Assembly (NCBI RefSeq): GCF_024700885.2
Contig: NZ_CP117016.1
DNA: 64,000 nt
Reading direction: 5' to 3' (one strand)
Origin: Escherichia coli
GTDB taxonomy: Bacteria > Pseudomonadota > Gammaproteobacteria > Enterobacterales > Enterobacteriaceae
The notes beneath the pieces were generated by a model. It ran no database searches. It had not been told where the DNA came from and saw nothing but the letters and a program-made list of their open reading frames with translations. A program made the translations under genes and the position numbers. Of this stretch, positions 1-64,000 are shown one piece after another. How positions within the stretch are numbered: the first letter of the stretch is position 1; the number at the start of each line of letters is the position of its first letter.

Positions 1-376
1 AACTTTACCGACAACTCTGCACATTTCTCGGTACAGTTCATCCTCTTTTGTCCGATTTCCCATTCTTTATACCTATTTATCATGCCAACTATCAGCATAT
101 ATCAATCTAACCAATTAGACAAAAATCAAACAAAATCAGACAAATAACGCGATAAATTATTTTAACTGTAGCAATTGAGCGATGATGTATTTATACACCG
201 GATGAACTTTCACTTATCTTCACAGTGACAACCCCGGCACCAGACGTTGCGCAAACAGCGAAGTTTTTGCGTAACCTTTTCCCTGGAACGTTAAATCTTT
301 GATAACAATTTATTGTCTAACAAGTTGTATATTTTTTGAAACGCTGTTTTTGTTTTCCTTTTGGATTAATTTCAGC

Positions 377-412
377 GTATAATGCGCGCCAATTGACTCT
401 TGAATGGTTTCA
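377..412 (+). promoter_or_regulatory. putative pykF promoter -10 (TATAAT 377-382) and Cra/FruR-like site TGAATGGTTTCA (401-412)
   Basis: TATAAT hexamer and a TGAA-N4-TTCA near-palindrome sit upstream of pykF; pykF is known to be Cra-repressed. Positions read from sequence, site assignment inferred. Confidence 0.3.
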
Positions 413-619
413 GCACTTTGGACTGTAGAACTCAACGACTCAAAAACAGGCACTCACGTTGGGCTGAGACACAAGCACACATTCCTCTGCACGCTTTTTC
501 GATGTCACCTATCCTTAGAGCGAGGCACCACCACTTTCGTAATACCGGATTCGCTTTCCGGCAGTGCGCCCAGAAAGCAAGTTTCTCCCATCCTTCTCAA
601 CTTAAAGACTAAGACTGTC

Positions 620-2032
620 ATGAAAAAGACCAAAATTGTTTGCACCATCGGACCGAAAACCGAATCTGAAGAGATGTTAGCTAAAATGCTGGACGCTGGC
701 ATGAACGTTATGCGTCTGAACTTCTCTCATGGTGACTATGCAGAACACGGTCAGCGCATTCAGAATCTGCGCAACGTGATGAGCAAAACTGGTAAAACCG
801 CCGCTATCCTGCTTGATACCAAAGGTCCGGAAATCCGCACCATGAAACTGGAAGGCGGTAACGACGTTTCTCTGAAAGCGGGTCAGACCTTTACTTTCAC
901 CACTGATAAATCTGTTATCGGCAACAGCGAAATGGTTGCGGTAACGTATGAAGGTTTCACTACTGACCTGTCTGTTGGCAACACCGTACTGGTTGACGAT
1001 GGTCTCATCGGTATGGAAGTTACCGCCATTGAAGGTAACAAAGTTATCTGTAAAGTACTGAACAACGGCGACCTGGGTGAAAACAAAGGTGTGAACCTGC
1101 CTGGCGTTTCCATTGCCCTGCCAGCACTGGCTGAAAAAGACAAACAGGACCTGATCTTTGGTTGCGAACAAGGCGTAGACTTTGTTGCTGCTTCCTTTAT
1201 TCGTAAGCGTTCTGACGTTATCGAAATCCGTGAGCACCTGAAAGCGCACGGCGGCGAAAACATCCACATCATCTCCAAAATCGAAAACCAGGAAGGCCTC
1301 AACAACTTCGACGAAATCCTCGAAGCCTCTGACGGCATCATGGTTGCGCGTGGCGACCTGGGTGTAGAAATCCCAGTAGAAGAAGTTATCTTCGCCCAGA
1401 AGATGATGATCGAAAAATGTATCCGTGCACGTAAAGTCGTTATCACTGCGACCCAGATGCTGGATTCCATGATCAAAAACCCACGCCCGACTCGCGCAGA
1501 AGCCGGTGACGTTGCAAACGCCATTCTCGACGGTACTGACGCAGTGATGCTGTCTGGTGAATCCGCAAAAGGTAAATACCCGCTGGAAGCGGTTTCTATC
1601 ATGGCGACCATCTGCGAACGTACCGACCGCGTGATGAACAGCCGTCTCGAGTTCAACAATGACAACCGTAAACTGCGCATTACCGAAGCGGTATGCCGTG
1701 GTGCCGTTGAAACTGCTGAAAAACTGGATGCTCCGCTGATCGTGGTTGCTACCCAGGGCGGTAAATCTGCTCGCGCAGTACGTAAATACTTCCCGGATGC
1801 CACCATCCTGGCACTGACCACCAACGAAAAAACGGCTCATCAGTTGGTACTGAGCAAAGGCGTTGTGCCGCAGCTGGTTAAAGAGATCACTTCTACTGAT
1901 GATTTCTACCGTCTGGGTAAAGAACTGGCTCTGCAGAGCGGTCTGGCACACAAAGGTGACGTCGTAGTTATGGTTTCTGGTGCACTGGTACCGAGCGGCA
2001 CTACTAACACCGCATCTGTTCACGTCCTGTAA
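620..2032 (+). CDS. pykF: pyruvate kinase I
   Basis: 470-aa ORF starting [38 protein letters not shown]; full-length match by recall to E. coli PykF. Start moved to the internal ATG at 620. Confidence 0.93.
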
Positions 2033-2063
2033 TATTGCTTTTGTGAATTAATTTGTATATCGA

Positions 2064-2088
2064 AGCGCCCTGATGGGCGCTTTTTTTA
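2064..2088 (+). terminator. rho-independent terminator after pykF
   Basis: GC hairpin AGCGCCC-TGAT-GGGCGCT followed by a T7 run. Confidence 0.6.
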
Positions 2089-2330
2089 TTTAATCGATAA
2101 CCAGAAGCAATAAAAAATCAAATCGGATTTCACTATATAATCTCACTTTATCTAAGATGAATCCGATGGAAGCATCCTGTTTTCTCTCAATTTTTTTATC
2201 TAAAACCCAGCGTTCGATGCTTCTTTGAGCGAACGATCAAAAATAAGTGCCTTCCCATCAAAAAAATATTCTCAACATAAAAAACTTTGTGTAATACTTG
2301 TAACGCTACATGGAGATTAACTCAATCTAG

Positions 2331-2579
<249 letters not shown>

Positions 2580-2597
2580 TAGTACCTGTGAAGTGAA

Positions 2598-2627
2598 AAA
2601 TGGCGCACATTGTGCGCCATTTTTTTT
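2598..2627 (+). terminator. rho-independent terminator after lpp
   Basis: Hairpin ATGGCGCACA/TTGTGCGCCAT followed by a T8 run. Confidence 0.7.
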
Positions 2628-2642
2628 GCCTGCCATTTACCG

Positions 2643-3647
2643 CTACTGAGTCGCGCGTAACATATTCCCTTGCACTGGTTCACCATTCTGCGCTGACTCT
2701 ACTGAAGGCGCATTGCTGGCTGCGGGAGTTGCTCCACTGCTCACCGAAACCGGATACCCTGCCCGACGATACAACGCTTTATCGACTAATTTCTGATCTA
2801 CACCCTTATTGTCTTTAAATTGCGTAAAGCCTGCTGGCAGTGTGTATGGCATTGTCTGAACGTTCTGCTGTTCTTCTGCCGATAGTGGTCGATGTACTTC
2901 AACATAACGCATCCCGTTCGGTTCCACGGAATATTTCACCGGTTCGTTGATCACTTTCACCGGCGTTCCCGTCCGCACGCTGGAGAACAAGGCTTTAATA
3001 TCCGGCGCATTCATGCGAATACAGCCCGAACTGACGCGCAAACCGACGCTGTCCGGCGCACTGGTGCCATGAATGAGGTATTCGCCATTACCATGCGCGA
3101 GGCGCAGTGCGTAACGTCCTAGTGGGTTATTTGGCCCGGCAGGAACGACTGGCGGTAATTTAATGCCACGCTCCAGCGAACGCTGACGAATGCCCGCCGT
3201 AGGCGTCCAGGTTGGGTTAGGGATTTTCTGCCCCACACGCGTTTCCATCACTGGCGTTTCCAGCCCCTGCAAACCAATACCTATCGGATAGACCTGCACG
3301 ATATTTTCTCCCGGCGGATAATAATAAAGGCGCAGCTCTGCAAGGTTAACGATAATCCCCTGACGCGGCGCATCAGGTAATAACAGTTGCGAAGGAATAG
3401 TTATCGTCGTACCAGGTTTTGGCACCGGGGCGATAGTGTTATTGGCTTCAAGGATCAACATTGCCGCAGTATCAAAACGACGGGCAATAGCCTGAAGGTT
3501 TTTATCCCCTTCTTGCACCGTATACGTTTGATTTTGCCCAACCAGTCGGCTTCCGGTTGGAGGTAGCGGATAATCAACCGCCCAGGCAGCCTGGATGGCG
3601 CTAAAAGCGCCGATAAGCGTGAGTGTAAGCAAAGACGCGCGTTTCAT
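2643..3647 (-). CDS. ldtE: L,D-transpeptidase (YkuD domain)
   Basis: 334-aa ORF with signal peptide and a C-terminal LD-transpeptidase catalytic region (HGT...SSGCIRM); K-12 synteny (ynhG/ldtE next to the suf operon). Confidence 0.88.
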
Positions 3648-3795
3648 TGTAAACCTCCTGTATTTGCCGGAGACTCACGCTGAAACGTCGGATGGTACTT
3701 ATGTTCACCTGAAACCAAAACACTCCTGTGCAGGTCAGTGTAAACATTGACCATCCGGCAATGTGAGCCAACCGGATGAAAGCTGTCCCTTTAGT

Positions 3796-4212
3796 TTAGC
3801 TAAGTGCAGCGGCTTTGGCGCGAATTGCGCGAATCATCGCTTCCAGACCTTGTGAACGAGATGGGGTGAGATGTTGGGTCAGCGCCATTTTTTCAAACCA
3901 CGGACGCACATCGAAATTGACAATATCCTGCGGCGTCATCTGATCGTAGAGAATAAAGACGACCGCAATAAGCCCTTTCACAATCGCCGCATCGCTGTCG
4001 CCCTGCAATTCAATAATTCCCTGCGCATTCTGGCGCATGACAATCCACACCTGACTCTGGCAGCCCTGAATGCTATTTTGTGAGCTTCTGTCTTCGGCGC
4101 GTAATTCTGGCAGACGCTGGCCCAGCTCAATAATGTAGAGATATTTCTCTTCCCAGTTGGCGCAGCGTAAAAAATTACGCAGCAATTTTTCTTTATCCGG
4201 CAATAAAGCCAT
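3796..4212 (-). CDS. sufE: cysteine desulfuration sulfur acceptor SufE
   Basis: 138-aa ORF; last gene of the suf operon; matches SufE by recall. Confidence 0.9.
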
Positions 4213-4224
4213 AGTGCCTCCCTG

Positions 4225-5445
4225 TTATCCCAGCAGACGGTGAATACGTTGCAGGCCGGTCACCAGACGATCCACTTCTTCATGGGTGTTATACATGGCC
4301 AGCGACGCCCGACACATCGCAGGAACGTTGTAATAGGCCATTAATGGCATAGCGCAGTGATGTCCGGTACGCACAGCAATGCCGTAATTATCGAGAAAAC
4401 TGCCAACATCATAGGCGTGGTGTTTACCAAGATTAAAAGCAATAACGCCAAGTCTGTTCTGGGGACCATAGAGTGTGAGATCCGGTACAGATTCCAGCTG
4501 TGATAGCGCGTAGTGCATCAGATTTTGTTCATACTCGGCTATATTATTAAGCCCCAGCGCCGACACATACTCCAGCGCCGCGCCAAGACCAATGATGCCC
4601 CCGGTATTGGGTGTACCGGCTTCAAACCGCCACGGTGCTTTGGTCCAGGTAGTGCCTTCACTCAGGCTGACGGTGGCGATCATAGAACCGCCCCCTTCCC
4701 ACGGCGGCATCTCCTGCAACAAGGCTTCTTTGACATAAAGAATGCCAATCCCAGTGGGGCCATACAGTTTATGCCCGGAGAACACGTAAAAATCGCAATC
4801 CAGCGCCTGAACGTCCACCGGATGATGCATCACCGCCTGAGCGCCATCCACCAGTACTTTTGCGCCATGCTGGTGCGCAAGCGTGATCATTTCCGCCAGC
4901 GGATTTTCCGTTCCCAGCACGTTGGAGACATGAGTAATTGCCAGCAGGCGAGTTTTCTCATCGAACAGATTAGGTAGCATCTCCAGTTGCAGCGTACCGT
5001 CGGGGTTGAGCGGGATCACACGCAGCTCTGCGCCAACGCGTGCGCAAAGCATCTGCCAGGGGACAATGTTAGCGTGGTGCTCCATCTGACTGATGATGAT
5101 GTTATCGCCCGCCCGCACATTGCTGTTACCCCAGCTATTGGCGACCAGATTGATCCCTTCCGTCGTGCCGCGGACGAACACCAGCTCTTCCGCCGAACGG
5201 GCATTAATAAACAGCGATGCCCGCTTGCGCACGTTCTCCATTTTCTCGGTCGCCTGGGCGCTTAAGGTATGAATACCGCGATGCACCGCGGCGTAGCCGT
5301 GACGATAAAACTCGGCCTCGGCGTCAATTACCTGGCTCGGTTTCTGCGCACTGGCGGCGCTGTCGAGATAAGCCAGCGGCAAACCGTTTACCTCACGAGA
5401 AAGCACCGGAAAGTCGGCCCGCACTTTGTCGACGGAAAAAGTCAT
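4225..5445 (-). CDS. sufS: cysteine desulfurase SufS (PLP-dependent)
   Basis: 406-aa ORF with a class-V aminotransferase signature ([10 protein letters not shown]) and the active-site Cys region (RTGHHCA). Confidence 0.92.
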
Positions 5446-6713
5446 CTTGCACCTCCTGGCAGTCGTTGACCGATTCGGGCCAGCACCTGCTGTTTAAGAC
5501 CCTCATCACGCAGTGCTTCCGTCAGTTCGGCAGCGAAGGCGTAAATGATCATCTGCTGGGCATCCTGCTGATTGATCCCGCGCGAGCGCAGATAGAACAT
5601 CTGTTCATCATCAATACGCCCCACCGTCGCGCCGTGGCTGCATTTCACATCATCTGCATAGATCTCCAGCTGCGGTTTCGTATCCACCTCCGCCAGTTTG
5701 CCCATCAGCAGATTATTGTTGGTCATCTGACCATCCGTTTTGATGGCGTGCTGCGCGACGTTGATCAGACCGTTAAACACCGCACGGCCTTTGTCGCTGA
5801 CGATAGTTTTGTGCAACTGTCGGCTGTTACAAAAACCTTTATTGTGTTCCAGCCATGTACGGGTATCACACACCTCGTTTTTCACCGGCATCGCCAGGCT
5901 ATTGATCCGCAGCGTGCTGTTTTCGCCATTGAGTTGCGTACTGGTGTTGTGTCGTAACACTGCGCCACCCAGCAGGAAACTGTGGCTAAATGCGGTGGCA
6001 TCGTCAGCCAGCAACAAATCGTTATGGGCAAAGTGGTGACTGAGCGGGTTTTCAAACGCCAGCTTGATATGCTGCAAGTGGGCGTTCGCTGCGATATTGA
6101 TAGTGAACCGTGCCCCGGTAAAATGACGAGCATCATTAAGGCTGACAAAATGTTCGATCACCGTTGCTTCGGCACCTTCCGCCAGATCCAGATGATGTCG
6201 GTAATGGGCAGTGTTGACCTCTTCACCTGCCACGCCCTGGGTAATATGCATTAACAGCAATGGCTTTGCCGGCCGTTGACCGCGCTTCACGGCGATATGC
6301 GTCACGCTTTGCGCCAGGCTTTCCGTCAAATGCAGAAACACTTCCGCCTGAATAGCGTCGGGTAACCCCTGGCGGTCATCGTTAATGCTCACTTCATACC
6401 CGCTGCCTTCAGTCGCATCGCTCAGTGCTGACACGTAACGTCCATCGACAAATACCAGCCGCACAGCGTCTAACGTTAACGCTAAGGCATCTCGCTGCTG
6501 TGGGGATATCTCTCCCGCAATGCAGACAAACTGGCTATTGGTCAGCCCTTCCAGCGGCGTATATTTCCAGTTTTCATGTTTACGTGTCGGCAGTCCGGTA
6601 CGCAGCAATTGTTGTAAATGCTGCTGTGCTTGCGGTGAGCGTTTTGTCCCTTCAGCTTCAAACAAGTGATGCCACTGTTGCAGCGCGTTACTGCTGTTCG
6701 GTAAGCCAGCCAT
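5442..6713 (-). CDS. sufD: Fe-S cluster assembly protein SufD
   Basis: 423-aa ORF overlapping sufS by 4 nt; suf operon synteny. Confidence 0.9.
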
Positions 6714-7434
6714 AACCCTGCTCCTCCAGTTGTTTGACCAACGTGAAATCGCCGGATTTCACAATTCGTCCCTGATATAGTACATGGACGTAATCAGGCT
6801 TGATGTAGTCGAGAATGCGTTGGTAGTGCGTAACAATGATGAATGAGCGCTTGCCGTCACGCAGCGAGTTCACGCCATCGGCAACCACTTTTAATGCGTC
6901 AATATCCAGCCCGGAGTCCGACTCATCAAGAATGCATAACTCCGGTTCCAGCACCGCCATTTGCAAAATATCGTTGCGCTTTTTCTCGCCGCCGGAAAAA
7001 CCAACGTTTACCGAACGGGTTAATAAATCCTCCGGCATCTTCAGGAGAGCGATTTTCTCTTCCATCAAATCCTGAAAATCAAAGCGGTCGAGCGTTTCCT
7101 GGCCGCGATAGCTGCGCACCGCATTAAGTGCCGTTTGCAGGAAAAACTGGTTACTGACGCCGGGAATTTCCACCGGATACTGGAAGGCCATAAAGATGCC
7201 TTCACCTGCACGATCTTCCGGCGACAGCGCAAGCAAATCTTTGCCTTTGAACTCAACCGTGCCGCCCGTCACCTCATAATCTTCTCGCCCGGCAAGCGTT
7301 GCCGATAAGGTACTTTTGCCAGAACCGTTTGGCCCCATAATGGCGTGAACTTCGCCGGGACGAACGTCGAGGCTTAATCCACGCAGGATAGCTTTATCTT
7401 CCACGCTGACGTGTAAATCTTTAATACTTAACAT
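6688..7434 (-). CDS. sufC: Fe-S cluster assembly ATPase SufC
   Basis: 248-aa ORF with Walker A GPNGSGKST and ABC signature FSGGEKKR. Confidence 0.92.
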   Translation of the reverse strand: MLSIKDLHVSVEDKAILRGLSLDVRPGEVHAIMGPNGSGKSTLSATLAGREDYEVTGGTVEFKGKDLLALSPEDRAGEGIFMAFQYPVEIPGVSNQFFLQTALNAVRSYRGQETLDRFDFQDLMEEKIALLKMPEDLLTRSVNVGFSGGEKKRNDILQMAVLEPELCILDESDSGLDIDALKVVADGVNSLRDGKRSFIIVTHYQRILDYIKPDYVHVLYQGRIVKSGDFTLVKQLEEQGYGWLTEQQ

Positions 7435-7443
7435 GTTTATTCC

Positions 7444-8931
7444 TTATCCGACGCTGTGTTCAAGACTGATGGCGAGGAGTTTTTGTGCTTCAACGGCAAA
7501 TTCCAGCGGCAGTTCTGAGAACACGTCTTTGCAGAAACCGTTAACAATCATCGAGATGGCGTCTTCTTCGCTGATCCCGCGTTGCAGGCAGTAAAACAGT
7601 TGATCTTCACCAATACGTGATGTCGTTGCCTCGTGCTCCAGTTGTGCGCTGTTATTGCGACATTCGACATACGGGAAGGTATGCGCCCCACAATTAGCGC
7701 CAATCAGCATTGAGTCGCACTGAGTGAAATTGCGCGCATTGGTTGCCGTCGGCATGATTTTCACTAAGCCGCGATAACTGTTCTGACTATGTCCGGCAGA
7801 GATCCCTTTCGAGATAATGGTCGATTTGGTGTTTTTACCGATGTGGATCATCTTGGTGCCGGTATCCGCTTGCTGATGACCGCTGGTCAGTGCCACTGAG
7901 TAAAACTCACCAATGGAGTTATCGCCGCGCAAAATGCAGCTGGGATATTTCCACGTAATCGCTGACCCGGTTTCTGATTGCGTCCATGACATTTTGCTGT
8001 TTTCGCCTTCGCACAAAGCACGCTTGGTGACGAAGTTGAGAATACCGCCGATGTTGTTATCGCCAGGGAACCAGTTTTGTACCGTGGAATATTTCACCTC
8101 GGCGTTTTTATGGATGATGACTTCCACCACCGCCGCGTGTAACTGATAGCTGTCACGCACCGGAGCGGAACAGCCTTCAATGTAGCTAACGTAGCTGTCT
8201 TCGTCGGCCACCAGAATGGTGCGCTCAAACTGCCCGGTTTTTTCCGCGTTAATACGAAAATAGGTGGAAAGTTCCATCGGGCAGCGCACGCCTTTAGGCA
8301 CATAAATAAACGTACCGTCAGAGGCTACCGCCGCATTAAGTGCGGCAAAGAAGTTGTCATTCCCCGGCACCACGGTGCCGAGATATTTACGCACCAGTTC
8401 CGGGTGATCGTGGATCGCCTCGCCAAAGGAACAGAAAATAATTCCCTGCTCCGCCAGTTTTTCGCGATAAGTGGTGGCAACCGAAACAGAGTCGAAAATG
8501 GCATCCACCGCCACCTCTTTGCCTTCCCGCACGGGAACGCCCAACTGCTCAAACGCCGCCTCCACCTCTTTACTTAAAAAGGCGTTCGCGCCAGTTTGCT
8601 GCACCGCGCCGGGTTCAGAGGCGCAGCTGTCGTCACAATTACCGCACGATGGTGCCGAATAGTAGCTGTAATCCTGATAATTCAGCTTGTCGTAGTGCGC
8701 TTTCAACCAGTGCGGTTCTTCCATCTCCAGCCATGCGCGATAGGCGTTGAGACGAAACTCCAGCATCCACTCCGGCTCATTACGCTTCGCCGAAATTGCG
8801 CGCACCACCTCTTCGTTTATCCCCTTTGCCAGCTCATCGGTGGCTAACTGGGTGAAGAATCCTTCTTTATAATTCAGCGGGCCGCCGGTCCAGGTTTTGA
8901 CATCGTCAGTTGCTTCAGTATTACGAGACAT
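7444..8931 (-). CDS. sufB: Fe-S cluster scaffold SufB
   Basis: 495-aa product when started at [10 protein letters not shown] (ORF-track start trimmed by 13 codons); suf operon synteny. Confidence 0.9.
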
Positions 8932-8939
8932 AGTACCGC

Positions 8940-9308
8940 CTATACCCCAAAGCTTTCGCCACAGCCACATTCATTCTGGGCTTTAGGGTTGTGAAATTTG
9001 AATATCTGATTAAGTCCTTCACGAACGAAATCGACTTCCGTGCCATCAATAAACGGCATCGCTTGCAGCGGGACAAACAGCTTCGCGCCATCGTGTTCAA
9101 ACAGCAGATCGTCTTTGTCCGGCTCGCTAACACTGTCGAGCACATAGCCAAAGCCCGCGCAGCCCGTTTGCTTCACGCCTAAGCGCACGCCGACCATACC
9201 CGGCTGCTTTGCCACCAGCTCGCGGATGTGGACAGCGGCTGCGGGTGTCAGCGTTAAGCCCTGCCAGGCGAAATCCTGTGGATTAAAGGTTCCTGAATGC
9301 ATGTCCAT
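8940..9308 (-). CDS. sufA: Fe-S cluster A-type carrier SufA
   Basis: 122-aa ORF with the C-terminal CGCGESF motif of A-type carriers. Confidence 0.9.
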
Positions 9309-9354
9309 CGATTTACCTCACTTTATCGCTTTCAGCGTATAACAGCATGTTAGT

Positions 9355-9367
9355 GATAATGATTATC
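9355..9367. promoter_or_regulatory. Fur-box-like site GATAATGATTATC in the suf promoter region
   Basis: Close to the Fur consensus GATAATGATAATCATTATC, directly upstream of sufA; the suf operon is known to be Fur-repressed. Confidence 0.5.
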
Positions 9368-9487
9368 AGTTCAACCCAGCAAACGCAGGGGCTTTACCGT
9401 AAAACATGCTTTTTTCCTGCTTTTAATAAGCATAGACCCTGATGTGTGGGTTAACAGGCACGCTAAGAATTAGGTATCTCATTGTTA

Positions 9488-9503
9488 GATAATGATTATT
9501 ATC
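9488..9503. promoter_or_regulatory. second Fur-box-like AT-rich palindrome GATAATGATTATTATC
   Basis: Sequence pattern only. Confidence 0.3.
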
Positions 9504-9842
9504 TAAGGAGCATTAAGGCTGTGATGAAAAAGAAAAAGTTGTATTGAAAATGACTATTTAAGAGATAGGTAAAAAAGTGCAGCGTTCAGAAATAAGAAAA
9601 CCCTAAGTCTGTGCGACACAGGCTTAAGGGTTTCTACCCCATCCGGCGCTTATCTCCGGCACTCTCAGTGGCTTAGCTCTTGAAGGGGCGATAAGAATAA
9701 TCTCATAAAGCTAACCCGCCGTTTTAACACAAACTGCGATTAGTATTATTTTTGAACAATATCAGGCGGGTAGATAAGCACATCGAACCTGGACGGAGGT
9801 TAATCCAGGTCGATTTGGCGAAATTACGGCATTAAGTCAGGA

Positions 9843-10031
9843 TCAATGCACGCCCAGACGCCAGGCAAAGTAGATTTCTTCTTTTAATTCAGCAGAAGAG
9901 AGAGTAAGCAGGTCAGCAAATTCAAGTTCTAGTTGTTTCAGACGTTTGAGATATTGGGCAGGTGAAAGATTGCTCTGGTCACGGCGTAAAAATTCAATGG
10001 CCAGCTGGGTGGGATCAAGTTGAGTAGACAT
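9843..10031 (-). CDS. ydiH: small conserved protein YdiH
   Basis: 62-aa product from the internal start MSTQLDPTQ; K-12 synteny. Confidence 0.7.
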   Translation of the reverse strand: MSTQLDPTQLAIEFLRRDQSNLSPAQYLKRLKQLELEFADLLTLSSAELKEEIYFAWRLGVH

Positions 10032-10130
10032 AGCATCCTCGCTTTTAGACAAGACCTGCACAGTATACCACCGTTTACTGTGCAGATAATGACCAAAAGC
10101 AATATGCGTCACACTTTTCTGGTGACAACG

Positions 10131-10541
10131 TCACAAAATGGCGGTCGTTAATCGTGACGAACAGCACAAACGCCCTTTCTCATCGAAGATTTCAATCTGC
10201 CAGACCTGGTGACGCGAACCGAGATGCAACGGTTTGCATACGCCGCGCACCCGCCCTTCTCGTGCCGAGCGGACGTGGTTAGCATTGATTTCCAGACCAA
10301 CCACCTTTTGCTCACCTTCGGTACATAAATAACCGGCAACGGAACCGATACTTTCGGCCAATACCACGGATGCCCCTCCATGCAGCAACCCGAAAGGCTG
10401 CTTTGTCCGCGAGTCTACTGGCATTGTCGCTTCAAGGGTGTCATCACCAATATGTTCAAAGCGAATATCCAGCAACCCCACCATGTTTCCTTCACCCATG
10501 GCATTCAGTGCTTCCAGGGTGATTTTTCGTTTCCATATCAT
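10131..10541 (-). CDS. menI: 1,4-dihydroxy-2-naphthoyl-CoA thioesterase (hotdog fold)
   Basis: 136-aa ORF; PaaI/YdiI hotdog-thioesterase-like; K-12 synteny (ydiI). Confidence 0.85.
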   Translation of the reverse strand: MIWKRKITLEALNAMGEGNMVGLLDIRFEHIGDDTLEATMPVDSRTKQPFGLLHGGASVVLAESIGSVAGYLCTEGEQKVVGLEINANHVRSAREGRVRGVCKPLHLGSRHQVWQIEIFDEKGRLCCSSRLTTAIL

Positions 10542-13500
10542 TTAATAATCTCCAGTAAAGCCTGCACAGGATGGCGTACCCCCGTGCCTTCGACCCGTTT
10601 TACCTGGCTACGGCAGGAATATCCGGTCGCCAGACAGCGATTACGCGGCAGTCGCTGCATCGCCTGATGCCAGGATAACTCATAGATCCCGAGCGAATTT
10701 TTATGGTTTTTCGCTTCATGTCCGTAAGTCCCTGCCATGCCGCAGCAACCCACGCTGACATTTTCCAGTTTCGCGCCAAAACGGGCAAATATCGCGGCCC
10801 ATTGTGCTGGCGCGCCCGGCAAAGCGGTAACTTCGGTACAGTGACCAAAGAAATACCATGGTTCACCGCTGACTGTAGCCACTGGCTGTGACTCAAGTGC
10901 GCTTGCCAGCCATTCATTCGCCAGTAAGACGTTAAACTCGCCGCGTTCCTCGCCCAGCGCCAGTTTATATTCATCGCGATAACAAAGTACCAGCGCCGGA
11001 TCGACGCCCACCATTGGCATCCCCAGCTTCGCCATACGGTTGAGGAAATCCGCCGTCTTTTTCGCCGTCTTCGCAAAACGATTAAGAAAGCCTTTGATAT
11101 GCTGGGCTTTGCCATTTGGCGAAAATGGCAGTAACACAGGCTGGAAACCTAATCTTTCGACCAGACGGACAAAATCCGCCACCACTTGCGCATCGTAATA
11201 GCTGGTAAAGGGGTCCTGCACCACCAACACCGTGCGCGCTTTCTGCTCTGCATTGAGAGCTTCAAGCTGTTCCAGCGTCATGTTTGCCGAGCGATGCCCC
11301 ACCATTTGTTGTTGCAGCGAGGGGACCGACAGCAGTGGCAAATCAACCATGCCGATATGTTTTTCCGAGAGTTTGCGCACCAGCGGCTGGTTAATGAAGA
11401 AGTTAAAGGTTTTCGGCGCGCGTGCCATCAGCGGCGCGTAGCTCTCGACCGTAGCGACGAGGTGGTCGCGCAGCGGGCGTAAATAACGGGTGTGATAGAG
11501 CTGCAGAAAACGAGAGCGAAACTCCGGCACATCAATTTTGATGGGGCACTGGGTCGAACACGCTTTACAGGCCAGACAGCCCGACATTGCCTCTTTGACT
11601 TCGTGTGAGAAGTCGTATTCGCCTTTATTCGCATGCCAGCTATTGCGCGTGCGAGCAATTAACGTCCGTAAACTGACGCCGGATTCAGGCAGTTCTTGTT
11701 CCAGTTTGAGTGGGTCAACGCCGCGATCCGCCAACAAGCGCAGCCATTCACGCACCAGCGTTGCGCGCCCTTTCGGTGAATGAATCCGGTTCTGGGTAAT
11801 CTTCATCGACGGACACATCGGACTACGGGCATCAAAGTTGAAGCATAAACCGTTGCCGTTACATTCCATCGCACCGCGCCACTGCTGGCGTACCGCAATG
11901 GGGATCTGCCGATCGAATGTACCGCGCTTCACCGCGTCCACTTTCATCATCGGCGCATCGAGACCTTCTGGCGGGCAAATCTTCCCTGGGTTGAGTCGGT
12001 TATGCGGGTCAAATGCCGCTTTCACTTTGCGCAGTTCTGCAAAAAGTTCCTCACCGAAAAACGCCGGGCTGTATTCAGCGCGAAAACCTTTGCCGTGCTC
12101 GCCCCACAACAAACCACCGTATTTCGCAGTCAGCGCCACCACGTCATCAGAGATTTGCTTCATCAAAATCTCTTGTTGCGGATCGCACATATCCAGCGCA
12201 GGACGGACGTGCAAGACACCTGCGTCGACGTGACCGAACATACCGTAGCTTAAGCCGTGGCTGTCGAGCAGCGCGCGAAATTCAGCAATATAATCCGCCA
12301 GGTGTTCCGGCGGTACGCAGGTATCCTCAGCAAACGGAATTGGCTTAGCGGCACCTTTGGCATTACCGAGCAGACCAACAGCTTTTTTGCGCATCGCATA
12401 AATACGCTCAACACCTGCCAGCTCACTGCATACCTGCCAGCCGATCACACCTGCTTGCTGACTGGCGATAAGTTCATCCAGCCGCGCACAGAGTGCATTT
12501 ACTCGCTCATCAATCAGCGTCTCATCATCACCAGCAAATTCCACAATGTTCAGCCCGAGCATCTCTTTGTCTGGCACATCGGTAATCAACTCGCTGACGG
12601 AATGCCAGACAATATCTTCCCGCGCCAGATTCAGCACTTTTGAGTCAACCGTCTCTACCGAAAGCGCTCGCGCCTCAACCATAAACGGCGCGTTACGCAG
12701 CGCAGAGTCAAAAGAGTCATATTTGACGTTCACCAGACGGCGCACTTTAGGCAAGGGCGTAATATCCAGCCGCGCTTCGGTAATAAAGGCCAGCGTCCCT
12801 TCTGAACCCGTCAGAATGCGCGTCAGGTCGAACTCGGTCATCTCATCGTTAAAGACATGACGCAGATCGTAACCGGTAAGAAAGCGGTTAAGTTTGGGGA
12901 AGTTGTCGATGATTAACTGGCGTTGCTGACGGCAACGTTGATAAACCGTGTTATAAATTCGCCCGATTGTGGTATTGGATTTACCCAGCGTTTCCGCCAG
13001 CTCGACGGGTAAAGGTTGCGTATCGAGAATATCGCCCCCCAACAACACCGCGCGTACGCCAAGTACGTGATCTGACGTTTTGCCATAGACCAGCGATCCC
13101 TGACCGGATGCATCGGTATTGATCATCCCACCGAGCGTTGCCCGGTTGCTGGTCGAAAGTTCCGGCGCAAAAAAGTAGCCGAACGGTTTCAGGTACTGAT
13201 TGAGTTGGTCTTTTATCACCCCGGCCTCAACGCGCACCCAGCCCTCTTCAGGGTTAATTTCGATGATGCGGTTCATATGGCGGGACATATCAACAATAAT
13301 TCCCTGGTTGAGCGCCTGACCGTTAGTGCCGGTGCCGCCGCCGCGGGGGGTAAAGATCAGCGATGAATAGCGTTCCTGCGCGGCAAGACGGGCGATCAGC
13401 GCCACATCTGCGGTTGAACGCGGAAATACCACCGCATCGGGGAGAAGTTGGTAAATACTGTTGTCGGTCGACATTGTCAGACGATCGGCATAACTTGTCG

Positions 13501-13594
13501 CCGTATCGCCGGTAAAACCTTGTTGCTCCAGCTCTTGCAAAAAATTAAGCACCAGTTGAACGACGCCGGGTGCCTGGGAAATCTGTGGAATCAT
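10538..13594 (-). CDS. ydiJ: FAD-linked oxidoreductase with Fe-S/Cys-rich C-terminal domain (YdiJ)
   Basis: 1018-aa ORF; N-terminal FAD-binding oxidase fold and CxxCxxC motifs; K-12 synteny. Confidence 0.85.
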   Translation of the reverse strand: MIPQISQAPGVVQLVLNFLQELEQQGFTGDTATSYADRLTMSTDNSIYQLLPDAVVFPRSTADVALIARLAAQERYSSLIFTPRGGGTGTNGQALNQGIIVDMSRHMNRIIEINPEEGWVRVEAGVIKDQLNQYLKPFGYFFAPELSTSNRATLGGMINTDASGQGSLVYGKTSDHVLGVRAVLLGGDILDTQPLPVELAETLGKSNTTIGRIYNTVYQRCRQQRQLIIDNFPKLNRFLTGYDLRHVFNDEMTEFDLTRILTGSEGTLAFITEARLDITPLPKVRRLVNVKYDSFDSALRNAPFMVEARALSVETVDSKVLNLAREDIVWHSVSELITDVPDKEMLGLNIVEFAGDDETLIDERVNALCARLDELIASQQAGVIGWQVCSELAGVERIYAMRKKAVGLLGNAKGAAKPIPFAEDTCVPPEHLADYIAEFRALLDSHGLSYGMFGHVDAGVLHVRPALDMCDPQQEILMKQISDDVVALTAKYGGLLWGEHGKGFRAEYSPAFFGEELFAELRKVKAAFDPHNRLNPGKICPPEGLDAPMMKVDAVKRGTFDRQIPIAVRQQWRGAMECNGNGLCFNFDARSPMCPSMKITQNRIHSPKGRATLVREWLRLLADRGVDPLKLEQELPESGVSLRTLIARTRNSWHANKGEYDFSHEVKEAMSGCLACKACSTQCPIKIDVPEFRSRFLQLYHTRYLRPLRDHLVATVESYAPLMARAPKTFNFFINQPLVRKLSEKHIGMVDLPLLSVPSLQQQMVGHRSANMTLEQLEALNAEQKARTVLVVQDPFTSYYDAQVVADFVRLVERLGFQPVLLPFSPNGKAQHIKGFLNRFAKTAKKTADFLNRMAKLGMPMVGVDPALVLCYRDEYKLALGEERGEFNVLLANEWLASALESQPVATVSGEPWYFFGHCTEVTALPGAPAQWAAIFARFGAKLENVSVGCCGMAGTYGHEAKNHKNSLGIYELSWHQAMQRLPRNRCLATGYSCRSQVKRVEGTGVRHPVQALLEIIK

Positions 13595-13982
13595 TATATT
13601 GACCCTTTCCTGCGGTCTGTGATGTAGGTCGATACACTATTCTTTCAGGCGGCTGCAATAGCGCACTGAAAGGTGATGTTTATTTACTCTATGGATTTCG
13701 TGTTGCAGGAAGGCGGCAAGCGAGTGAACTCCAGGAGCTTACAATAGTAAGTGACTGGGGTGAACGAACGTAGCCGCAGCACATGCAACTTGAAATACGA
13801 CGAGTAAATCGTTTGCGTGTTGCCTGAGTTGTTGTACCACATTTTTTTCTAACACGCCCATCAGAATTAAGGGCAGAATCGGCCTGTTAAAAACCGCTGA
13901 AATTGCTCATCATTATGCAGGTGAGTTTCGCGTGTTCACGTCGCGTCGACGATTTGACGCACAAAAAAGGTGAAAAGTAGTT

Positions 13983-15095
13983 ATGGTAAATGTTCGTCAG
14001 CCCAGGGATGTCGCACAAATTCTGCTTTCGGTGCTCTTTTTAGCCATCATGATTGTGGCATGTCTGTGGATTGTACAACCCTTTATTCTCGGCTTTGCAT
14101 GGGCTGGTACGGTGGTTATCGCCACCTGGCCGGTATTGTTACGTTTGCAAAAGATCATGTTTGGTCGCCGCTCTCTCGCCGTTCTGGTGATGACGCTGTT
14201 ATTAGTGATGGTGTTTATCATCCCTATTGCTTTGCTGGTTAACAGTATCGTCGACGGCAGCGGCCCGCTAATTAAAGCCATTTCCAGCGGTGACATGACG
14301 TTACCCGATCTGGCGTGGCTTAATACCATTCCGGTGATTGGCGCGAAGCTATATGCAGGCTGGCACAACTTGCTGGATATGGGGGGGACGGCGATCATGG
14401 CGAAAGTCCGCCCTTATATTGGCACCACCACCACCTGGTTCGTTGGGCAAGCGGCGCATATCGGGCGCTTTATGGTGCATTGTGCGCTGATGCTTCTCTT
14501 CAGTGCCCTGCTGTACTGGCGCGGTGAACAGGTGGCACAAGGCATTCGCCATTTTGCAACCCGTCTGGCAGGCGTTCGCGGTGATGCCGCCGTGCTGCTG
14601 GCGGCACAGGCTATCCGCGCGGTGGCGCTGGGTGTGGTGGTGACGGCGTTAGTACAGGCAGTGCTTGGCGGTATCGGCCTCGCCGTATCCGGCGTACCTT
14701 ATGCAACGTTGCTAACGGTGTTAATGATCCTCTCCTGCCTTGTCCAGCTTGGACCGTTGCCGGTACTGATTCCGGCGATTATCTGGCTCTACTGGACCGG
14801 CGATACCACCTGGGGAACGGTATTATTAGTGTGGAGCGGTGTGGTTGGCACGCTGGATAACGTCATCCGCCCAATGTTAATTCGCATGGGTGCCGATTTA
14901 CCGCTGATCCTGATCCTCTCTGGCGTTATTGGTGGTTTGATTGCTTTCGGGATGATCGGTCTGTTTATTGGTCCGGTTCTGTTAGCCGTTTCCTGGCGTC
15001 TTTTTGCCGCGTGGGTGGAAGAGGTCCCACCGCCGACTGACCAACCGGAAGAAGTTCTCGAAGAACTTGGCGAAATCGAGAAACCGAATAAGTAA
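13983..15095 (+). CDS. ydiK: AI-2E/PerM-family inner membrane transporter
   Basis: 370-aa multi-TM ORF; K-12 synteny. Confidence 0.85.
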   Translation: MVNVRQPRDVAQILLSVLFLAIMIVACLWIVQPFILGFAWAGTVVIATWPVLLRLQKIMFGRRSLAVLVMTLLLVMVFIIPIALLVNSIVDGSGPLIKAISSGDMTLPDLAWLNTIPVIGAKLYAGWHNLLDMGGTAIMAKVRPYIGTTTTWFVGQAAHIGRFMVHCALMLLFSALLYWRGEQVAQGIRHFATRLAGVRGDAAVLLAAQAIRAVALGVVVTALVQAVLGGIGLAVSGVPYATLLTVLMILSCLVQLGPLPVLIPAIIWLYWTGDTTWGTVLLVWSGVVGTLDNVIRPMLIRMGADLPLILILSGVIGGLIAFGMIGLFIGPVLLAVSWRLFAAWVEEVPPPTDQPEEVLEELGEIEKPNK

Positions 15096-15103
15096 TTTCT
15101 CTT

Positions 15104-15128
15104 CAGGCGGCTCTGCCGCCTGATTGTT
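15104..15128 (+). terminator. terminator hairpin after ydiK
   Basis: CAGGCGGC-TCT-GCCGCCTG hairpin followed by a U-rich tract. Confidence 0.5.
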
Positions 15129-15280
15129 AACCCCTGCTAATTGATATTTGCTTGCTCTTCCCCATATTTTCCTGCTTACCGCCATTCAGCTGGTAGTACC
15201 TGTCGCAAATTCTTTACAGTTTTTAAACTAATGAGACGAATCTGATCGACGCAAAAAGTCCGTATGCCTACTATTAGCTC

Positions 15281-15386
15281 ACGGTTATAAATCAACATAT
15301 TGATTTATAAGCATGGAAATCCCCTGAGTGAAACAACGAATTGCTGTGTGTAGTCTTTGCCCATCTCCCACGATGGGCTTTTTTTT
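15281..15386 (+). ncRNA. rprA: RprA small regulatory RNA (activator of rpoS translation)
   Basis: Matches the recalled RprA sequence ACGGUUAUAAAUCAACAUAUUGAUUUAUAAGCAUGGAAAUCCCCUGAGUGAAACAACGAAUUGCUGUGUGUAGUCUUUGCCCAUCUCCCACGAUGGGCUUUUUUU, including its terminator; lies between ydiK and ydiL as in K-12. Confidence 0.9.
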
Positions 15387-15523
15387 AACATTTTTCCGCT
15401 TCGCTACCTCGCCCCTCACGCTTTCCAATAATGTTGCACAAGATACTGTGACTCTCTTCAAGCCGTCAGCAGGCTGATAATGTTATTTATATTTTATTGT
15501 TTATTTCATGCAGCCATTACACG

Positions 15524-15880
15524 ATGAACGCTTATGAACTCCAGGCTCTTCGCCATATTTTTGCCATGACTATTGATGAATGCGCGACCTGGATTGCCCA
15601 GACCGATGACAGTGAAAGCTGGCGTCAATGGGAAAATGGCAAATGCGCCATTCCTGATTATGTAGTCGAGCAACTGTTGGCTATGCGTCAGCAACGAAAA
15701 AAACATCTTCATGCCATCATAGAGAAAATAAATAACCGCATCGGCAACAACACCATGCGTTTTTTCCCCGACTTAACCGCGTTTCAACAAGTCTACCCTG
15801 ATGGCAATTTTATTGACTGGAAGATCTATCAATCGGTAGCCGCTGAATTATATGCACACGATCTGGAGCGCCTTTGTTAA
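15524..15880 (+). CDS. ydiL: uncharacterised protein YdiL
   Basis: 118-aa product from MNAYELQALRH; K-12 synteny. Confidence 0.75.
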   Translation: MNAYELQALRHIFAMTIDECATWIAQTDDSESWRQWENGKCAIPDYVVEQLLAMRQQRKKHLHAIIEKINNRIGNNTMRFFPDLTAFQQVYPDGNFIDWKIYQSVAAELYAHDLERLC

Positions 15881-15978
15881 TTTTCCAAAGAAAGGAATTG
15901 TCGTTGTTACAACAATAATGAACGGATGCTGACACAACATCGCTTCACTTTTTAAAGCACCTTTGCTAAGTAGAACCT

Positions 15979-17193
15979 ATGAAAAATCCCTATTACCCTA
16001 CCGCACTGGGGTTGTATTTTAATTACCTGGTGCATGGTATGGGCGTCATTTTGATGAGCCTGAATATGGCCTCGCTGGAGACGCTTTGGCAGACTAATGC
16101 CGCGGGCGTCTCGATAGTTATCTCATCACTGGGCATTGGTCGATTAAGTGTCTTGCTTTTTGCAGGATTATTATCCGATCGCTTTGGTCGCCGCCCTTTT
16201 ATCATGCTCGGGATGTGCTGCTATATGGCCTTCTTTTTTGGCATCCTGCACACCAATAACATCATTATCGCTTATGTTTTTGGCTTTCTGGCGGGAATGG
16301 CAAACAGTTTTCTCGATGCAGGCACCTATCCCAGTTTGATGGAAGCTTTTCCACGCTCACCGGGTACAGCCAATATTTTAATTAAAGCATTTGTTTCCAG
16401 CGGGCAATTTTTATTACCGCTAATCATTAGCCTGTTAGTGTGGGCTGAACTGTGGTTCGGTTGGTCCTTTATGATTGCCGCAGGCATTATGTTTATTAAC
16501 GCTCTGTTTTTATACCGTTGTACGTTCCCACCCCATCCGGGTCGTCGCTTACCTGTCATAAAGAAAACCACCAGCTCTACGGAACATCGCTGTTCAATTA
16601 TCGATTTAGCCAGTTATACCTTATATGGCTATATCTCAATGGCAACGTTTTATCTGGTTAGCCAGTGGCTGGCACAGTACGGACAATTTGTTGCAGGCAT
16701 GTCATACACTATGTCGATCAAACTACTTAGTATCTACACCGTGGGTTCGCTGCTTTGTGTATTTATTACCGCTCCACTCATTCGTAATACCGTTCGCCCA
16801 ACAACATTACTGATGCTGTACACCTTTATCTCATTTATTGCTCTGTTTACCGTCTGCCTGCATCCCACATTTTATGTGGTGATAATATTTGCTTTTGTCA
16901 TTGGTTTTACCTCTGCTGGAGGTGTTGTGCAAATTGGCCTGACGTTAATGGCTGAACGTTTCCCCTATGCTAAAGGTAAAGCTACAGGGATCTATTACAG
17001 TGCGGGCAGTATTGCAACATTTACCATTCCGTTGATTACGGCTCATCTGTCCCAAAGAAGTATTGCCGATATTATGTGGTTCGATACCGCCATCGCTGCC
17101 ATCGGCTTTTTACTGGCACTGTTTATCGGCTTACGCAGCCGCAAAGAAACGCAGCATCACTCGCTAAAGGAAAATGTCGCTCCGGGTGGGTAA
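15979..17193 (+). CDS. ydiM: MFS transporter YdiM
   Basis: 404-aa 12-TM-type ORF with the GRLSDRFGRR MFS motif. Confidence 0.85.
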   Translation: MKNPYYPTALGLYFNYLVHGMGVILMSLNMASLETLWQTNAAGVSIVISSLGIGRLSVLLFAGLLSDRFGRRPFIMLGMCCYMAFFFGILHTNNIIIAYVFGFLAGMANSFLDAGTYPSLMEAFPRSPGTANILIKAFVSSGQFLLPLIISLLVWAELWFGWSFMIAAGIMFINALFLYRCTFPPHPGRRLPVIKKTTSSTEHRCSIIDLASYTLYGYISMATFYLVSQWLAQYGQFVAGMSYTMSIKLLSIYTVGSLLCVFITAPLIRNTVRPTTLLMLYTFISFIALFTVCLHPTFYVVIIFAFVIGFTSAGGVVQIGLTLMAERFPYAKGKATGIYYSAGSIATFTIPLITAHLSQRSIADIMWFDTAIAAIGFLLALFIGLRSRKETQHHSLKENVAPGG

Positions 17194-17419
17194 TGCAATA
17201 TTATTTTCAGGTCATGCAAGATCTTACGGATAAATAACTCTTTCTGCGCTAACTAAGGAAAATCGCGATCAAAAACAAACTATGACATGCAATATTCCTG
17301 GAAACATAAACTTTATGCCATGTACCCAGGGAAAATCATCTTCAGTATAGTAATTATGTAAACCGTCGGAGAACAATACGTACGGTAACGAAATTATCTT
17401 TCAGCAAGGAGCTGTGAAA

Positions 17420-18685
17420 ATGTCTCAAAATAAGGCTTTCAGCACGCCATTTATCCTGGCTGTTCTTTGTATTTACTTCAGCTATTTCCTGCACGGCATT
17501 AGTGTTATTACGCTTGCCCAAAATATGTCATCTCTGGCAGAAAAGTTTTCCACTGACAACGCGGGCATTGCCTATTTAATTTCCGGTATCGGTTTGGGGC
17601 GATTGATCAGTATTTTATTCTTCGGTGTGATCTCCGATAAGTTTGGTCGTCGGGCGGTAATATTAATGGCAGTAATAATGTATCTGCTATTCTTCTTTGG
17701 TATCCCTGCTTGCCCGAATTTAACTCTCGCCTACTGTCTGGCAGTGTGCGTAGGTATCGCTAACTCAGCGCTGGATACGGGTGGCTACCCCGCGCTCATG
17801 GAATGCTTTCCGAAAGCCTCTGGTTCGGCGGTCATACTGGTTAAAGCGATGGTGTCATTCGGGCAAATGTTCTACCCAATGCTGGTGAGCTATATGTTGC
17901 TCAATAACATCTGGTACGGCTATGGGCTGATTATTCCGGGTATTCTGTTTGTACTGATCACACTGATGCTGTTGAAAAGCAAATTCCCCAGCCAGTTGGT
18001 GGACGCCAGCGTAGCTCATGAATTACCACAAATGAACAGCAAACCATTAGTCTGGCTGGAGGGTGTTTCATCGGTAATGTTCGGTGTAGCTGCATTCTCG
18101 ACCTTTTATGTGATTGTGGTGTGGATGCCCAAATATGCGATGGCTTTTGCTGGTATGTCAGAAGCGGAGGCATTAAAAACCATCTCTTATTACAGTATGG
18201 GCTCATTAGTCTGTGTCTTTATTTTTGCCGCACTACTGAAAAAAATGGTCCGGCCCATCTGGGCTAATGTATTTAACTCTGCACTGGCAACAATAACAAC
18301 TGCCATTATCTACCTGTACCCTTCTCCACTGGTGTGCAATGCCGGAGCCTTTGTTATCGGTTTCTCAGCGGCTGGCGGCATTTTACAGCTCGGCGTTTCG
18401 GTCATGTCAGAGTTTTTTCCCAAAAGCAAAGCCAAAGTCACCAGTATTTATATGATGATGGGTGGACTGGCTAACTTTGTTATTCCGCTGATTACCGGTT
18501 ATCTGTCGAACATCGGCCTGCAATATATCATTGTTCTCGATTTTACTTTCGCGCTGCTGGCCCTGATTACCGCAATTATTGTCTTTATCCGCTATTACCG
18601 CGTTTTCATTATTCCTGAAAATGATGTGCGGTTTGGCGAGCGTAAATTTAGCACCCGGTTAAACACAATTAAGCATAGAGGTTAA
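17420..18685 (+). CDS. ydiN: MFS transporter YdiN
   Basis: About 421-aa ORF, paralogous to ydiM ([10 protein letters not shown]); start chosen at the ATG 9 nt after the AAGGA ribosome-binding site. Confidence 0.82.
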
Positions 18686-18696
18686 AGGAGTTAATT

Positions 18697-19563
18697 ATGG
18701 ATGTTACCGCAAAATACGAATTGATTGGGTTGATGGCCTATCCTATCCGCCACAGTTTATCGCCCGAAATGCAGAATAAAGCCTTAGAAAAAGCGGGATT
18801 GCCATTTACCTATATGGCCTTCGAAGTGGATAACGATAGCTTTCCCGGAGCAATTGAAGGATTAAAAGCCCTCAAAATGCGCGGAACTGGTGTATCGATG
18901 CCGAACAAACAACTGGCGTGTGAATATGTAGATGAATTAACACCAGCTGCCAAACTGGTGGGTGCCATCAACACCATCGTTAATGATGATGGCTATCTGC
19001 GTGGCTATAACACCGACGGCACGGGGCATATTCGCGCCATTAAAGAGAGCGGTTTTGATATCAAAGGCAAAACGATGGTGCTGTTAGGGGCCGGTGGTGC
19101 CTCAACGGCGATTGGCGCGCAGGGGGCAATTGAAGGTTTAAAAGAAATTAAACTCTTTAACCGTCGGGATGAGTTCTTCGATAAAGCCCTCGCCTTCGCG
19201 CAGCGGGTTAACGAAAACACCGATTGCGTCGTCACGGTCACCGATCTCGCCGATCAGCAAGCCTTTGCTGAAGCCCTGGCTTCCGCCGACATTTTAACCA
19301 ATGGCACAAAAGTGGGTATGAAACCCCTTGAGAATGAGTCATTGGTTAATGATATCAGTCTGTTACATCCTGGACTTCTGGTCACTGAATGCGTGTATAA
19401 CCCGCATATGACGAAGTTATTGCAGCAGGCGCAACAAGCTGGTTGCAAAACGATTGATGGATACGGCATGTTGTTGTGGCAAGGGGCTGAACAGTTCACG
19501 TTATGGACTGGCAAAGATTTCCCTCTGGTATATGTTAAACAGGTCATGGGGTTCGGTGCCTGA
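18697..19563 (+). CDS. ydiB: quinate/shikimate dehydrogenase
   Basis: 288-aa ORF; AroE-family fold with NAD-binding GAGGA motif. Confidence 0.88.
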
Positions 19564-19593
19564 CAGGCTGACCGCGTGCAGAAAGGGTAAAAA

Positions 19594-20352
19594 ATGAAAA
19601 CCGTAACTGTAAAAGATCTCGTCATTGGTACGGGCGCACCTAAAATCATCGTCTCGCTGATGGCAAAAGATATCGCCAGCGTAAAATCCGAAGCTCTCGC
19701 CTATCGTGAAGCGGACTTTGATATTCTGGAATGGCGTGTGGACCACTATGCCGACCTCTCCAATGTGGAGTCTGTCATGGCGGCGGCAAAAATTCTCCGT
19801 GAGACCATGCCAGAAAAACCGCTGCTGTTTACCTTCCGCAGTGCCAAAGAAGGCGGCGAGCAGGCGATTTCCACCGAGGCTTATATTGCACTCAATCGTG
19901 CAGCCATCGACAGCGGCCTGGTTGATATGATCGATCTGGAGTTATTTACCGGCGATGATCAGGTTAAAGAAACCGTCGCCTACGCCCACGCGCATGATGT
20001 GAAAGTTGTCATGTCCAACCATGACTTCCATAAAACGCCGGAAGCCGAAGAAATCATTGCCCGTCTGCGCAAAATGCAGTCCTTCGACGCCGATATTCCT
20101 AAGATTGCGCTGATGCCGCAAAGTACCAGCGATGTGCTGACGTTGCTTGCCGCGACCCTGGAGATGCAGGAGCAGTATGCCGATCGTCCAATTATCACGA
20201 TGTCGATGGCAAAAACTGGCGTAATTTCTCGTCTGGCTGGTGAAGTATTTGGCTCGGCGGCAACTTTTGGTGCGGTAAAAAAAGCGTCTGCGCCAGGGCA
20301 AATCTCGGTAAATGATTTGCGCACGGTATTAACTATTTTACACCAGGCATAA
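19594..20352 (+). CDS. aroD: 3-dehydroquinate dehydratase type I
   Basis: 252-aa ORF; matches AroD by recall. Confidence 0.9.
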
Positions 20353-20494
20353 GCAATAATATTTCGGCGGGAACACCCTCCCCGCCGAACTAAAAAATAT
20401 ATTCAACCGTATTTAATAAAAATATTTCGTGAGTCTCTGTGCGCTAATTCTCCATTTGGCGTAGGGAAAATTACATCTGAATCAGGAATTAACA

Positions 20495-22090
20495 ATGAAA
20501 CCTGTAAAACCACCTCGTATTAATGGACGAGTGCCGGTCCTGTCGGCACAGGAAGCGGTGAATTATATTCCCGACGAAGCAACACTTTGTGTGTTAGGCG
20601 CTGGCGGCGGTATTCTGGAAGCCACCACGTTAATTACTGCTCTTGCTGATAAATATAAACAGACTCAAACGCCACGTAATTTATCGATTATTAGTCCAAC
20701 AGGGCTTGGCGATCGCGCCGACCGCGGTATTAGTCCGCTGGCGCAAGAAGGTCTGGTGAAATGGGCATTATGCGGGCACTGGGGACAATCGCCGCGTATT
20801 TCTGATCTCGCAGAACAAAATAAAATTATTGCTTATAACTATCCACAAGGTGTACTTACACAAACCTTACGCGCCGCCGCAGCCCACCAGCCTGGTATTA
20901 TTAGTGATATTGGTATCGGAACATTTGTCGATCCACGCCAGCAAGGCGGCAAACTGAATGAAGTCACTAAAGAAGACCTGATTAAACTGGTCGAGTTTGA
21001 TAACAAAGAATATCTCTATTACAAAGCGATTGCGCCAGATATCGCCTTCATTCGCGCTACCACCTGCGACAGCGAAGGCTACGCCACTTTTGAAGATGAG
21101 GTGATGTATCTCGACGCATTGGTTATTGCCCAGGCGGTGCACAATAACGGCGGTATTGTGATGATGCAGGTGCAGAAAATGGTTAAGAAAGCCACGCTGC
21201 ATCCTAAATCTGTCCGTATTCCGGGTTATCTGGTGGATATTGTGGTAGTCGATCCGGATCAAACCCAACTGTACGGCGGTGCGCCGGTTAACCGCTTTAT
21301 TTCCGGCGACTTTACCCTTGATGACAGCACCAAACTTAGCCTGCCCCTAAACCAACGTAAATTAGTTGCGCGGCGCGCATTATTCGAAATGCGCAAAGGC
21401 GCGGTGGGGAATGTCGGTGTCGGTATTGCTGACGGCATTGGCCTGGTCGCCCGGGAAGAAGGTTGTGCTGATGACTTTATTCTGACGGTAGAAACAGGTC
21501 CGATTGGCGGTATTACTTCACAGGGGATCGCCTTTGGCGCGAACGTGAATACCCGCGCCATTCTGGATATGACGTCCCAGTTTGATTTTTATCACGGTGG
21601 TGGTCTGGATGTTTGTTATTTGAGTTTTGCTGAAGTCGACCAGCACGGTAACGTCGGCGTGCATAAATTCAATGGTAAAATCATGGGCACCGGTGGATTT
21701 ATTGATATCAGTGCCACTTCGAAGAAAATCATTTTCTGCGGCACATTAACCGCGGGCAGTTTAAAAACAGAAATTACCGACGGCAAATTAAATATCGTCC
21801 AGGAAGGACGGGTGAAGAAATTTATTCGGGAACTACCGGAAATAACTTTCAGCGGAAAAATCGCTCTCGAGCGAGGGCTGGATGTTCGTTATATCACTGA
21901 GCGCGCCGTATTCACGCTAAAAGAAGACGGCCTGCATTTAATCGAAATCGCTCCTGGCGTCGATTTACAAAAAGATATTCTCGACAAAATGGATTTCACC
22001 CCAGTGATTTCGCCAGAACTCAAACTGATGGACGAAAGATTATTTATCGATGCGGCGATGGGTTTTGTCCTGCCTGAAGCGGCTCATTAA
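20495..22090 (+). CDS. ydiF: acetate/short-chain acyl-CoA:CoA-transferase (fused alpha/beta)
   Basis: 531-aa ORF; K-12 synteny. Confidence 0.85.
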   Translation: MKPVKPPRINGRVPVLSAQEAVNYIPDEATLCVLGAGGGILEATTLITALADKYKQTQTPRNLSIISPTGLGDRADRGISPLAQEGLVKWALCGHWGQSPRISDLAEQNKIIAYNYPQGVLTQTLRAAAAHQPGIISDIGIGTFVDPRQQGGKLNEVTKEDLIKLVEFDNKEYLYYKAIAPDIAFIRATTCDSEGYATFEDEVMYLDALVIAQAVHNNGGIVMMQVQKMVKKATLHPKSVRIPGYLVDIVVVDPDQTQLYGGAPVNRFISGDFTLDDSTKLSLPLNQRKLVARRALFEMRKGAVGNVGVGIADGIGLVAREEGCADDFILTVETGPIGGITSQGIAFGANVNTRAILDMTSQFDFYHGGGLDVCYLSFAEVDQHGNVGVHKFNGKIMGTGGFIDISATSKKIIFCGTLTAGSLKTEITDGKLNIVQEGRVKKFIRELPEITFSGKIALERGLDVRYITERAVFTLKEDGLHLIEIAPGVDLQKDILDKMDFTPVISPELKLMDERLFIDAAMGFVLPEAAH

Positions 22091-22103
22091 CAGGAGTATA
22101 ATG

Positions 22104-23255
22104 ATGGATTTTTCTTTAACTGAAGAACAAGAACTGCTGCTGGCCAGTATTCGCGAGTTGATTACGACCAACTTCCCGGAAGAGTATTTCCGCACCTGCG
22201 ATCAAAACGGGACATACCCGCGTGAATTTATGCGGGCACTGGCGGATAACGGTATTTCCATGCTTGGCGTGCCGGAAGAATTTGGTGGTATCCCTGCGGA
22301 TTACGTCACCCAAATGCTGGCGCTGATGGAAGTGTCAAAATGCGGTGCCCCGGCATTTTTGATCACCAACGGTCAATGTATTCACAGTATGCGCCGTTTC
22401 GGTTCTGCAGAGCAGCTACGTAAAACGGCGGAAAGCACCCTGGAAACGGGTGATCCCGCCTATGCCCTGGCATTGACGGAACCAGGCGCAGGCTCAGATA
22501 ACAACAGCGCCACCACCACTTACACGCGTAAAAACGGCAAGGTTTACATCAACGGCCAGAAAACCTTTATTACCGGCGCGAAAGAGTACCCGTATATGCT
22601 GGTGCTGGCGCGCGATCCAGAACCGAAAGATCCCAAAAAAGCCTTCACCCTGTGGTGGGTCGACTCCAGTAAGCCCGGCATTAAGATTAACCCGCTGCAT
22701 AAAATCGGCTGGCATATGCTCAGCACCTGCGAAGTCTATCTCGACAACGTAGAGGTTGAAGAGAGCGACATGGTGGGCGAAGAAGGAATGGGTTTCCTCA
22801 ATGTGATGTACAACTTTGAGATGGAGCGCCTGATCAACGCCGCGCGCAGCACCGGCTTTGCCGAATGCGCATTCGAAGATGCCGCCCGCTATGCCAACCA
22901 ACGTATCGCTTTTGGTAAGCCCATTGGTCATAACCAGATGATCCAGGAAAAACTGGCGCTGATGGCGATTAAGATCGACAACATGCGCAACATGGTGTTG
23001 AAAGTGGCATGGCAAGCCGATCAGCATCAGTCACTGCGCACCAGCGCGGCGCTGGCAAAACTGTACTGCGCACGTACCGCAATGGAAGTTATTGATGATG
23101 CGATTCAAATCATGGGCGGTCTGGGCTATACCGATGAGGCGCGCGTCTCTCGCTTCTGGCGTGATGTCCGTTGTGAACGTATCGGCGGCGGTACAGACGA
23201 AATTATGATTTACGTAGCGGGTCGGCAGATCCTGAAAGATTATCAGAACAAATAA
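22104..23255 (+). CDS. ydiO: acyl-CoA dehydrogenase family protein
   Basis: 383-aa product from MDFSLTEEQ; ACAD fold (CaiA-like). Confidence 0.85.
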   Translation: MDFSLTEEQELLLASIRELITTNFPEEYFRTCDQNGTYPREFMRALADNGISMLGVPEEFGGIPADYVTQMLALMEVSKCGAPAFLITNGQCIHSMRRFGSAEQLRKTAESTLETGDPAYALALTEPGAGSDNNSATTTYTRKNGKVYINGQKTFITGAKEYPYMLVLARDPEPKDPKKAFTLWWVDSSKPGIKINPLHKIGWHMLSTCEVYLDNVEVEESDMVGEEGMGFLNVMYNFEMERLINAARSTGFAECAFEDAARYANQRIAFGKPIGHNQMIQEKLALMAIKIDNMRNMVLKVAWQADQHQSLRTSAALAKLYCARTAMEVIDDAIQIMGGLGYTDEARVSRFWRDVRCERIGGGTDEIMIYVAGRQILKDYQNK

Positions 23256-23261
23256 TCTGCA

Positions 23262-23293
23262 GGCGGCGCAGCTTCTTAACAAACTGCGCCGCC
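23262..23293. terminator. bidirectional terminator hairpin between ydiO and ydiP
   Basis: GGCGGCGCAG and CTGCGCCGCC inverted repeat between convergent genes. Confidence 0.5.
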
Positions 23294-23297
23294 AGAT

Positions 23298-24209
23298 TTA
23301 TCCGGCAAGACTTACCGGTTGAGGAAATTCAGATAAGATTTCTTGTTCCGCAAAACAGTTTTTAAATTGCCTGCGGTAATCGCTGGGCGAACAGCCGACA
23401 TGGCGCAAAAACAGTTTGGCAAAGTGATCGACATTTTCATAACCCACACGCCAGGAGATCTCTGCCTGTGATAATTCAGTATTGGTGAGTGACCATTTCG
23501 CTTCCGTCATACGCCGTTGAATAACATAGTTAATAGGGGAAATACGATACTCTTTGGTAAATTCATGGCAAATATAACTGACGCTGGCACGAAACTTTTT
23601 CGATAACTGCTCTAAAGTGATTTTTTCGCGATAGTTATTATTCAGATAGAAAAGAATATCTTTTATCAGAACATCTTTTTTAATATATCCCTGCTCCGAA
23701 CGATAAGCATTTTTAAAGTTTTCATAGTAAAGAATTGCTAACGTATAGGCAAATGCGTCCCATAACGAAGATGTTTGGCTATTTTTACTTTGCGGCAAAA
23801 TCACACTTAGCTCATTAAATAAGGTTTTAATGACTTCTTTTCCCTGCCCTGCGGCAATTACCGGGCAAGAATGCGGTTGCAGTAGCTGATTTTCCTCAGC
23901 CCCCTGAAACTGAAAGCCGTACAGCGCACAGGTACACGTCGTTGCCGGATCGTTAACGTCAGAGGCCACCGCATGCAGCCTGCCGCGTTCTATCACCACA
24001 ATGTCATCGGCATGCGCGACATATAACGAAGAATCGATGGTAAACCTTGCTACCCCTTTCTTGACGTAAATCAACTCGGTTTCATTGTCATGAACGTGAT
24101 GTCCGGACTCCCATTTTGGATCATCGCTAAATGCAAAACGTGAAAGCCGTGGCGTTTTACCAGCGACAAACAGCGTTTCGCTGGCGTTATCAAAACAGCG
24201 TTGATACAT
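23298..24209 (-). CDS. ydiP: AraC-family transcriptional regulator
   Basis: 303-aa ORF with a C-terminal AraC-type HTH region. Confidence 0.85.
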   Translation of the reverse strand: MYQRCFDNASETLFVAGKTPRLSRFAFSDDPKWESGHHVHDNETELIYVKKGVARFTIDSSLYVAHADDIVVIERGRLHAVASDVNDPATTCTCALYGFQFQGAEENQLLQPHSCPVIAAGQGKEVIKTLFNELSVILPQSKNSQTSSLWDAFAYTLAILYYENFKNAYRSEQGYIKKDVLIKDILFYLNNNYREKITLEQLSKKFRASVSYICHEFTKEYRISPINYVIQRRMTEAKWSLTNTELSQAEISWRVGYENVDHFAKLFLRHVGCSPSDYRRQFKNCFAEQEILSEFPQPVSLAG

Positions 24210-24524
24210 GACAACCTCCCTATTCCATGAGCAAGCAAAAACAATATATGCCGGATAAAATACGGCGTGTATTGCGGTTATACAACCGCGTTTAGCGAGA
24301 GCTAAACAAGATTATTTACACTGAATGCAAGATTGTACGGTCATGGAATAACAACATTCCCGCAAATTGCACTTTTGTTTTAGCGATCGCATTTTTTTTG
24401 CAAGATTGTTGGCAAGGAAAACAGCTTGCTCCGTCGAAAACCCCGCACCGCTATCGCACACTATTTTCAGGCCATTTTTACCTTCCATCGGAGATGGTTC
24501 CGTATGCGACTCACAGGAGAAATC

Positions 24525-25289
24525 ATGAAAATAATAACCTGCTTTAAGCTGGTGCCTGAAGAACAGGACATTGTTGTCACTCCAGAATATACCCTGAATT
24601 TCGACAATGCCGACGCCAAAATCAGCCAGTTCGATCTCAATGCCATTGAAGCTGCAAGCCAGATTGCAACAGATGACGATGAGATAGCCGCGCTGACCAT
24701 TGGCGGCTCATTGTTGCAGAACTCGAAAGTGCGTAAAGACGTGCTATCCCGCGGGCCGCATAGCCTGTATTTGGTGCAGGATGCGCAACTTGAACATGCA
24801 CTGCCTCTCGATACCGCAAAGGCGCTGGCGGCAGCAGTTGAAAAGATCGGCTTCGATTTACTGATCTTTGGTGAAGGTTCCGGCGACCTTTATGCCCAGC
24901 AGGTTGGCTTGCTGGTCGGAGAAATTCTGCAACTTCCGGTGATTAATGCAGTGAGTGCTATTCAGCGTCAGGGCAATACACTGGTGATTGAACGCACGCT
25001 TGAAGATGATGTTGAAGTTATTGAGCTCTCTGTTCCAGCCGTGCTCTGCGTCACCTCCGATATTAATATGCCACGCATTCCTTCGATGAAAGCCATTCTC
25101 GGCGCGGGTAAAAAACCGGTAAATCAGTGGCAGGCAAGTGACATTGGCTGGAGCCAGAGCGCGCCGCTTGCTGAACTGACCGGCATTCGCGTACCGCCGC
25201 AAACAGAACGTAAGCACATCATTCTCGATAACGATTCGCCGGAGGCCATTGCCGAGCTGGCGGAACATCTGAAGAAAGCCCTGAACTGA
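24525..25289 (+). CDS. ydiQ: electron transfer flavoprotein beta-subunit-like
   Basis: 254-aa product from MKIITCFKLVPEEQD (FixA-like); ORF-track start trimmed. Confidence 0.85.
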   Translation: MKIITCFKLVPEEQDIVVTPEYTLNFDNADAKISQFDLNAIEAASQIATDDDEIAALTIGGSLLQNSKVRKDVLSRGPHSLYLVQDAQLEHALPLDTAKALAAAVEKIGFDLLIFGEGSGDLYAQQVGLLVGEILQLPVINAVSAIQRQGNTLVIERTLEDDVEVIELSVPAVLCVTSDINMPRIPSMKAILGAGKKPVNQWQASDIGWSQSAPLAELTGIRVPPQTERKHIILDNDSPEAIAELAEHLKKALN

Positions 25290-25308
25290 AGCCTACGGAG
25301 AAGAAACG

Positions 25309-26247
25309 ATGAGTCAATTAAACAGCGTCTGGGTCTTTAGCGATAATCCTGAACGTTATGCTGAACTGTTTGGCGGCGCGCAGCAATGGGGCCAACAGGT
25401 GTATGCCATTGTACAAAATACCGACCAGGCGCAGGCAGTTATGCCTTATGGTCCAAAATGTATTTATGTTCTTGAGCAAAACGACGCGCTGCAACGCACT
25501 GAAAATTACGCCGAAAGCATTGCTGCCCTGCTGAAAGATAAGAACCCCGCTATGTTGCTACTGGCCGCGACGAAACGTGGTAAAGCTCTGGCAGCACGGT
25601 TAAGTGTGCAACTGAATGCGGCGCTGGTGAACGATGCCACGGCGGTGGATATTGTCGATGGTCACATTTGCGCCGAACACCGGATGTATGGCGGGTTAGC
25701 GTTCGCACAGGAAAAGATCAACAGCCCGCTGGCGATCATTACCCTTGCACCCGGTGTTCAGGAACCGTGCACCAGTGATACCGCTCATCAGTGCCCGACA
25801 GAAACGGTACCTTATGTTGCCCCGCGTCATGAAATTCTCTGTCGCGAACGCCGTGCGAAAGCGGCAAGCAGCGTGGACCTGAGCAAAGCAAAACGTGTGG
25901 TTGGCGTCGGTCGTGGTCTGGCAGCGCAGGATGACCTGAAAATGGTCCACGAACTGGCGGCGGTGCTGAATGCTGAAGTCGGCTGTTCACGTCCAATTGC
26001 CGAAGGCGAGAACTGGATGGAGCGTGAACGTTATATCGGTGTCTCCGGCGTGTTGCTGAAATCCGATCTCTACCTGACGCTGGGGATCTCCGGGCAGATC
26101 CAGCATATGGTTGGCGGCAACGGCGCAAAAGTGATTGTCGCCATCAATAAAGATAAAAATGCGCCAATCTTCAACTATGCCGACTACGGTCTGGTGGGCG
26201 ATATCTACAAAGTCGTCCCTGCCCTGATTAGCCAGTTGAGCCGCTAA
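25309..26247 (+). CDS. ydiR: electron transfer flavoprotein alpha-subunit-like
   Basis: 312-aa FixB-like ORF. Confidence 0.85.
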   Translation: MSQLNSVWVFSDNPERYAELFGGAQQWGQQVYAIVQNTDQAQAVMPYGPKCIYVLEQNDALQRTENYAESIAALLKDKNPAMLLLAATKRGKALAARLSVQLNAALVNDATAVDIVDGHICAEHRMYGGLAFAQEKINSPLAIITLAPGVQEPCTSDTAHQCPTETVPYVAPRHEILCRERRAKAASSVDLSKAKRVVGVGRGLAAQDDLKMVHELAAVLNAEVGCSRPIAEGENWMERERYIGVSGVLLKSDLYLTLGISGQIQHMVGGNGAKVIVAINKDKNAPIFNYADYGLVGDIYKVVPALISQLSR

Positions 26248-26302
26248 TTCCCCTTTCAACCACATCTCCCGCTGTAAACGCAGCGGGAAGGGAGCATAAC
26301 GC

Positions 26303-27592
26303 ATGTCGGATGACAAATTTGATGCCATTGTGGTCGGTGCGGGCGTTGCCGGTAGCGTTGCCGCACTGGTCATGGCGCGAGCCGGGCTGGATGTCCTGGT
26401 GATAGAACGCGGCGACAGTGCCGGATGTAAAAACATGACCGGCGGGCGTCTTTATGCCCACACACTTGAAGCGATTATTCCAGGCTTTGCAGCATCAGCG
26501 CCGGTAGAACGCAAGGTCACACGCGAGAAAATCTCCTTCTTAACCGAAGAAAGCGCCGTTACCCTCGACTTTCACCGCGAGCAACCAGATGTTCCGCAAC
26601 ACGCGTCTTATACCGTATTGCGTAATCGTCTGGACCCGTGGTTGATGGAACAAGCCGAGCAGGCGGGCGCGCAGTTTATCCCGGGCGTACGCGTCGATGC
26701 GCTGGTTCGTGAAGGAAACAAGGTCACTGGCGTGCAGGCCGGGGATGATGTTCTTGAAGCGAATGTGGTGATTCTGGCTGATGGCGTTAACTCGATGCTT
26801 GGCCGCTCGCTGGGAATGGTTCCCGCTTCCGATCCGCATCATTACGCTGTTGGTGTTAAAGAGGTTATTGGCCTCACACCAGAACAGATCAACGATCGCT
26901 TTAATATTACGGGCGAGGAAGGTGCCGCCTGGCTGTTTGCCGGTTCCCCTTCTGACGGCCTGATGGGTGGCGGATTCCTCTATACCAACAAGGATTCCGT
27001 ATCGTTGGGGCTGGTTTGTGGATTGGGTGATATCGCCCATGCGCAAAAAAGCGTGCCGCAAATGCTGGAAGATTTTAAACAACACCCCGCCATTCGCCCG
27101 CTGATCAGCGGCGGCAAACTGCTTGAATATTCCGCGCATATGGTGCCGGAAGGCGGTCTGGCAATGGTGCCGCAACTGGTTAACGAGGGCGTGATGATCG
27201 TTGGTGACGCCGCAGGCTTCTGCCTGAATTTGGGTTTTACAGTCCGCGGCATGGATTTAGCCATTGCATCGGCTCAGGCTGCCGCCACAACGGTGATCGC
27301 CGCCAAAGAACGCGCGGATTTCTCCGCCAGCAGTCTGGCGCAATACAAACGTGAGCTGGAACAAAGTTGTGTTATGCGCGATATGCAGCATTTCCGCAAG
27401 ATCCCGGCGCTGATGGAAAACCCGCGTCTGTTTAGCCAATACCCACGAATGGTCGCCGACATCATGAACGAGATGTTCACCATCGACGGCAAACCTAACC
27501 AACCGGTACGCAAAATGATCATGGGACACGCGAAGAAAATTGGACTGATCAACTTGCTGAAAGATGGCATTAAGGGAGCAACCGCGCTATGA
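26303..27592 (+). CDS. ydiS: FAD-dependent oxidoreductase (FixC/ETF-QO-like)
   Basis: 429-aa ORF with N-terminal dinucleotide-binding motif VVGAGVAGS. Confidence 0.85.
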   Translation: MSDDKFDAIVVGAGVAGSVAALVMARAGLDVLVIERGDSAGCKNMTGGRLYAHTLEAIIPGFAASAPVERKVTREKISFLTEESAVTLDFHREQPDVPQHASYTVLRNRLDPWLMEQAEQAGAQFIPGVRVDALVREGNKVTGVQAGDDVLEANVVILADGVNSMLGRSLGMVPASDPHHYAVGVKEVIGLTPEQINDRFNITGEEGAAWLFAGSPSDGLMGGGFLYTNKDSVSLGLVCGLGDIAHAQKSVPQMLEDFKQHPAIRPLISGGKLLEYSAHMVPEGGLAMVPQLVNEGVMIVGDAAGFCLNLGFTVRGMDLAIASAQAAATTVIAAKERADFSASSLAQYKRELEQSCVMRDMQHFRKIPALMENPRLFSQYPRMVADIMNEMFTIDGKPNQPVRKMIMGHAKKIGLINLLKDGIKGATAL

Positions 27593-27882
27593 GCCAGAAC
27601 GCTACGGTTAACGTCGACATCAAATTAGGCGTCAATAAATTCCATGTTGATGAGGGCCACCCGCATATCATTTTGGCGGCAAATCCCGATATCAATGAAT
27701 TCCGTAAATTAATGAAAGCTTGCCCTGCCGGACTTTATAAGCAGGATGACGCAGGAAACATTCATTTCGATTCCGCCGGTTGTCTGGAGTGCGGCACCTG
27801 TCGGGTGCTGTGCGGCAACACTATTCTCGAACAGTGGCAATATCCCGCAGGCACCTTCGGTATTGATTTTCGCTACGGCTAA
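27589..27882 (+). CDS. ydiT: ferredoxin-like protein (FixX-like)
   Basis: 97-aa ORF with Cys cluster CLECGTCRVLC; overlaps ydiS by 4 nt. Confidence 0.85.
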   Translation: MSQNATVNVDIKLGVNKFHVDEGHPHIILAANPDINEFRKLMKACPAGLYKQDDAGNIHFDSAGCLECGTCRVLCGNTILEQWQYPAGTFGIDFRYG

Positions 27883-27938
27883 TCATGCATCCCACAGGCC
27901 CGCATCTCGGGCCTGATGTTCTGTCTCGAGAGTCCAAA

Positions 27939-29585
27939 ATGAAAGTGACATTAACGTTTAACGAACAACGTCGTGCGGCGTATCGTCAGCAAGGGCTATG
28001 GGGCGATGCTTCGCTGGCCGATTACTGGCAGCAGACCGCTCGTGCGATGCCAGACAAAATTGCCGTGGTCGATAATCATGGTGCATCGTACACCTATAGC
28101 GCGCTCGATCACGCCGCGAGCTGTCTGGCAAACTGGATGTTAGCGAAGGGTATTGAATCAGGCGATCGTATCGCATTTCAACTGCCTGGCTGGTGTGAAT
28201 TTACCGTTATCTATCTTGCCTGCCTGAAAATCGGTGCGGTTTCCGTACCGCTGTTGCCTTCCTGGCGGGAAGCAGAACTGGTATGGGTACTCAATAAGTG
28301 TCAGGCAAAAATGTTCTTTGCACCGACGTTGTTTAAACAAACGCGTCCGGTAGATTTAATCCTGCCGCTGCAAAATCAGCTTCTACAACTACAACAAATT
28401 GTCGGCGTGGACAAACTGGCTCCCGCCACCTCTTCCCTCTCATTAAGTCAGATTATCGCCTACAATACTCCTCTGACCACGGCGATAACGGTCCACGGCG
28501 ATGAATTAGCCGCGGTGCTGTTTACCTCCGGAACCGAGGGTCTGCCAAAGGGCGTGATGCTAACGCATAACAATATTCTCGCCAGTGAGCGGGCTTATTG
28601 CGCGCGGTTGAATCTGACCTGGCAGGATGTCTTTATGATGCCTGCGCCACTTGGTCATGCAACGGGCTTTCTGCATGGCGTAACGGCACCATTCTTAATT
28701 GGCGCTCGCAGCGTGTTGTTAGATATTTTCACTCCTGATGCGTGTCTCGCGTTGCTTGAGCAGCAGCGTTGCACCTGTATGCTCGGCGCAACGCCGTTTG
28801 TCTATGATCTTTTGAATTTACTGGAGAAACAACCCGCTGACCTTTCAGCGCTGCGCTTCTTTCTTTGCGGCGGGACCACAATCCCCAAAAAAGTGGCGCG
28901 TGAATGCCAACAGCGCGGCATTAAATTATTAAGTGTTTATGGTTCCACAGAAAGTTCGCCGCACGCAGTGGTGAATCTCGACGATCCTTTGTCGCGCTTT
29001 ATGCACACCGATGGTTACGCTGCCGCAGGAGTTGAGATTAAAGTGGTCGATGACGCACGCAAGACCTTACCGCCAGGTTGCGAAGGTGAAGAAGCCTCGC
29101 GTGGCCCCAATGTGTTTATGGGGTATTTTGATGAACCTGAATTAACCGCCCGTGCGCTGGATGAAGAAGGCTGGTATTACAGCGGCGATCTCTGCCGCAT
29201 GGATGAGGCTGGCTATATAAAAATAACCGGGCGCAAGAAAGATATTATTGTCCGCGGCGGCGAAAATATTAGCAGCCGTGAAGTGGAAGATATTTTATTA
29301 CAGCATCCTAAAATTCACGATGCCTGTGTGATTGCAATGCCCGATGAACGCTTAGGTGAACGATCATGCGCTTATGTCGTGCTGAAAGCGCCGCATCATT
29401 CATTATCGCTGGAAGATGTAGTGGCATTTTTTAGCCGTAAACGGGTCGCGAAATATAAATATCCTGAACATATCGTGGTAATCAAAAAACTACCGCGCAC
29501 AGCCTCAGGTAAAATACAAAAGTTTTTGTTAAGGAAAGATATTATGCGGCGATTAACTCAGGATGTCTGTGAAGAGATTGAATAA
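27939..29585 (+). CDS. fadK: short-chain acyl-CoA synthetase (AMP-forming)
   Basis: 548-aa product from MKVTLTFNEQRR; AMP-binding motif TSGTEGLPKG. Confidence 0.88.
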   Translation: MKVTLTFNEQRRAAYRQQGLWGDASLADYWQQTARAMPDKIAVVDNHGASYTYSALDHAASCLANWMLAKGIESGDRIAFQLPGWCEFTVIYLACLKIGAVSVPLLPSWREAELVWVLNKCQAKMFFAPTLFKQTRPVDLILPLQNQLLQLQQIVGVDKLAPATSSLSLSQIIAYNTPLTTAITVHGDELAAVLFTSGTEGLPKGVMLTHNNILASERAYCARLNLTWQDVFMMPAPLGHATGFLHGVTAPFLIGARSVLLDIFTPDACLALLEQQRCTCMLGATPFVYDLLNLLEKQPADLSALRFFLCGGTTIPKKVARECQQRGIKLLSVYGSTESSPHAVVNLDDPLSRFMHTDGYAAAGVEIKVVDDARKTLPPGCEGEEASRGPNVFMGYFDEPELTARALDEEGWYYSGDLCRMDEAGYIKITGRKKDIIVRGGENISSREVEDILLQHPKIHDACVIAMPDERLGERSCAYVVLKAPHHSLSLEDVVAFFSRKRVAKYKYPEHIVVIKKLPRTASGKIQKFLLRKDIMRRLTQDVCEEIE

Positions 29586-29609
29586 GTTTCATCTTCGGGG
29601 ATCACATAA

Positions 29610-29645
29610 ACCCGGCGACAAAACGCCGCCGGGGATTTATTTTAT
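29610..29645. terminator. bidirectional terminator between fadK and ppsA
   Basis: GC-rich inverted repeat (CCCGGCG...CGCCGGG) followed by a T-rich run, between convergent genes. Confidence 0.5.
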
Positions 29646-32020
29646 TTCTTCAGTTCAGCCAGGCTTAACCAGGTTTGCACCACGGTGTCCGGGTTCAGAG
29701 ACAGGCTATCGATCCCCTCTTCCATCAACCATGCGGCAAAGTCTTCGTGGTCGGACGGACCCTGACCGCAAATCCCGACATATTTGCCCTGTTTCTTCGC
29801 GGCACGAATCGCCATCGACAGCAGTGCTTTCACCGCATCGTTGCGCTCATCGAACAGTTCAGACACCACGCCGGAGTCACGATCCAGACCGAGCGCCAGC
29901 TGTGTCATGTCGTTTGAGCCAATTGAGAAGCCGTCGAAATATTCGAGGAACTGCTCTGCCAGCAAGGCGTTGGACGGAATTTCACACATCATGATGATTT
30001 TCAGCCCGTTCTCACCACGTTTCAGCCCCTGACGCGCCAGTTCGTCAACCACCGCTTTCGCCTGATCTACGGTACGCACGAACGGGATCATGATCTCAAC
30101 GTTGGTCAGCCCCATATCGTTGCGCACACGTTTCACTGCTTCACACTCCAGCGCGAAGCAGTCGCGGAAGCTGTCGGAAACATAGCGGCCCGCGCCACGG
30201 AAGCCGAGCATCGGGTTCTCTTCATCTGGCTCGTAACGCTCACCACCGACCAGGTTGGCATATTCGTTCGATTTAAAATCAGAGAGACGGACAATGACGC
30301 GCTTCGGATAAAACGCGGCACCCAGCGTCGCGATCCCTTCAGTCAAACGCCCAACGTAAAATTCACGCGGAGAATCAAAACCTTTCATCATCTCGCGGAT
30401 TTCGTTTTGCAACTGCGGTTCCTGATCGTCAAACTCAAGCAGTGCGCGTGGGTGGACGCCAATCATACGGTTGATGATAAATTCCAGACGCGCAAGGCCC
30501 ACGCCTTCGTTCGGCAGGCAGGCGAAGTCGAAAGCACGGTCCGGGTTACCGACGTTCATCATCACCTTCAACGGCAGATCCGGCATCGTTTCTACGCTGG
30601 AGCTTTTCACGCTAAATTCCAGCAACTCCGCATAGACATAACCGGTATCACCTTCGGCACAAGAAACAGTGACGTTCTCACCGTCTTTCATCCGTTCTGT
30701 TGCATCACCACAGCCCACTACCGCCGGAATGCCGAGTTCACGAGCGATGATCGCCGCGTGACAGGTACGCCCCCCACGGTTGGTGACGATGGCAGATGCT
30801 TTCTTCATGATCGGTTCCCAGTCCGGGTCGGTCATGTCAGTAACCAGCACGTCGCCAGGTTCGATGCGGTTCATTTCGCTGATGTCATGGATGACTTTCA
30901 CCGGACCCGCGCCGATGCGATGACCGATAGCACGGCCTTCGGCGATAATCTTACCCTGTGAATGCAGCGTATAACGCTCCATGACCTGACCGCGTGAGCG
31001 CACGGTTTCCGGACGCGCCTGCACAATGAACAGTTTGCCGGTGTGGCCATCTTTCGCCCACTCAATATCCATTGGGCGACCGTAGTGTTTCTCAATTTGT
31101 ACGGCCTGTTTTGCCAGTTCCTGCACTTCTTCGTTGGTCAGCGAGAAGATGTCACGCTGTTCCTGCGGTACGTCTTCGATTTTAACCTGCTTGCCGTGCT
31201 CCTGGGTCGGCGCGTAAACCATGCGGATTTTTTTCGACCCCATGGTGCGGCGCACGATAGCCGGGCGATTCGCCGCCAGTGTCGGTTTGTGCACGTAAAA
31301 CTCATCCGGGTTAACCGCACCCTGCACGACCATTTCACCAAGGCCCCATGCGGAAGTGATAAACACCACCTGGTCAAAGCCGGATTCGGTATCAATGGAG
31401 AACATCACGCCAGAAGATGCGAGGTCGGAGCGCACCATCCGCTGAACACCGGCGGAGAGCGCCACGCCACGGTGATCGTAACCCTGGTGCACACGATAAG
31501 AGATGGCGCGATCGTTAAACAGAGAAGCAAATACATGTTTCACTGCCACGAGAACGGCGTCAAAACCCTGAACGTTGAGGAAAGTTTCCTGCTGACCGGC
31601 AAAAGAAGCGTCCGGCATATCTTCTGCAGTAGCGGAGGAACGCACCGCAAACGAGGCGTTTTCGTCATCGGCGGAAAGCTGTGCATAGGCTTCGCGGATG
31701 GCGTTTTCCAGCTCAGGCTGGAAGGGAGTGTCGATAATCCACTGGCGGATTTGCGCGCCCGCTTTCGCAAGCTGGGTAACATCGTCAATATCCGTTTTAT
31801 CCAGCAGTTCATAAATGCGCTGGTTTACGCCGCTTTGGTCCAGAAACTGGTTAAACGCGTCGGCGGTTGTGGCGAAACCATTCGGAACGGAAACACCCAT
31901 TCCGGAAAGGTTAGTAATCATTTCACCCAGGGAGGCATTTTTGCCCCCAACCCTGTCTACATCATTCATGCCGAGTTGGTTATACCAAAGCACCAGCGGT
32001 GACGAGCCATTGTTGGACAT
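29642..32020 (-). CDS. ppsA: phosphoenolpyruvate synthase
   Basis: 792-aa ORF; PEP-utilising enzyme with the phospho-His region ([13 protein letters not shown]). Confidence 0.93.
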
Positions 32021-32352
32021 CGAACAATCCTTTTGTGATAAATGAACGGTTTGAGAAACACATTTCTGCGCATTTATCTTTGCATATTTAACCGGATGAA
32101 AAAAACGGTGAATCGTTCAAGCAAATATATTTTTTTACTTTTTAAGACTGATCCCAGTGTTGCGCAAATCTGCTCTCTTCGACAATTTCCACATAAACCA
32201 TCGGTATAAACGAAACCGTAAAAATGAAATGCTGTTTTCATAAAAAATAAAATTGAAGGTTCATTTTATAAACCAGACATAACGTTCTACGCTTCTGTGC
32301 GTTTTTAATTTATGCTTTCATAGAATTATGTCTGCATCACGGGAAGAACAAA

Positions 32353-33186
32353 ATGGATAATGCTGTTGATCGCCACGTTTTTTATATTTCTGATGGTACG
32401 GCAATAACTGCGGAGGTATTAGGACACGCAGTAATGTCACAATTTCCCGTCACTATCAGCAGCATTACGCTGCCGTTTGTCGAAAATGAGAGCCGTGCAC
32501 GGGCAGTGAAGGATCAGATTGACGCAATTTATCACCAGACAGGTGTGCGCCCGCTGGTCTTCTACTCCATCGTGTTGCCGGAGATTCGCGCCATCATCTT
32601 GCAAAGTGAGGGCTTTTGCCAGGATATCGTTCAGGCGCTGGTTGCCCCGCTACAACAAGAGATGAAACTGGATCCCACGCCGATTGCTCATCGTACCCAT
32701 GGCCTTAACCCTAATAATCTCAATAAATATGATGCGCGCATTGCTGCGATTGATTACACCCTCGCCCACGATGATGGCATTTCGTTACGCAATCTGGACC
32801 AGGCTCAGGTGATCCTGCTCGGCGTTTCTCGCTGTGGTAAAACCCCCACCAGTCTGTATCTGGCAATGCAATTTGGTATCCGCGCGGCAAACTACCCCTT
32901 TATTGCCGACGATATGGATAATCTTGTGCTACCCGCGTCGCTCAAACCGCTTCAGCATAAATTGTTCGGCCTGACTATCGACCCGGAACGTCTGGCGGCG
33001 ATTCGCGAGGAACGTCGGGAGAACAGTCGCTATGCCTCGCTTCGTCAGTGCAGGATGGAAGTCGCGGAAGTGGAAGCGTTGTACCGTAAAAATCAGATCC
33101 CGTGGATTAACAGTACCAATTATTCGGTAGAAGAGATTGCCACCAAGATCCTCGATATCATGGGCCTTAGCCGCCGAATGTACTAG
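32353..33186 (+). CDS. ppsR: PEP synthase regulatory protein (bifunctional kinase/phosphotransferase)
   Basis: 277-aa ORF with P-loop GVSRCGKT; divergent from ppsA as in K-12. Confidence 0.9.
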
Positions 33187-33342
33187 AGAACTAGTGCATT
33201 AGCTTATTTTTTTGTTATCATGCTAACCACCCGGCGAGGTGTGACACACCTCGCACTTGAAATCAGCTGCGATTGGTTTATCGTGATGCGCATCACTTCC
33301 CGGTAGTCCTGCCGTAGAAGCAACAAATTTCTGAGACTTGTA

Positions 33343-34389
33343 ATGAACAGAACTGACGAACTCCGTACTGCGCGTATTGAGAGCCTGGTAACGCCCGCCG
33401 AACTCGCGCTACGGTATCCCGTAACGCCTGGCGTCGCCACCCATGTCACCGACTCCCGCCGCAGAATTGAAAAAATACTGAATGGTGAAGATAAGCGACT
33501 GTTGGTCATTATTGGCCCCTGCTCGATCCACGATCTCACCGCTGCAATGGAGTACGCCACCCGTCTGCAGTCGCTGCGCAACCAGTACCAGTCACGGCTG
33601 GAAATCGTAATGCGCACCTATTTTGAAAAACCACGAACTGTTGTCGGCTGGAAAGGGCTAATCTCCGATCCGGATTTAAACGGCAGCTATCGGGTAAATC
33701 ACGGTCTGGAGCTGGCGCGCAAATTACTTTTACAGGTAAATGAGCTGGGCGTCCCCACCGCGACTGAGTTCCTCGATATGGTGACCGGTCAGTTTATTGC
33801 TGATTTAATCAGTTGGGGCGCGATTGGCGCACGTACTACCGAAAGTCAGATCCACCGTGAAATGGCTTCGGCACTCTCCTGTCCGGTAGGTTTTAAAAAT
33901 GGTACCGATGGCAACACGCGGATTGCTGTGGATGCTATCCGCGCAGCCCGCGCCAGCCATATGTTCCTCTCGCCAGACAAAAATGGTCAGATGACCATCT
34001 ATCAGACCAGCGGCAACCCGTATGGCCACATTATTATGCGTGGCGGCAAAAAACCGAATTATCATGCCGATGATATCGCCGCAGCCTGCGATACGCTGCA
34101 CGAGTTTGATTTACCTGAACATCTGGTGGTGGATTTCAGCCACGGTAACTGCCAGAAGCAGCACCGTCGCCAGTTAGAAGTTTGTGAGGATATTTGTCAG
34201 CAAATCCGCAATGGCTCTACGGCGATTGCTGGAATTATGGCGGAAAGTTTCCTGCGCGAAGGAACGCAAAAAATCGTCGGCGGTCAGCCGCTCACTTACG
34301 GTCAATCGATTACCGACCCGTGTCTGGGCTGGGAAGATACCGAACGCCTGGTCGAAAAACTCGCCTCTGCGGTTGATACCCGCTTCTGA
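33343..34389 (+). CDS. aroH: DAHP synthase, Trp-sensitive
   Basis: 348-aa class-I DAHP synthase; K-12 synteny. Confidence 0.9.
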   Translation: MNRTDELRTARIESLVTPAELALRYPVTPGVATHVTDSRRRIEKILNGEDKRLLVIIGPCSIHDLTAAMEYATRLQSLRNQYQSRLEIVMRTYFEKPRTVVGWKGLISDPDLNGSYRVNHGLELARKLLLQVNELGVPTATEFLDMVTGQFIADLISWGAIGARTTESQIHREMASALSCPVGFKNGTDGNTRIAVDAIRAARASHMFLSPDKNGQMTIYQTSGNPYGHIIMRGGKKPNYHADDIAAACDTLHEFDLPEHLVVDFSHGNCQKQHRRQLEVCEDICQQIRNGSTAIAGIMAESFLREGTQKIVGGQPLTYGQSITDPCLGWEDTERLVEKLASAVDTRF

Positions 34390-34394
34390 ATGCG

Positions 34395-34424
34395 TGCCCA
34401 TTCCTGACGGAATGGGCATTTCTG
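34395..34424 (+). terminator. terminator hairpin after aroH
   Basis: TGCCCATTCC-TGAC-GGAATGGGCA hairpin followed by a T-rich run. Confidence 0.55.
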
Positions 34425-34519
34425 CGCAACTTGTTGTCTTCTCAACAAATTACTGCTTGCTCTGGCCGCCATAATATTGATAATAAGAATCATTGTTATA
34501 TCAATTATTATTAATTTTT

Positions 34520-34711
34520 ATGCGTTATACGGATAGCAGAAAACTCACGCCTGAAACGGATGCCAATCACAAGACCGCTTCCCCGCAGCCCATCCGGCGA
34601 ATTACCAGCCAGACACTGTTAGGTCCGGATGGCAAACTGATTATCGATCATGACGGGCAAGAATATCTGCTCCGTAAAACTCAGGCTGGCAAGCTGCTGT
34701 TGACCAAGTAG
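34520..34711 (+). CDS. ydiE: HemP/HmuP-like small protein YdiE
   Basis: 63-aa product from [12 protein letters not shown]; K-12 synteny. Confidence 0.7.
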
Positions 34712-34714
34712 CCT

Positions 34715-36190
<1,476 letters not shown>

Positions 36191-36213
36191 TTAAACACCA
36201 GCAAACAGGAGGG

Positions 36214-36927
36214 TTATCGCTGAACCAACGTCGTTATCTGATTTACAGGAACGGCAGGCCACAGACATCCCTGGAGAGCATGGAAATCAAAGGGGGTAAT
36301 CTGTGCCATTATTTCTGGCGTATCAATGCCCCCCGCGATGATGCAATTGCAACATGGGGAAATTTGCGCCTGGATCGCACGAATAAACGGTTCGAAGGAG
36401 CGATGCGTAATTTGTTGCTGAATAAAACTTTTATCCAGCATGACGCGGGTGAAAAGACCATCAAAAACCGCTTTCATTGTGCTATTGCCTGCGCCCAAAT
36501 TACCTAACACAAGGGGATACATTTGCGATAAGGACAAAAGATCGCGATTATCTTTTCCTTCATCGAGATGCGGGTAATTCTCATTAATCAACAGTTCAAT
36601 AAACGGATATTTTAATAGTTCGCCTGCGTAATTATCCCTGTCTAATAATAATGTAGCCACTTGTGGGGTTAAATTAAGCCAGGCAAAGAGTTTATGTTGA
36701 ATAAAAAAGTGTTGGCATGATTTTAGTAATTCCAACTGCTCTGAAAATAATTGCCAATGTTGCTCCTCGGTAAGTTGCGCTATAACCCGACTCGTCGGGA
36801 TACGAACCGTACCATCTTCACTGGAGAAATGGGTAATTAACTCAACGCCGACAAGGTCTTGCTGGTTATCTCTTATCGGCAGGAAATAGCAATCAGAATG
36901 ATAAAGATTCTCCAAAAAAATCTTCAT
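36214..36927 (-). CDS. ydiV: anti-FlhD4C2 factor YdiV (degenerate EAL domain)
   Basis: 237-aa ORF; K-12 synteny; AT-rich gene as in K-12. Confidence 0.85.
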   Translation of the reverse strand: MKIFLENLYHSDCYFLPIRDNQQDLVGVELITHFSSEDGTVRIPTSRVIAQLTEEQHWQLFSEQLELLKSCQHFFIQHKLFAWLNLTPQVATLLLDRDNYAGELLKYPFIELLINENYPHLDEGKDNRDLLSLSQMYPLVLGNLGAGNSTMKAVFDGLFTRVMLDKSFIQQQITHRSFEPFIRAIQAQISPCCNCIIAGGIDTPEIMAQITPFDFHALQGCLWPAVPVNQITTLVQR

Positions 36928-37173
36928 GGTAACCGTCCCTCTCGAAGGATGTTTTTCAGTATCCGGCTAAAAGGGATGAGGCCATAAGACATAACAATTA
37001 CAGAAGGAGTAACTTTCATTTGTTCCATGTTAACCACTTTTTCAGGGGTCCTTTTATTAGATTATCCTGATTATAAACGAATAATCCATTTACGGAATTT
37101 TTGTCTGTAAAATACTACTGTATTCAGGAGTAAATGGACGGAGATGTATCATCGCCGTCAATTTTTCGACATA

Positions 37174-37638
37174 CTAGATTCGTCTCGCCTGCCAGAAATT
37201 TTTCTGCCAATAGACATTATCAAGTGAGGAACGCATCACTCCCTTGCTGGTAGAGGCGTGGATAAATTGGTTGTTGGTATCGTAAATACCTACATGCAAA
37301 CCATTTTGTCCGGAGCCCGTTTTGAAAAAGACCAGGTCACCAGGCAGCAACTCGTCTTTATCAATTTGCGTGCCGATAGAGGCTTGTTGTTTGGTTTCAC
37401 GGGGCAGCTGCAAATCGAAACGATCGCGCATCGTCACAACCACAAACCCCGAACAGTCCACACCGCGCCGCGTCATGCCACCATAACGATACGGCGTGCC
37501 ATGCCAGCTCTGTAGCTGGTCGTTCAAACCGGCAATAACGGTAATCGAATCAGAAAGTCTGGCATTTGGCGGCGGTGCTTTATGGTGGCTACACCCGGCC
37601 AGAAACAGTGCTGTGATCAAAATAAGGCAGAAACGCAT
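37174..37638 (-). CDS. nlpC: NlpC/P60-family lipoprotein
   Basis: 154-aa ORF with lipobox LAGC and NlpC/P60 Cys...His catalytic region (DCSGFV...H). Confidence 0.88.
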   Translation of the reverse strand: MRFCLILITALFLAGCSHHKAPPPNARLSDSITVIAGLNDQLQSWHGTPYRYGGMTRRGVDCSGFVVVTMRDRFDLQLPRETKQQASIGTQIDKDELLPGDLVFFKTGSGQNGLHVGIYDTNNQFIHASTSKGVMRSSLDNVYWQKNFWQARRI

Positions 37639-37715
37639 TCCGTACGGTTCCTCTGTTTTTTATTCTTGCATTAATTTAGCGTCGTAATTACCCGATTTTC
37701 AAGATACTAATGAAA

Positions 37716-38465
37716 TCAGATGGTCGAAATCAGCATTCTGTGACCTTCGATATCCAGACGGCGAAAATTCATCCCATAGGCCTGCGCCAGATTTGGCGGC
37801 GTGAGCACCTCTTCCCTGCGTCCACTGGCCAGCATTTTTCCACCTTTTAGCAACCACGCCCGATGCGCATGACGCAATGTATGGTTGAGATCGTGACTGC
37901 TCATCACAATCGCCAGTCCTTGCTGACACAGCGCGCTCAGAATTTTGTCTAATGCACTTTGTTGCGCAACATCAAGACTGTTCATCGGCTCATCAAGAAG
38001 CAGCAATTGGCCTGCGGGATTGGCTTGTGGTGTGATTTGCAGCACCACCGCAGCAAGACGTACGCGTTGCCATTCGCCGCCGGAAAGTTGATTGGTGCTA
38101 CGTCCGAGTTTGTCATCAAGAGCCAGCGCCCCTGCGACATCATTCAGTAGTTCGGTACGCGTTTTATCGTGCTGATGCAGTGTCAGGTAGTGCCAGACCA
38201 GCATTGCAAACGGCGGCGTCTGCTGTTGTGAAAGATAGGCGCGATGCAGCGCGAGTTTTGTTGCGGACCATGCTTCCAGTGGTTGCCCCGCGAACTGAAT
38301 GCTTCCCTTACCGCTGGTCATTCCGGCCATTCGCGCCAGTAAGGTACTCTTACCCGCGCCATTCGGCCCCACCAGATGCAGGATCTCCCCAGCCCGAACC
38401 TCGCCAGAAAGCGGCCCAAGGCGGGTAGATTCCGCAACATCCTGTAACTGCATCACAATAGACAT
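37716..38465 (-). CDS. btuD: vitamin B12 ABC transporter ATP-binding protein
   Basis: 249-aa ORF with Walker [10 protein letters not shown] and signature LSGGEWQR. Confidence 0.9.
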
Positions 38466-39016
38466 TATTTCGCCAACGCCAGTTTAATGCTTTCCATCAC
38501 AATGGGATCTTCCGGCGTCATATCCGGGGAAAAACGCTGGATGACCAATCCGTCCCTGCCAACTAAAAATTTCTCAAAATTCCATAAAATATCATCAGGG
38601 TACAGCGGTGCACGACCTTTGCTGACCATACGGGCATAGAATCCGCTCTCTTCCGGCGCGACTGCGGTCGGCGCTGCGGCAATCAATTTTTGATACAGCG
38701 GATGGCGTCCTTCGCCATTAACTTCAATCTTACTGAACATCGGGAACGTCACCCCCCATGTAGTGGTGCAGTAAGTTTTAATCTCTTCATCGCTGCCCGG
38801 TTCTTGCTCCAGAAACTGGTTGCACGGGAATCCCAGCACCACAAAACCTCGATCGGCCCAGGCTTTCTGAATATTCTCCAACTGCTCATATTGCGGCGTT
38901 AAGCCACACTTTGAGGCGACATTGACAATCAACAGCACATTACCGGCGTACTTCTCCAGCGTGGTCACTTCACCGTCGATATCTTTCACTACGGTCGTCA
39001 GAATGGAATCTTGCAT
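38465..39016 (-). CDS. btuE: glutathione peroxidase-family protein
   Basis: 183-aa ORF; GPx-family motifs; overlaps btuD by 1 nt. Confidence 0.9.
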
Positions 39017-39078
39017 CGTTTCTCCTGGGTGTGGTCAGTAAAAATCTTAGCTTTTAATCATAGACCGTCTTTTTGCGG

Positions 39079-40059
39079 CTAACGTCCTGCTTTTAACAAT
39101 AACCAGATAAACACCGGCGCACCCAACGTTGCGGTGACCACGCCAATAGGCAGCTCTGCGGCAGCTAATGCCAGGCGCGCTACAACATCAGCCAGCAGCA
39201 ATGCGCTCGCCCCTGCCAGCGCGCAGCCGGGAAGTAATACGCGATGATCGGTTAAACCACATAACCGGAGAATATGGGGGATCACCAGACCAATAAAGCC
39301 GATAGCACCCGCCAGCGCCACACTGACGCCAACCATCCAGCCGGTCGCTGCCACCAGCACATTGCGCCAGAACCACAGGGGTAAACCCAGTTGCCGCGCC
39401 GAGATCTCGCCAAGTGCTAACATATTCATCGATCTGGACTGACAACAGATCCACAACAACACGGGGATCAATGCCAGCATCAGCCAGCTTTGCCGCCAGT
39501 CTACGCCGCCAAAACCGCCCATCATCCAGTACATCAGCTGACGTAAATCAACAGAGGTGGAAAAGTAGATAGCCCACGTCATTAGTGCGCTACAGATAAT
39601 CCCTAATGCAACGCCAGCCAGCAATAACCGACTGGTCGAAAGATGACGACGGGCGAAACGTAAGAGTATTAAAGTGATGATAAGCGCGCCAGCAATCGCA
39701 CACAGCCCCAGCGCCCAGTTGGGGAGTTGCCCTTGCCCAAGCAATACCGCGGCGATAAGCCCCACGCCTGCGCCATTAGAGACGCCAAGTAGTCCAGGTT
39801 CTGCCAGAGGATTTTCAAATAACGCCTGCATTACAGCGCCGGATATAGCCAACGCCGCACCAACCAGCAATACAGCCAGCGTACGTGGCAGGCGAATTTG
39901 CCAGACGAACAGTTCGCCACGAGGAGTAAACCAGTCACCTGGCGAGATCCATTGTTCACCGGCGCAAAGGCTTAAGAGAAGCGCCAGCAGCATCAAAACT
40001 GACAGACATAATAACCAGCGAATATTTTGTCGCTGTTGTTGGCGGGCAAGTGTCAGCAT
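39079..40059 (-). CDS. btuC: vitamin B12 ABC transporter permease
   Basis: 326-aa multi-TM ORF, FecCD-family permease. Confidence 0.9.
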
Positions 40060-40116
40060 GGTATCCGTTCTGCTGAAGTGTCATGGCGTTGATTTTACGG
40101 TGACTCTTCGACAGTG

Positions 40117-40142
40117 AAAAGAAAAAAGGCCGCAGAGCGGCC
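40117..40142 (-). terminator. rho-independent terminator on minus strand, upstream of btuC
   Basis: Minus strand reads GGCCGC-TCT-GCGGCC then a T6CT4 run. It would stop leftward transcription from the prophage int operon, or is the relic ihfA terminator. Confidence 0.55.
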
Positions 40143-40267
40143 ATAAACACAAGTAAAAATCAATAAGTTAGATAATTATCAAAGACTTACAGACACACAA
40201 AAACACAGCCAACCACAACAAATAACAGGGATGTGGTCACTTTGTGGATCATATCGCCGCCATAAAT

Positions 40268-40708
40268 TTACTTAATAACAGTAACCACAGCCACAAGCAC
40301 GGCCATCGCAGACAGGACAATACCTGTGAGTAACCAAGTCTGATTTGCAAATGATTTCTGAAGTTCAGTACGATGCTCAGCCATCTCAACTTTCAGAGAC
40401 TGGCGTAAATCAGCCATCTCAGACTTCAGGGATTGGCGAGATTCTGCCATCTCAAGCCTCAACCCTTCGCGAATCTCCAGTACATCAGATTTGGTAGCAA
40501 AGGATTCGCTTCTTGTGGTGAGAGTAATCAGGTTGTTTTTGATTTCAGTCACATCACTTTCCAGGCAACTGACCCGCCGTTCAAGGTCGTCATTCATGCC
40601 ATCACCTCCATCATTACCACTTCCTGTTACTTGGTTGTTGGATACATTATAGGCATTCTCTTTCTTTTTTCTGAACCGCGAAATATGTGCAACATTCTCT
40701 GCCATCAC
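40268..40708 (-). CDS. hypothetical tail-anchored coiled-coil membrane protein (prophage cargo)
   Basis: 146 aa; three 11-residue repeats (EMAESRQSLKS / EMADLRQSLKV / EMAEHRTELQK) and a single C-terminal TM helix (WLLTGIVLSAMAVLVAVVTVIK); start overlaps the stop of the upstream gene (ATGA). No family recognised. Confidence 0.55.
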   Translation of the reverse strand: MMAENVAHISRFRKKKENAYNVSNNQVTGSGNDGGDGMNDDLERRVSCLESDVTEIKNNLITLTTRSESFATKSDVLEIREGLRLEMAESRQSLKSEMADLRQSLKVEMAEHRTELQKSFANQTWLLTGIVLSAMAVLVAVVTVIK

Positions 40709-41067
40709 TTCTCATCACCCTGCTTGCCTACCCAGTTCATAAAGGCCCGGGCCGAGTAACGATGAACAAACCCACATCTGTTACAGGTAAGTCGGAATTC
40801 ATAGTTATGGATATTTTCCCGATCATGTCCCTCATATCCCGGATACCCAGTAAATGGACCGATGTAATCAAGCATAACAAAAGTGCCTAAATCACACTCC
40901 TCAGCAGTTTTCGGCTCAGGCCCCACCTCAACAATATTCGTCAAATACATGTACATATCCGTATCGCCACACGACAAACATTTTTCATTCGTAGACGACT
41001 CATTGAGAAAACGCGCAAAATTATCGAGCGTTGCCATTCTTTTAAGCTCATCTAAATGAAACTTCAC
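40705..41067 (-). CDS. hypothetical Cys-motif protein (possible zinc ribbon), prophage cargo
   Basis: 120 aa with CLSC and CNRC pairs; begins 3 nt after the integrase stop. No family recognised. Confidence 0.55.
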   Translation of the reverse strand: MKFHLDELKRMATLDNFARFLNESSTNEKCLSCGDTDMYMYLTNIVEVGPEPKTAEECDLGTFVMLDYIGPFTGYPGYEGHDRENIHNYEFRLTCNRCGFVHRYSARAFMNWVGKQGDEK

Positions 41068-41069
41068 TC

Positions 41070-42047
41070 TTAAGCACCTCCTAGTGGATTAAACCTCACC
41101 GCATCCTGCAGGTAATCCGGCGCAAGATGGGCATAAATCATCGTTGTCTGAATCTTTGCGTGCCCCAGAATTTTCTGGAGCGTGAGAATATTGCCACCGT
41201 TCATCATGAAATGACTGGCGAAGGTGTGGCGCAGCGCATGAACAGCCTGGCCGTCAGGAACATCAGGTGCGACCGTTTTGATGACATCGCGAACCAATGA
41301 ATAATCCAGCGTCGGAAACACCAGTTTCCCGCCCCGTTTTTTGATCTTTTCAAACAGGCTTTCAGAAATAGGAACGGTACGGTTTTTGCTGTTCTTCGTT
41401 TTTGAAAAAGTGATTCGACAATGAAGAACACGGCGCTGCTCCAGTACCGCTACCTCGCCCCATCGCGCCCCGGTCGACAGAAGGATTTCGACAGCCAGCC
41501 GTTCATCGGGATTTTCAGCCAGTGCATCCAGCAACTGAACACATTCAGACTTACTCAGATATCCCATTTCGCGCTCGTTAACCTTCATTCCTTTAAGGCC
41601 TTGAACGGGGTTATCGTTAAGAAAATGGCCGGATGAGATGAGTGCGGTAAACATCGCGCTTAACGCCCCAATCTCTCGATTTATGGTGCTGGGCTGTATC
41701 CCCTGCTCTATCCTGGACACACGTAGCTCGGTGAGCATCGTTGTATTAAGTCTATGCACGCACGGGTCATCCATTGCCTCACTCAAGCGCAGCAATTTAA
41801 GGCGCGTGTTATGCCCTGACTTCATTAGCTGGCCGTGGTATTTCCACCACAAGTCAATAAGCACTGACAGAGGACGGCGATCAATAGAGTTTCCTTTCCA
41901 CTCATTGTTATGCTGTTGCGCCAGCACCCACCGCTCATATAAAACTGCATCCGATTTCGTTTTAAATTTTTTGCGAATGCGTTTGCCTTTACGCCCCTCA
42001 GGGCGCATGTCAAGAAGATACCCTCCCGGAATTGATTTTATGCTCAT
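41070..42047 (-). CDS. int: P2-type tyrosine integrase
   Basis: From MSIKSIPGGY, about 45-50% identical by eye to recalled P2 Int (RPTGRNGKRIRRKF..., LSTGARWGEA, HALRH.F, LGH...TM.YAH). ORF-track start trimmed by 50 codons. Confidence 0.85.
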   Translation of the reverse strand: MSIKSIPGGYLLDMRPEGRKGKRIRKKFKTKSDAVLYERWVLAQQHNNEWKGNSIDRRPLSVLIDLWWKYHGQLMKSGHNTRLKLLRLSEAMDDPCVHRLNTTMLTELRVSRIEQGIQPSTINREIGALSAMFTALISSGHFLNDNPVQGLKGMKVNEREMGYLSKSECVQLLDALAENPDERLAVEILLSTGARWGEVAVLEQRRVLHCRITFSKTKNSKNRTVPISESLFEKIKKRGGKLVFPTLDYSLVRDVIKTVAPDVPDGQAVHALRHTFASHFMMNGGNILTLQKILGHAKIQTTMIYAHLAPDYLQDAVRFNPLGGA

Positions 42048-42096
42048 TCGTGAAACCCCAGCGTTACAAGACCACCATGCCCCCAGCGTTCCATGA

Positions 42097-42405
42097 TTAG
42101 CCGGGCTGTGTACCAGTCTTGCGGGGCTTTTGAGAAGACGATGTGTTTTCTGGCCCATCAGGGGAGAGAGAGGGACTGATCTGCCCAGCAGCCTCATTCG
42201 TTTTTCCTGTCATAAGCCAATTCATGTACTTAAAAAAGCGAGGGTGATTAACAATCTTGATAAGCACTTCGCCCCCTATGTTTTCAATCCGCCCCGTTTC
42301 ATAACGACGCAAAGTGCCGATAGGCACATCAATCAGGCCGCAAAATTCTTCGCGCGTTAAATCCTCTGATTCACGAATCACTCTAATTTTTTCACCGATA
42401 AGCAT
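42097..42405 (-). CDS. P2 C-type immunity repressor
   Basis: 102 aa from MLIGEKIRVIRESEDLTREEF; resembles recalled P2 C (…SEKIVLMRKSEYLSRQQL…QTPQFTKYTLWFMT…) in sequence and position upstream of int. Confidence 0.75.
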   Translation of the reverse strand: MLIGEKIRVIRESEDLTREEFCGLIDVPIGTLRRYETGRIENIGGEVLIKIVNHPRFFKYMNWLMTGKTNEAAGQISPSLSPDGPENTSSSQKPRKTGTQPG

Positions 42406-42444
42406 TGACAGTGTTCCTATAAGTACACTAAGCTTGCGCACAAG

Positions 42445-42462
42445 GTGTACTTATAAGTACAC
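42445..42462. promoter_or_regulatory. operator-like perfect palindrome GTGTACTTATAAGTACAC in the C/cox switch region
   Basis: 18-bp perfect palindrome between divergent repressor and early operon; TATAAGTACAC recurs as a direct repeat at 42418-42428. Confidence 0.55.
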
Positions 42463-42501
42463 CAAGTCACAAACAACCACAGATAGCGCAGGTTATCACA
42501 C

Positions 42502-42780
42502 ATGGCAAAAGTCCTGAACACACACGAACAGGCAGACTTTGAGCGTTTAGCAGCGTTCTATCCCTACCGCGATGAGCATGGGTTACCAGTACTTGAAGAA
42601 AGCCTGAAAGATTACGCAAAGCGTACCAACCAAGCTGTTAACACAGTGAAAAGACAGGCTGACAGAGGTTCAATTCCCATCAACCAAGATGAAAAGAACT
42701 CAAGACGCACAGTAAATCTTTTCGCTCTTTTCCTGAAAACAATCAGGAGCGCAGAGAAATACGTGCAGATGACAAAATAA
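42502..42780 (+). CDS. first early-operon gene (Cox/Apl position; putative excisionase/regulator)
   Basis: 92 aa in the position of P2 cox; sequence similarity to P2 Cox not evident, so function is by position only. Confidence 0.45.
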   Translation: MAKVLNTHEQADFERLAAFYPYRDEHGLPVLEESLKDYAKRTNQAVNTVKRQADRGSIPINQDEKNSRRTVNLFALFLKTIRSAEKYVQMTK

Positions 42781-42794
42781 CGAGGTGTCATTTT

Positions 42795-43133
42795 ATGCTG
42801 AAGCAACGCCGTAATTTTCGTACCGGAACAGAACGCCACGCTAACCATTTCGCTACCAACGCATCACGCAGCAACATCCGCTACAGCCTGAGCGAGACGC
42901 ACGCAACACCTGATGGCCACACAGTAAAACAAATTGGCGAACACACCTGGCTAATTGAAAAAGCTGGAATCGTGGTTCACAGATGCCCACGCAATCCGTT
43001 TACCGGAAACCGCATTTTTGCACTAAGCAGCGGCGACAATCAGTTCGGACAGGATTTCACATTGTACGAAGCACTTCGCACGGTTGATCGTCTGCTTCGC
43101 GGGCAAAGTTTTATTAAACAGACTGATTTATAA
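42795..43133 (+). CDS. hypothetical phage early protein
   Basis: 112-aa ORF in the early operon. Confidence 0.5.
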   Translation: MLKQRRNFRTGTERHANHFATNASRSNIRYSLSETHATPDGHTVKQIGEHTWLIEKAGIVVHRCPRNPFTGNRIFALSSGDNQFGQDFTLYEALRTVDRLLRGQSFIKQTDL

Positions 43134-43143
43134 CAGGTGCGTT

Positions 43144-43422
43144 ATGACCAAAGAGCATGCACAAGGTGTATTTATCCGTTTTATTGATTTTCGCGGTGAA
43201 CTGTTATTGCGCGCATCAGCTATTGATGGAGTTGTCCCATCAGAAAAAAATGCAGCTACTTACGTTTATCTGAACGGCACGCGCCTGACCGTAGAACTTC
43301 CGTACCAGACTGTACACGGAATCATTAGCGAAGCTGAAAAAGCGCGCCAGGCTAATGGCAATGAACCCTATATCGAAATTATTTGCATGGATTCAGAAGC
43401 TGAAATCCAGAAAGCAGATTAA
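43144..43422 (+). CDS. hypothetical phage early protein
   Basis: 92-aa ORF from MTKEHAQGVF, tightly spaced in the operon. Confidence 0.5.
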   Translation: MTKEHAQGVFIRFIDFRGELLLRASAIDGVVPSEKNAATYVYLNGTRLTVELPYQTVHGIISEAEKARQANGNEPYIEIICMDSEAEIQKAD

Positions 43423-43433
43423 AGGGTGTTGCA

Positions 43434-43676
43434 ATGGACAAAGAATATAAAACACTCATCAACAAAGCACTTGAGCGTTTTTATTTTCGCTTAAGTGCAT
43501 CAGGCGCTCATGCTGAACGTGCAGCCCGTGACTCATTGACTAGGGCAATCCGGAGTCTGTATGACGTGGCTTTTTACGCTGATGATCTGGATGCACTTAA
43601 CGAACTTTCCGAGCTGATCTGTGCCGCAGAATGCGGGGAGCATATTGAACCGTATAAGCTGGGGAATATTGCATGA
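43434..43676 (+). CDS. hypothetical phage early protein
   Basis: 80-aa ORF. Confidence 0.5.
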   Translation: MDKEYKTLINKALERFYFRLSASGAHAERAARDSLTRAIRSLYDVAFYADDLDALNELSELICAAECGEHIEPYKLGNIA

Positions 43677-43786
43677 GTATATTTATCTCATGGCTTGTCC
43701 TGATTATTTCGGTGGTCTGCGCCATTGGGATTATGCAAATTATTCATTCAGTAAAAAAGATTGAACGCATTTTCACTGGCGAATAA
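43673..43786 (+). CDS. small hydrophobic peptide (37 aa), translationally coupled
   Basis: MSIFISWLVLIISVVCAIGIMQIIHSVKKIERIFTGE; ATGA overlap with the upstream stop; single TM helix. Below the ORF-track size cut-off. Confidence 0.35.
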   Translation: MSIFISWLVLIISVVCAIGIMQIIHSVKKIERIFTGE

Positions 43787-43873
43787 CAGCGCAAATAAAA
43801 ACCCTAGGTTAAATAAGAAAATGTAAAAACAATCCGCATTCGCGGAGGTATTCGCACACGCCCAGGAGGCGTA

Positions 43874-44077
43874 ATGGCAATTAAGCATTTTCCTGTCGTT
43901 CGTTTCACTTCCAGAGGACGTGAATACGAAGTCGACGAACGCCTGATTACCACAATCGACAAACACCGCTCAGAAAAGGATGCACACCACATCTATCTCA
44001 CTGACGGTACTTACTTCTGCGCCACTAATGTGGCGCGGGTGAATCTTATCCGACAGGTACAGGATCCACGCAAATGA
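43874..44077 (+). CDS. hypothetical phage early protein
   Basis: 67-aa ORF. Confidence 0.45.
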   Translation: MAIKHFPVVRFTSRGREYEVDERLITTIDKHRSEKDAHHIYLTDGTYFCATNVARVNLIRQVQDPRK

Positions 44078-44292
44078 GCAGGAGAAGAATCACTCGCAGA
44101 CATCACCGCACACACCTGAATTCCTCAGCAACGCTAAAGGCACTTATTCAAAGCGAGATCGGTGATTTCTTCGCGGGAGTTGGCTCACCAGGTGAACCAG
44201 AAACACCAGAAGCGATGCAGCGTGAGCTCATGATACGCATAGATAACACTTTTGATTTCTTCTACAGCATGCACGGAATTAAACAGAAATGA
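44074..44292 (+). CDS. hypothetical phage early protein
   Basis: 72-aa ORF overlapping the previous stop by 4 nt. Confidence 0.45.
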   Translation: MSRRRITRRHHRTHLNSSATLKALIQSEIGDFFAGVGSPGEPETPEAMQRELMIRIDNTFDFFYSMHGIKQK

Positions 44293-44400
44293 ACCTCAAG
44301 CCAGCAATAACTATTCGTAGAACGCCAATTTCTGTAACCGACCGCTTCTGAGTTTTTTGGCAGGAAGCCTTCGCACATCCTTAGTAGAGAGAATTGCAGC

Positions 44401-44790
44401 ATGATTGACGCTCATGACTTCACAAGATGGGTGCGCACACAGGACACCCGTCTGGCTCCCATTCTTCGGGGATTATTTGATCTCTACATTCGTGGTCGTG
44501 ACAACAGAGCACGCACCACAAAACCGGAGAATGTGGATACCCTTTATTTCACAGTAGACGACTGCTACCGCGTGGACTTCACACCACACGGACTGGCGTT
44601 GCACTGCCTGACACCGCACGGCGAATCACTGCTGGCGTATTACGACTCCCCGGCCTCCGTATTTGCGGCAATGCTGGCGCATCGCACTGCTGGCGGGTGT
44701 GCCTCGCTGAGTGAATACACCGCTGAGTTTAACCGCCTTTCCGCCCTCTTCTCGCAGGAGTGGCAGCGCGTGACGGGATACCAGCCATGA
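44401..44790 (+). CDS. hypothetical phage early protein (P2 B-gene position)
   Basis: 129-aa ORF immediately upstream of and overlapping the A gene start. Confidence 0.5.
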   Translation: MIDAHDFTRWVRTQDTRLAPILRGLFDLYIRGRDNRARTTKPENVDTLYFTVDDCYRVDFTPHGLALHCLTPHGESLLAYYDSPASVFAAMLAHRTAGGCASLSEYTAEFNRLSALFSQEWQRVTGYQP

Positions 44791-47627
44791 GTGAGTTTGC
44801 ATGGAGCTGGAATGAACCACGGCCAGCCATTGATCCGGCCAGATTTACGGAGCGCAGGCAGGAAACTGAAACCGACCTGCAACGCGCCATCCGTTACTAC
44901 CTTGAGGCAGACAAAAAGGCCCAAGAAGAACAGGAAGCGAAAGAGGAAGCCTTTTTCGCACAATCCGCCATGGGTAAAAAACTCATGGCATCCCTTGAGG
45001 AAGCCGGACAGCGTGAAAAGCTGGCACAAAGCATCATCAGTAAGCGCCGGGCAACAGAACAAGACCCGGTGGCCCGTGCCTTTGCCACACTGAAGGTGCT
45101 TCCCGTTTATCTGCGAGAACCCCTGAGCCGCCACCTCTCTTTCCTGCGCAAAAAACAGGAAGCCGATCGCCGGAAAGGCAAAAAGAGCTGGCAGGCGGAA
45201 CGCTATGCACGCGGAACCCTGCGCAAAATATTCGAACGTCTGGATCGCACTGACGGACGCTGGCTGACACAGGGTTATCGCTCCATTGCCGGACGCGAAC
45301 GCCTGGACGATTTGCTTTACCTGCCGCAGCTCAACAAACACCAGGTACAGACACTGGCCACCATGACGGCAGCAATGTTCAGTAGCACATTCGAAAAACT
45401 CTGCGATGGCTTTGGCGCGACCGATGGTGAGCTGACCATGGATGTAACGCTGAAGGCGTATCAGATGCTGGCCCGCATGGCGTTACATCTGCACGCCATG
45501 CCTCCACATTATGACGCACTGACAACAGATAGAGATCGGAGGAACGAACCGGACACAGAGCTGCTGCCAGGCGCAATCCTTCGCCTGACCTGTGCTGAAT
45601 GGTGGAAACGCAAACTGTGGCTATTACGTTGCGAGTGGAGAGAAGAACAACTCCGCGCCGCCTGTCTGGTTTCCAGAAAAACATCGCCCTATCTGAGCCA
45701 GGACGCGTTAAGCGAGTTTCGCGCACAGCGCGAGAAAACACGCGATTTCCTGAAAGGTTTCATGCTGGAAAACGAAGACGGGTTCACGATTGATCTCGAG
45801 ACAGTGTATTACGCGGGAGTAAGTAACCCGGTTCACCGTAAGGCAGAAATGATGGCCACCATGAAGGGGCTGGAACTTCTGGCCGAGGCCCGTGGTGACA
45901 AAGCGGTGTTTCTGACTGTCACCTGCCCGTCAAAATACCACGCCACAACAGAGAACGGTCATCCGAATCCCAAATGGAACGGGGCCACCATGCGCGACTC
46001 CAGCGATTACCTGGTTAACACGTTTTTTGCGGCGGTCCGCAAAAAACTGAACCGCGACGGTCTGCGCTGGTATGGCATCCGCACGGTGGAGCCTCACCAT
46101 GACGGCACCGTGCACTGGCATATGATGGTCTTTGCTCATCCGGAAGAAATCGACAGCATCGTGGCCATCACCCGCGATATTGCCATTCAGGAAGACCGCC
46201 ACGAGCTGGGCAATGATATTACTCCGCGCTTTAAGGTGGAGTATGTCGACGGCTCAAAAGGCACACCAACCAGCTATATCGCGACCTACATCGGAAAAAA
46301 CCTGGACAGCCGCGCCGTGGATGGCATCGACCCGAAAACGGGCAAACCACGCGTTGACCACGAAACAGGTAAATCAATGGCCGAGAGCGTGGAGCGCGCC
46401 ATCGGCTGGGCGCGCCTTCACCGGGTCCGCCAGTTCCAGTTCTTTGGCATCCCCTCCCGTCAGGTGTGGCGTGAACTGCGCCGCCTTGCCAGCCAGATGG
46501 CACGCAACCCGGAAGGCCCGCAACGGCTGAAGGATGACGCAATGGATGCGGTACTCGCTGCCGCTGATGCCGGGTGTTTTGCCTCCTACATTGAAAAACA
46601 GGGTGGCGTACTTGTTCCACGCAAGGACTACCTGATTCGCACCGCCTACGACCTCGCAGATGAGCTGAACGATTACGGCGAACAGAGCGTACAGATTTAC
46701 GGGATCTGGTCACCACTCATCGGGGAATCCTCCCGTGTGTGCACGCACCCGGATAACTGGAAGCTGGTAAGACGTAAACCGGAAGCGGAAGACAGCACCC
46801 GCGAAAATGATTTTGACCTTCAGGGCGGCCCTGCCGCCCCTTGGACTCGTGGCAATAACTGTCCCCGTGTACAGGAAACAGACAACAACGGGACAGAACA
46901 GCCGGAAGAACGGCCAGCACCGTGGCCGCAGCTCCCTGACGGCGTTGAAGTGAACGAATGGATGCATTCACTGAAACGGCACGAACGCCGGGCGCTGATG
47001 CGTTCGCTTCGTGACAAACAGGCAAAAAACAGCAGCGATGAAATGCAGAACTGGACACAGAGCCGCAAACAGCCACAGCCTTTACCTGATAACCACGAGT
47101 TACTCGCTAAAGAATGGCGGGAGTCTGCTGAATCTCTCGGCCTGCATATTGGTGAACAGCAGATGCAGCACCTGTTACGGGGCGGCAGTCTGTACGTTGA
47201 CGGCAGCATCATTGCACCGCAGGGATTTGAAATTGTACGCAAACCGGATACCCGCCCGGACAGCCGAATCACGCAGCTCTGGCAACGCCTGAGCCGTAAT
47301 CACGGCGTAAGCAGCACGGAGATCCGCCATAACCCGGTCGCCAGCTATCTGGAACAGCTGGGGGCATCAGACCCTGAAGCCGCCGCACGCCTGGCATCCA
47401 CACTTCAGCAAGACCAGAACACCATGAAAACCCCCGTTACCGTGCTTTCTGACATGCTGCGCGCCATCCGTGACGCAGAGCACGCACAGAGAATCAGTGA
47501 AACCACTGAACGCGCCCACCGCAAAGCAGACCTGCTGCGGGGTAGCCTGACCAGTGGAAACAAAAAACAGACAGAAACGGGACTCACAAATCCCGTAAAT
47601 GAGCAAAAAACGTGCCGCGATATATGA
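44787..47627 (+). CDS. P2 gpA-type rolling-circle replication initiator with long C-terminal extension
   Basis: 946 aa from MSEFAWSWNEP; HUH-type motif VHWHMMVFAH and downstream Tyr-containing region (YIATYIGKN) typical of P2/186 A proteins; last 200 aa or so is low-complexity. Confidence 0.8.
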   Translation: MSEFAWSWNEPRPAIDPARFTERRQETETDLQRAIRYYLEADKKAQEEQEAKEEAFFAQSAMGKKLMASLEEAGQREKLAQSIISKRRATEQDPVARAFATLKVLPVYLREPLSRHLSFLRKKQEADRRKGKKSWQAERYARGTLRKIFERLDRTDGRWLTQGYRSIAGRERLDDLLYLPQLNKHQVQTLATMTAAMFSSTFEKLCDGFGATDGELTMDVTLKAYQMLARMALHLHAMPPHYDALTTDRDRRNEPDTELLPGAILRLTCAEWWKRKLWLLRCEWREEQLRAACLVSRKTSPYLSQDALSEFRAQREKTRDFLKGFMLENEDGFTIDLETVYYAGVSNPVHRKAEMMATMKGLELLAEARGDKAVFLTVTCPSKYHATTENGHPNPKWNGATMRDSSDYLVNTFFAAVRKKLNRDGLRWYGIRTVEPHHDGTVHWHMMVFAHPEEIDSIVAITRDIAIQEDRHELGNDITPRFKVEYVDGSKGTPTSYIATYIGKNLDSRAVDGIDPKTGKPRVDHETGKSMAESVERAIGWARLHRVRQFQFFGIPSRQVWRELRRLASQMARNPEGPQRLKDDAMDAVLAAADAGCFASYIEKQGGVLVPRKDYLIRTAYDLADELNDYGEQSVQIYGIWSPLIGESSRVCTHPDNWKLVRRKPEAEDSTRENDFDLQGGPAAPWTRGNNCPRVQETDNNGTEQPEERPAPWPQLPDGVEVNEWMHSLKRHERRALMRSLRDKQAKNSSDEMQNWTQSRKQPQPLPDNHELLAKEWRESAESLGLHIGEQQMQHLLRGGSLYVDGSIIAPQGFEIVRKPDTRPDSRITQLWQRLSRNHGVSSTEIRHNPVASYLEQLGASDPEAAARLASTLQQDQNTMKTPVTVLSDMLRAIRDAEHAQRISETTERAHRKADLLRGSLTSGNKKQTETGLTNPVNEQKTCRDI

Positions 47628-47703
47628 AGCACGCACAAAACAGGCAAAAGAGGGATTTCAGAATCCCGTAAACGGTTAATTAATCAACATAAGGAAAATC
47701 GAC

Positions 47704-48663
47704 ATGAAAATTTGTATCGACGACGGCTCCACCAACATCAAGCTGGCATGGACTGAGAACGGCGAACGCCGCAACGCCATCAGCCCGAACAGCTTCAAGT
47801 CGGAATGGTCTGCGCCGTTCGGTGGCACGCAGCCCGCGAACTACATGCTTGATGGCGTGCGCTATGGTTTTGATCCGGTCAGCGATCGCTTTATCCAGAC
47901 GACCGACACACAATACCAGTACAGCGATGTGAATGTCATTGCCATTCATCACGCGCTGGTCAAATCAGGCATCACGCCACAGGAGGTGGATGTGGTTGTC
48001 ACCCTGCCACTGAGCGAGTATTTCGACACAAACGCACAGCCGGACATGGCCAACATCAACCGCAAAAAAGCAAACGTTATGCGCCCGGTGGAATACCAGA
48101 ACGGCGAAGCATTCACTATCCGTAATGTACGGGTTATGCCTGAATCCATTCCGGCTGGCTTTAAAGCACTGGCTGACATGAGTCCGTTTGAATCCCTGCT
48201 GATTGTGGATTTAGGTGGAACCACGCTGGATGTGGCAAAGGTTCAGGGACAACTGGCAGGTATCAGCCAGGTGTTTTGCGATCCACACGTAGGCGTTTCC
48301 CTGATGGCCGATGCAGTACTGTCGGTGATGGCCACTAACGGTATGCGTACCAGTCACCACATCGCCAATACCATTATCGAACATCGCCATGATGAAGCCT
48401 GGCTGCGCCAGCACATCCACAATGACGCGCATTACGCCAGCCTGATGGCGGTTATTCGTGAAAAGGAAGAAACACTGAAACAACGCGTGATCCGCGCGCT
48501 GGCGGGTTTTTCGGGTTACGGGCGGGTGATGGTTGTCGGTGGCGGGGCGGAGATTGTGGCACCCGCTATCCGCGAAGCCTGCGGAGTTAATGCGACTTTC
48601 ATCGCGGACGGGGTGCCACAGTTTGCTCTGGTTAATGGGCTGTACGCAATGGACAAGGAGTAA
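47704..48663 (+). CDS. ParM/StbA-like actin-type ATPase
   Basis: 319 aa; actin-fold motifs IDDGSTNIKL (phosphate 1), DLGGTTLDV (phosphate 2), VVGGGAE (adenosine); collinear over full length with recalled plasmid R1 ParM (MLVFIDDGSTNIKLQW…YSDVNVVAVHHALL…VMPESIPAGY…DLGGTTLD…GGGAEL). Confidence 0.8.
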   Translation: MKICIDDGSTNIKLAWTENGERRNAISPNSFKSEWSAPFGGTQPANYMLDGVRYGFDPVSDRFIQTTDTQYQYSDVNVIAIHHALVKSGITPQEVDVVVTLPLSEYFDTNAQPDMANINRKKANVMRPVEYQNGEAFTIRNVRVMPESIPAGFKALADMSPFESLLIVDLGGTTLDVAKVQGQLAGISQVFCDPHVGVSLMADAVLSVMATNGMRTSHHIANTIIEHRHDEAWLRQHIHNDAHYASLMAVIREKEETLKQRVIRALAGFSGYGRVMVVGGGAEIVAPAIREACGVNATFIADGVPQFALVNGLYAMDKE

Positions 48664-48667
48664 ACCA

Positions 48668-48979
48668 ATGACGACACCAACCAGGCGGATAAGTTTCTAT
48701 CTGAAGCCTGCGGCCGTCAAGAACGAAAGCGAAGCATGCGCCTGGCTGGACAGCCTTACACCGGAAGCCCGCAAAAGCGGCCAACGCGTGGCTTTTCTGG
48801 CCGGGCTGGCACTTCTGAAAATGAATCCGGCAGAGGCTTACCGACTGGCTGCATGGGCTGACGATGAGGCGTTATCAGTGACACAAACCAGGACAGAACG
48901 CCCCCTGTCACAGCCAGTACCAACCGCACAGATAACCAGTCAGATGGCCGGAAATATCAGGGCGTTATTTCCTGAATAA
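48668..48979 (+). CDS. ParR-like DNA-binding adaptor
   Basis: 103 aa from MTTPTRRISFYLKPAA...; N-terminus resembles recalled R1 ParR (RRTIAFKLNPDV…LDSIP.GERS…AALTAGLALY); starts 5 nt after the parM-like stop. Confidence 0.65.
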   Translation: MTTPTRRISFYLKPAAVKNESEACAWLDSLTPEARKSGQRVAFLAGLALLKMNPAEAYRLAAWADDEALSVTQTRTERPLSQPVPTAQITSQMAGNIRALFPE

Positions 48980-48986
48980 CACAACG

Positions 48987-49006
48987 TCAGGGCGAGTTCG
49001 CCCTGA
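48987..49006 (+). terminator. hairpin TCAGGGCGA-GT-TCGCCCTGA after the parR-like gene
   Basis: Perfect 9-bp inverted repeat; no strong T-run, so terminator function is tentative. Confidence 0.35.
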
Positions 49007-49042
49007 TCTCCATCTCAGAACATAAACAAGAAGAGCGACTTA

Positions 49043-49426
49043 ATGAGCAAAATCAACTATCAGGCATTACGTGAACGTTATTCACCTGCACCAGTACCAA
49101 AATGCCCTATTTGCTGCGAAGAAATGTCAATTCAGCGAATATCTGGAGCACAGGTTGTTTATGGCTGCTCCGGTTATGGTGATGATGGAGATTTCAAAAT
49201 TGGTCGAACTCTTGCCGACGAACATTATGAAAAATCACGCGTAACAGTGTTGGATGTCGGGGATCCTGAAGTATTGGCGCTACTTGATTGGCTGGAAACC
49301 AAAGACAACCGAATCGCTGAACTGGAAAAAATCGCCACTGACTATGCACTTAAATTCCAGAAAGCACAGGACGCATTAAAGTACGCCGCTTTGCTGCATA
49401 GCAGGTCAGCGCAGCTACAAGACTAA
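49043..49426 (+). CDS. hypothetical protein with N-terminal Cys motif (CPICC...GCSGYG) and C-terminal coiled coil
   Basis: 127-aa ORF; lower GC than the phage backbone by eye; no family recognised. Confidence 0.5.
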   Translation: MSKINYQALRERYSPAPVPKCPICCEEMSIQRISGAQVVYGCSGYGDDGDFKIGRTLADEHYEKSRVTVLDVGDPEVLALLDWLETKDNRIAELEKIATDYALKFQKAQDALKYAALLHSRSAQLQD

Positions 49427-49454
49427 CTTAAAGCGGAAGATTAATACATGGTGA

Positions 49455-49481
49455 GTCGGGGTAATTTGTTTTTATCCCGAC
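49455..49481. terminator. bidirectional terminator hairpin between convergent island genes
   Basis: GTCGGG...CCCGAC stem with a T-rich loop and flank, between the plus-strand 127-aa gene and the minus-strand membrane gene. Confidence 0.45.
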
Positions 49482-49516
49482 AAATAAACAAAAAAGTGGA
49501 CTATCTCTGTAGTATC

Positions 49517-50047
49517 TTATTCAGCATCGTCTCGTGCAGTCTGTGCATACGTCACAACAACGCCCAATGCATTAGTTTTCTTTTCAACATAGATAATATT
49601 GTCATATTCATAGTTACCATACGGATAGCAAATAAGAATATTTTTATGCAGATCGGGATCATCAACAAACGCTCCGGAACAGCTTCTTGAACTACCGGAT
49701 GTATACTCATACGGTGCAACATATGATGATGTTACTCCTGGTAAAAAATAAGTCACCATCATAAGAGGGATAATCAGGAATATCCCTGTAAGAATGCAAG
49801 AGCCAGCATAAACCTTCAGGTATTCCGACAGTCCTTTCCAGCCACTTTGCTTCACTACCCCCCTCTTCACCAGAAACAAGGAGAAGAAAAAGGACATACC
49901 CATACTACATAAGATGTAATAATTGGATATACGCGAATTAAGATATGTAATCCTGTAGATATCTGCCCTCCACCAGTAAAAGAGGAAAATAATCCCTAGC
50001 ACTGAAACAGTCATGCAAATCAAATAAGGATATGAATCTTTCTTCAT
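49517..50047 (-). CDS. hypothetical low-GC integral membrane protein (moron-like)
   Basis: 176 aa; three predicted TM segments (YLICMTVSVLGIIFLFYWW, YYILCSMGMSFFFSLFLV, CILTGIFLIIPLMMVTYFL) then a roughly 70-aa soluble C-terminal domain; markedly AT-rich compared with flanking phage DNA (by eye). Confidence 0.6.
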   Translation of the reverse strand: MKKDSYPYLICMTVSVLGIIFLFYWWRADIYRITYLNSRISNYYILCSMGMSFFFSLFLVKRGVVKQSGWKGLSEYLKVYAGSCILTGIFLIIPLMMVTYFLPGVTSSYVAPYEYTSGSSRSCSGAFVDDPDLHKNILICYPYGNYEYDNIIYVEKKTNALGVVVTYAQTARDDAE

Positions 50048-50095
50048 GTCTTGCGCTCATTAAAATTTCCCTGCTACGAACAAATTTACCATCCG

Positions 50096-50250
50096 TTTTT
50101 TGCGCAGAAAACAGCACGATGCACACTGCACGATAGTGCACAAATTTGCACAATTTTTTTGAACGACTTTTTACCCTTCCGGCCCGCATGGCGGCTGGAT
50201 CCGTCAAGGATCCGTGCGTGCACAAAAAAACGCGTTTTTTCTGCGCGCAG
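50096..50250. repeat. structured non-coding region: inverted repeats GCGCAGAAAA/TTTTCTGCGC, TGCACA iterons, GGATCCGT x2 at 11-bp spacing
   Basis: Seen directly; lies where the cos/packaging site of P2-like phages maps (between the accessory island and the portal gene). Confidence 0.5.
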
Positions 50251-50526
50251 GTGACGGGGGAACAGCCCGCGTTTCAGGGGGTAAATAGTATTCCCTGAGC
50301 GATGTCGCAGCGACATAACAGAATGGCCATATTTCTCACGCTGAGCGTGAAAAAGATGTGAGGGCTTTTGATTTGATGGGGTGAAAGGTAAGGCCGTCAA
50401 AATCGAACTGAGGCGGTGAGAACATGCAGTCAGCGCGGTGGGATTGCGTAAGAGTCTGACCGTCGATGATGGTAATAAACAGGAAAGCGTCGTGAAATTA
50501 TCTGATTGATACAGGAGCTGGAGAGT

Positions 50527-50551
50527 CGGGGCATAAATTTTTTATGCCCCG
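50527..50551. terminator. strong hairpin CGGGGCATAAA-TTT-TTTATGCCCCG downstream of the portal gene
   Basis: Perfect 11-bp inverted repeat immediately past the minus-strand Q stop; probable terminator of the Q-P transcript. Confidence 0.55.
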
Positions 50552-50577
50552 GCGAAGCAGCGGACAAGCGAAGCGCG

Positions 50578-51624
50578 TCAGGATGTGGGCTGGGTGTCTA
50601 ACAGTGCGTAAGGGTTAAAGCGAATCACCTCTTCGCCAAGCCAGTCATTGATGTGCTTCATGGCCTCCATGACGGGCATCAGCTCGTTAATTGCGTAAAC
50701 CCGCGCGGCCTTCTCCACATCACCAAACGCACTTTTTTCGCCTGGCATCGCCCCCATCAGTTGCGGCGGAACGCGGTGCGCAGCCAGCACATCATCACGG
50801 GATGCCACCTTAACATTCATGAACTCATCCTTTGCGGTGATCTGCTGGAACGGCAAAATTTGCACCCCCTCTTTGCCACCGTTGGGCGCATGAATGAGCA
50901 CGTTTTTAAACGCACCACCACCACGTGCACCCTGTAGCGTTTCTTTCAGGGAGTCCATGCTTTCGCGGTTTACCTGCGCTGCACCGATGTAGATGATGCA
51001 CCCGGCGTGGGATCCGTTGTCGTAATACAGTTTTCTGAACATGTCCGCCGAATGAGACAGGCTGGCCGAGAGTAATGCGCCGAGATATTCCGGCATGCCG
51101 TAGATTTCCTGGTTAATGTCAGGATTCATCAGGTGGCACACTTTGCCAGGGCGAAACTGAAACGCGTCCTTGCCATCCTGCACATACCACCATGATTCAA
51201 GATCGCTTCCGCGTCGCATGTATTTCGCCAGGGCGTGCCGTAATTTAAGCGGTTCGCCGAGCATATTGCTTCGAAGCTCAAGGAATGCGTTACCGAACAC
51301 AAACCAGTCCAGCGCCAGCGCCGAGAAATCCTGCCGGGAAAGCAACGGGTGCGGGATGTAGCAACCGAGTAATACATTGCGCTTAAAGTAAAGCGCAGAC
51401 TGATGCCAGGACGTTTGCCGGGCAGCTCTTGCCAGACCGTACCAGTCCACCGGGGTTTCATACCACCGCCCGTTATCAGCACAGTACATATTGTCCAGCA
51501 GGTCATGCCCGGTCAGGCGATAAGGACCATCAAATGTGAATGCACTGAGCGATGATTCTTTCCTGAGCGCATCAGCGAGATCAATGCGTGAACTCATGCG
51601 CACTTTTTTATTTTTTCTACTCAT
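50578..51624 (-). CDS. portal protein (P2 gpQ-like)
   Basis: 348 aa; position and orientation as P2 Q; stop overlaps the terminase start. Confidence 0.8.
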   Translation of the reverse strand: MSRKNKKVRMSSRIDLADALRKESSLSAFTFDGPYRLTGHDLLDNMYCADNGRWYETPVDWYGLARAARQTSWHQSALYFKRNVLLGCYIPHPLLSRQDFSALALDWFVFGNAFLELRSNMLGEPLKLRHALAKYMRRGSDLESWWYVQDGKDAFQFRPGKVCHLMNPDINQEIYGMPEYLGALLSASLSHSADMFRKLYYDNGSHAGCIIYIGAAQVNRESMDSLKETLQGARGGGAFKNVLIHAPNGGKEGVQILPFQQITAKDEFMNVKVASRDDVLAAHRVPPQLMGAMPGEKSAFGDVEKAARVYAINELMPVMEAMKHINDWLGEEVIRFNPYALLDTQPTS

Positions 51625-53375
51625 CAGAACTCCATAACCGTGAAACGCTCGTTTTCTCCTTCGCCGCCAATTGGTTCGTTAATGACAGCAAGCATGGTTG
51701 CCCACGCAAGGTCGCCGTGGCTGATCCCCCTCGCGCGGTCCGTTTCGTAAGTGATAAAGCCGCCCGGTGTTTTCACCTTACGCACGGCGTTAAAGGCCGC
51801 GACCAGCTCGCGTTCGGCGCGATCGTATTCCCACCGCCCGGCACGCATTATTTGCAGCATTTTCAGTACCAGCGACCGTTTTGATGACAGCGTGAAGGTG
51901 TACGGAATAGCGGCAGGGAAAAACCGTTTCACTATCTGATAAACAGCCTCCCCGTTCCCGCCCGTCACATCAATGCCGATGTGTTCCACGTTGTAGCGAC
52001 ACGTGAACTCTTCAATGACTCTGGCCTGTTCTTCAAACTCCAGCCCCTGAACGCGTCGCGTCTCCACCGTTCGAAAACGGCCACCAGGAACAGACGGAGG
52101 AACCACCACGGACACAGCGCCGCTGTCGCCGTTGCCACTGCTGCCGTTTGCGTCATACCCAATCCATACCGGACGATTCCCCATCGGGCGGGGAGCAAAA
52201 GGTTTCCAGTCTTTCCAGTCGTCGTATCCGTCAACACCGCAGCCAATCAGGATATTCAGGTTAAATGCCGATTCCCCTTCGCGGACAAACTCACACATAT
52301 AGAGATTGAGGAACTCGTCTTCGGTGTTTTCATCACGAATTTCGTCGATATCGGTGTGTTCCCAGCCGTGATTAACCACATCTTCCAGCGTGACAATTTG
52401 CCGCCACGTCCGGTCAGGGCAGATAAGCCCGTTATGCAGCGTTTTCCAGTCCACAGAAAAACGCTGGCGTTTATGCGTGGCCTTTTTCTCGTTCCAGCGG
52501 TCGCCGTTCCAGTAGGCGTATGCCTCGTGCGTTTCGGTGGATGGCGTGGAGAAGTAGGTGCGCCGCAGTCCGCTGAGGGTTGCCATAGCGCCAGCCACCT
52601 TGCGCAGTTCAGCAAAGCGACTGACCCAGAAAAATTCATCAAAATAAAAATTGCCCGTATAGGACTGTGCCGACGCAGCAGAAGTGCCGAGAAAATGCAG
52701 CTCTGCGCCGTTGGAGAGGATGATTTTATCGCCCCCTTTCAGCTCCACATCAACTTCAGCCGCGGCCTTCTGAATAATGCTTTTAAACTGGAACGCCTGA
52801 CGACGCGACGCAGACAAAAAAATCTGGTTACGCTGGTAAGGTTGCGCCACATCGTCACGCAGCGCCATCAGCAGCGCTTCCTGTGCAAAATACCAGGTCG
52901 CCCCAATCTGTCGGGATTTCAGGATCATCCTGTTACGTATCCCTGCTTCCCTGCAAAGGGTCAGGGAGTCAAACCAGCCCCGCTGATGCCACTCCAGCCT
53001 GCTGATGATTTTTTCCCGCAGTGCGGCAATCTGTTCCGGCGTGAAATGATTTTTAAGCTTTTTCGCCCGGCCTTTCTTTCCTGTGGCCGTCGCATCCGGC
53101 TGGCCATCATGCAGTTTTTTAAGCTGCCGGGTCAGCAGGTCTATTTCCTTGAAGTCACCACCTGTTTTATTCTGTTTTTCAGTGAGCTGGATGAGGCGCG
53201 CATCGATGGACTGCGTGACACGCTGCACGGGTGGCGTTTCATCCCACTGGTCGCGTTTTTTCCACGCATAAATCGTGTTCGGGTTTATTCCCATCAGACG
53301 TGATATTTCTGCGGGCGGATAACCCTGCCAGTAAAGTTGCCGCGCACGCTGGCGCACAAAAGCGTCCTGAATCAT
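51624..53375 (-). CDS. terminase large (ATPase) subunit (P2 gpP-like)
   Basis: 583 aa; P2 late-operon synteny, divergent from O-N-M-L. Confidence 0.8.
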   Translation of the reverse strand: MIQDAFVRQRARQLYWQGYPPAEISRLMGINPNTIYAWKKRDQWDETPPVQRVTQSIDARLIQLTEKQNKTGGDFKEIDLLTRQLKKLHDGQPDATATGKKGRAKKLKNHFTPEQIAALREKIISRLEWHQRGWFDSLTLCREAGIRNRMILKSRQIGATWYFAQEALLMALRDDVAQPYQRNQIFLSASRRQAFQFKSIIQKAAAEVDVELKGGDKIILSNGAELHFLGTSAASAQSYTGNFYFDEFFWVSRFAELRKVAGAMATLSGLRRTYFSTPSTETHEAYAYWNGDRWNEKKATHKRQRFSVDWKTLHNGLICPDRTWRQIVTLEDVVNHGWEHTDIDEIRDENTEDEFLNLYMCEFVREGESAFNLNILIGCGVDGYDDWKDWKPFAPRPMGNRPVWIGYDANGSSGNGDSGAVSVVVPPSVPGGRFRTVETRRVQGLEFEEQARVIEEFTCRYNVEHIGIDVTGGNGEAVYQIVKRFFPAAIPYTFTLSSKRSLVLKMLQIMRAGRWEYDRAERELVAAFNAVRKVKTPGGFITYETDRARGISHGDLAWATMLAVINEPIGGEGENERFTVMEF

Positions 53376-53529
53376 TGCTCCCCCTGAGTAATTACAGGAA
53401 GATTACCCGCGCGCGAAACTGTTCTCCTTAACCCCCTGTTCTGGCCGTTTTCTTACAACAAAAGCCCTTTGTATCAGCCTGTTACGCTTTGCCATCATGA
53501 CTGAAGAACCAGTCAGAGGGGCAAAAACT

Positions 53530-54366
53530 ATGGCTAATGAAAAAAAGACATCCCGCAAAAAGTTTCGCGTGGCTGTCTCCGGTGTAACGGCAGACGGGCG
53601 CGAAATCAACGGCGACATGCTGAAAGCTGCCGCCACCAGTTATAACCCGTCCGTTTATGGTGCACGTGTGAATATTGAGCACATCCTGTCACCACTCCCC
53701 GGTAGCGAGTTTTCCGCTATGGGCGATGTTGTGGGGTTGAGCACCGAAGACATAACCGATGGCCCGCTGGCAGGCCGCACGGCACTGTATGCCGAAATTG
53801 AGCCGACCGCTCGCATGATGTCCCTGCTTAACGATGGTAAAAAAATTTACTCCAGTATTGAGCTGGAACCACAGTCAACCATCACGGGAGGCCCTTACCT
53901 GCGCGGGCTGGCAATGACCGACACCCCTGCCAGCCTGGGCACGGAACGTCTGGCCTTTGCGGCACAACAACGTATGCAACTGATGACATTCAACTGTCAG
54001 CAGGGAGACGTGGCGATGTTTACCGCCGCTATGGAGTCAGAACTTATCGAACTCACCGAACAACGTCAGGAAGAAGGCACCCAGTGGTTTAACCGCGTTA
54101 TGGGGATTATTGGCCGTGGCCGCAAAGCGGATGACGCCAGTTTCTCCCGTATTCAGGAAGCGGTGGAAGGTGTCGCAACGTCACAGGCCGACATTATCGA
54201 CCGTTTTAATGCGCTGGAAACCCGCCATCAGCAGGACAGCCAGAAAATCACTTTACTGACCACAGAGCTGACAGCACTGAAGGAAAAACTGCGCACGCAG
54301 GACGGCGATCCGCAGAACCGGTTCACCGCAACGGGCGCAGCCTCCGATCAACTGGCTGACTTCTGA
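53530..54366 (+). CDS. capsid scaffolding protein (P2 gpO-like)
   Basis: From MANEKKTSRKKFRVAVSGVTADGREI; resembles recalled P2 gpO (FRIGVEGDTCDGRVI…LAVTDDPASLGTE…). Confidence 0.8.
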   Translation: MANEKKTSRKKFRVAVSGVTADGREINGDMLKAAATSYNPSVYGARVNIEHILSPLPGSEFSAMGDVVGLSTEDITDGPLAGRTALYAEIEPTARMMSLLNDGKKIYSSIELEPQSTITGGPYLRGLAMTDTPASLGTERLAFAAQQRMQLMTFNCQQGDVAMFTAAMESELIELTEQRQEEGTQWFNRVMGIIGRGRKADDASFSRIQEAVEGVATSQADIIDRFNALETRHQQDSQKITLLTTELTALKEKLRTQDGDPQNRFTATGAASDQLADF

Positions 54367-54389
54367 TAAGACAAAGGAGCAAATTTTTT

Positions 54390-55442
54390 ATGAATCTGGT
54401 GATGTCAGATATTACCCGCAACAAGCTGGGTTGCTATATGGCGCAGCAGGCGTCGCTTAACAACATCCCGGTATCTGCACTGGTATCGCGATTTACCGTG
54501 GAACCCTCGGTGCAGCAGCGTTTTGAAAACGCAGTAAAGGAGAGCACTGAATTTACAAAAAAAATTAACGTGTTCGGTGTGACCGACCAGAAAGGCGAAA
54601 AAATCCTCCTGGACACCACCGGGCCGATTGCGCGCACGAATACCAGTTATGACGGCACAAAACGCCGTAACCCGAATAACGTGGTTGATCTGAAAAACCG
54701 CAAATATCAGTGCGAACAGGTGAACTACGACACGTTTATTTCGTATCCGCAGCTTGATGCCTGGGCGGCACACCCTGATTTTCAGTCACGCGTCAGCACA
54801 CAGATTGCCCGGCAGGTGGCGCTTGACCGCATCATGATCGGTTTCAACGGCACGTCTCACGCAGATGAGTCCAACTTCAGCACCAACAAGCTGCTTCAGG
54901 ACGTTAACGTGGGATGGCTGGAGCACATCAGAACCGACGCCAGCGAGCGCGTAATGAATGACGTGACGCTGACCTCCCGCAACATGGACAACACCGTGGC
55001 GCACGCGGGTAAGTATGCGAACGCTGATGCACTGGTACAGGACGCGCGCTCATCCCTGCTGGATGAATGGCACAAGGAAGCTGACGACCTCGTGGTGATT
55101 ATGGGGCGCAACCTGTTTAACTCGCTGCGTCTGCCCGTGCTGAACAGCATCAGCGGCCAGAATCCCAATGCGGAATTACTTGCCGGACAGCTCATCCTGT
55201 CATCGCGCGCCATTGGCGGACTGGATGTATTCCTTGCGCCGTTCTTCCCGGATTCAACGATGCTGATCACCTCGTTCAACAACCTGTCGATTTACTGGCA
55301 GAAAGGAACAATGCGTCGCCTGATGAAAGACGAGCCGGAATACAACCGCATCGCCACCTACCAGTCCATCAATGACGCTTATGTCGTTGAAGACTATGGC
55401 AAGTGCGCGATGGTCACTGGCCTGAAGTTCGCCGACAGCTAA
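54390..55442 (+). CDS. major capsid protein (P2 gpN-like)
   Basis: 350 aa; collinear motifs with recalled P2 gpN (FTVEPSV, MIGFNG, GWL, YVVEDY). Confidence 0.85.
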   Translation: MNLVMSDITRNKLGCYMAQQASLNNIPVSALVSRFTVEPSVQQRFENAVKESTEFTKKINVFGVTDQKGEKILLDTTGPIARTNTSYDGTKRRNPNNVVDLKNRKYQCEQVNYDTFISYPQLDAWAAHPDFQSRVSTQIARQVALDRIMIGFNGTSHADESNFSTNKLLQDVNVGWLEHIRTDASERVMNDVTLTSRNMDNTVAHAGKYANADALVQDARSSLLDEWHKEADDLVVIMGRNLFNSLRLPVLNSISGQNPNAELLAGQLILSSRAIGGLDVFLAPFFPDSTMLITSFNNLSIYWQKGTMRRLMKDEPEYNRIATYQSINDAYVVEDYGKCAMVTGLKFADS

Positions 55443-55487
55443 TCAACTCACGGCGGGCATCATGCCCGCCTGTAACGGAGAGAAAAA

Positions 55488-56288
55488 ATGATTACTCCTG
55501 CACAGCAACACTGGCAGAACGTGATGGCACAGCGCGCAGGCCGGGCGAATGAAGGCGTGGACCACGCCGCGCGTACCGCGCATGAAGAGGTGCTGTATCG
55601 TCTGCGTCTGGCACAGGCCCGACTTAAGGGCGTACAGGCCAGAAGCGCGAAAGCCGCCATCAAAAAAGAGTTGTTGCCGGACTTTTCCGGCTGGATTGAG
55701 GGAACGCTGGAGGCTGACGGCGGGCAGCAGGATGAAGTGATTGCCACGCTGATGGTGTGGGCAATTGACTGCGGCGATCTTCCGCTGGCGCTGCGTATTG
55801 GTGCGTATGTGGTCCGTCACAACCTCATCATGCCGGATAACTTTGGCCGTACTGCTGCCACGGTACTGACCGAAGAAATCTGCAACCCGGTACTGACGCA
55901 GGCCGGGACGGATGCCGACGCGGATTTGTCCGCCTTTATCGAACCACTGGACACACTTTGGGAAATTGTCGCCAACCAGGATATGCCGGACGAAGTGCGC
56001 GCCAAATTATGCAAGGCGTGCGCCTTTGCCCGCCGTAGCCTGAGCGATGCGGACAGCATGGCCTCATCACTGAAGCTGCTGCGCGAAGCGATGCACCTGA
56101 ACCCGAACGCAGGTGTGAAACGCGAGATTGCAACCCTTTCCCGCGCTCTGAAAAAAGCCGATTCCGCAGCCGCACCAGAAGATGCCAGCACACCGCAGGC
56201 GCAGAACGAAAGCAGCAAAAGTAAAAAGACAACGCGGAAGCCTGCAACACGAAAAACCACCGCGACGCAGAAGGCGAAGCGCGGTTAA
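55488..56288 (+). CDS. terminase small subunit (P2 gpM-like)
   Basis: 266 aa; shares KKELLP and MPDEVRAKL with recalled P2 gpM; basic C-terminal tail. Confidence 0.8.
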   Translation: MITPAQQHWQNVMAQRAGRANEGVDHAARTAHEEVLYRLRLAQARLKGVQARSAKAAIKKELLPDFSGWIEGTLEADGGQQDEVIATLMVWAIDCGDLPLALRIGAYVVRHNLIMPDNFGRTAATVLTEEICNPVLTQAGTDADADLSAFIEPLDTLWEIVANQDMPDEVRAKLCKACAFARRSLSDADSMASSLKLLREAMHLNPNAGVKREIATLSRALKKADSAAAPEDASTPQAQNESSKSKKTTRKPATRKTTATQKAKRG

Positions 56289-56380
56289 CGACTGACCCCG
56301 TCAGCGGGCGGCGTGCGCGGTGTTCCGGTTTGACTCCGTGACCGTTTACACCGCGCACCCACCGCCCGATTTTTTCAGGA

Positions 56381-56884
56381 GTGAACCCCATGAGTATGGT
56401 TGCCAGAACCAACCCCGGCCCCGCAGAGGACGACATCACCGATACCGATGATGGTGATACCCGTATTTCAGCGGGTGCATTCTGGCCGGATATTGTGCTG
56501 CGTGAGCTGCGTCTGGCGGTACGACTGCCGGGGCGCGTGACCACCTCCCGCCTGCTGCATACCGCCACCGGGGCCGTGGCACACGTTACCCGCGAGCTGG
56601 AAGCGTGGCAGCAGGAACAGCAGGCGGCTGGCCATCAGACGCTGGCCGATGTTCCGGCACCCGTAATTAACGGAGAAAGCGTCAATCTCTGGCGCTGGCG
56701 CAATGCTGTTTATACCGCCACACGCGCCCTGATTCTGGAGCGTTACCGCGATGCGGACACAACGGACAAGGGCGACCGCCGGGCGGACGCACTGGATATA
56801 CAGACATCGGATTTGTGGCGCGATGTGAGCTGGGCCATCTCTGACATTCTGTGCCGCCCGCGAATCTTTGCGGAGTTGTGCTGA
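56381..56884 (+). CDS. head completion/stabilisation protein (P2 gpL-like)
   Basis: About 165 aa; resembles recalled P2 gpL (LADVPA...GES...LWRDMRWA). Confidence 0.75.
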   Translation: MNPMSMVARTNPGPAEDDITDTDDGDTRISAGAFWPDIVLRELRLAVRLPGRVTTSRLLHTATGAVAHVTRELEAWQQEQQAAGHQTLADVPAPVINGESVNLWRWRNAVYTATRALILERYRDADTTDKGDRRADALDIQTSDLWRDVSWAISDILCRPRIFAELC

Positions 56885-57084
56885 TGAAAGTGAAGGCACT
56901 GGAAGGCGACACCGTGGATTCGCTCTGTTTCCGGTACTACGGCACGACGCAGGGCGTCACCGAAAAGGTGCTGGATGCCAACCCCGGACTCTGTCAGCAG
57001 GTATTTCTGGACGCCGGGCAGGAAGTGGAGATGCCGGAGCCGGAGAAGAAGAAACGAGAAATGATTCAGTTGTGGGGGGAGTAG
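56884..57084 (+). CDS. tail protein X (P2 gpX-like, LysM-like)
   Basis: 66 aa from MKVKALEGDTVDSLCFRYYGTTQGVTEKVLDANPGL; resembles recalled P2 gpX (MKTFALQGDTLDAICVRYYGRTEGVVETVLAANPGL). Confidence 0.8.
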   Translation: MKVKALEGDTVDSLCFRYYGTTQGVTEKVLDANPGLCQQVFLDAGQEVEMPEPEKKKREMIQLWGE

Positions 57085-57086
57085 CA

Positions 57087-57410
57087 GTGAGCACCATTCA
57101 AACAGGGATCACAGAGCAGGTTATTGCATGGCTCTTTGACCACCTGCCAACGGTGTATGCAGTAGGCGCGGCGGTCAGCATTTCCGCGCTGATGAGTCTT
57201 TATGACGGACGAACACTGGTTCAGACCGTAACGGGATCGCTGGCGTGCGGCGTTCTTGCCATGGCCGTGGCCGGGTCGTTGCGCTTCTTCGGTTTTCCTG
57301 AAGATGCCGTGACGTTTATCGGCGCATCAATCGGTTTTATGGGGGCAGAGAAAGCACGCGACAAGGTTATTGCGGCCTTTAATCGCAGGGTGAAGGAGAA
57401 GGACGAATGA
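57087..57410 (+). CDS. putative holin
   Basis: About 107 aa from a GTG start; two hydrophobic helices and a charged C-terminus (RRVKEKDE); sits immediately upstream of the endolysin. Confidence 0.5.
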   Translation: MSTIQTGITEQVIAWLFDHLPTVYAVGAAVSISALMSLYDGRTLVQTVTGSLACGVLAMAVAGSLRFFGFPEDAVTFIGASIGFMGAEKARDKVIAAFNRRVKEKDE

Positions 57411-57799
57411 GCAACACATTTAAATTCAGCAGCCGGAGCGAAAAGAATTTGCAGGGCGTAAATCCTGATCTGGTGAAAGTGACCCGACGGGCACTGGAAA
57501 TTTCGGAAGTGGATTTTGGTATCACCGAAGGGTTGCGCAGCCGTTACCGCCAGAAGCAACTTGTGGCCACAGGTAAGAGCCAGACCATGAACAGCCGCCA
57601 CCTTACGGGACATGCCGTGGATGTTGTGGCTTATATCGGCAGCCAGGTGTCATGGGAATGGCCGCTGTACGAAAAAATCGCAGCCGCATTCAGACAGGCC
57701 AGCCGGGAACTGAATATTCCGGTGGAATGGGGCGGCGACTGGAAGACCCTGAAAGACGGACCGCATTTTCAGTTACCACACGGAGCCTATCCGGCATGA
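57407..57799 (+). CDS. endolysin, peptidase-M15-like zinc peptidase
   Basis: 130 aa; His/Asp zinc-site pattern (HLTGHAVD...DGPHFQ) typical of L-Ala-D-Glu peptidase endolysins; P2 K is a lysozyme, so this is a module replacement. Confidence 0.7.
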   Translation: MSNTFKFSSRSEKNLQGVNPDLVKVTRRALEISEVDFGITEGLRSRYRQKQLVATGKSQTMNSRHLTGHAVDVVAYIGSQVSWEWPLYEKIAAAFRQASRELNIPVEWGGDWKTLKDGPHFQLPHGAYPA

Positions 57800-58203
57800 A
57801 GCTCTGGCCAACGCTTGGCGTCGCTTTCCTTCTGATTGTCGGATGGGGAACATCCATGCGTCTGTCATGGTCGCTGGGCCGGGAGAACGCCAGAAACGAA
57901 GCGCAGGCCAGCACCCTGAAACGTACCGCCGACACCCTGAATATCATCAGCGCCGGGGTACAGGATATGCAGCAGGTGCTGGCGCAACTCCGCGTGGAAA
58001 ATCAGCAACGCAATCAGGACGGAGAGGCAAGACGTGAACAGCTACGCAACGATATTGCAAAAGATGAATGCGCCCACGCTTTGCCTGACGCTCGTTTTAC
58101 TGACAGGCTGCGCAGGCACGCAGAACGCGCTACGGCCAGCGCCGTCAGTCCGGCTTATACCGCAGACGCTGACCATACCGGTAACGCCTCCCCCCTTCCC
58201 TGA
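57796..58203 (+). CDS. i-spanin (Rz/LysB-like)
   Basis: From MKLWPTLGVAFLLIVGW; N-terminal TM then coiled coil; ATGA-coupled to the endolysin. Confidence 0.65.
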   Translation: MKLWPTLGVAFLLIVGWGTSMRLSWSLGRENARNEAQASTLKRTADTLNIISAGVQDMQQVLAQLRVENQQRNQDGEARREQLRNDIAKDECAHALPDARFTDRLRRHAERATASAVSPAYTADADHTGNASPLP

Positions 58204-58354
58204 CACTCCCACATGGGGAAATCTCGGTATATGGGGCGACCGCCTTCTGGATGCACTGGAAACCTGTAACGCGGATAAACGGGCCATTGAATTACTGGAA
58301 CAGCGCAGGCTGCAACGACTGAACAACGAGGACAACAACCATGCTGAAAACTGA
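58064..58354 (+). CDS. o-spanin lipoprotein (Rz1/LysC-like), overlapping the i-spanin in the +1 frame
   Basis: From MNAPTLCLTLVLLTGC (lipobox LTGC), Pro-rich; overlapping architecture like P2 lysB/lysC. Confidence 0.6.
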   Translation: MNAPTLCLTLVLLTGCAGTQNALRPAPSVRLIPQTLTIPVTPPPFPDTPTWGNLGIWGDRLLDALETCNADKRAIELLEQRRLQRLNNEDNNHAEN

Positions 58355-58808
58355 TTCCCTGCGTGAAGCCATGACCCGTTCATGCCGATGGTGTCAGGCC
58401 AACCCGGAAAAATTCACCATTTTCGTGGAGAGCGGCAACATTGAAACGACCGGAGAAACGCCCTCGTTTGTTTACCGCTATCAGATGGTGATGTTTGTCA
58501 TGGATTACGCCGGGGAGCTGGACGACCTCACGTTGCCGCTACTGGCGTGGTTATCCGAAAATCAGCCACAGTTGTTGCTCAATCCGGAGCGTAATCAGGA
58601 CATCAAATTTTCCGCCGTTATCAATGACGATGACAGCGCCGATCTCCTGTTTACGCTCCCCCTGCGGGAACGCGTTCGCATTACGCGCAACAGTCAGGGC
58701 ACACCGCAGGCAGAACACCTGCCGGAGCCAAAACCCCGTCTGCCCTCTTCCGAAGGCGACTGGTCACATGTATTCCAGGATGTGACGTGGGGTGAAAGCG
58801 ATGGATAA
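58341..58808 (+). CDS. tail completion protein (P2 gpR-like)
   Basis: 155 aa; position after the lysis genes as in P2. Confidence 0.7.
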   Translation: MLKTDSLREAMTRSCRWCQANPEKFTIFVESGNIETTGETPSFVYRYQMVMFVMDYAGELDDLTLPLLAWLSENQPQLLLNPERNQDIKFSAVINDDDSADLLFTLPLRERVRITRNSQGTPQAEHLPEPKPRLPSSEGDWSHVFQDVTWGESDG

Positions 58809-59436
58809 GGCATTCACCCGTGTGGATGAAACCTTTGAGGCCATCCGCGACAGCCTGAATCAGCAGGCCATCAATAACATCGCCAGAAAGCTGGCACAGG
58901 ATTTACGCCGCGCCCAGCAGGCACGTATCCGGTCACAGAAAGCGCCGGACGGGACCGCGTGGACACCTCGCAGACGCCGCGTAACCCGGATACAGGAGCG
59001 CATTCGCTTTATCTGGAATAACGAAGCACGCACGCTGAAAAACTGGCATCACGACACGGGGAAATACGGGCGAACCATTACCGGGTGGGATGAGGATAAA
59101 AACAATATCCGCACGTTTTACCGGGATGACATCGACCGTTTTCTGGAAATACGCACCCGGCGCATCAACCAGGACAGCACAAAGCGCGTCCCCATGTTCG
59201 TAAAACTGCGCACCGCCCGCTACCTGAAAGCCCGTGCAGATGCTTCCGGTGTGACGGTGGGTTACAGCGGCGTGGCCGCACGTATTGCACGCGTTCATCA
59301 GTTCGGTGAGCGCGATCAGGTTGCGCCGGGCATTTTCACCGATTACTCGGTACGTGAGCTGCTGGGTATCAGCCTGGCAGATGAACGCCTGATTTATAAC
59401 ACGGTGCTGGGCCGGATTGCGGAGGCTGTACGGTGA
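58801..59436 (+). CDS. tail completion protein (P2 gpS position)
   Basis: About 211 aa; late-operon synteny. Confidence 0.6.
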   Translation: MDKAFTRVDETFEAIRDSLNQQAINNIARKLAQDLRRAQQARIRSQKAPDGTAWTPRRRRVTRIQERIRFIWNNEARTLKNWHHDTGKYGRTITGWDEDKNNIRTFYRDDIDRFLEIRTRRINQDSTKRVPMFVKLRTARYLKARADASGVTVGYSGVAARIARVHQFGERDQVAPGIFTDYSVRELLGISLADERLIYNTVLGRIAEAVR

Positions 59437-60014
59437 GCGCAGAACTCATGCGACTGCTGAGCAACATCATCCGCACCGGGATCATCTCTGAAGTTGATGA
59501 GGAATCCTGGTGCGTGCGCGTTCGCAGCGGCGAACTGGAAACAGGCTGGTTGCGCTGGAACACCACGCGCGCGGGAGCCTTCAATGTGTGGCTGCCGCCA
59601 TCACCAGGCGAACAGGTGGTAATTGCCTGCATTGGCGGCAACCCGGAAACCGCCATGATAATTGGCAGCCTGTGGAGTGATGCCATTCCGGCCCCCGGCA
59701 AAAGCCTGAAAGAAATCGTGGTCAGCGCGCCGGATGGCGCGGTGTTCCGCTACGACGCGGCCGCAGGCGCACTGAGCGCCAGCGGCATGAAAACAGCCAC
59801 CCTGCAGGCATCCGTCAGCGTGACACTGGATACGCCCGTCGTGGAATGCACAGACCTTCTGAGAACGGCGACGCTTGACGTCACAAAAGGGGGAAAGATG
59901 AGCGGCAATATCACGCACAGCGGCGGCAATTTCACCTCAAACGGCATCACAGTGCATACGCATAAACACGGTGGCGTTAAAGGTGGCAGCGATTCGACAG
60001 GAGGCCCGCAGTGA
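59433..60014 (+). CDS. baseplate spike/assembly protein (P2 gpV-like)
   Basis: 193 aa; synteny V-W-J-I. Confidence 0.7.
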   Translation: MSAELMRLLSNIIRTGIISEVDEESWCVRVRSGELETGWLRWNTTRAGAFNVWLPPSPGEQVVIACIGGNPETAMIIGSLWSDAIPAPGKSLKEIVVSAPDGAVFRYDAAAGALSASGMKTATLQASVSVTLDTPVVECTDLLRTATLDVTKGGKMSGNITHSGGNFTSNGITVHTHKHGGVKGGSDSTGGPQ

Positions 60015-60361
60015 CAACCCGCTATACAGGAATGAACCCGGACGGAACGGGAAACCTGAACGATATGGAGCACCTGAAACAGTCAGTCAAGGACATCCTG
60101 ACCACCCCGCTGGCAAGCCGGGTTATGCGACGGGAATATGGCAGCCTTGTGCCTGATTTGATAGACGAACCCATGAATAACACCACGCGTCTGCAATGCA
60201 TGAGTGCTGCCGTGATTGCGCTGACACGATGGGAACCCCGCATTGCCCTGGATGCCATCGACGTTGTCTGGAAGGCAGGAGGCCGCGCCGGGGTGACGCT
60301 GTCGGGCACTGTCATGCAGACCATGCAGAATGTTGAATTAACCATCACGCTGAGGGAGTAA
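60011..60361 (+). CDS. baseplate wedge protein (P2 gpW-like)
   Basis: 116 aa, same size class as P2 W; synteny. Confidence 0.75.
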   Translation: MTTRYTGMNPDGTGNLNDMEHLKQSVKDILTTPLASRVMRREYGSLVPDLIDEPMNNTTRLQCMSAAVIALTRWEPRIALDAIDVVWKAGGRAGVTLSGTVMQTMQNVELTITLRE

Positions 60362-60364
60362 ATC

Positions 60365-61261
60365 ATGCCTGCCGTTGACCTTTCACAGTTACCGGAACCC
60401 GCCATCATCGCGGAGCCTGACTTTGAGGCAATTCTGGCTGACACAAAGGCCATGATGATTGCGTCCTATCCCGCCGAACAGCGTGAAGCCGTTTCCGCCG
60501 CGCTGGAGCTGGAATCGGAACCCCTTAACGTTATCGCTCAAACCATGTCGTTTCGTGAAATGCTGTTACGCCAGCGGGTCAATGAGGGTGCACGCGCCTG
60601 CATGCTAAGCCACAGCGCCGGGACAGACCTGGACAACCTCGCGGGCAATATGAACACAAAGCGCCTGGTTATCACTCCGGCAACGGATACCACCGACGCA
60701 GTGATGGAAAGTGACACCTCGCTGAGACTACGGGCGCAACGGGCATATGACGGTCTGAGTGTTGCTGGCCCGTCAGGTGCATACGAGTATTTTGCACGCA
60801 GCGCCAGCGGTCTGGTACGCGATGCGCGGGCCATCAGCCCGTCTCCGGCCAACGTGACGGTTTCCATCCTGTCCACTGAGGGCGACGGCACAGCAACGGA
60901 GGCGTTGCTTAATACCGTTCGCGCCGTTCTGAATGCAGAGCATACCCGCCCGGTGGCCGACCGCCTGACCGTACAGAGTGCCAGAATCGTGACATGGCGG
61001 CTGAATGCAAAACTGTACTTTTACCCCGGCCCGGAATCCGAACCTATTCTGGCCGCGGCGGAATCGTCATTCAGGAAGTGGCTGGCTGAACAGGGGCTTA
61101 TCGGTCAGGACGTGGCGTTGTCCGCCATTGCTGCCGCACTTCATGTACACGGCGTGCAACGCGTGGAGATAATCGAACCCACACAGAATATGGCCATCAG
61201 CGACATACAGGCGGCGCGCTGTGAGTCATTCACCATCAGCGAAGGTGGGCGTAATGAGTAA
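60365..61261 (+). CDS. baseplate protein (P2 gpJ-like)
   Basis: 298 aa; synteny. Confidence 0.75.
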   Translation: MPAVDLSQLPEPAIIAEPDFEAILADTKAMMIASYPAEQREAVSAALELESEPLNVIAQTMSFREMLLRQRVNEGARACMLSHSAGTDLDNLAGNMNTKRLVITPATDTTDAVMESDTSLRLRAQRAYDGLSVAGPSGAYEYFARSASGLVRDARAISPSPANVTVSILSTEGDGTATEALLNTVRAVLNAEHTRPVADRLTVQSARIVTWRLNAKLYFYPGPESEPILAAAESSFRKWLAEQGLIGQDVALSAIAAALHVHGVQRVEIIEPTQNMAISDIQAARCESFTISEGGRNE

Positions 61262-61784
61262 TTCACTGTTACCGCCATCAGCCAGCAGTTTCATGCGTCG
61301 TGCCGAAGCTGTCGGAACGCGCATTACAGACATCCCGGTAGACCTCAACACGCTGTGGTCGCCGGACACCTGCCCGGTGCACCTGCTGCCTTATCTCGCC
61401 TGGGCATTTTCCGTTGACCGCTGGGATCGCAACTGGCCGGAAGAGACAAAGCGACAGGTGATTCGTGATGCATGGCTGATACACCGACACAAGGGAACCA
61501 TCAGCGCACTGCGCCGGGCCATTGAGCCGCTGGGATACCTCATTCGTGTGTCTGAGTGGTGGGAGTTCGGCGGAGAACCGGGAACATTTACCGTTGAAGT
61601 GGGCACGCTGGACAGTGGCGTGACGGAGGAAATGTATCTGGAAATGGAGCGGTTGATTGCTGATGCCCGCCCGGTCAGCCGCCACATGACAGGGCTGAAT
61701 ATCATTCAGGAGATCCCGGGAGATATTTTCGCGGCGGCAGCAACTTACGACGGTGAAGTCATTACCATTTATCCGGACGATTAA
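61254..61784 (+). CDS. baseplate/tail protein (P2 gpI-like)
   Basis: 176 aa from [13 protein letters not shown]; overlaps the J stop. Confidence 0.75.
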
Positions 61785-61786
61785 GC

Positions 61787-63976
61787 ATGAGTACCACAAC
61801 ACGTAAATTTAAAACCGTTATCACCGATACGGGTGCCAAAAAATTAGCTCAGGCAGCCGCGCCAGATGGTAAGCTTGTCCGCCTGACTCATATGGCCGTG
61901 GGCGACGGTGGCGGTACATTGCCCACACCAGACAGTAAGCAGACCCGTCTGGTGCATGAGGTGTGGCGACATACTGTTAATCGCGTCTTCCTGGACGCAA
62001 CACATCAGAACCGCATTATTGCGGAGCTGGTTATTCCTCCTGAAACGGGCGGATTCTGGATCCGGGAAATTGGTGTATTTGATGAGCACGGCGATTTGAT
62101 CGCGGTTGGCAATACAGCCGAAAGTTACAAGCCAACCGTTGCCGAAGGGTCAGGACGTGCACAAACATTTCGCACCATTCTGACCGTCTCCAGCACTGCC
62201 ACTGTGGCGCTTACCGTGGATAACACCATGGTTATGGCCACAGTGGATTACGTGAATGACAAACTGAAAGAACATGAACAGTCACGACGTCACCCGGACG
62301 CCTCGCTGACCGCAAAAGGCTTTGTTCAACTCAGTAGCGCCACCAACAGCACGTCTGAAGCACTGGCCGCAACGCCGAAAGCGGTCAAGGCAGCCTATGA
62401 CCTTGCTAACGGGAAATATACCGCACAGGACGCCACTATAGCGCGAAAAGGCCTTGTTCAGCTCAGTAGCGCCACCAACAGCGATTCTGAAACGCTGGCG
62501 GCAACACCAAAGGCGGTAAAGGCAGCATATGACCTTGCTAACGGGAAATATACCGCACAGGACGCTACCACAGCGCGAAAAGGTCTTGTCCAGCTCAGTA
62601 GTGCGACCAACAGCACATCCGAAATGCTGGCGGCAACACCAAAGGCGGTAAAGGCAGCATATGACCTTGCTAACGGGAAATATACCGCACAGGACGCTAC
62701 GACAGCACAAAAAGGAATTGTCCAGCTCAGTAGTGCAACCAACAGCGCATCTGAAACGCTTGCTGCGACATCGAAAGCAGTGAAAGCAGCTAATGACAAT
62801 GCGAATGGTCGGGTACCTTCTGCCCGTAAGGTGAATGGTAAGGCGCTTTCAGCGGATATAACACTGACACCGAAAGATATTGGTACGCTTAACTCAACAA
62901 CTATGTCATTCAGCGGTGGTGCTGGTTGGTTCAAATTAGCAACGGTAACCATGCCGCAGGCGAGTTCTGTTGTTTCAATTACGTTGATTGGTGGGGCTGG
63001 ATATAACGTCGGTTCACCTCAACAGGCAGGTATATCTGAACTTGTTTTGCGTGCAGGTAATGGTAATCCGAAGGGGATTACTGGTGCTTTATGGCAGCGC
63101 ACATCGGCAGGGTTTACAAATTTTGCCTGGGTCAATACATCTGGTGATACTTACGATATTTACGTTGCAATCGGAAATTATGCGACTGGTGTAAATATTC
63201 AATGGGATTATACCAGTAATGCCAGCGTAACGATTCATACGTCACCTGCATATTCTGCTAATAAGCCGGAAGGGTTAACGGACGGTACAGTTTATTCACT
63301 CTATACGCCATCAGAGCAGTTTTATCCGCCTGGCGCACCAATCCCGTGGCCATCGGATACCGTTCCGTCTGGTTATGCCCTGATGCAGGGGCAGACTTTT
63401 GACAAATCTGCCTACCCGAAACTTGCAGTCGCTTATCCGTCAGGCGTGATCCCTGATATGCGTGGCTGGACGATTAAGGGCAAGCCCGCCAGTGGTCGTG
63501 CCGTATTGTCTCAGGAACAGGACGGCATTAAATCGCACACCCACAGCGCCAGCGCATCCAGTACGGATTTGGGTACGAAAACCACATCTTCGTTTGATTA
63601 CGGCACTAAATCAACGAATAACACGGGTGCACATACCCACAATGTATCTGGTACTGCAAATAGTGCTGGCGCACATACTCATACCGTTCCATTAAGGAGA
63701 CCAAACAGTGGAGGTATGAATTTCGACTGGCTTGATGGTGCATCAAGTGGCACGGTGGTGGGGAATGGAACTGTGCCTTCTTCTGGCGCACATACCCACT
63801 CAGTATCAGGTACCGCTACAAGTGCTGGGGCACATGCACACACTGTTGGTATTGGCGCTCATACGCACTCTGTTGCGATTGGTTCACATGGACACACCAT
63901 CACCGTTAACGCTGCTGGTAACGCGGAAAACACCGTTAAAAACATCGCATTTAATTATATTGTGAGGCTTGCATAA
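61787..63976 (+). CDS. tail fibre protein (P2 gpH-like) with internal tandem repeats and C-terminal His-x-His repeats
   Basis: 729 aa; conserved N-terminal baseplate-attachment region, four 44-aa repeats, and a C-terminal array of GAHTH/HTHSV motifs. Confidence 0.8.
62313..62840 (+). repeat. 4 x 132-bp in-frame tandem repeat inside the tail-fibre gene
   Basis: Repeat unit encodes KG(F/L)[37 protein letters not shown].; the fourth copy is degenerate. This is coding repeat, not CRISPR. Confidence 0.8.
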
Positions 63977-64000
63977 TGGCATTCAGAATGAGTGAACAAT
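63976..64000 (+). CDS. start of next tail gene (tail-fibre assembly position), truncated by window end
   Basis: ATG overlapping the H stop (MAFRMSEQ...); only 8 codons visible. Confidence 0.3.

Follow-up and report, generated by a model that had tools for sequence, protein, structure and literature searches.

The promoter of the Escherichia coli sufABCDSE operon is known to carry sites for Fur, IscR, IHF and OxyR (Outten 2004; Lee 2004, 2008; Yeo 2006; Mettert and Kiley 2014). The OxyR site is located far upstream of the sufA promoter, and activation of suf by OxyR depends on IHF (PMC8593673). The small RNA RydB (b4430; RF00118; tpe7; IS082) is established from the literature as a discrete, expressed RNA of K-12; it is classed as Hfq-independent, its gene is listed at 105 nt in Salmonella, and RepRanger associates rydB with a Rho-independent terminator. 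In the E. coli strain studied here, rydB occupies the same locus and strand as in K-12, with the same sequence, promoter, presumed terminator and flanks; apart from a 1-nt deletion in the terminator stem and a 13-nt deletion upstream of the gene, we found no substantive difference. The suf -10 and -35 elements, the Fur box, the mapped IscR positions and an upstream conserved block are likewise identical or nearly identical to those of K-12. The interval between the two flanking genes is thus made of two already known, co-directional minus-strand units, rydB and the suf promoter, and holds nothing new.

The stretch of DNA analysed, hereafter the window, is 64 kb long, and the interval in question spans positions 9309-9842 (534 bp). 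Open reading frames and annotations identify it as the intergenic region between sufA and ydiH. It is matched in 5421 of 5426 complete E. coli genomes, is 100% identical in strain 1190 and shares 98% identity with K-12. All the genes around it (sufB, sufA, ydiH, menI and ydiJ) lie on the minus strand. On one side, sufA (8940..9308, minus strand, 122 aa) is the first gene of sufABCDSE, as supported by its open reading frame and by its annotation in K-12 and strain 1190. On the other, ydiH (9843..10031, minus strand, 62 aa), annotated in the same two genomes, is the last gene of the ydiJ-menI-ydiH operon, whose transcription start site (TSS) was mapped at K-12 1768914/5 (PMC6131387). Relative to K-12, the interval lacks 1 nt at about 9604 and 13 nt at about 9781, has one additional G and differs by a few substitutions; over 9309-9600, five single-base differences were counted, of which four are substitutions and the fifth is the 1-nt deletion. 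The 13 nt of K-12 that are missing here (GTATTAAGAAGGT, plus strand) are absent at about 9781/9782, some 90 bp upstream of the rydB start and immediately 3' of a second stem-loop. This second stem-loop, AUCGACCUGGA...UCCAGGUUCGAU (9783..9814, minus strand), is positioned directly past the ydiH stop codon and has no U-tract. It folds at -19.8 kcal/mol (z -3.6) and probably forms the structure at the 3' end of the ydiJ-menI-ydiH transcript.

The suf promoter could be positioned from published K-12 data. The single TSS listed for sufA, at K-12 position 1764418 on the reverse strand (PMC6131387 supplement), was determined by SMRT-Cappable-seq and maps to window position 9340 on the minus strand, which leaves a 31-nt 5' untranslated region (9339..9309). 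The numbering derived from this start site was cross-checked against published mutations: the triplet ATA is indeed found at 9366..9364, the place of the -26ATA-24 mutation, and position 9390, which corresponds to -50C, holds a C. Sequence and start site together define the core promoter at 9347..9374 (minus strand), with the -10 element TAACAT at 9352..9347 and the -35 element TTGAAC at 9374..9369; both elements are nearly invariant in 19 Escherichia and Citrobacter sequences. The earlier note had read this segment as the suf promoter region, and the mapped start site, core promoter and regulatory mutations bear it out.

Searching the 64 kb for the 7-1-7 Fur pattern TGATAATNATTATCA with at most 2 mismatches returned 3 matches where 0.19 were expected, at 9354-9368, 9487-9501 and 34478-34492. 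The first of these, TGATAATGATTATCA (9354..9368, -14 to -28), is located between the -35 and -10 elements and overlaps the first base of the latter. It matches the 7-1-7 pattern at 15 of 15 positions and the 19-bp consensus at 16 of 19, the best score in the window, and it hardly varies across genera. Inside it lies the triplet changed in the published Fur-site mutation, -26ATA-24 (PMC12594620). This proximal box is the validated Fur operator of the suf promoter. The match at 9487-9501 is the core of a second, distal palindrome, TTAGATAATGATTATTATCTAA (9484..9506, -147 to -161), which overlaps the presumed IHF site and is considered below. The third match, TGATAATAAGAATCA (34478-34492), has 2 mismatches, scores 15 of 19 on the long consensus and is situated in the aroH-ydiE intergenic region, a short distance upstream of ydiE, which we take to encode a HemP-like protein reported to belong to the Fur regulon.

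The region of the IscR type 2 activator site extends over 9375..9396 on the minus strand (about -35 to -56), its 3' boundary being presumably the one given by Yeo et al. 2006. Published IscR-site mutations, a deletion of -56 to -51 and the -50C to G substitution, map to 9396..9390 within it (PMC12594620). Further upstream, the alignment of intergenic regions revealed a conserved block, CCTATCTCTTAAATAGTCATTTTCAATACAACTTTT (9534..9576, minus strand), which fits the far-upstream OxyR site. We assume, after Lee et al. 2004, that OxyR occupies positions -236 to -197 and IHF positions -156 to -127.

The identity of the second unit was determined by an Rfam scan of the whole window, which placed RF00118 (rydB) on the minus strand at 9629-9689. 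The match covers the full model (positions 1-61 of 61), and its 81.6 bits (E 9e-18) exceed the gathering score of 50. Elsewhere in the window, RprA was matched over its full length on the plus strand at 15281-15388, with 118.5 bits. The K-12 annotation of rydB (1764713..1764780, minus strand) maps to 9634..9701 with identical sequence, and the gene is located between sufA and ydiH on the strand that they share, as expected of its ortholog. The earlier note had suggested that K-12 carries rydB in this interval and had proposed to check this by alignment to the K-12 annotation, by a covariance-model search and by inspection of transcript maps. All three confirm the suggestion: the aligned sequence is identical, the full covariance model is matched, and the K-12 maps described next place a start site and two RNA forms inside the interval. 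PGAP-annotated E. coli genomes show no feature for rydB, including one that is identical to the window.

In K-12, differential RNA-seq assigned a class I TSS of rydB to position 1762793/4 (v2 numbering), which maps to window position 9690/9691, and listed two species with this common 5' end, 104 nt and 64 nt long (PMC4681348 supplement). The 104-nt species (1762690-1762794) has its 3' end at about 9588 in our numbering, inside a U-tract, and the 64-nt species ends at about 9627 (PMC4681348 supplement). Term-seq data place the dominant 3' end at K-12 position 1764708, which is window position 9629, under three conditions, with scores of 2.2 and 4.1 million compared with 0.18 and 0.08 million for the lpp terminator, a more than tenfold excess (PMC7815308 supplement). 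Over K-12 1764400-1764999, which extends from sufA to the ydiH stop codon, no 3' end other than that of rydB was listed on either strand, and none was called in the U-tract (PMC7815308 supplement). The 3' end near 9588 thus comes from one RNA-seq study, and Term-seq gives only 9629. Taken together, the literature and our mapping show for K-12 RydB a primary transcript of about 104 nt running from 9691 to about 9588, and a mature RydB of about 63 nt at 9629..9691 (minus strand), for which the Rfam match, the identity with K-12, the dRNA-seq start site and the Term-seq 3' end agree. These ends are offset from the 68-nt K-12 annotation: the mapped TSS is about 10 nt inside the annotated 5' end, and the abundant RNA ends 5 nt outside the annotated 3' end. 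RydB folds into a closing helix and two internal hairpins, and this fold is conserved. Among the matches listed, all 12 pairs of the body are 98.6-100% paired in 24 syntenic sequences, in which one closing-helix pair changes from CG to UA.

The sequence TGaGATTAT (TGAGATTAT; 9705..9697, minus strand), 6 nt upstream of the mapped start site, has the composition and spacing of an extended -10 promoter, and we infer that rydB is transcribed from it. Copies from Escherichia, Citrobacter and Pantoea have it in the form TGAGAnnAT, and no other sequence upstream of the start site is conserved. No recognisable -35 element of rydB was found, and the sequence further upstream is not conserved.

RydB-like sequences are not confined to the suf locus. 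One genome per species was scanned for the RydB core GCCGGAGATAAGCGCCGG, which gave at least 120 loci; about a quarter of the loci listed are chance matches in unrelated phyla and the remainder belong to Enterobacterales. Copies in unrelated genomic contexts were found in Pantoea, Erwinia, Rouxiella, Serratia, Kosakonia, Atlantibacter, Sodalis and others, often at least two per genome, and every one tested scores at or above the Rfam gathering threshold for rydB. Loci of this kind include L011, L016, L021/L022, L029/L030, L034/L035, L036/L037, L045/L046, L056/L057, L062/L063, L075/L076 and L084, among others. Two sub-types, CAAGAGCTAAGCC and ACAGAGCTAACGCC, could be recognised, in both of which the loops hardly vary while the closing helix covaries freely. 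Inspection by eye showed wide covariation of this helix in the non-syntenic copies (GCCCC/GGGGC, TCCCT/AGGGA, ATCCTT/AAGGAT). With a strict detector, 55 of the 101 listed copies elsewhere have a hairpin followed by a T-run downstream in the sense orientation, compared with 10 in the antisense orientation and 5 in an upstream control. These downstream hairpins comprise 33 distinct stem sequences.

Several of the loci differ in their surroundings. In Citrobacter sp. R56 and its relatives (L014, L067 and L103), another long hairpin, GCGAACGGTCAGCG...CGCTGACCGTTCGC, which lacks an adjacent T-run, stands in place of the usual hairpin after rydB, and the rydB-sufA spacer is about 100-140 bp longer. 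In Citrobacter braakii (L058) and in L118, rydB and the sufA start are 1.9-2.3 kb apart, compared with about 0.4 kb usually, which indicates that an insertion separates rydB from the suf promoter. A conserved block of about 60 nt, CAGAAAAGCGCATCGGCTACTTACCTCCTCG...GAGGGAGTACAGCAAAGGTTGTCGG, follows the copies of the Sodalis/Acerihabitans type (L007, L041, L042, L084 at 3590-3660, L089 and L116); it matched no Rfam family, even with a permissive E-value threshold.

The long imperfect inverted repeat that the earlier note had placed at about 9597-9640 is a real hairpin, and its extent is 9598..9633. It shares the strand of RydB and directly follows the body of the RNA on the 3' side, starting at the end of the annotated gene, and it is followed on the minus strand by UUUUCUUAUUU. 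The stem of 16-17 bp, about half G+C, contains one C.A mismatch, which is also present in K-12, and a strain-specific 1-nt bulge; the underlying deletion is common to only 30 of 5420 E. coli genomes. Compared with shuffled sequences, the fold is significantly more stable on either strand: the minus strand reaches -21.1 kcal/mol (z -2.8; K-12 -24.9, z -4.4) and the plus strand -21.5 kcal/mol (z -4.7; K-12 -26.2, z -6.8). A G.U pair takes the place of the C.A mismatch on the plus strand, which gives this strand a small advantage in energy. Neither the repeat search nor the promoter/terminator consensus scan detected the hairpin, which direct folding did detect; the mismatch and the strain-specific bulge account for its escape from the consensus scans. 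Immediately past the stem, the U-tract UUUUCUUAUUUCU (9588..9600, minus strand) forms the tail of the putative terminator and contains the 3' end of the 104-nt RydB.

The hairpin is kept with paired substitutions in the sufA- or ydiH-linked copies of Escherichia, Citrobacter, Silvania and relatives. Each of the 24 syntenic sequences among the matches listed has its T-run on the RydB-sense side. Pair counting over 24 sequences showed that 6 of the 17 pairs change on both sides, as when CTTAAG/CTTAAG becomes CTCAAG/CTTGAG (L120) or when a UA pair becomes CG in 10 sequences (columns 81/93). Paired cells reach 93.6%, compared with 26-57% when the register is slid, and none of 500 shuffles reached the observed values of covariation score, percentage of paired cells or cells changed on both sides. 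Some wobble pairs exist in the RydB sense only: G.U pairs at the stem base in 16 of 24 sequences, and U.G/G.U pairs in Silvania. The region combines a stable stem-loop, an immediate U-tract and pairing maintained with strand asymmetry, and RydB-like copies elsewhere have unrelated hairpins with T-runs at the corresponding place; a terminator would be expected to show this pattern, an operator or a separate RNA would not. We consider it very probable that the hairpin is the intrinsic terminator of rydB and is afterwards trimmed off, with the suf elements working as published. Like canonical enterobacterial sRNA terminators, this one has a stem-loop with a sense U-tract, conserved pairing and a short transcription unit; unlike them, its stem is unusually long (17 bp), relatively AU-rich and interrupted by a mismatch.

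The earlier note had suggested that the hairpin may itself be a small RNA. It could be such an RNA or a part of one, possibly read from the plus strand under control of the distal Fur-like site, as the greater stability of the plus-strand fold and the presence just upstream, on that strand, of the palindrome and of an SD-like AAGGAG with an ORF of 7-8 codons would allow. Yet the dRNA-seq list has no plus-strand TSS over K-12 (v2) 1755407-1767001 (PMC4681348 supplement), Term-seq has no plus-strand 3' end at the locus (PMC7815308 supplement), and our promoter scan found no promoter-like plus-strand site upstream of the hairpin. Past the stem, the plus strand reads GGGTTTCTACCCC, with no T-run, and the G.U pairs of the stem base turn into A.C mismatches. 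The ORF and its SD are missing in other Escherichia such as L025. A small RNA made from the hairpin is therefore exceedingly improbable: the RydB body adjoins it at 9629-9691, and the mature RNA, with its 3' end at 9629, does not include it. It might also be asked whether the inverted repeat acts at the DNA level, where a dimeric regulator of suf or rydB could bind it as a palindromic operator, since it contains a strongly conserved, perfect palindrome of the CCCTTAAGGG type and the suf upstream regulatory region is only 12 bp away. What is preserved at the variable positions, however, is pairing and not sequence, as the substitutions in L120 and at the UA pair illustrate. The loop varies from 3 to at least 9 nt, so that half-site spacing would vary too, and the T-run is always on one side only. 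Moreover, unrelated hairpins stand at the same place in non-orthologous RydB copies, and genomes of the Citrobacter sp. R56 type have a different hairpin instead. We regard an operator here as very improbable.

A third question concerns the short RydB, which could arise without processing if RNA polymerase terminated or was released at about 9629, the hairpin then only catching read-through. The Term-seq profile would agree with this, as 9629 is by far the dominant 3' end and is classed as primary, with none called at the U-tract. However, a 104-nt species with the same 5' end has been recorded (PMC4681348 supplement), and Term-seq reports steady-state ends rather than nascent ones. Nothing terminator-like precedes 9629, where the closing helix is followed by UAGAAACC with no U-tract. 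The short form ends five bases into the 5' arm of the hairpin and seven past the closing helix; trimming by 3' exonucleases typically leaves a 3' end of this kind, 7 nt past a stable helix. Direct termination at 9629 is thus unlikely, and we infer that the short RydB arises by processing. For suf, it may be asked whether the distal palindrome is a real second Fur operator, for instance one that competes with IHF and thereby dampens OxyR-dependent activation when iron is plentiful, which would be compatible with our reading of all the other features. It has 2 mismatches over the 14 specified positions of a pattern expected 0.19 times per 64 kb, its score of 14 of 19 on the long consensus places it among 8 window positions at 14 or more, and E. 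coli, E. albertii and further members of the genus Escherichia have retained it. A minus-strand promoter-like sequence, ATCACA-16-GATAAT (9525..9498), has its -10 inside the palindrome. Against this, the proximal box is conserved beyond Escherichia and the distal one is not; the distal site is also far from the core promoter, with one sufA TSS listed, and lacks the conservation and promoter position expected of a functional operator. The K-12 allele, with G at 9495, is weaker (3 mismatches, 13 of 19), the A found here being one step closer to the consensus. The suf promoter has been treated as having a single Fur site, mutated to remove Fur control (PMC12594620). AT-rich tracts are in any case expected beside IHF cores: at the aligned place, Citrobacter has AATCAATGCATTG, an exact IHF consensus, and in E. 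coli the consensus WATCAANNNNTTR has only 2-mismatch matches over 9464-9526. From the sequence comparison, the distal palindrome most likely belongs to the AT-rich surroundings of the IHF site, and we hold a role as second Fur operator to be rather improbable. The earlier note was right that two Fur-box-like palindromes are present and that suf is under Fur control, but only the proximal one is a proven operator, the distal one being at most a candidate. In a more specific form, the Escherichia site would be a Fur operator placed over the IHF site, where Fe-Fur and IHF compete and where the rare A at 9495 strengthens the site. We judge this form unlikely; if it were true, OxyR-dependent activation of suf would be conditional on iron status.

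Some other candidate features were set aside. The plus-strand mini-ORF MMKKKKLY (9506-9547, AAGGAG followed by GTGATGAAAAAGAAAAAGTTGTATTGA) is unconserved within Escherichia, has no listed plus-strand TSS and is probably due to chance. Promoter-like matches at 9724-9752 (plus strand) and 9525..9498 (minus strand) were treated as chance as well, 2 being found where 1.2 were expected. The hairpin is not a REP-like repeated element, as it occurs once per genome.

Returning to the hairpin as rydB terminator, the following course of events can be proposed. RNA polymerase would start at 9690/9691 from the extended -10 and transcribe the structured RydB body to about 9629. Termination at the hairpin (9633..9598) and along the U-tract to about 9588 would yield the primary RNA of about 104 nt. 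Removal of the stem-loop, probably by an endonucleolytic cut followed by 3' trimming to the closing helix of RydB, would then give the very abundant form of about 63 nt. The end of the U-tract and the OxyR region are separated by 12 bp, and rydB and suf are co-directional. Given the strong expression of rydB and its orientation towards the suf control region at this short distance, the terminator may also act as an insulator, keeping both rydB transcription and read-through from ydiJ-menI-ydiH off the OxyR, IHF, IscR and Fur sites and off sufABCDSE. The suf promoter itself works as published: Fe-Fur bound to the perfect box at -14 to -28 blocks RNA polymerase, apo-IscR activates from about -35 to -56, and OxyR activates from its far-upstream site through IHF-induced bending, presumably near -130 to -160.

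Hfq-dependent small RNAs keep their terminator as an Hfq-binding module, whereas the abundant RydB has lost its own. If the hairpin is, as is very probable, the terminator of rydB, this long structure between rydB and suf needs no new explanation, and the regulatory elements of the region are placed at single-base resolution in this strain.

Follow-up and report, generated by a model that had tools for sequence, protein, structure and literature searches.

An intact rprA gene downstream of ydiK in an Escherichia coli chromosome and possible counterparts of its 3′ module in phages and phage-plasmids

Which gene lies in the spacer between ydiK and ydiL in the 64,000-nt stretch of E. coli DNA analysed here (the window)? 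An earlier note on this DNA had placed an intact copy of the small RNA RprA at positions 15281-15386. The locus raises the question whether this is the functional gene, a remnant or look-alike of it, a small protein-coding gene or a by-product of the ydiK mRNA. The evidence leaves hardly any room for doubt that 15281-15386 on the plus strand is the chromosomal gene for RprA, the Hfq-dependent sRNA of the Rcs envelope-stress pathway, and nothing in the sequence speaks against this reading. Its likely mechanism is the textbook one. The principal features of the locus are as follows.

13983..15095, plus strand: ydiK (AI-2E family transporter), a 370-aa ORF, equal to K-12 b1688 by coordinate mapping
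15281..15386, plus strand: rprA primary transcript, 106 nt, based on the full-length RF00034 match, K-12 identity and the RefSeq annotation as rprA in E. coli genomes
15420: single substitution relative to K-12 in the rprA-ydiL spacer, 34 nt past the rprA 3′ end and downstream of the terminator, from the K-12 alignment
15524..15880, plus strand: ydiL (DUF1870), the downstream neighbour, equal to K-12 b1689 by coordinate mapping

A covariance-model search, one of the two checks suggested in the earlier note, was run with cmscan over the whole window and returned an Rfam RprA match (RF00034) at 15281-15388 on the plus strand that scores 118.5 bits (gathering score 70; E = 1.6e-16). The match covers model positions 1-108 of 108 and is not truncated. 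The second check, alignment to the K-12 annotation, gave the same picture. The rprA gene of MG1655 (b4431; 1770372..1770477, 106 nt) has annotated ends that map exactly to 15281 and 15386, so that the coordinates given earlier were exact, and 106 of 106 positions are identical, with neither truncation nor divergence inside the gene. The claimed agreement with RprA over the whole length holds up to and including the terminator, whose hairpin and T8 run were also found by a terminator scan. In the alignment of 306 columns around the gene (window 15181-15486), the 100 nt upstream of rprA, promoter included, are likewise identical to K-12, and the sole mismatch is a G in the window for a T in K-12 at 15420. 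This allele of the window is common to many E. coli genomes at 100% identity. The 22-nt RprA seed, ATTGCTGTGTGTAGTCTTTGCC, occurs once in the window, with 0 occurrences expected from shuffles. Given the full-length model score, the K-12 identity and the once-only seed, the match is far beyond chance, and the gene is RprA itself, not a relative.

Only one other RNA, rydB, exceeds the curated Rfam thresholds in the whole 64,000-nt window. This full-length match to RF00118 (81.6 bits, threshold 50) lies at 9629-9689 on the minus strand and, as in K-12, is flanked by sufA and ydiH.

Within the species, the locus belongs to the core genome and is essentially invariant. Of 5426 complete E. coli genomes, 5423 contain the 306-nt query, and their annotation names it rprA. 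The 106-nt gene alone was found at 99% identity or more in 5421 of the 5426, and the 5433 places in 5423 genomes show that E. coli rprA is almost never split. The earlier description of rprA as an ordinary feature is thus borne out. The finding is already known, the window's own rprA holds nothing novel, and an intact copy in an E. coli chromosome brings no new biology when 5421 of 5426 complete genomes have the same sequence. Its value for the window is correct annotation: this is a real, functional-looking RNA gene of a kind that ORF-based annotation passes over, as had been pointed out, and it ties Rcs envelope-stress signalling to σS and to curli and biofilm control.

The gene order around rprA, ydiJ (minus strand), ydiK (plus), rprA (plus), ydiL (plus), ydiM and ydiN, is that of K-12 and of strain 7/2, in agreement with the conserved position claimed for it. 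Window positions 1-40142 are collinear with K-12 1755079-1795235 at 98.1% identity. For comparison beyond E. coli, a cross-species set was collected with an exact 24-nt pattern from the RprA core (GAATTGCTGTGTGTAGTCTTTGCC) and one genome per species, which gave at least 120 loci (L005-L124) in genera from Escherichia to Providencia, Dickeya, Pectobacterium, Erwinia, Pantoea, Serratia and Hafnia. Among the matches listed, 107 of the 108 Enterobacterales loci with enough sequence have a same-strand ydiK homologue upstream of the gene, and ydiL lies downstream of rprA in just 9 of 111, all of them Escherichia or Citrobacter. The claim on position is refined accordingly: across Enterobacterales, the conserved position is the one after ydiK, and ydiL is not part of the anchor.

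Positions 40143-64000 of the window have no counterpart in the K-12 neighbourhood. They represent the integrase-proximal ~24 kb, or two-thirds, of a ~34-kb P2-family prophage between btuC and ihfA. The prophage matches its counterpart in E. coli MLI114 at 100% identity, and 148 of 5426 genomes contain 80% or more of it. Its genes were mapped from the MLI114 annotation.

~41070-42047, minus strand: prophage integrase
~44787-47627: prophage replication endonuclease
~50578-55400: prophage portal, terminase and capsid genes

A further observation concerns plasmid records. In PLSDB, several Klebsiella pneumoniae records of 110-144 kb (H58-H62), typed as non-mobilizable, contain rprA and its promoter (query 42-206, 92.7% identity). 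They are either real plasmids with a captured chromosomal segment or mis-assigned sequences. Other rprA-bearing records labelled as plasmids measure 4-5 Mb and are clearly chromosomes.

Upstream of the transcript, an RcsB-dependent promoter is present as a sequence element, composed of the following parts.

15232..15245, plus strand: RcsB box TGAGACGAATCTGA, −49 to −36 from the transcription start A15281, fitting the published consensus
15246..15251, plus strand: weak −35-like hexamer TCGACG (4/6), read from the sequence, directly abutting the RcsB box and 17 nt upstream of the −10
15269..15274, plus strand: −10 hexamer TACTAT at −12 to −7, read from the sequence

Activation of rprA by RcsB has been reported (PMC3465796), and the consensus of the RcsB homodimer box is TN(G/A)GAN4TC(T/C)NA (PMC7913699). 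A Salmonella PrprA oligonucleotide, CCTATTGAGACGAATCTGATCGG, spanning −33 to −53 from the rprA start, was co-crystallised with RcsB, and the PrprA site is a target verified by crystallography and EMSA (PMC7913699). The box in the window, TGAGACGAATCTGA, is the core of this oligonucleotide, and the 17-mer TGAGACGAATCTGATCG at 15232-15248 is unique in the window. Among the matches listed, 117 of 118 species have a consensus RcsB box in the 200 nt upstream, where the background density predicts 0.027 per 200 nt. The distance from box to core has its mode at 106-107 nt across the species listed and amounts to 106 nt in the window. TACTAT or near variants stand at the equivalent place in most homologues. 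The loose consensus is common by chance (4 matches in the window against 2.4 expected, which is not significant), so that the evidence for the box consists in its position and conservation. One of these matches, TAAGAATAATCTCA at 9692-9705 on the plus strand, comes to within 3 nt of the rydB 5′ end and may be such a chance occurrence.

The assignment of TCGACG as the −35 of rprA is inferential. A generic σ70 scan misses this promoter, which agrees with the consensus at 8 of 12 positions where the cut-off is 9 of 12, and picks out an unrelated TTGATA site at 15141 instead. A score of 8/12 fits an activator-dependent promoter, though it is no positive evidence for one, and the scan result was not used: the promoter was assigned from the published RcsB site and from conservation across species.

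These promoter elements bear directly on the reading that the RNA derives from the ydiK mRNA, as a processed 3′ UTR fragment or read-through product. Many Hfq-dependent sRNAs are indeed 3′-UTR-derived (PMC5222698), and ydiK lies on the same strand only 185 nt upstream and, among the matches listed, accompanies rprA in 107 of 108 species. Against such an origin, the RcsB box and the −10 element keep a fixed distance in 117 of 118 species among the matches listed, and the verified RcsB target lies at −33 to −53 from the rprA start (PMC7913699). Together, the fixed-distance box and the verified site mean that rprA has a dedicated promoter. We therefore consider derivation from ydiK highly improbable, while some read-through from ydiK into rprA may occur.

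Even less credit can be given to the idea of a degenerate or truncated remnant, or a chance look-alike, in place of a functional gene. Nothing was found in favour of this idea. Truncation is possible in principle, and partial copies do occur elsewhere, such as nt 60-106 alone on an E. coli phage-plasmid. The copy in the window, however, matches the RprA model from position 1 to 108, is identical to K-12 at 106 of 106 positions, has its promoter and terminator intact and occupies the normal site after ydiK.

The RprA transcript has a predicted minimum free energy of −25.8 kcal/mol (z = −2.5) and is organised as listed below.

15285..15310, plus strand: long, A/U-rich 5′ hairpin, RprA nt 5-30, from the minimum free energy and centroid folds and from covariation
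15311..15358, plus strand: mostly single-stranded central region with the target-pairing sequences, RprA nt 31-78, unpaired in the centroid structure
15338..15342, plus strand: RNase E site GA|AUU, RprA nt 58-62, predicted cut between 15339 and 15340
15338..15361, plus strand: 24-nt core including the seed of processed RprA, exact in at least 120 Enterobacterales species
15359..15386, plus strand: Rho-independent terminator, consisting of a 7-bp G+C-rich hairpin at 15359-15378 (RprA nt 79-98) and a U8 tail at 15379-15386

No other block of the Rfam consensus is as conserved as the 24-nt core. In Salmonella, Hfq-dependent cleavage of RprA by RNase E at GA|AUU yields a stable species of ~50 nt (PMC5222698). 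The predicted cut at the same motif in the window would leave a 3′ species of 47 nt, matching this documented form. The terminator scan found 7 pairs, 5 of them G-C, and a 6-nt loop followed by T8. In general, sRNAs bind Hfq through a hairpin with a 3′ poly(U) stretch (Ishikawa 2012, as cited in PMC3708529).

The structure could be evaluated by covariation. Transcripts of the cross-species set were delimited from box start + 49 to core end + 25, of which 98 were aligned (97 distinct homologues), and pairs were counted against the structure predicted for the window. Across the 97 homologues, 89.4% of cells were paired, as compared to 33-43% with slid partners. Changes on both sides of a pair were found in 16 pairs versus 8.0 ± 1.5 in shuffles, and 0 of 500 shuffles reached 16. 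In the 5′ hairpin (helices 1 and 2), 8 of 9 outer and 3 of 3 inner pairs showed pairing-keeping changes on both sides. In the terminator (helix 5), 99.3% of cells were paired, with compensatory changes in 3 of 7 pairs. Both the 5′ hairpin and the Rho-independent terminator are thus backed by covariation. Helix 4, which lies inside the core, and the 24-nt core itself are uninformative in this comparison because the loci were chosen on an exact core, which makes them invariant by selection of the sample. Among the matches listed, RprA varies strongly in its 5′ half outside Enterobacteriaceae, and its 3′ half is constant.

That the conserved sequence is a small protein-coding gene, for which one could cite two overlapping mechanical ORFs (15328-15477, plus strand, 49 aa, GTG start; 15285-15461, minus strand, 58 aa, TTG start), can be dismissed as scarcely conceivable, as single-base indels among close homologues (e.g. 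L012, L049 and L111) would break any frame, conservation ends at the terminator and not at the ORF ends with variable sequence between species after the T-run, variation tracks base-pairing instead of codon positions, and neither the K-12 nor the PGAP annotation calls a CDS here.

For the RprA gene, identity, position, promoter elements, structure, covariation and processing motif are established at the level of sequence. Expression, Hfq binding and target regulation in this strain are inferred, because the RNA is completely identical to the studied K-12 RNA and nearly identical to that of Salmonella. The identical K-12 RNA has been published to bind Hfq and to regulate rpoS, csgD and ydaM/dgcM in vivo (PMC3465796; PMC3708529). 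On this basis, an active RcsC/RcsD/RcsB phosphorelay would place an RcsB dimer on the −49 to −36 box beside the weak −35 and thereby switch on the σ70 promoter with its TACTAT element. Transcription from A15281 would end at the hairpin and U8. The resulting 106-nt RNA would have a 5′ hairpin, an open middle and an Hfq-binding 3′ hairpin with U-tail, of which the open middle and the seed would pair with mRNAs. Cleavage by RNase E together with Hfq at GA|AUU (15339/15340) would release a stable 3′ species of ~47 nt beginning with the conserved seed.

Of the targets on which RprA acts, rpoS, csgD and ydaM (PMC3465796), the first would be activated. RprA would pair with the upstream arm of the self-inhibitory leader hairpin of rpoS, so that the ribosome-binding site is freed and σS synthesis increases. 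Activation of rpoS by K-12 RprA goes back to Majdalani 2001 and 2002 (as cited in PMC3465796 and PMC5222698). For csgD and ydaM/dgcM, pairing with the 5′ region would lower translation and mRNA level and thus reduce curli and biofilm matrix. Anti-site II for csgD corresponds to RprA nt 28-45, and anti-sites Ia and Ib lie within nt 60-97 (PMC3465796). By identity, all of these anti-sites are present in the rprA of the window.

Duplex energy was considered as evidence of the rpoS pairing and rejected. The predicted duplex of RprA 32-72 with rpoS −135 to −93 has −32.4 kcal/mol and the site is plausible, but its energy is not distinct from that of shuffled or random sequence, as 59 of 1000 shuffles equalled it, and so did 334 of 1000 pieces drawn at random from the window. 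The energy of the rpoS duplex with full-length RprA was reached by 17 of 500 shuffles. Because duplex energy does not discriminate, the rpoS claim rests on the identity to K-12.

Sequences akin to the 3′ part of RprA also occur on mobile elements. The weakest E. coli match of rprA comprised RprA nt 60-106 only and was located on a P1-like phage-plasmid (Rfam 63.4 bits, below threshold). In Phytobacter massiliensis, contig NZ_HE578945.1 holds an ordinary ydiK-linked rprA (L042) and also a second RprA-like gene (L043 1165-1284, plus strand, Rfam 77.8 bits), which resembles RprA only from about nt 37 onwards. This second gene has no ydiK and no RcsB box and lies ~500 nt from a P1/P7-type C4 antisense RNA (RF01695, 583-671, minus strand).

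BLAST against GenBank phages and plasmids revealed the same module in N4-like Erwinia phages, in temperate E. coli phages of ~42 kb and in replicons of phage-plasmid size (~90 kb), and the 22-nt seed was exact in at least 120 viral contigs of IMG/VR. The loci collected from mobile elements (L127-L132 and L133-L306, from GenBank phages and plasmids and from IMG/VR contigs) have their host counterpart at window 15340-15386. Most mobile copies of the seed are without an RcsB box, and no ydiK was found on the IMG/VR seed contigs among the matches listed, in which the seed stands in 50 distinct upstream contexts. A hairpin and T-run directly follow the seed in 60 of 62 distinct tails, again among the matches listed, and there are 40 different hairpin sequences. 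The module lies near the repressor region in temperate phages of ~40 kb and after thymidylate synthase in N4-like Erwinia phages, and it is also found on P1-like phage-plasmids. The type present in phage 606R2 is found in 156 of 5426 E. coli genomes, where it has no RNA annotation. In phage 606R2, the sequence preceding the module gave no consensus σ70 promoter.

As the IMG/VR set had been chosen by the seed, a second, unbiased sample was drawn via a neighbouring phage protein, phrog_6784. The seed was present in 32 of 40 distinct upstream regions of this sample, exact in 27 and with one mismatch in 5. The eight seedless regions include two with too little upstream sequence and one with a partial match. 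Furthermore, the seed is kept in phrog_6784 relatives whose protein is at 70-76% identity and whose upstream flank cannot be aligned. The exact RprA seed in phages thus appears to be under selection.

A different account of the mobile copies, that they are attP, attL or attR duplicates left by integration into rprA, was considered and rejected for four reasons. The module also occurs in a lytic N4-like phage and in phage-plasmids; in the longer provirus contigs (~27-48 kb), at least ~8-12 kb separate it from the contig ends; it is contiguous in 76 E. coli chromosomes; and, as described above, rprA is hardly ever split in E. coli (5433 places in 5423 genomes). No copy of the seed is present in the P2-family prophage of the window, and no other match was found in the window at up to 3 mismatches.

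Taken with due reserve, it is conceivable, though on balance somewhat doubtful, that the 3′ module of RprA (nt 60-106, window 15340-15386) is the host prototype of a unit of seed and private terminator, one taken up again and again by Enterobacterales phages, prophages and phage-plasmids and kept there under selection. If expressed, the copies would be sRNAs of mobile elements that mimic processed RprA and tap its regulon, with csgD and biofilm formation, rpoS and others, during lysogeny or infection. Phages would then hijack a core stress and biofilm regulon by copying the seed of a host sRNA. In the searchable literature, neither the sequence string nor the term 'RprA-like' led to a description of a phage-borne RprA-seed module.

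Among known systems, the closest is RprA of K-12 (rprA, b4431; RF00034). It shares with the window the same 106 nt, the 100 nt upstream with RcsB box and −10 element, the terminator and the neighbours ydiK and ydiL. There is no difference within the gene; the nearest change is at 15420, and the surrounding 40 kb are 1.9% different.

DsrA and ArcZ are, like RprA, Hfq-dependent sRNA activators of rpoS translation, and the three share one activating pairing site in the rpoS leader (PMC7547250). ArcZ is also processed by RNase E to a 3′ species of ~50 nt (PMC5222698). In contrast, their sequences are unrelated to RprA, they are encoded at other loci, respond to other inducing signals and constitute distinct Rfam families, and control by RcsB is a property of RprA. 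Neither the DsrA nor the ArcZ family had a match in the window in the Rfam scan.

For the modules on mobile elements, StxS is an earlier example of a phage reproducing what the rpoS activators of the host do. This sRNA of Stx phages is processed by RNase E, derives from a terminator and activates rpoS via the RprA/DsrA/ArcZ site as a predicted mimic (PMC7547250). StxS arises from the PR′-tR′ late leader of Stx phages, whereas the modules described here reside in other genomic contexts. Moreover, sequence shared by StxS and RprA is not stated in PMC7547250, whereas these modules carry the literal 22-nt RprA seed.

Follow-up and report, generated by a model that had tools for sequence, protein, structure and literature searches.

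Integration of a P2-like prophage at the ihfA terminator of Escherichia coli MLI114

The interval between btuC and ihfA in the studied stretch of Escherichia coli DNA (64,000 nucleotides, hereafter the window, with 0 mismatches over 64,000 bases to strain MLI114) is occupied by a prophage whose attachment site is the terminator of ihfA and not the ihfA coding sequence. A copy of this terminator is present at both junctions, and ihfA is displaced, not lost. It is almost certain that a temperate P88-like phage of the P2 family entered by integrase-mediated recombination between its attP and a 25-bp attB in the ihfA terminator, moving ihfA by about 34 kb and leaving the host units undisrupted. 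Many recombination systems depend on ihfA as an accessory factor, and in this strain the gene is intact and keeps a terminator. The integration site is already known, having been published for E. coli SE11, and the finding is real but ordinary: the gap in synteny with K-12 reflects a prophage insertion of the standard kind at a site that is recurrent and already described, and has little import beyond correct annotation.

The features of the btuC-side junction are as follows.

39079-40059, minus strand: btuC, the left host gene, intact (open reading frame list; RefSeq annotation of the identical MLI114 sequence; K-12 layout)
40092-40120, minus strand: candidate promoter-like site upstream of btuC (TTTTCA-17-TAAAAT), a consensus match only (consensus scans of the window and K-12)
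40118-40142, unstranded: attL core of 25 bp, AAAGAAAAAAGGCCGCAGAGCGGCC (sequence; attB/attL/attR alignment; 25-nt duplication reported for SE11)
40128-40142, minus strand: copy of the ihfA intrinsic terminator hairpin (GGCCGC-TCT-GCGGCC, then TTTTTTCTTT) (terminator scans; RNA folds)

In K-12 (locus L001) btuC occupies 3173-4153 and ihfA 4254-4553, the ihfA stop codon being exactly 100 bp past the btuC start, in accord with the distance of about 100 bp given by an earlier, sequence-only reading of the window. Homology to K-12 covers btuC, a 59-bp spacer and the hairpin GGCCGCAGAGCGGCC (40128-40142) and then stops; the alignment proposed by that reading shows a precise break at 40143, with ATAAACACAAG in the window versus TTTTTAGTTAGATCAGATTA in K-12. 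A minus-strand terminator followed by phage DNA had been noticed at the expected position of ihfA, and this is what the alignment reveals. The sequence from 40143 to 64000 belongs to a phage and includes genes of an integrase, a C-like repressor, a cox-like protein, gpA, portal, terminase, capsid, lysis, baseplate and tail fibres, which bears out the claim of a P2-like prophage at the btuC-ihfA junction. Its proposed span, 40060-64000, is correct as regards phage DNA up to the window end and has to be amended at the start, as the element begins with the att core (40118-40142) and its first phage-specific base is 40143. The ihfA gene is absent from the whole window, where blastn found chance matches of no more than 18 nt only, in agreement with the earlier failure to see its 3' end near the junction. 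A check for a tRNA or tmRNA target found none, and Rfam gave only RprA and rydB in the window. The promoter-like site of btuC has the same sequence in K-12; with its -35 hexamer reaching into the att core at the left edge, it is preserved at attL.

The attL core is identical to K-12 attB, and its second copy lies at attR outside the window (window-equivalent 74479-74503), the core-to-core length of the prophage in MLI114 being 34,361 bp. The duplicated 25-bp core can be written as AAAGAAAAAAGGCCG(C/G)AGAGCGGCC, and the repeats, which the sequence-only reading had suggested looking for, match at 24 of 25 positions in MLI114 and at 25 of 25 in SE11. The left flank of attL, the core and the right flank of attR together rebuild K-12 attB exactly; site-specific prophage integration is recognised by a core repeated at either end of the element and by an exact empty site where the element is absent. 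Directly beyond attR the order pheS-pheT-ihfA is kept, and ihfA, whose stop codon is 17 nt past the attR core, has 0 differences from K-12 over 300 nucleotides. Displacement of ihfA past the right prophage end, one of two earlier suggestions, was therefore confirmed, the intact gene being situated 34.4 kb from btuC; the other, an att site overlapping ihfA, is right for the terminator and wrong for the coding sequence.

The mismatch between the core copies is a C-to-G change in the hairpin stem at attR of MLI114, whereas SE11 has a perfect copy there. According to RNA folds it makes the terminator less stable (predicted -14.7 instead of -20.2 kcal/mol). The terminator scan missed the attR hairpin, which nevertheless folds, its 5-bp GC stem being lengthened by A-U pairs. 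The G variant was found in 3 genomes only, which, together with the perfect repeat of SE11, identifies it as a lineage SNP; for the same reasons the idea that the mismatch marks the crossover point or the attP allele was rejected.

Integration very probably proceeded by Int-mediated site-specific recombination of the phage attP with the 25-bp attB, composed of the ihfA terminator hairpin and its T run. With the whole terminator inside the duplicated core, ihfA keeps a terminator at attR, and the attL copy, which sits between the prophage and btuC, would separate btuCED from leftward phage transcription. Because the terminator is wholly within the core, neither the ihfA nor the btuCED unit should be disrupted, and the insertion is probably neutral for the expression of ihfA and btuC.

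The following features are related to recombination and its control.

40158-40189, plus strand: two IHF-consensus sites (WATCAANNNNTTR) of the P' arm, 40158-40170 with AATCAATAAGTTA and 40177-40189 with TATCAAAGACTTA (consensus matches)
40232-40251, plus strand: candidate arm-type Int sites of the P' arm, a pair of direct repeats (TGTGGTCA and TGTGGATCA) with a spacing of 11 bp, putatively bound by Int (motif positions; likeness to P2 attP)
41070-42047, minus strand: tyrosine integrase of 325 aa, P2 Int family (Pfam Int_N 6e-28, Phage_integrase 1.2e-18; PHROG integrase)
42097-42405, minus strand: immunity repressor of P2 C type, HTH (PHROG 147 transcriptional regulator, 3e-31; RefSeq; 37% identity to P88 C)
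42502-42780, plus strand: Cox-like protein, candidate excisionase and early repressor (PHROG 11533; PHROG 575 'Cox-like excisionase and repressor', 1e-7)

Tyrosine recombinases of the P2 Int type are recognised by conserved Arg, His-x-x-Arg and Tyr motifs in the catalytic Phage_integrase domain and by an N-terminal arm-binding domain. Over the full length the integrase of the element shares 49% identity with P2 Int; the N-terminal arm-binding region is conserved, as are the motifs STG(A/G)RW, LRHTFASH and YAHL in the alignment of the two proteins. No sequenced free phage with the same integrase was found at the DNA level, the best protein match being 54% identical.

Candidate Int sites of the P arm, TGTGGACA and AGTGGAACA, are also 11 bp apart and lie at -56 and -45 from the core start, TGTGGTCA and TGTGGATCA being at +114 and +125; the repeats of both arms are of the TGTGGNCA type. 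Three of the 4 exact matches to the IHF consensus in 44.5 kb fall no more than 70 bp from the att cores, against a chance expectation of 1.7 over the whole 44.5 kb. In P2 attP each side contains a pair of TGTGGAC repeats spaced by 11 bp, and the same arrangement, along with the IHF-consensus sites by the cores, suggests P2-type attP architecture in the MLI114 element. Such IHF-consensus sites, a Cox-like gene and the position of int adjacent to attP are common to the P2 system. The core and attB differ, since the MLI114 element uses the ihfA terminator and P2 its loc sites, and accessory genes separate int from attP, an interval for which no gene is annotated in the P2 record. IHF may help the recombination complex to form on the arm repeats, and excision is presumably Cox-dependent.

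To the right of the cox-like gene the window contains the replication, partition and late genes.

42795-47627, plus strand: early operon with DUF4761 and DUF4754 genes, small ORFs and gpA (RefSeq annotation; tblastn with P88 proteins)
44787-47627, plus strand: gpA replication endonuclease, full length, 88% identical to P88 (tblastn)
47704-48663, plus strand: ParM-like partition gene, common to P88, 99.7% identity (PHROG 691 / 2515 'partition protein', ParM/ParR pair)
48668-48979, plus strand: ParR-like partition gene, common to P88, 96% identity (PHROG 691 / 2515 'partition protein', ParM/ParR pair)
49043-50506, unstranded: variable accessory region between the replication module and portal, with a partial ead/Ea22-like gene, a frameshifted gene and small ORFs (RefSeq)
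within 50578-64000, minus strand: late region, portal Q and terminase P (RefSeq; P88 matches)
within 50578-64000, plus strand: late region, O, N, M, L, X, holin, endolysin, LysB/C, R, S, V, W, J, I and H (RefSeq; P88 matches)

Gene content and alignment place the element among P88-like phages within the P2 family (Peduoviridae). RefSeq annotation and tblastn to P88 identified gpA and a P2-type late gene set, the family being defined here by portal Q, terminase P, scaffold O, capsid N, small terminase M and L; contractile tail genes FI, FII, E, T, U and D; baseplate V, W, J and I; an ogr-type activator; and gpA. All P88 late proteins were matched at full length by tblastn, most of them with 96-100% identity and the scaffold protein O with 81%; the window stops where the tail-fibre assembly gene begins. 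The homology to P88 is interrupted at 49030-50124, and the accessory region 49043-50506 gave no PADLOC hits. Gene order is as in P88 (Xuanwuvirus P88, Peduoviridae; NC_026014), including the FI-FII-E-T-U block on the strand opposite to H-G and D, and both elements have ParM/ParR-like genes and a right-end hok/gef. About 74% of the MLI114 prophage aligns with P88 at approximately 95% (94.7%) identity, giving a value of ~0.70. According to the ICTV convention, a genus unites phages with ~70% or more genome-wide nucleotide similarity to a member, and the element is thus on the threshold of Xuanwuvirus. The integrase and the repressor are only 43% and 37% identical to those of P88, and the cox-like gene has no P88 counterpart, so att specificity and immunity should differ from those of P88. 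The earlier term 'P2-like' stands at the family level; on a finer scale the element appears P88-like (Xuanwuvirus-like), its integrase and immunity module being of another kind. P88 is devoid of the int-proximal cassette and of a 384-aa ORF between D and ogr, and it differs from the MLI114 element by the presence of an invertase and by its alternative tail fibre.

In E. coli SE11, Oshima et al. (2008, DNA Res 15:375, PMC2608844) reported a P2-like prophage, PP_SE11-4, located 'between btuC and ihfA' and with 25 nt duplicated; the MLI114 element coincides with it in integration site, 25-nt duplication and P2-like class. The SE11 element has the integrase, repressor, cox-like gene and int-proximal cassette as in MLI114, with 82% of length at 96.5% identity, but it carries a DNA invertase with an alternative tail-fibre segment, and its accessory genes between gpA and portal are different. 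In complete E. coli genomes the junction is unsplit in 5120 of 5425 and split in about 306, and this integrase occurs in 296; approximately 5.5% have this integrase or a split junction. An identical btuC-side junction was found in 42 of 43 IMG/VR proviruses. The same phage type also occupies a secondary site, the look-alike hairpin GAAAAAGGCCGCAGAGCGGCC within a lambdoid prophage (IMG/VR contig 2737471845_000015). The anatomy of the att region (core, arm repeats, IHF sites and natural secondary site) could make it possible to delimit this prophage family automatically.

Many phages enter the 3' ends of genes and rebuild them, and the absence of the ihfA 3' end from the btuC-side junction would suit an att site inside the ihfA coding sequence, with a replacement 3' end supplied by the phage. 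This explanation has practically no probability left: it is refuted by the gene at attR, which is host sequence throughout, and by a core that ends 17 nt downstream of the stop codon, so that the terminator alone is duplicated. Equally negligible is the chance that ihfA disappeared or moved through a rearrangement in which the phage had no part, or that misassembly created the junction. Nothing speaks for it except that the window lacks ihfA, whereas the junction recurs in 80 complete genomes with the MLI114-type cassette, in about 300 with this integrase and in 42 independent IMG/VR proviruses, and the intact pheS-pheT-ihfA order past attR refutes it from the whole-genome context.

A defective, locked-in remnant, inserted in the same way and later deprived of excision or particle formation, is in our opinion rather unlikely. 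Consistent with it are pseudogenes in the accessory regions, a shortened gpD in the RefSeq annotation and the attR core mismatch in the hairpin, the likely crossover region, which could impair excision. An exact search for the excised or circular attP junction in the viral contigs of IMG/VR gave none, and a shorter pattern matched attL junctions only, which also fits this explanation. The attR change is, however, limited to the 3 genomes, the SE11 repeat being perfect, and the short gpD results from start-codon choice, the actual ORF being full length and 99% identical to P88 gpD. Moreover, every P88 late, lysis and replication gene is present at full length, as is the integrase, well conserved in comparison with P2 Int, and the repressor and cox-like genes are retained. 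Inversion of the FI-U tail block and truncation of gpD were rejected as signs of a defect, since the functional phage P88 is arranged alike and gpD is full length. With no attP junction in IMG/VR and no sequenced free phage carrying the integrase, the MLI114 prophage can be called only putatively active. Int-mediated integration of a temperate phage at the ihfA terminator is the preferred explanation of the junction itself.

The main side observation concerns a hypervariable two-gene cassette between int and attL.

40268-41067, minus strand: two-gene accessory cassette (translations; PHROG 4293 and 9415, both families without an assigned function)
40268-40708, minus strand: gene of a coiled-coil protein of 146 aa, anchored in the membrane by its C-terminal helix (translation)
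40705-41067, minus strand: gene of a 120-aa zinc-ribbon-like protein (translation)

The zinc-ribbon-like protein has the pattern CxxCG...CxxCG...W. Five alternative cassettes occur at exactly one position in this int-proximal locus, namely four divergent alleles (23-28% identity) and one unrelated single gene, and the integrase beside them is 97-100% conserved. Searches of the alternatives against PADLOC, Pfam and NCBIfam matched no family, and those of the accessory proteins against PADLOC, Pfam, NCBIfam and PHROG gave no functional assignment. Quite tentatively, the two genes may be considered an uncharacterised prophage-encoded module of anti-phage defence or superinfection exclusion. New accessory or defence genes might be found in such a hypervariable cassette next to the integrase gene.

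The window is the reverse complement of positions 2441704–2505703 of the E. coli MLI114 chromosome (NZ_CP117013.1), with 0 mismatches in 64,000 bases, and on the basis of this full-length identity the sequence to the right of the window was read from the MLI114 genome. The core E. coli genes at positions 1–40059 lie in the same order as in K-12 (fumD, pykF, lpp, sufABCDSE ... selO, ydiV, nlpC ... btuD, btuE, btuC), and RprA and rydB were the only RNA families found there using Rfam. In K-12, 100 bp separates the stop codon of ihfA from the start of btuC on the same strand, and this gap holds the hairpin AAAAAAGGCCGCAGAGCGGCCTTTTT, predicted to be an intrinsic terminator on the ihfA strand. Identity to K-12 in the window covers btuC, the spacer and the hairpin and is lost at 40143, from which phage DNA extends throughout to 64000; ihfA was absent from the 64,000 bases searched. 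The sequence-only reading, which had described a prophage at the btuC–ihfA junction with ihfA missing from its expected place, was right on both points, and its start of the element at 40060 is corrected to 40118, where the duplicated att core begins, or 40143, where phage DNA begins. The features of the two junctions are as follows:

39079–40059: btuC, within the stretch of K-12 identity
40128–40142: hairpin, a copy of the ihfA terminator, the last stretch identical to K-12
41070–42047, minus strand: integrase of 325 aa with Pfam Int_N and Phage_integrase domains
74479–74503 (window-equivalent, outside the window): attR core, AAAGAAAAAAGGCCG(C/G)AGAGCGGCC, 25 bp

In MLI114, phage DNA gives way 34,361 bp later to the second copy of the 25-bp core, and direct repeats are present at both ends of the prophage, at attL and attR. 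Next come TTTTTAGTTAGATCAGA and the stop codon of ihfA, in an arrangement identical to that of K-12. The insertion moved ihfA beyond the right end of the prophage, as had been suggested, and left it intact: no nucleotide differences from the K-12 gene were found, and the genes beyond it, pheT, pheS, pheM, rplT, rpmI, infC and thrS, keep their normal order. Joined through the core, the sequences left of attL and right of attR give K-12 attB exactly, with no base gained or lost. The other proposal, that the att site overlaps ihfA, holds for the terminator and not for the coding sequence, since 17 nt separate the stop codon from the core.

Integration between btuC and ihfA is already known, the site having been published by Oshima et al. 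(PMC2608844) for the E. coli SE11 prophage PP_SE11-4, which they class as P2-like with a duplication of 25 nt, and the case considered here is a routine prophage insertion at the ihfA terminator. Among 5425 complete E. coli genomes holding the locus, the junction is unsplit in 5120 and split in about 306, and the integrase of the element was found in 296 genomes. The same phage type occupies the same insertion point in EPEC E2348/69. Of the 43 proviruses in IMG/VR that contain the junction motif, 42 have an identical btuC flank. In the 43rd (draft contig L048), the same P88-like phage type is inserted after a core look-alike, GAAAAAGGCCGCAGAGCGGCC (L048 4550–4581; L051 3111–3133), which lies in a lambdoid prophage, upstream of its terminase genes, and is empty in strain UTAK-5. 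On this one draft contig, GAAAAAGGCCGCAGAGCGGCC looks like a natural secondary attachment site within another prophage, and insertion at the look-alike points to the hairpin plus a run of A as the probable recognised core.

Identity between the integrase and P2 Int is 49% along the full length and extends to the catalytic motifs and the N-terminal segment that binds the arms; the enzyme was found in no sequenced phage of the phage collection, where the best protein match was 54% identical. Relative to the core start of attP, as reconstructed by joining the attL and attR junction sequences, TGTGGACA and AGTGGAACA lie at 56 and 45 bp on the left, and TGTGGTCA and TGTGGATCA at 114 and 125 bp on the right. 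These arm repeats are in direct orientation with a spacing of 11 bp within each pair, and P2 attP has the same design with the repeat TGTGGAC. Of four exact matches to the IHF consensus in 44.5 kb, three fall within 70 bp of the cores, and a Cox-like gene is present in the element. From this anatomy and homology, we infer that the element recombines by the P2 mechanism, in which Int would bind core and arm sites, IHF would bend the att arms and Cox would direct excision.

The P2-family gene set is complete and includes int, a C-type repressor, the cox-like gene, gpA, Q, P, O, N, M and L, as well as lysis genes, baseplate, tail fibre, FI–U, D and ogr. At the DNA level, 74% of the element aligns with P88 (Xuanwuvirus, Peduoviridae) at about 95% identity, and 82% aligns with the SE11 prophage at 96.5%. 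Five parts distinguish it from P88: the integrase/immunity/att module, some of the early region, the accessory stretch from gpA to the portal gene, the distal tail-fibre region and DNA inserted between D and ogr. Every late, lysis and replication protein of P88 has a full-length match, by which the prophage looks structurally complete. The location of the tail block FI–U on the opposite strand is not a sign of damage because the P88 layout is identical. Nor is gpD damaged. In RefSeq, it appears as a 262-aa "VgrG/Pvc8 family" protein beside a pseudogene fragment (L002, the MLI114 sequence continuing past the window, 9574–10680), but its ORF is full length, with 409 open codons and a 99% match to P88 gpD over 365 aa, and the RefSeq start is therefore probably wrong.

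The stretch of 0.5–1.15 kb from the integrase stop codon to the P' arm (cassette at 40268–41067 in the window) is hypervariable, and this accessory position between int and attL is already known. Five cassette types, of 509, 788, 927, 1040 and 1150 bp, were found behind an integrase end conserved at 97–100%. Four of the five are alleles, diverged from one another, of a single two-gene module encoding a small zinc-ribbon protein with invariant CxxCG...CxxCG...W (23–28% identity among alleles) and a coiled-coil protein with a predicted C-terminal membrane helix, which in one allele gave a weak CCDC90-like/DUF1640 match. The cassette proteins had no PADLOC, NCBIfam or significant Pfam match, and the two in the window belong to PHROGs of unknown function.

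ParM-like and ParR-like plasmid partition genes (47704–48979) are carried by this integrating prophage, with products that match those of P88 at 99.7% and 96% identity. Between gpA/ParMR and the portal gene (49043–50506), at the position of the classical P2 old/tin hotspot, the element has only small ORFs, a frameshifted gene and part of an ead/Ea22-like gene, and PADLOC, PHROG and RefSeq annotation gave no recognisable defence system. Outside the window, an ORF of 384 aa on the opposite strand between gpD and ogr (L002 8289–9443; in SE11, L003 35792–36946) is missing from P88 and had no match in PHROG, Pfam or PADLOC. An acetyltransferase-like "transferase" gene (L002 16603–17148) occupies the position at which P88 and SE11 have a DNA invertase and an alternative tail-fibre segment, and a toxin gene of the Hok/Gef family is found close to attR (L002 7490–7630), as in P88.

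The core spans the stem-loop plus a run of T, and ihfA would therefore retain its terminator at attR. In MLI114, a G replaces C in the attR hairpin (L002 7211; window-equivalent 74494, past the right end of the window), which leaves 5 GC pairs in the stem in place of 6 and lowers the stability predicted by RNA folding from −20.2 to −14.7 kcal/mol. Only three complete genomes have this G variant; SE11 lacks it, and its core repeat is perfect. Termination of ihfA transcription might be slightly weakened by the change, and excision might be reduced, since the attL and attR cores of MLI114 are no longer alike. At the left end, the attL terminator copy would separate btuC from leftward phage transcription of int and the cassette genes, and consensus scans of the window and K-12 showed that the promoter-like site upstream of btuC (40092–40120) is unchanged.

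Follow-up and report, generated by a model that had tools for sequence, protein, structure and literature searches.

A two-gene cassette between the integrase and the attachment site of a P2-like Escherichia coli prophage as a candidate phage exclusion module

The 64,000-nucleotide stretch of DNA analysed here (the window) comes from an E. coli chromosome, matches strain MLI114 at 100% identity, and belongs to a region that carries a complete P2-like prophage of 34 kb inserted at the ihfA terminator. Its minus strand reads, in order, C repressor, int, ORF-A, ORF-B, a 125-nt AT-rich arm, a 25-bp att core and the host gene btuC. The C-type HTH immunity repressor (42097–42441, RefSeq start 42405; annotated as such and matching phrog_147, E 3e-31) is presumably the first gene of the lysogenic operon, and int (41070–42047) encodes a P2-family tyrosine integrase of 325 aa from the RefSeq ATG (phrog_1, E 5e-71) that is about 49% identical to the Int proteins of P2 and Wphi. 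ORF-A (40705–41067) and ORF-B (40268–40705 from its ATG) are both present on the minus strand where the original prediction placed them. The non-coding arm that follows (40143–40267, GC 0.34) is missing from the empty site and is presumed to be the attP arm of the phage. The core itself, AAAGAAAAAAGGCCG(C/G)AGAGCGGCC (40118–40142), is a duplicated ihfA terminator at the left prophage/host junction, attL; the match to the empty ihfA-btuC site stops at 40142, and the same 25 bp recur with one mismatch beside ihfA at the opposite prophage end in MLI114.

In P2, a stretch of 273 bp that contains attP and no gene separates int from ogr. The 800 bp of coding sequence that lie here between int and the att core are an insertion relative to P2, as had been proposed, and their expected low GC content was also borne out: the GC fraction is 0.435 in ORF-A and 0.447 in ORF-B, lower than in int (0.493) and in the prophage portion of the window (0.529). 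Elsewhere the prophage carries a complete P2-type lysis cassette (holin, M15 endolysin, LysB-like and LysC), and its cos-adjacent slot is occupied by ParM and partition genes. A hok/gef gene is found in the same prophage on the other side of att. An Rfam scan returned two sub-threshold matches only.

The genes of the cassette adjoin one another and int very closely. The int stop codon TAA (41072–41070) is followed by two nucleotides, where a gap of three had been reported, and then by the GTG start of ORF-A at 41067, whose Shine-Dalgarno (SD) sequence AGGAGG (41077–41082, minus strand) can be read within the last codons of int. The ORF-A stop TGA (40707–40705) overlaps the start of ORF-B in the junction sequence GTGATG, giving a 4-nt GTGA overlap if translation begins at GTG 40708 and a 1-nt overlap if it begins at ATG 40705, the start chosen by RefSeq for a protein of 145 aa. 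The ATGA overlap of the original prediction is replaced in the window by GTGA/TGATG, and a true ATGA is the usual A/B junction among homologues. Because the SD sequences are strong and stops and starts overlap, A and B are translationally coupled to int and to each other.

ORF-A (WP_000668483.1) encodes a soluble, acidic protein (pI 5.1) that matches phrog_4293, a PHROG family of unannotated function, with an E value of 3.4e-30 over residues 2–120, and the O26, P15-25 and Rahnella alleles likewise match this family. The expected length of 120 aa stands; in place of a single cysteine pair there is a four-cysteine zinc ribbon, made of two CxxC pairs (C30/C33 and C95/C98) that are invariant in 15 homologues. 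G99, W112, F17 and L21 are invariant too. The AF2 model has a pLDDT of 70. Between the two zinc knuckles lies a hypervariable loop (aa 37–85; 40813–40959, minus strand), marked by low pLDDT and by divergence, at which nucleotide identity drops while int and ORF-B remain above 93%. Comparison of the loop in the window and in the L003 allele gave 22.7 non-synonymous and 3.3 synonymous differences, an omega of about 2 against 0.1–0.4 in the flanks, a value that rests on 26 substitutions in the single closest pair and that a recombination patch could also give. Across alleles, dN/dS of ORF-A is 0.11–0.61.

Searches with ORF-A found no significant family in Pfam, NCBIfam or PADLOC, and a Foldseek search of AFDB50 returned uncharacterised proteins only; a weak Foldseek resemblance (E 7e-3) leads to zinc-ribbon antitoxins of the YgiT/MqsA type. 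An exhaustive HMMER search recovered only 16 cluster representatives among 1.84 billion proteins, and a second profile search added almost nothing. The AlphaFold database has a 99%-identical copy assigned to S. Typhi CT18.

ORF-B (WP_000829983.1; minus strand, 145 aa if translation starts at ATG 40705 and 146 aa if at GTG 40708) consists of an N-terminal peptide, a Gly-rich linker, a coiled coil and a C-terminal membrane anchor, and matches phrog_9415, a second PHROG family of unannotated function, over residues 2–141 (E 1.3e-42), N-terminal extension included. The features foreseen for this protein were recovered: Tandem Repeats Finder (TRF) reports a 33-nt repeat of 2.4 copies at 40377–40455 (minus strand), corresponding to 11-residue repeats such as LRLEMAESRQS, whose copy number ranges from about 0 to 7 among homologues, and the anchor LTGIVLSAMAVLVAVVTVI (aa 126–144; 40274–40330, minus strand) has a mean Kyte-Doolittle hydropathy of 2.65 over 19 residues. 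It is the only transmembrane (TM) helix of the protein, and a single residue, K145, follows it. At aa 69–74 (40484–40501, minus strand) lies F-A-T-K-S-D, a beta-layer motif conserved in homologues, and the AF2 helix is interrupted at aa 68–71, at this motif; the beta-layer motif was defined for the trimeric alpha/beta coiled coils of DUF1640 proteins (PMC4786415), and the PDB profile matches of ORF-B are trimeric coiled-coil constructs. In the model the N-terminus is disordered, with a pLDDT of about 30, and consists only of a peptide of some 27 residues and the Gly-rich linker.

Pfam, NCBIfam and PADLOC scans found no significant family for the window ORF-B, its match to PF07798 (DUF1640/CCDC90-like) lying below threshold at E 0.064–0.066. 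Among 13 members of the ORF-B family, three match CCDC90-like PF07798 at E ≤0.001 (best 3.5e-8) and two match the haemolysin XhlA family PF10779 (best 3.7e-6), and RefSeq names the O26 allele DUF1640. Searches by tblastn with ORF-B and with Rahnella ORF-B gave no match, probably because the low-complexity filter masks the coiled coil. We predict that ORF-B belongs to the DUF1640/XhlA type of tail-anchored coiled coils and resides in the inner membrane.

The start of ORF-B differs between annotations, many of which call a 109-aa form (P0023, 3449 blocks). That form would begin at Met37 (ATG 40597–40595), which is preceded at a distance of 7 nt by an internal SD, GGAGG (40609–40605), the whole predicted start spanning 40595–40609 on the minus strand. 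In 8 of 12 divergent alleles GGAGG stands exactly 7 nt 5' of the internal ATG and in one it stands 4 nt away, while the remaining three have GGGGG or GGAG. The upstream frame is retained too: it is open in all 12 alleles in which the Gly-Met motif was located, as it is in the P15-25 and L036 alleles, and dN/dS over aa 1–36 is 0.22–0.53, compared with 0.10–0.33 for ORF-B as a whole across alleles. Since the internal SD and ATG are conserved, ORF-B is probably made as two forms, a long one and a short one from Met37. An internal promoter for the short form was also considered and rejected, as the candidate TATAAT, 39–48 nt upstream of Met37, occurs in the close clade only and not family-wide; it is retained as no more than a lead.

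A and B occur as a conserved pair in Escherichia, Salmonella, Klebsiella, Rahnella and other Enterobacterales, and both genes, their order and their coupling are kept across genera even where identity falls to about 25%. Annotations everywhere call the two products hypothetical; a megablast of the region against a phage collection gave no match, and nothing on the pair came up in literature searches by accession, PHROG id, DUF1640 or description. Of 5426 complete E. coli genomes, at least 125 (about 2.3%) have one of the alleles at this single site.

Comparison of prophages with the same integrase (≥95% nucleotide identity) revealed extensive exchange in the slot between int and att. Among 296 such E. 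coli genomes, 85 carry the window pair, about 40–56 carry other, very divergent A/B alleles (the O26 type in 23–39 genomes and the P15 type in 17), and 158 have an unrelated single gene of 131 aa instead, paired with an integrase at least 98% identical, so that the integration module does not universally include the two genes. In E. coli prophages the slot is occupied by one of at least four A alleles, very divergent from one another, and of three B alleles, or by the unrelated gene, and no empty slot was seen in prophages of this integrase lineage. PADLOC recognised no known defence gene among the unrelated genes that alternate there. The two members of the pair also differ in how far they diverge: STEC388 and O26 have ORF-B proteins that are 98% identical and ORF-A proteins that are 30% identical, and between L007 and the window, int and ORF-B are 93–100% identical and ORF-A 45–85%. 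As A varies while B is nearly constant, the variable part of ORF-A seems to face something that is not ORF-B.

The pair is likewise independent of any one phage type. It is found behind int at at least four different att sites and within an episomal Klebsiella P2-like genome, and occurs away from integrases altogether: directly 3' of cI in Salmonella and Rahnella lambdoid prophages, the position of rexAB, among the clustered tail genes of a myovirus and, in a 48-kb Klebsiella phage, upstream of the tape-measure gene. In every phage context read, the two genes are kept together; one A-like gene without B was seen outside any recognisable prophage. On these comparisons, A-B is a self-contained, horizontally mobile two-gene cassette of phrog_4293 and phrog_9415-like genes, and it is very probably a real accessory cassette linked to lysogeny. 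The suggestion that it is a conversion or defence moron is plausible.

In P2, transcription from Pc passes through int. By analogy, A-B would form the end of the C-int (Pc) operon and be transcribed with it in lysogens. A terminator scan from C to the attL copy of the ihfA terminator found no convincing terminator in between, the first strong one 3' of the C-int-A-B genes being the attL hairpin GGCCGCTCTGCGGCC followed by a T-run (40128–40142, minus strand; 6 G-C pairs, tail TTTTTTCTTT). Both this and the joining of the cassette to a repressor gene in a second, unrelated phage type strengthen the case for expression in the lysogenic state.

A close analogy to such an arrangement is RexA/RexB of lambda, a two-gene module that is co-transcribed with the prophage repressor and depolarises the membrane to exclude superinfecting phage. 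The lambdoid A-B pairs lie exactly 3' of cI, so that the order cI-A-B is mirrored here by C-int-A-B with no strong terminator before attL, and in both systems one component is soluble and the other membrane-bound, which makes a sensor-plus-effector logic plausible. The proteins themselves are dissimilar, as PADLOC, Pfam, PHROG and NCBIfam gave no significant match of A-B to RexA or RexB and there is no similarity of fold: RexB is a polytopic four-helix membrane protein and RexA is a 279-aa protein without a zinc ribbon, while ORF-B is a tail-anchored coiled coil that crosses the membrane once. The mycobacteriophage Sbash genes gp30 and gp31 are another prophage pair functionally similar to RexA/RexB. 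We know of no exclusion phenotype for the A-B pair.

Other systems resemble single parts of the cassette. Like the DUF1640/CCDC90-like proteins (PF07798; MCUR1, CCDC90B), ORF-B is anchored by a C-terminal TM helix, has a coiled-coil stalk and contains the motif [aliphatic]-A-T-K-[polar]-[D/E], here FATKSD, but it has no globular N-terminal head domain, and neither a separate ORF-A partner nor an internal start is a DUF1640 feature. XhlA (PF10779), of the Bacillus PBSX prophage lysis cassette, is membrane-active and is also a phage-encoded protein with a small N-terminal coiled coil and a C-terminal TM helix, but it sits among lysis genes and has no zinc-ribbon partner, and the window ORF-B itself does not match its family. 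The SieB-Esc genes of P22 and lambda and the holin/antiholin genes make two products in one frame from an internal start, one of which modulates the other; the nested in-frame starts of ORF-B, predicted from the conserved SD and ATG, recall them. Conservation extends to the internal start and to the overlapping one upstream of it; ORF-B has no homology to these proteins and only one TM helix. As a replaceable cargo slot between conserved P2-like genes, the int-att site is comparable to the variable P2 loci old/tin (beside cos) and Z/fun, as described in the searched passages of Rousset et al. (2022; PMC9122126). The E. coli P2 defence hotspot described in those passages adjoins cos, between a replication gene and cos/portal, unlike A-B between int and att, and neither the int-att slot nor the A-B cassette appears in them.

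We suggest that A-B may be a Rex-like or toxin-antitoxin-like exclusion module, a sensor plus membrane effector engaged in phage-phage conflict, and assign this reading a probability of roughly 0.4. The model would be as follows. ORF-B would insert in the inner membrane through its C-terminal helix and project into the cytoplasm as a trimeric alpha/beta coiled-coil stalk, its long form, coupled to ORF-A, carrying the N-terminal peptide on the glycine linker. ORF-A, a cytoplasmic zinc-ribbon protein, would bind ORF-B by conserved helices and the ribbon, expose its hypervariable loop, and hold the XhlA/DUF1640-like membrane protein inactive. Once the loop is engaged by some component of a mobile element, such as a superinfecting phage, the released ORF-B would perturb the membrane, so that the invader is aborted or excluded and the lysogen population and its prophage are protected. 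The interaction of A with B is assumed from their conserved linkage only; when an ORF-A-(G4S)6-ORF-B fusion was modelled with AlphaFold from 11 paired sequences, no contact between A and B was predicted with confidence (pLDDT 58). PADLOC-DB v2.0.0 contained no meaningful match, the hits being Cas12a at 0.03 and coiled-coil regions of LmuB and ZorA.

Several other functions have to be weighed against this model. The pair could be an addiction module in which ORF-B is a membrane toxin and ORF-A a labile antitoxin, so that loss of the prophage kills the cell and no anti-phage role is involved. The small size of both genes, the overlap of stop and start, and the order of an acidic product before a membrane protein fit this picture, as do the faint structural likeness of ORF-A to MqsA-type antitoxins and the hok/gef gene beyond att, but no toxin or antitoxin family is matched by either protein, and partners of that kind co-vary, which the nearly identical ORF-B proteins of STEC388 and O26 with their dissimilar ORF-A proteins do not. 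The cassette, moreover, usually shows no clear promoter for itself and depends on lysogeny operons, and we regard addiction as unlikely. It is unlikely, too, that the pair serves lysogenic conversion of host physiology, with ORF-B as a tail-anchored stress- or ribosome-associated protein of ElaB/YqjD layout, or as an MCUR1/CCDC90B-like scaffold, and ORF-A as its regulator. The tail-anchored architecture and the DUF1640 relatives agree with such a role, and expression from a lysogenic operon would suit any conversion gene, but Pfam scans gave no ElaB/DUF883 similarity, and extreme diversification and replacement of alleles at one slot, with a hypervariable loop, are more typical of conflict systems.

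A part in lysis or lysis timing during the phage's own lytic cycle, with ORF-B acting like XhlA or a dual-start holin/antiholin under regulation by ORF-A, is suggested by the XhlA-family matches of two relatives, by the dual starts and by the cassettes in or near tail and tape-measure genes. We consider it quite improbable, as the prophage already has a complete lysis cassette elsewhere, the pair in P2-like and lambdoid phages is joined to a repressor/integrase operon that is off during lytic growth, and about half of otherwise similar prophages do without it. A directionality factor or Int regulator belonging to this integrase lineage is very improbable: coupling to int, the recurrence behind integrases at several att sites and the want of empty slots would speak for it, but a nearly identical integrase works with the unrelated 131-aa gene in 158 genomes, the cassette occurs without an adjacent integrase, P2 and Wphi are empty at this position, and a membrane anchor would be unexpected in a recombination factor. 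That these are spurious or decaying ORFs, as hypothetical annotations and the disputed ORF-B start might suggest, deserves next to no credence in view of purifying selection on both genes, invariant cysteines, and order and coupling conserved across genera.

A-B holds the most privileged position for accessory genes in the prophage, the repressor operon, and its turnover of alleles is as expected of conflict genes; the pair is a reasonable candidate for a prophage-encoded system against rival phages. More tentatively still, it may represent a widespread, hitherto unrecognised anti-phage or anti-satellite family that combines a hypervariable zinc-ribbon sensor with a two-isoform, trimeric, tail-anchored effector and exchanges its alleles at lysogeny-operon slots. 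If A-B is an exclusion system, it would add a new and very compact example of about 800 bp to those already known and provide a function for the bacterial DUF1640/XhlA-like tail-anchored coiled coils, and the int-att junction of P2-like phages would become a further hotspot of conflict genes besides the cos-adjacent one, and a place to mine. If it is not, it would still be a clean mobile moron with a probable nested-start gene.

The whole window is matched at 100% identity by E. coli MLI114 (NZ_CP117013.1), and positions 1–40142 are ordinary core chromosome (pykF, suf, ydi, aro, pps, nlpC and, last, btuDEC). At 40142, directly after the hairpin GGCCGCAGAGCGGCC, the match to 5425 other E. coli genomes ends; in uninfected strains this hairpin is the ihfA terminator, 18 nt 3′ of ihfA and upstream of btuC. 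As the 25-bp sequence AAAGAAAAAAGGCCG(C/G)AGAGCGGCC has a second copy next to ihfA in MLI114, at a distance of about 34.4 kb, it is identified as the att core, and 40118–40142 as attL. The insertion comprises an entire P2-like (Peduoviridae) prophage: replication gene A, portal, terminase and capsid genes, a lysis cassette, tail genes and ogr are all present. The integrases of P2 and Wphi share about 49% identity with the one it encodes. A Hok/Gef-family toxin gene lies between ogr and attR, past the right end of the window (4490–4630 of L034, the MLI114 locus; 2431489–2431629 of the MLI114 record), so that the att site is flanked by cargo on both sides. Also in the L034 region, the D (VgrG/Pvc8-family) gene looks truncated and neighbors a 1155-nt ORF on the opposite strand. 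At the host junction, the enterobacterial sRNA STnc540 gives a sub-threshold Rfam match (23 bits; gathering score 38) on the minus strand at 40060–40183, extending from the btuC leader across the ihfA terminator into the first bases of the phage. Should a real ihfA 3′UTR or intergenic sRNA exist at this point, the inserted prophage divides it.

On the minus strand, the gene for the C-type repressor (42097–42441) is followed after 49 nt by int (41070–42047), ORF-A (40705–41067), ORF-B (40268–40705/8), a 125-nt AT-rich spacer, attL and btuC. The original prediction of a gene pair behind int was right save for two junction details: the spacing is tight, but 2 nt rather than 3 nt separate the int stop codon TAA (41072–41070) from the GTG start of ORF-A, and the pair does overlap, but as GTGA/TGATG (the ORF-A stop TGA overlapping the ORF-B start within GTGATG) rather than as ATGA, the usual form among homologues. 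ORF-A has a strong Shine-Dalgarno sequence, AGGAGG, inside the 3′ end of int. The GC contents of ORF-A and ORF-B, 0.435 and 0.447, are lower than the 0.529 of the prophage sequence within the window.

In P2, the int–ogr interval holds only a 273-bp gap (attP), which bears out the claim that the pair is an insertion. The prophage integrase, at 95% or greater nucleotide identity, is found in 296 of 5426 complete E. coli genomes, and a comparison of their int–att junctions showed that the pair is not universal: 85 carry the window's alleles, 23 an O26/O145-type pair (ORF-A of 166 aa, 21% identical to the window's; DUF1640 ORF-B 35% identical), a further 16 the O26/O145-type ORF-B with yet other ORF-A alleles, 17 an O139 P15-25-type pair (127 aa and 99 aa), and 158, as in E2348/69 and O104:H4, an unrelated single gene of 131 aa. 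The product of the last is acidic and uncharacterised (phrog_14142, of unknown function; WP_000416304/8; L001 3350–3745 and L025 2082–2477 among the compared loci). Elsewhere the pair is found behind int at the yhbY/rlmE site, adjoining prc/proQ, and adjoining mntH-type genes with an extra 278-aa gene preceding it, as well as between int and the D/ogr end of an episomal Klebsiella P2-like genome. Salmonella lambdoid prophages and a Rahnella Rac-like prophage carry it with no integrase nearby, directly 3′ of a cI-type repressor and opposite cro/cII. Also away from any integrase, it lies between the tape-measure and DNA-circulation genes of a myovirus and, in the Klebsiella phage ST101-KPC2phi6.1 (48 kb), upstream of the tape-measure gene; one A-like gene is solitary, without a B. 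These comparisons mark the pair as cargo, not integration machinery. The P2-like prophage at locus L026 has a VasI-domain gene between C and int and a membrane-looking 278-aa gene between int and the pair (the two cargo genes occupying 2494–3111 and 4111–4947), suggesting that the lysogeny operon gathers several cargo genes. In the passages searched, the published E. coli P2 hotspot is a cos-adjacent locus and not the int–att slot (PMC9122126). Here that locus (47704–50092, between replication gene A and portal) holds ParM with a partition/stability gene, an ead/Ea22-like fragment and a frameshifted ORF, and coincides with a GC dip to 0.41 at 49–50 kb.

Both ORFs have the substitution pattern of real genes, with dN/dS against four other alleles of 0.11–0.61 for ORF-A and 0.10–0.33 for ORF-B, compared with 0.05–0.12 for int. 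ORF-A belongs to phrog_4293, which takes in all A-like proteins, and ORF-B to phrog_9415, both of unknown function. Only 16 relatives of ORF-A came out of an exhaustive HMMER search through 1.84 billion cluster representatives. C30, C33, C95, C98, G99, W112 and L21 are invariant in a 15-sequence alignment, and F17 is nearly so there and invariant in an 11-pair alignment; these residues indicate a four-cysteine zinc ribbon, which is flanked by a conserved N-terminal helix (T-P-x-x-F-x-x-F-L) and a C-terminal helix, with an acidic tail at the end. The AlphaFold model has a pLDDT of 70, the roughly 45 residues between the zinc knuckles being poorly predicted. ORF-A has no match among Pfam, NCBIfam or PADLOC family models, and the proteins that Foldseek returned (from Enterobacterales, Aeromonas, Bordetella, Cupriavidus and others) are all uncharacterised, leaving it without any characterised relative.

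ORF-B opens with a variable stretch of about 27 residues and a linker rich in glycine (GSGNDGGDG); then come Met37, a coiled coil starting (D/E)-x-L-E-(K/R)-R-V-x-x-L-E-x-D-V, the motif S-E-S-F-A-T-K-S-D-V, 11-residue repeats (2.4 copies of a 33-nt DNA repeat here; about 0 to 7 across homologues), and Q-T-W followed by a terminal hydrophobic helix. F-A-T-K-S-D fits the β-layer consensus [aliphatic]-A-T-K-[polar]-[D/E] of DUF1640 membrane-anchored trimeric coiled coils (Hartmann et al., PMC4786415), and the helix predicted by the structure model is interrupted exactly there. A profile of 13 relatives matches solved trimeric coiled-coil constructs of the β-layer type (best 7o92, E = 3e-5), including Tcar0761 constructs and, weakly, 6h9l. 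The window's ORF-B scores sub-threshold against Pfam CCDC90-like (E = 0.064), a family matched by 3 of the 13 relatives (best 3.5e-8), while two match haemolysin XhlA (best 3.7e-6), and the O26 allele is named “DUF1640 domain-containing protein” in RefSeq. ORF-B is a peripheral relative of these families, lacking the head domain. The Salmonella lambdoid versions have a periplasmic (PA)n tail C-terminal to the TM helix (L036 5377–5931, L037 5377–5907, L038 about 5377–5900) of about 10, 13 or 17 units depending on the strain.

Annotated ORF-B lengths are split between 145 aa and 109 aa, the protein collection having the shorter one (P0023) in 3449 blocks. The Gly-Met motif was located in 12 alleles (the window and L003, L006, L014, L019, L020, L022, L023, L026, L028, L032 and L035), down to about 25% identity, and in every one of them the long frame is open and overlaps the ORF-A stop; dN/dS of the extension is 0.22–0.53. 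GGAGG, formed by the glycine-linker codons, precedes the conserved internal ATG by exactly 7 nt in eight alleles (40595–40609, minus strand, in the window) and by 4 nt in one, the other three having GGGGG or GGAG. Both starts therefore look real, and ORF-B is probably made as a long form translationally coupled to ORF-A and a short form from Met37, which would explain the alternating annotations. A promoter-like site within the N-terminal coding part (TTCAGA, 18 nt, TATAAT; 10/12 matches; 40646–40675, minus strand) places TATAAT, read as Tyr-Asn codons, 39–48 nt upstream of Met37; kept in the close clade and absent from distant alleles, it is only a lead toward an internal promoter for the short form.

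Of the two proteins, ORF-A is the one that changes fast. Between the window and locus L007, int and ORF-B are 93–100% identical in nucleotides and ORF-A 45–85%, and STEC388 and O26, which have an int in common (98.5% identical to the window protein), have ORF-B proteins 98% identical and ORF-A proteins only 30%. In the closest allele pair (window and L003), the ORF-A loop at aa 37–85 has 22.7 non-synonymous and 3.3 synonymous changes (ω about 2, from small counts to which recombination could contribute), against ω of 0.1–0.4 in its flanks. Since ORF-A diverges while ORF-B stays alike, its variable face is presumably not the ORF-B interface, and the pattern suggests that it tracks something quickly changing.

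Lysogens of P2 express C and int together as the Pc operon. In the window, C, int and the pair are closely packed, with gaps of 49 nt (C–int) and 2 nt (int–ORF-A) before the overlap of the pair. Of the minus-strand terminators 3′ of these genes, only the ihfA terminator copy at attL (6 G-C pairs and a T-run) is convincing, two other candidates upstream of attL being weak and within the int and ORF-B coding sequences. In lambdoid prophages the cassette sits downstream of cI, the place lambda gives rexAB, which independently supports it as a candidate lysogeny-expressed function. The reading of the pair as an inserted cargo operon tied to lysogeny is supported.

To the observed architecture, linkage, mobility and allele turnover of the cassette we add a tentative mechanism, with a probability of roughly 0.4–0.45. 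ORF-B would be a trimeric stalk, tail-anchored in the inner membrane, with ORF-A docked on it via conserved elements; the hypervariable loop of ORF-A would sense some part of a phage, or of another mobile element, entering the cell. ORF-B would then be released or re-arranged, a step perhaps tuned by the ratio of its long and short isoforms, and would damage the membrane, so that infection is aborted or excluded. A pure addiction module is an unlikely alternative, and a conversion function unrelated to phage somewhat less likely still. A lysis accessory is improbable and an integration accessory more so; spurious ORFs, given the dN/dS values, can be dismissed. RexAB and the cassette occupy a similar position and each combine a soluble with a membrane protein, but they have neither homology nor topology in common. 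The literature searched makes no mention of either protein. As a candidate for a new, compact system of conflict between phages, the pair is good but unproven.

Follow-up and report, generated by a model that had tools for sequence, protein, structure and literature searches.

Genes and sites of the C-cox region

The window, that is the whole stretch of 64,000 nucleotides of Escherichia coli DNA analysed here, carries a P2-family prophage which adjoins btuC on the chromosome, and its interval 42000-42900 is 100% identical to E. coli strain E-1246 and others. As listed in Table 1, a leftward gene for a C-type immunity repressor and a rightward cox-like gene are separated by a spacer of 96 bp (42406-42501), so that the repeats described below do lie between the repressor and the early operon, where an earlier note on this DNA had placed them. 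The integrase gene, downstream of C, is presumably in the same leftward operon. Rightward of the cox-like gene we found DUF4761 and DUF4754 proteins, small ORFs and a GPA-type replication protein, and, further right, P2-type portal, terminase, capsid, lysis and tail genes. The phage was assigned to the P2 type because it shows the order int <- C / cox -> ... -> A together with P2-type capsid, portal and terminase genes. The repressor matched Pfam HTH_3/HTH_31 and phrog_147 (E=5e-31), and it aligned with the P2 C structure (2XCJ/2L49) with E=7e-16 over residues 3-98, which is essentially its full length. It is 47% identical to the C proteins of L-413C and of KC618326 (a record labelled 'Escherichia phage P2'), 38% identical to C of WPhi and 38-61% identical to other C proteins, its best matches among isolated phages being SEN4/SEN5 and phiT5282H at 53% identity. 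The 92-aa product of the cox-like gene matched phrog_575 'Cox-like excisionase and repressor' with E=1e-7 over residues 34-84 only; it gave no Pfam match and no BLASTP similarity to WPhi Cox.

Table 1. Position of the genes and predicted sites of the immunity region in the window.
Feature	Position	Strand	Sequence	Remarks
Tyrosine integrase gene	41070-42047	-		Pfam Int_N and Phage_integrase; RefSeq annotation
C-type immunity repressor gene, 102 aa	42097-42405	-		helix-turn-helix domain and conserved C-terminal tail; same ORF in RefSeq
Immunity cassette	42220-42470			C DNA-binding/dimerisation part, O1 and O2; from sliding identity to L002 and L004
Predicted Pe -35	42405-42410	+	TTGACA	overlaps last base of C start codon; 9.9 bits
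O1	42411-42428		GTGTTCCTATAAGTACAC	imperfect 18-bp dyad, 16/18; spans whole Pe spacer exactly
Putative Shine-Dalgarno of C	42414-42418	-	AGGAA	8 nt before ATG, within O1 left arm; read from the sequence
Predicted Pe -10	42429-42434	+	TAAGCT	18 bp past -35
O2	42444-42463		GGTGTACTTATAAGTACACC	20-bp perfect palindrome; 18-bp core GTGTACTTATAAGTACAC at 42445-42462
Candidate Pc, weak	42480-42508	-		-35 TTGCCA 42503-42508 (overlaps cox ATG), 17 bp, -10 TATCTG 42480-42485
cox-like first early gene, 92 aa	42502-42780	+		phrog_11533 and phrog_575 matches

Some genes outside the spacer also deserve mention. The ORF of the GPA-type replication endonuclease (44760-47627) encodes about 946-955 aa, of which the Pfam GPA domain covers residues 194-518 only, and it therefore has long extra N- and C-terminal regions. 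Just 3' of it, within 47704-48975, the RefSeq annotation of the identical E-1246 region gives a ParM-like segregation ATPase (47704-48663) and a 'plasmid partitioning/stability' protein, an unusual cargo for an integrated P2-type prophage. On the other side, at the end of the prophage between the integrase gene and btuC (40268-41067), lie two genes (146 and 120 aa; PHROGs 9415 and 4293) whose counterparts vary by prophage, with other ORFs in the prophages L004 and L005, and which may be cargo genes.

With the start codons in lower case, the spacer has the order cat TGACA GTGTTCCTATAAGTACAC TAAGCT TGCGCACAAG GTGTACTTATAAGTACAC CAAGTCACAAACAACCACAGATAGCGCAGGTTATCACAC atg. The 18-bp perfect palindrome claimed in the earlier note was found as described, and it extends by one further base pair on each side to 20 bp. 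The second copy reported 34 bp away is likewise present, as TATAAGTACAC occurs at 42418-42428 and again at 42452-42462 (34 bp start to start), but the picture of one palindrome accompanied by half a copy had to be given up, for the upstream copy is itself a dyad. In full the direct repeat comprises 22 nt, 42411-42432 against 42445-42466, with an identity of 19/22. When the 133-nt region was shuffled, a palindrome with 10-bp arms was obtained in 0/300 shuffles and an 11-nt direct repeat had p=0.003, which excludes a chance origin of palindrome and repeat. Searched as an 18-mer at three mismatches or fewer, O1 and O2 were the sole occurrences in the 64 kb (expected 0.01), and thus no distal operator copies of the kind known for 186 CI were found within the 64 kb at this threshold; the 11-mer at two mismatches or fewer was not enriched (13 seen, 8.5 expected). 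The mismatches of O1 lie in its left arm (42411-42419), where TTCC stands for TACT and corresponds to the reverse complement of AGGAA. O1 is probably imperfect because this arm doubles as the likely ribosome-binding site of C, and it appears to have a dual function, as operator and in translation of the repressor.

Promoters were sought with a purpose-written weight-matrix scan, for which the annotated P2 Pe (TTGACA-17-TAGTAT) and the P2 Pc -10 served as controls, and both were recovered. On the + strand the scan ranked TTGACA-18-TAAGCT first. The same -35 stands at the C start in WPhi, in P2 and in three related E. coli prophages, L002 (O104:H4 2011C-3493), L003 (JP538) and L004 (O157:H7 Z885). 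A simple consensus promoter/terminator scan of 42000-42900 returned nothing, and it missed the Pe -10 because only 3/6 bases of this hexamer match the consensus. O2 would fall at about +5 to +22 on the predicted Pe transcript. On the - strand the best score, 7.1 bits, went to the candidate Pc near the cox start; it is comparable to what the scan gave for the annotated P2 Pc, and hexamers stand at the Pc positions in L002 and L004 as well. Pe is well predicted; for Pc the prediction is weak and the position uncertain. The divergent layout described earlier holds for the genes; the promoters, by analogy with P2, most likely lie face to face. The predicted transcription starts are at about 42441 for Pe (rightward) and about 42473 for Pc (leftward). 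Should Pc be real, its transcript and that of Pe would have about 33 nt in common, and O2, which lies in this stretch, would be transcribed from both sides.

Cassette exchange and the C-upstream regions of the family

In the prophages L002, L003 and L004 the integrase and Cox are shared with the window, as are the tail at the C terminus of C and the right-hand third of the spacer; all three depart from the window in about 65 N-terminal residues of C and in the other two thirds of the spacer, on the left. Measured against L002 and L004, the DNA is 97-100% identical as far as about 42200, 40-70% in 42220-42470 and 73-100% beyond, the divergent block stopping just past O2. At least three different cassettes of about 250 bp (1620-1870 in L002, 1620-1875 in L004) are carried by near-identical E. 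coli prophages. L002 has dyads at the same positions as the window, TGGTGGTCTCCAGACGACTA between the two promoter elements and, 32-33 bp further downstream, AGTCGCCTATAGACGACT, a dyad of 8/9; the cassette of L004 has weak dyads (7/9) and lacks a strong direct repeat. As the repeats are replaced along with the helix-turn-helix domain of the repressor and with nothing else, these swaps favour the earlier proposal that the operator sequence sets the immunity specificity of the prophage. They also offer ready-made matched sets, each of a DNA-binding domain and both operators, for tests of specificity. The right third of the spacer (42467-42500), which is conserved across the heteroimmune cassettes, contains YCACA at 42467, 42477 and 42496; these copies, 10 and 19 bp apart, are candidate Cox boxes.

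The cassette region was present at 98% identity or more in 114 of 5,426 complete E. coli genomes, E2348/69 and O157:H7 strains included, and other E. coli genomes matched the region in two pieces only. Among six homoimmune copies, residues 1-85 of C were invariant and O1/O2 were kept but for one base in one strain, too little variation to be informative. This sole operator variant, in STEC388 (L094, position 412, equal to window 42458), has C for T in the O2 right arm and so reads TAAGCACAC, which resembles the half-site CAAGCACCC of a Serratia relative (L010). A remnant of the same prophage is found in E. coli MEI7BO1-21 (L006, 1501-2130), where integrase, repressor and operators are kept, cox and the entire early region are deleted, and what is kept runs straight into a truncated tail-fibre gene; it is a grounded prophage that might still confer immunity. 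No phage with the immunity region of the window was found in 50,697 phage records, either by megablast of 42000-42900 or by sensitive blastn of 42200-42480, and the sole match, of 64 bp, fell within DUF4761 of Xuanwuvirus P884B11.

We compared the DNA upstream of C across the family. One genome per species was scanned with an alignment of C proteins, and this yielded 80 loci, which together with reference phages made 81 non-redundant upstream regions. TTGA(C/A)N stands at the place of the Pe -35 in 66/81 relatives, and 50/66 of these have TAnnnT 17 or 18 bp past it; aligned on the -35, the family shows the pattern -35, 18-bp O1, -10, about 8-11 bp and 18-bp O2. Palindromes were indeed found in related immunity regions: an exact one with arms of at least 7 nt, starting 25-50 nt from the C start, occurs in 18/81 (shuffle mean 0.57, maximum 3), an enrichment of about 30-fold at the O2 position, and further from the C start in only 3/81 (expected 1.4). 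In 15/18 of the palindrome loci a degenerate full-length copy lies 19-34 bp nearer C (p<0.05), and exact direct repeats of at least 8 nt with a spacing of 19-36 bp occur in 30/81 (expected 0.74). Given 18 exact palindromes where 0.57 were expected, the paired-site design is common in the family. In KC618326, for example, TGGAACCTATATAGGTTCCA is perfect over 20 bp and has a copy 34 bp upstream. For P2 and WPhi the same shuffle analysis gave significant direct repeats and palindromes that were not significant. As a separate observation, in two loci (L061 and L071, at about 1380-1500 of each, upstream of C) the downstream site repeats the upstream one as its reverse complement, the sites of L061 being TGGTCCTTAGTTAATGAC and GGTCATCAAGTCAGGACT, 33 bp apart, so that direct, inverted and palindromic arrangements all occur in the family.

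Furthermore, the sites co-vary with the recognition helix of the repressor. The helix GTLRRYETGR of the window pairs with the half-site TAAGTACAC, GTLKRYETNR (L010) with TGAGTACCC and GSIKRYETGR (L035) with TTAGTACCC, while GTQKYYETGR pairs with TCTCTACCA in both L013 and T5282H; SEN5, which has the latter helix too, carries TTTCTACCA in O1 and TCTCTACCA in O2. Thus, among the closest relatives, related helices go with related half-sites, of the (A/G)GTAC and the CTACC types.

The proposed switch and its alternatives

We consider it likely that this P2-family (Peduoviridae) prophage has its lysis/lysogeny switch in the spacer, where C dimers on O1 and O2 would shut Pe. That the palindrome belongs to a C-repressor operator, as had been suggested, is supported by the homology of the genes, the WPhi-like geometry and the cassette swaps. 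In the proposed scheme Pe reads rightward into cox, and C would be a small symmetric dimer like P2 C, of which one binds to each 18-bp dyad. The dimer on O1 would occupy the gap between -35 and -10, and that on O2 would cover the first 20 or so transcribed bases. The two dimers, 34 bp or about three helical turns apart, would bind cooperatively and shut Pe, whereby lysogeny would be maintained along with immunity to superinfection, and the sequence of the dyad, read by the third helix of the repressor, would set the immunity class. O2 would further make a clean symmetric operator, of modest extra value in a repressor family whose repeats have been described as asymmetric, and a good DNA target for a co-crystal.

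[quoted passage not shown] Such a model has been published for P2 C (PMC2995052, PMC4752584), and P2 and WPhi, with their significant direct repeats and no significant palindrome, fit it; in addition, direct repeats occur in more of the relatives than exact palindromes do (30 against 18). Nevertheless we regard it as unlikely for the prophage in the window. A perfect 20-bp palindrome never arose in the shuffles, O1 is a dyad too, with two mismatches for which the ribosome-binding site of C accounts, palindromes are strongly enriched at the O2 position across the family, and L002 has dyads at both sites. The repressor, moreover, is a symmetric dimer of a palindrome-binding kind (PMC2995052). 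By analogy with the studied phages, the dyad could still prove dispensable and the 11-bp direct repeat alone could matter.

It is also conceivable that the palindrome acts in RNA, as a 5' hairpin of the early or the antisense lysogenic transcript with a part in stability or interference, and is not a protein site. The RNA of 42438-42510 is predicted to form an 8-bp stem on the palindrome (-18.1 kcal/mol, z = -3.9), and transcripts from both promoters are predicted to include O2. However, any palindrome folds in this manner, no U-run follows this one, no terminator was found in 42000-42900 by the consensus scan, and an Rfam search of 41900-43200 returned no family, only a chance miRNA-like match below threshold. 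[quoted passage not shown] We therefore think it very improbable that a hairpin accounts for the palindrome, although one could have a role beside the operator function.

That the repeats are sites for the Cox-like protein, the lytic repressor and excisionase, and not for C is equally far-fetched: Cox and Apl do bind between both promoters of P2-type switches (PMC3936717, PMC7498355), which is where these repeats lie, but binding of Cox to them is unlikely because Cox is 81-87% identical in the heteroimmune prophages L002 and L004, whose repeats differ wholly and were swapped with the helix-turn-helix domain of C, and the known sites of Cox and Apl are direct repeats, short and spaced by about one helical turn (PMC7498355), not 18-bp dyads 34 bp apart; the conserved stretch 42467-42500 with its YCACA motifs is the better candidate for Cox.

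Returning to C dimers on dyads as the preferred reading, one may ask how far it extends. Possibly, though we put this forward tentatively and with slightly more doubt than belief, the whole C-repressor family reads a dyad of about 18 bp with one symmetric dimer at each, and the repeats of P2 and WPhi are halves of degenerate dyads. If true, this would resolve the puzzle of a symmetric dimer on an asymmetric site, and the present prophage, with a perfect and a near-perfect dyad in the geometry of WPhi, would be a clean natural case and an obvious substrate for a co-structure.

Comparison with known switches

The operators published for C repressors consist of two direct repeats, of 8 bp spaced by 22 bp in P2, 8 bp by 26 bp in P2 Hy dis and 10 bp by 34 bp in WPhi (PMC1904268), and all seven immunity classes seem to use direct repeats (PMC2995052). 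The operators of P2, WPhi and P2 Hy dis are described as non-palindromic, with one monomer per dimer reading the repeat (PMC2995052), and that a symmetric dimer should bind there has been called surprising or puzzling, the site being asymmetric (PMC2995052, PMC4752584). The window likewise has two putative operator sites that flank a predicted Pe element beside the C start, and their distance of 34 bp lies within the range of 22-34 bp. Its sites are, on the other hand, not non-palindromic direct repeats, O2 being a perfect palindrome and O1 a 16/18 dyad.

The closest experimentally studied geometry is that of WPhi (class III), where the half-sites were defined by experiment as 10 bp, 34 bp apart centre to centre and flanking the -10 (PMC1904268). 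Its repressor shares the 38% identity given above, its -35 TTGACA also abuts the C start codon, and in both systems the first repeat, which lies inside the promoter spacer, begins 13 nt from the C start codon, a second one following 34 bp on, past the -10, the repeats being 10 nt in WPhi and 11 nt in the window. The half-sites differ, however (TATTGGTGAC in WPhi, TATAAGTACAC in the window), as does the spacer, which is 152 bp in WPhi and 96 bp in the window; O2 of WPhi has no dyad and its O1 only a 7/9 dyad, and the Cox proteins have no detectable similarity. P2 (class I; 2XCJ) resembles the window in its homologous small dimeric repressor (E=7e-16), in a -35 that overlaps the C start and probably in the orientation of Pc and Pe, which face each other in P2 (NC_001895 annotation). 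In the comparison with P2 operators which the earlier note had called for, the two copies flank the Pe -10 in both systems, but the P2 repeats are 8 bp (GTTTAGAT), lie 22 bp apart and lack dyad symmetry. The closest sequenced phages, SEN4/SEN5 of Salmonella and phiT5282H of Enterobacter, share the layout with TTGACG, an 18-bp O1 (GGGTAGGGATCTCTACCA in phiT5282H, GGGTAGGGATTTCTACCA in SEN5), TAACAT and an O2 33 bp downstream of O1; they differ in a half-site of the CTACCA type and in an O2 that is a weaker dyad (5/9), and no description of their operators was found in the literature searched.

The 434 and P22 c2 repressors are functional analogues, being helix-turn-helix dimers on palindromic operators, and P2 C, a symmetric dimer, resembles these palindrome binders and superposes on P22 c2 with an RMSD of 1.9 A (PMC2995052). 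A further resemblance of P2 C is to C.Esp1396I, two dimers of which occupy two repeated palindromes (PMC2995052). Unlike lambdoid repressors, that of the window has no RecA-cleavable C-terminal domain and only two sites, which no second repressor shares, and its promoters probably face each other. A switch of the 186 type (CI/Apl/CII), the other comparison suggested earlier, was rejected: that type has a two-domain CI of about 190 aa, a cII gene and inverted-repeat operators with distal sites, whereas the window has a single-domain repressor of 102 aa, DUF4761/DUF4754 proteins after cox and no distal operator copy within the 64 kb at three mismatches or fewer. Class IX, represented by PhiECO5 of UTI89, was rejected as well, its C protein and spacer both being different; the spacer of PhiECO5 also holds a palindrome, TTCTTCACC-ACAT-GGTGAAGAA.

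For the locus itself the outcome is a routine annotation, in which operator, early promoter and immunity determinant are identified for a type of E. coli prophage that is common and unstudied. Judged from sequence comparison with P2 (class I), WPhi (class III) and class IX, the element appears ordinary in kind and new in immunity specificity. A modest but real wider point is that symmetric sites are frequent at the O2 position in a family described as using direct repeats. We place the element among the P2-type switches because it fits them in every tested respect except asymmetry, and operator asymmetry has been described for three studied phages but is not required of P2-type switches.
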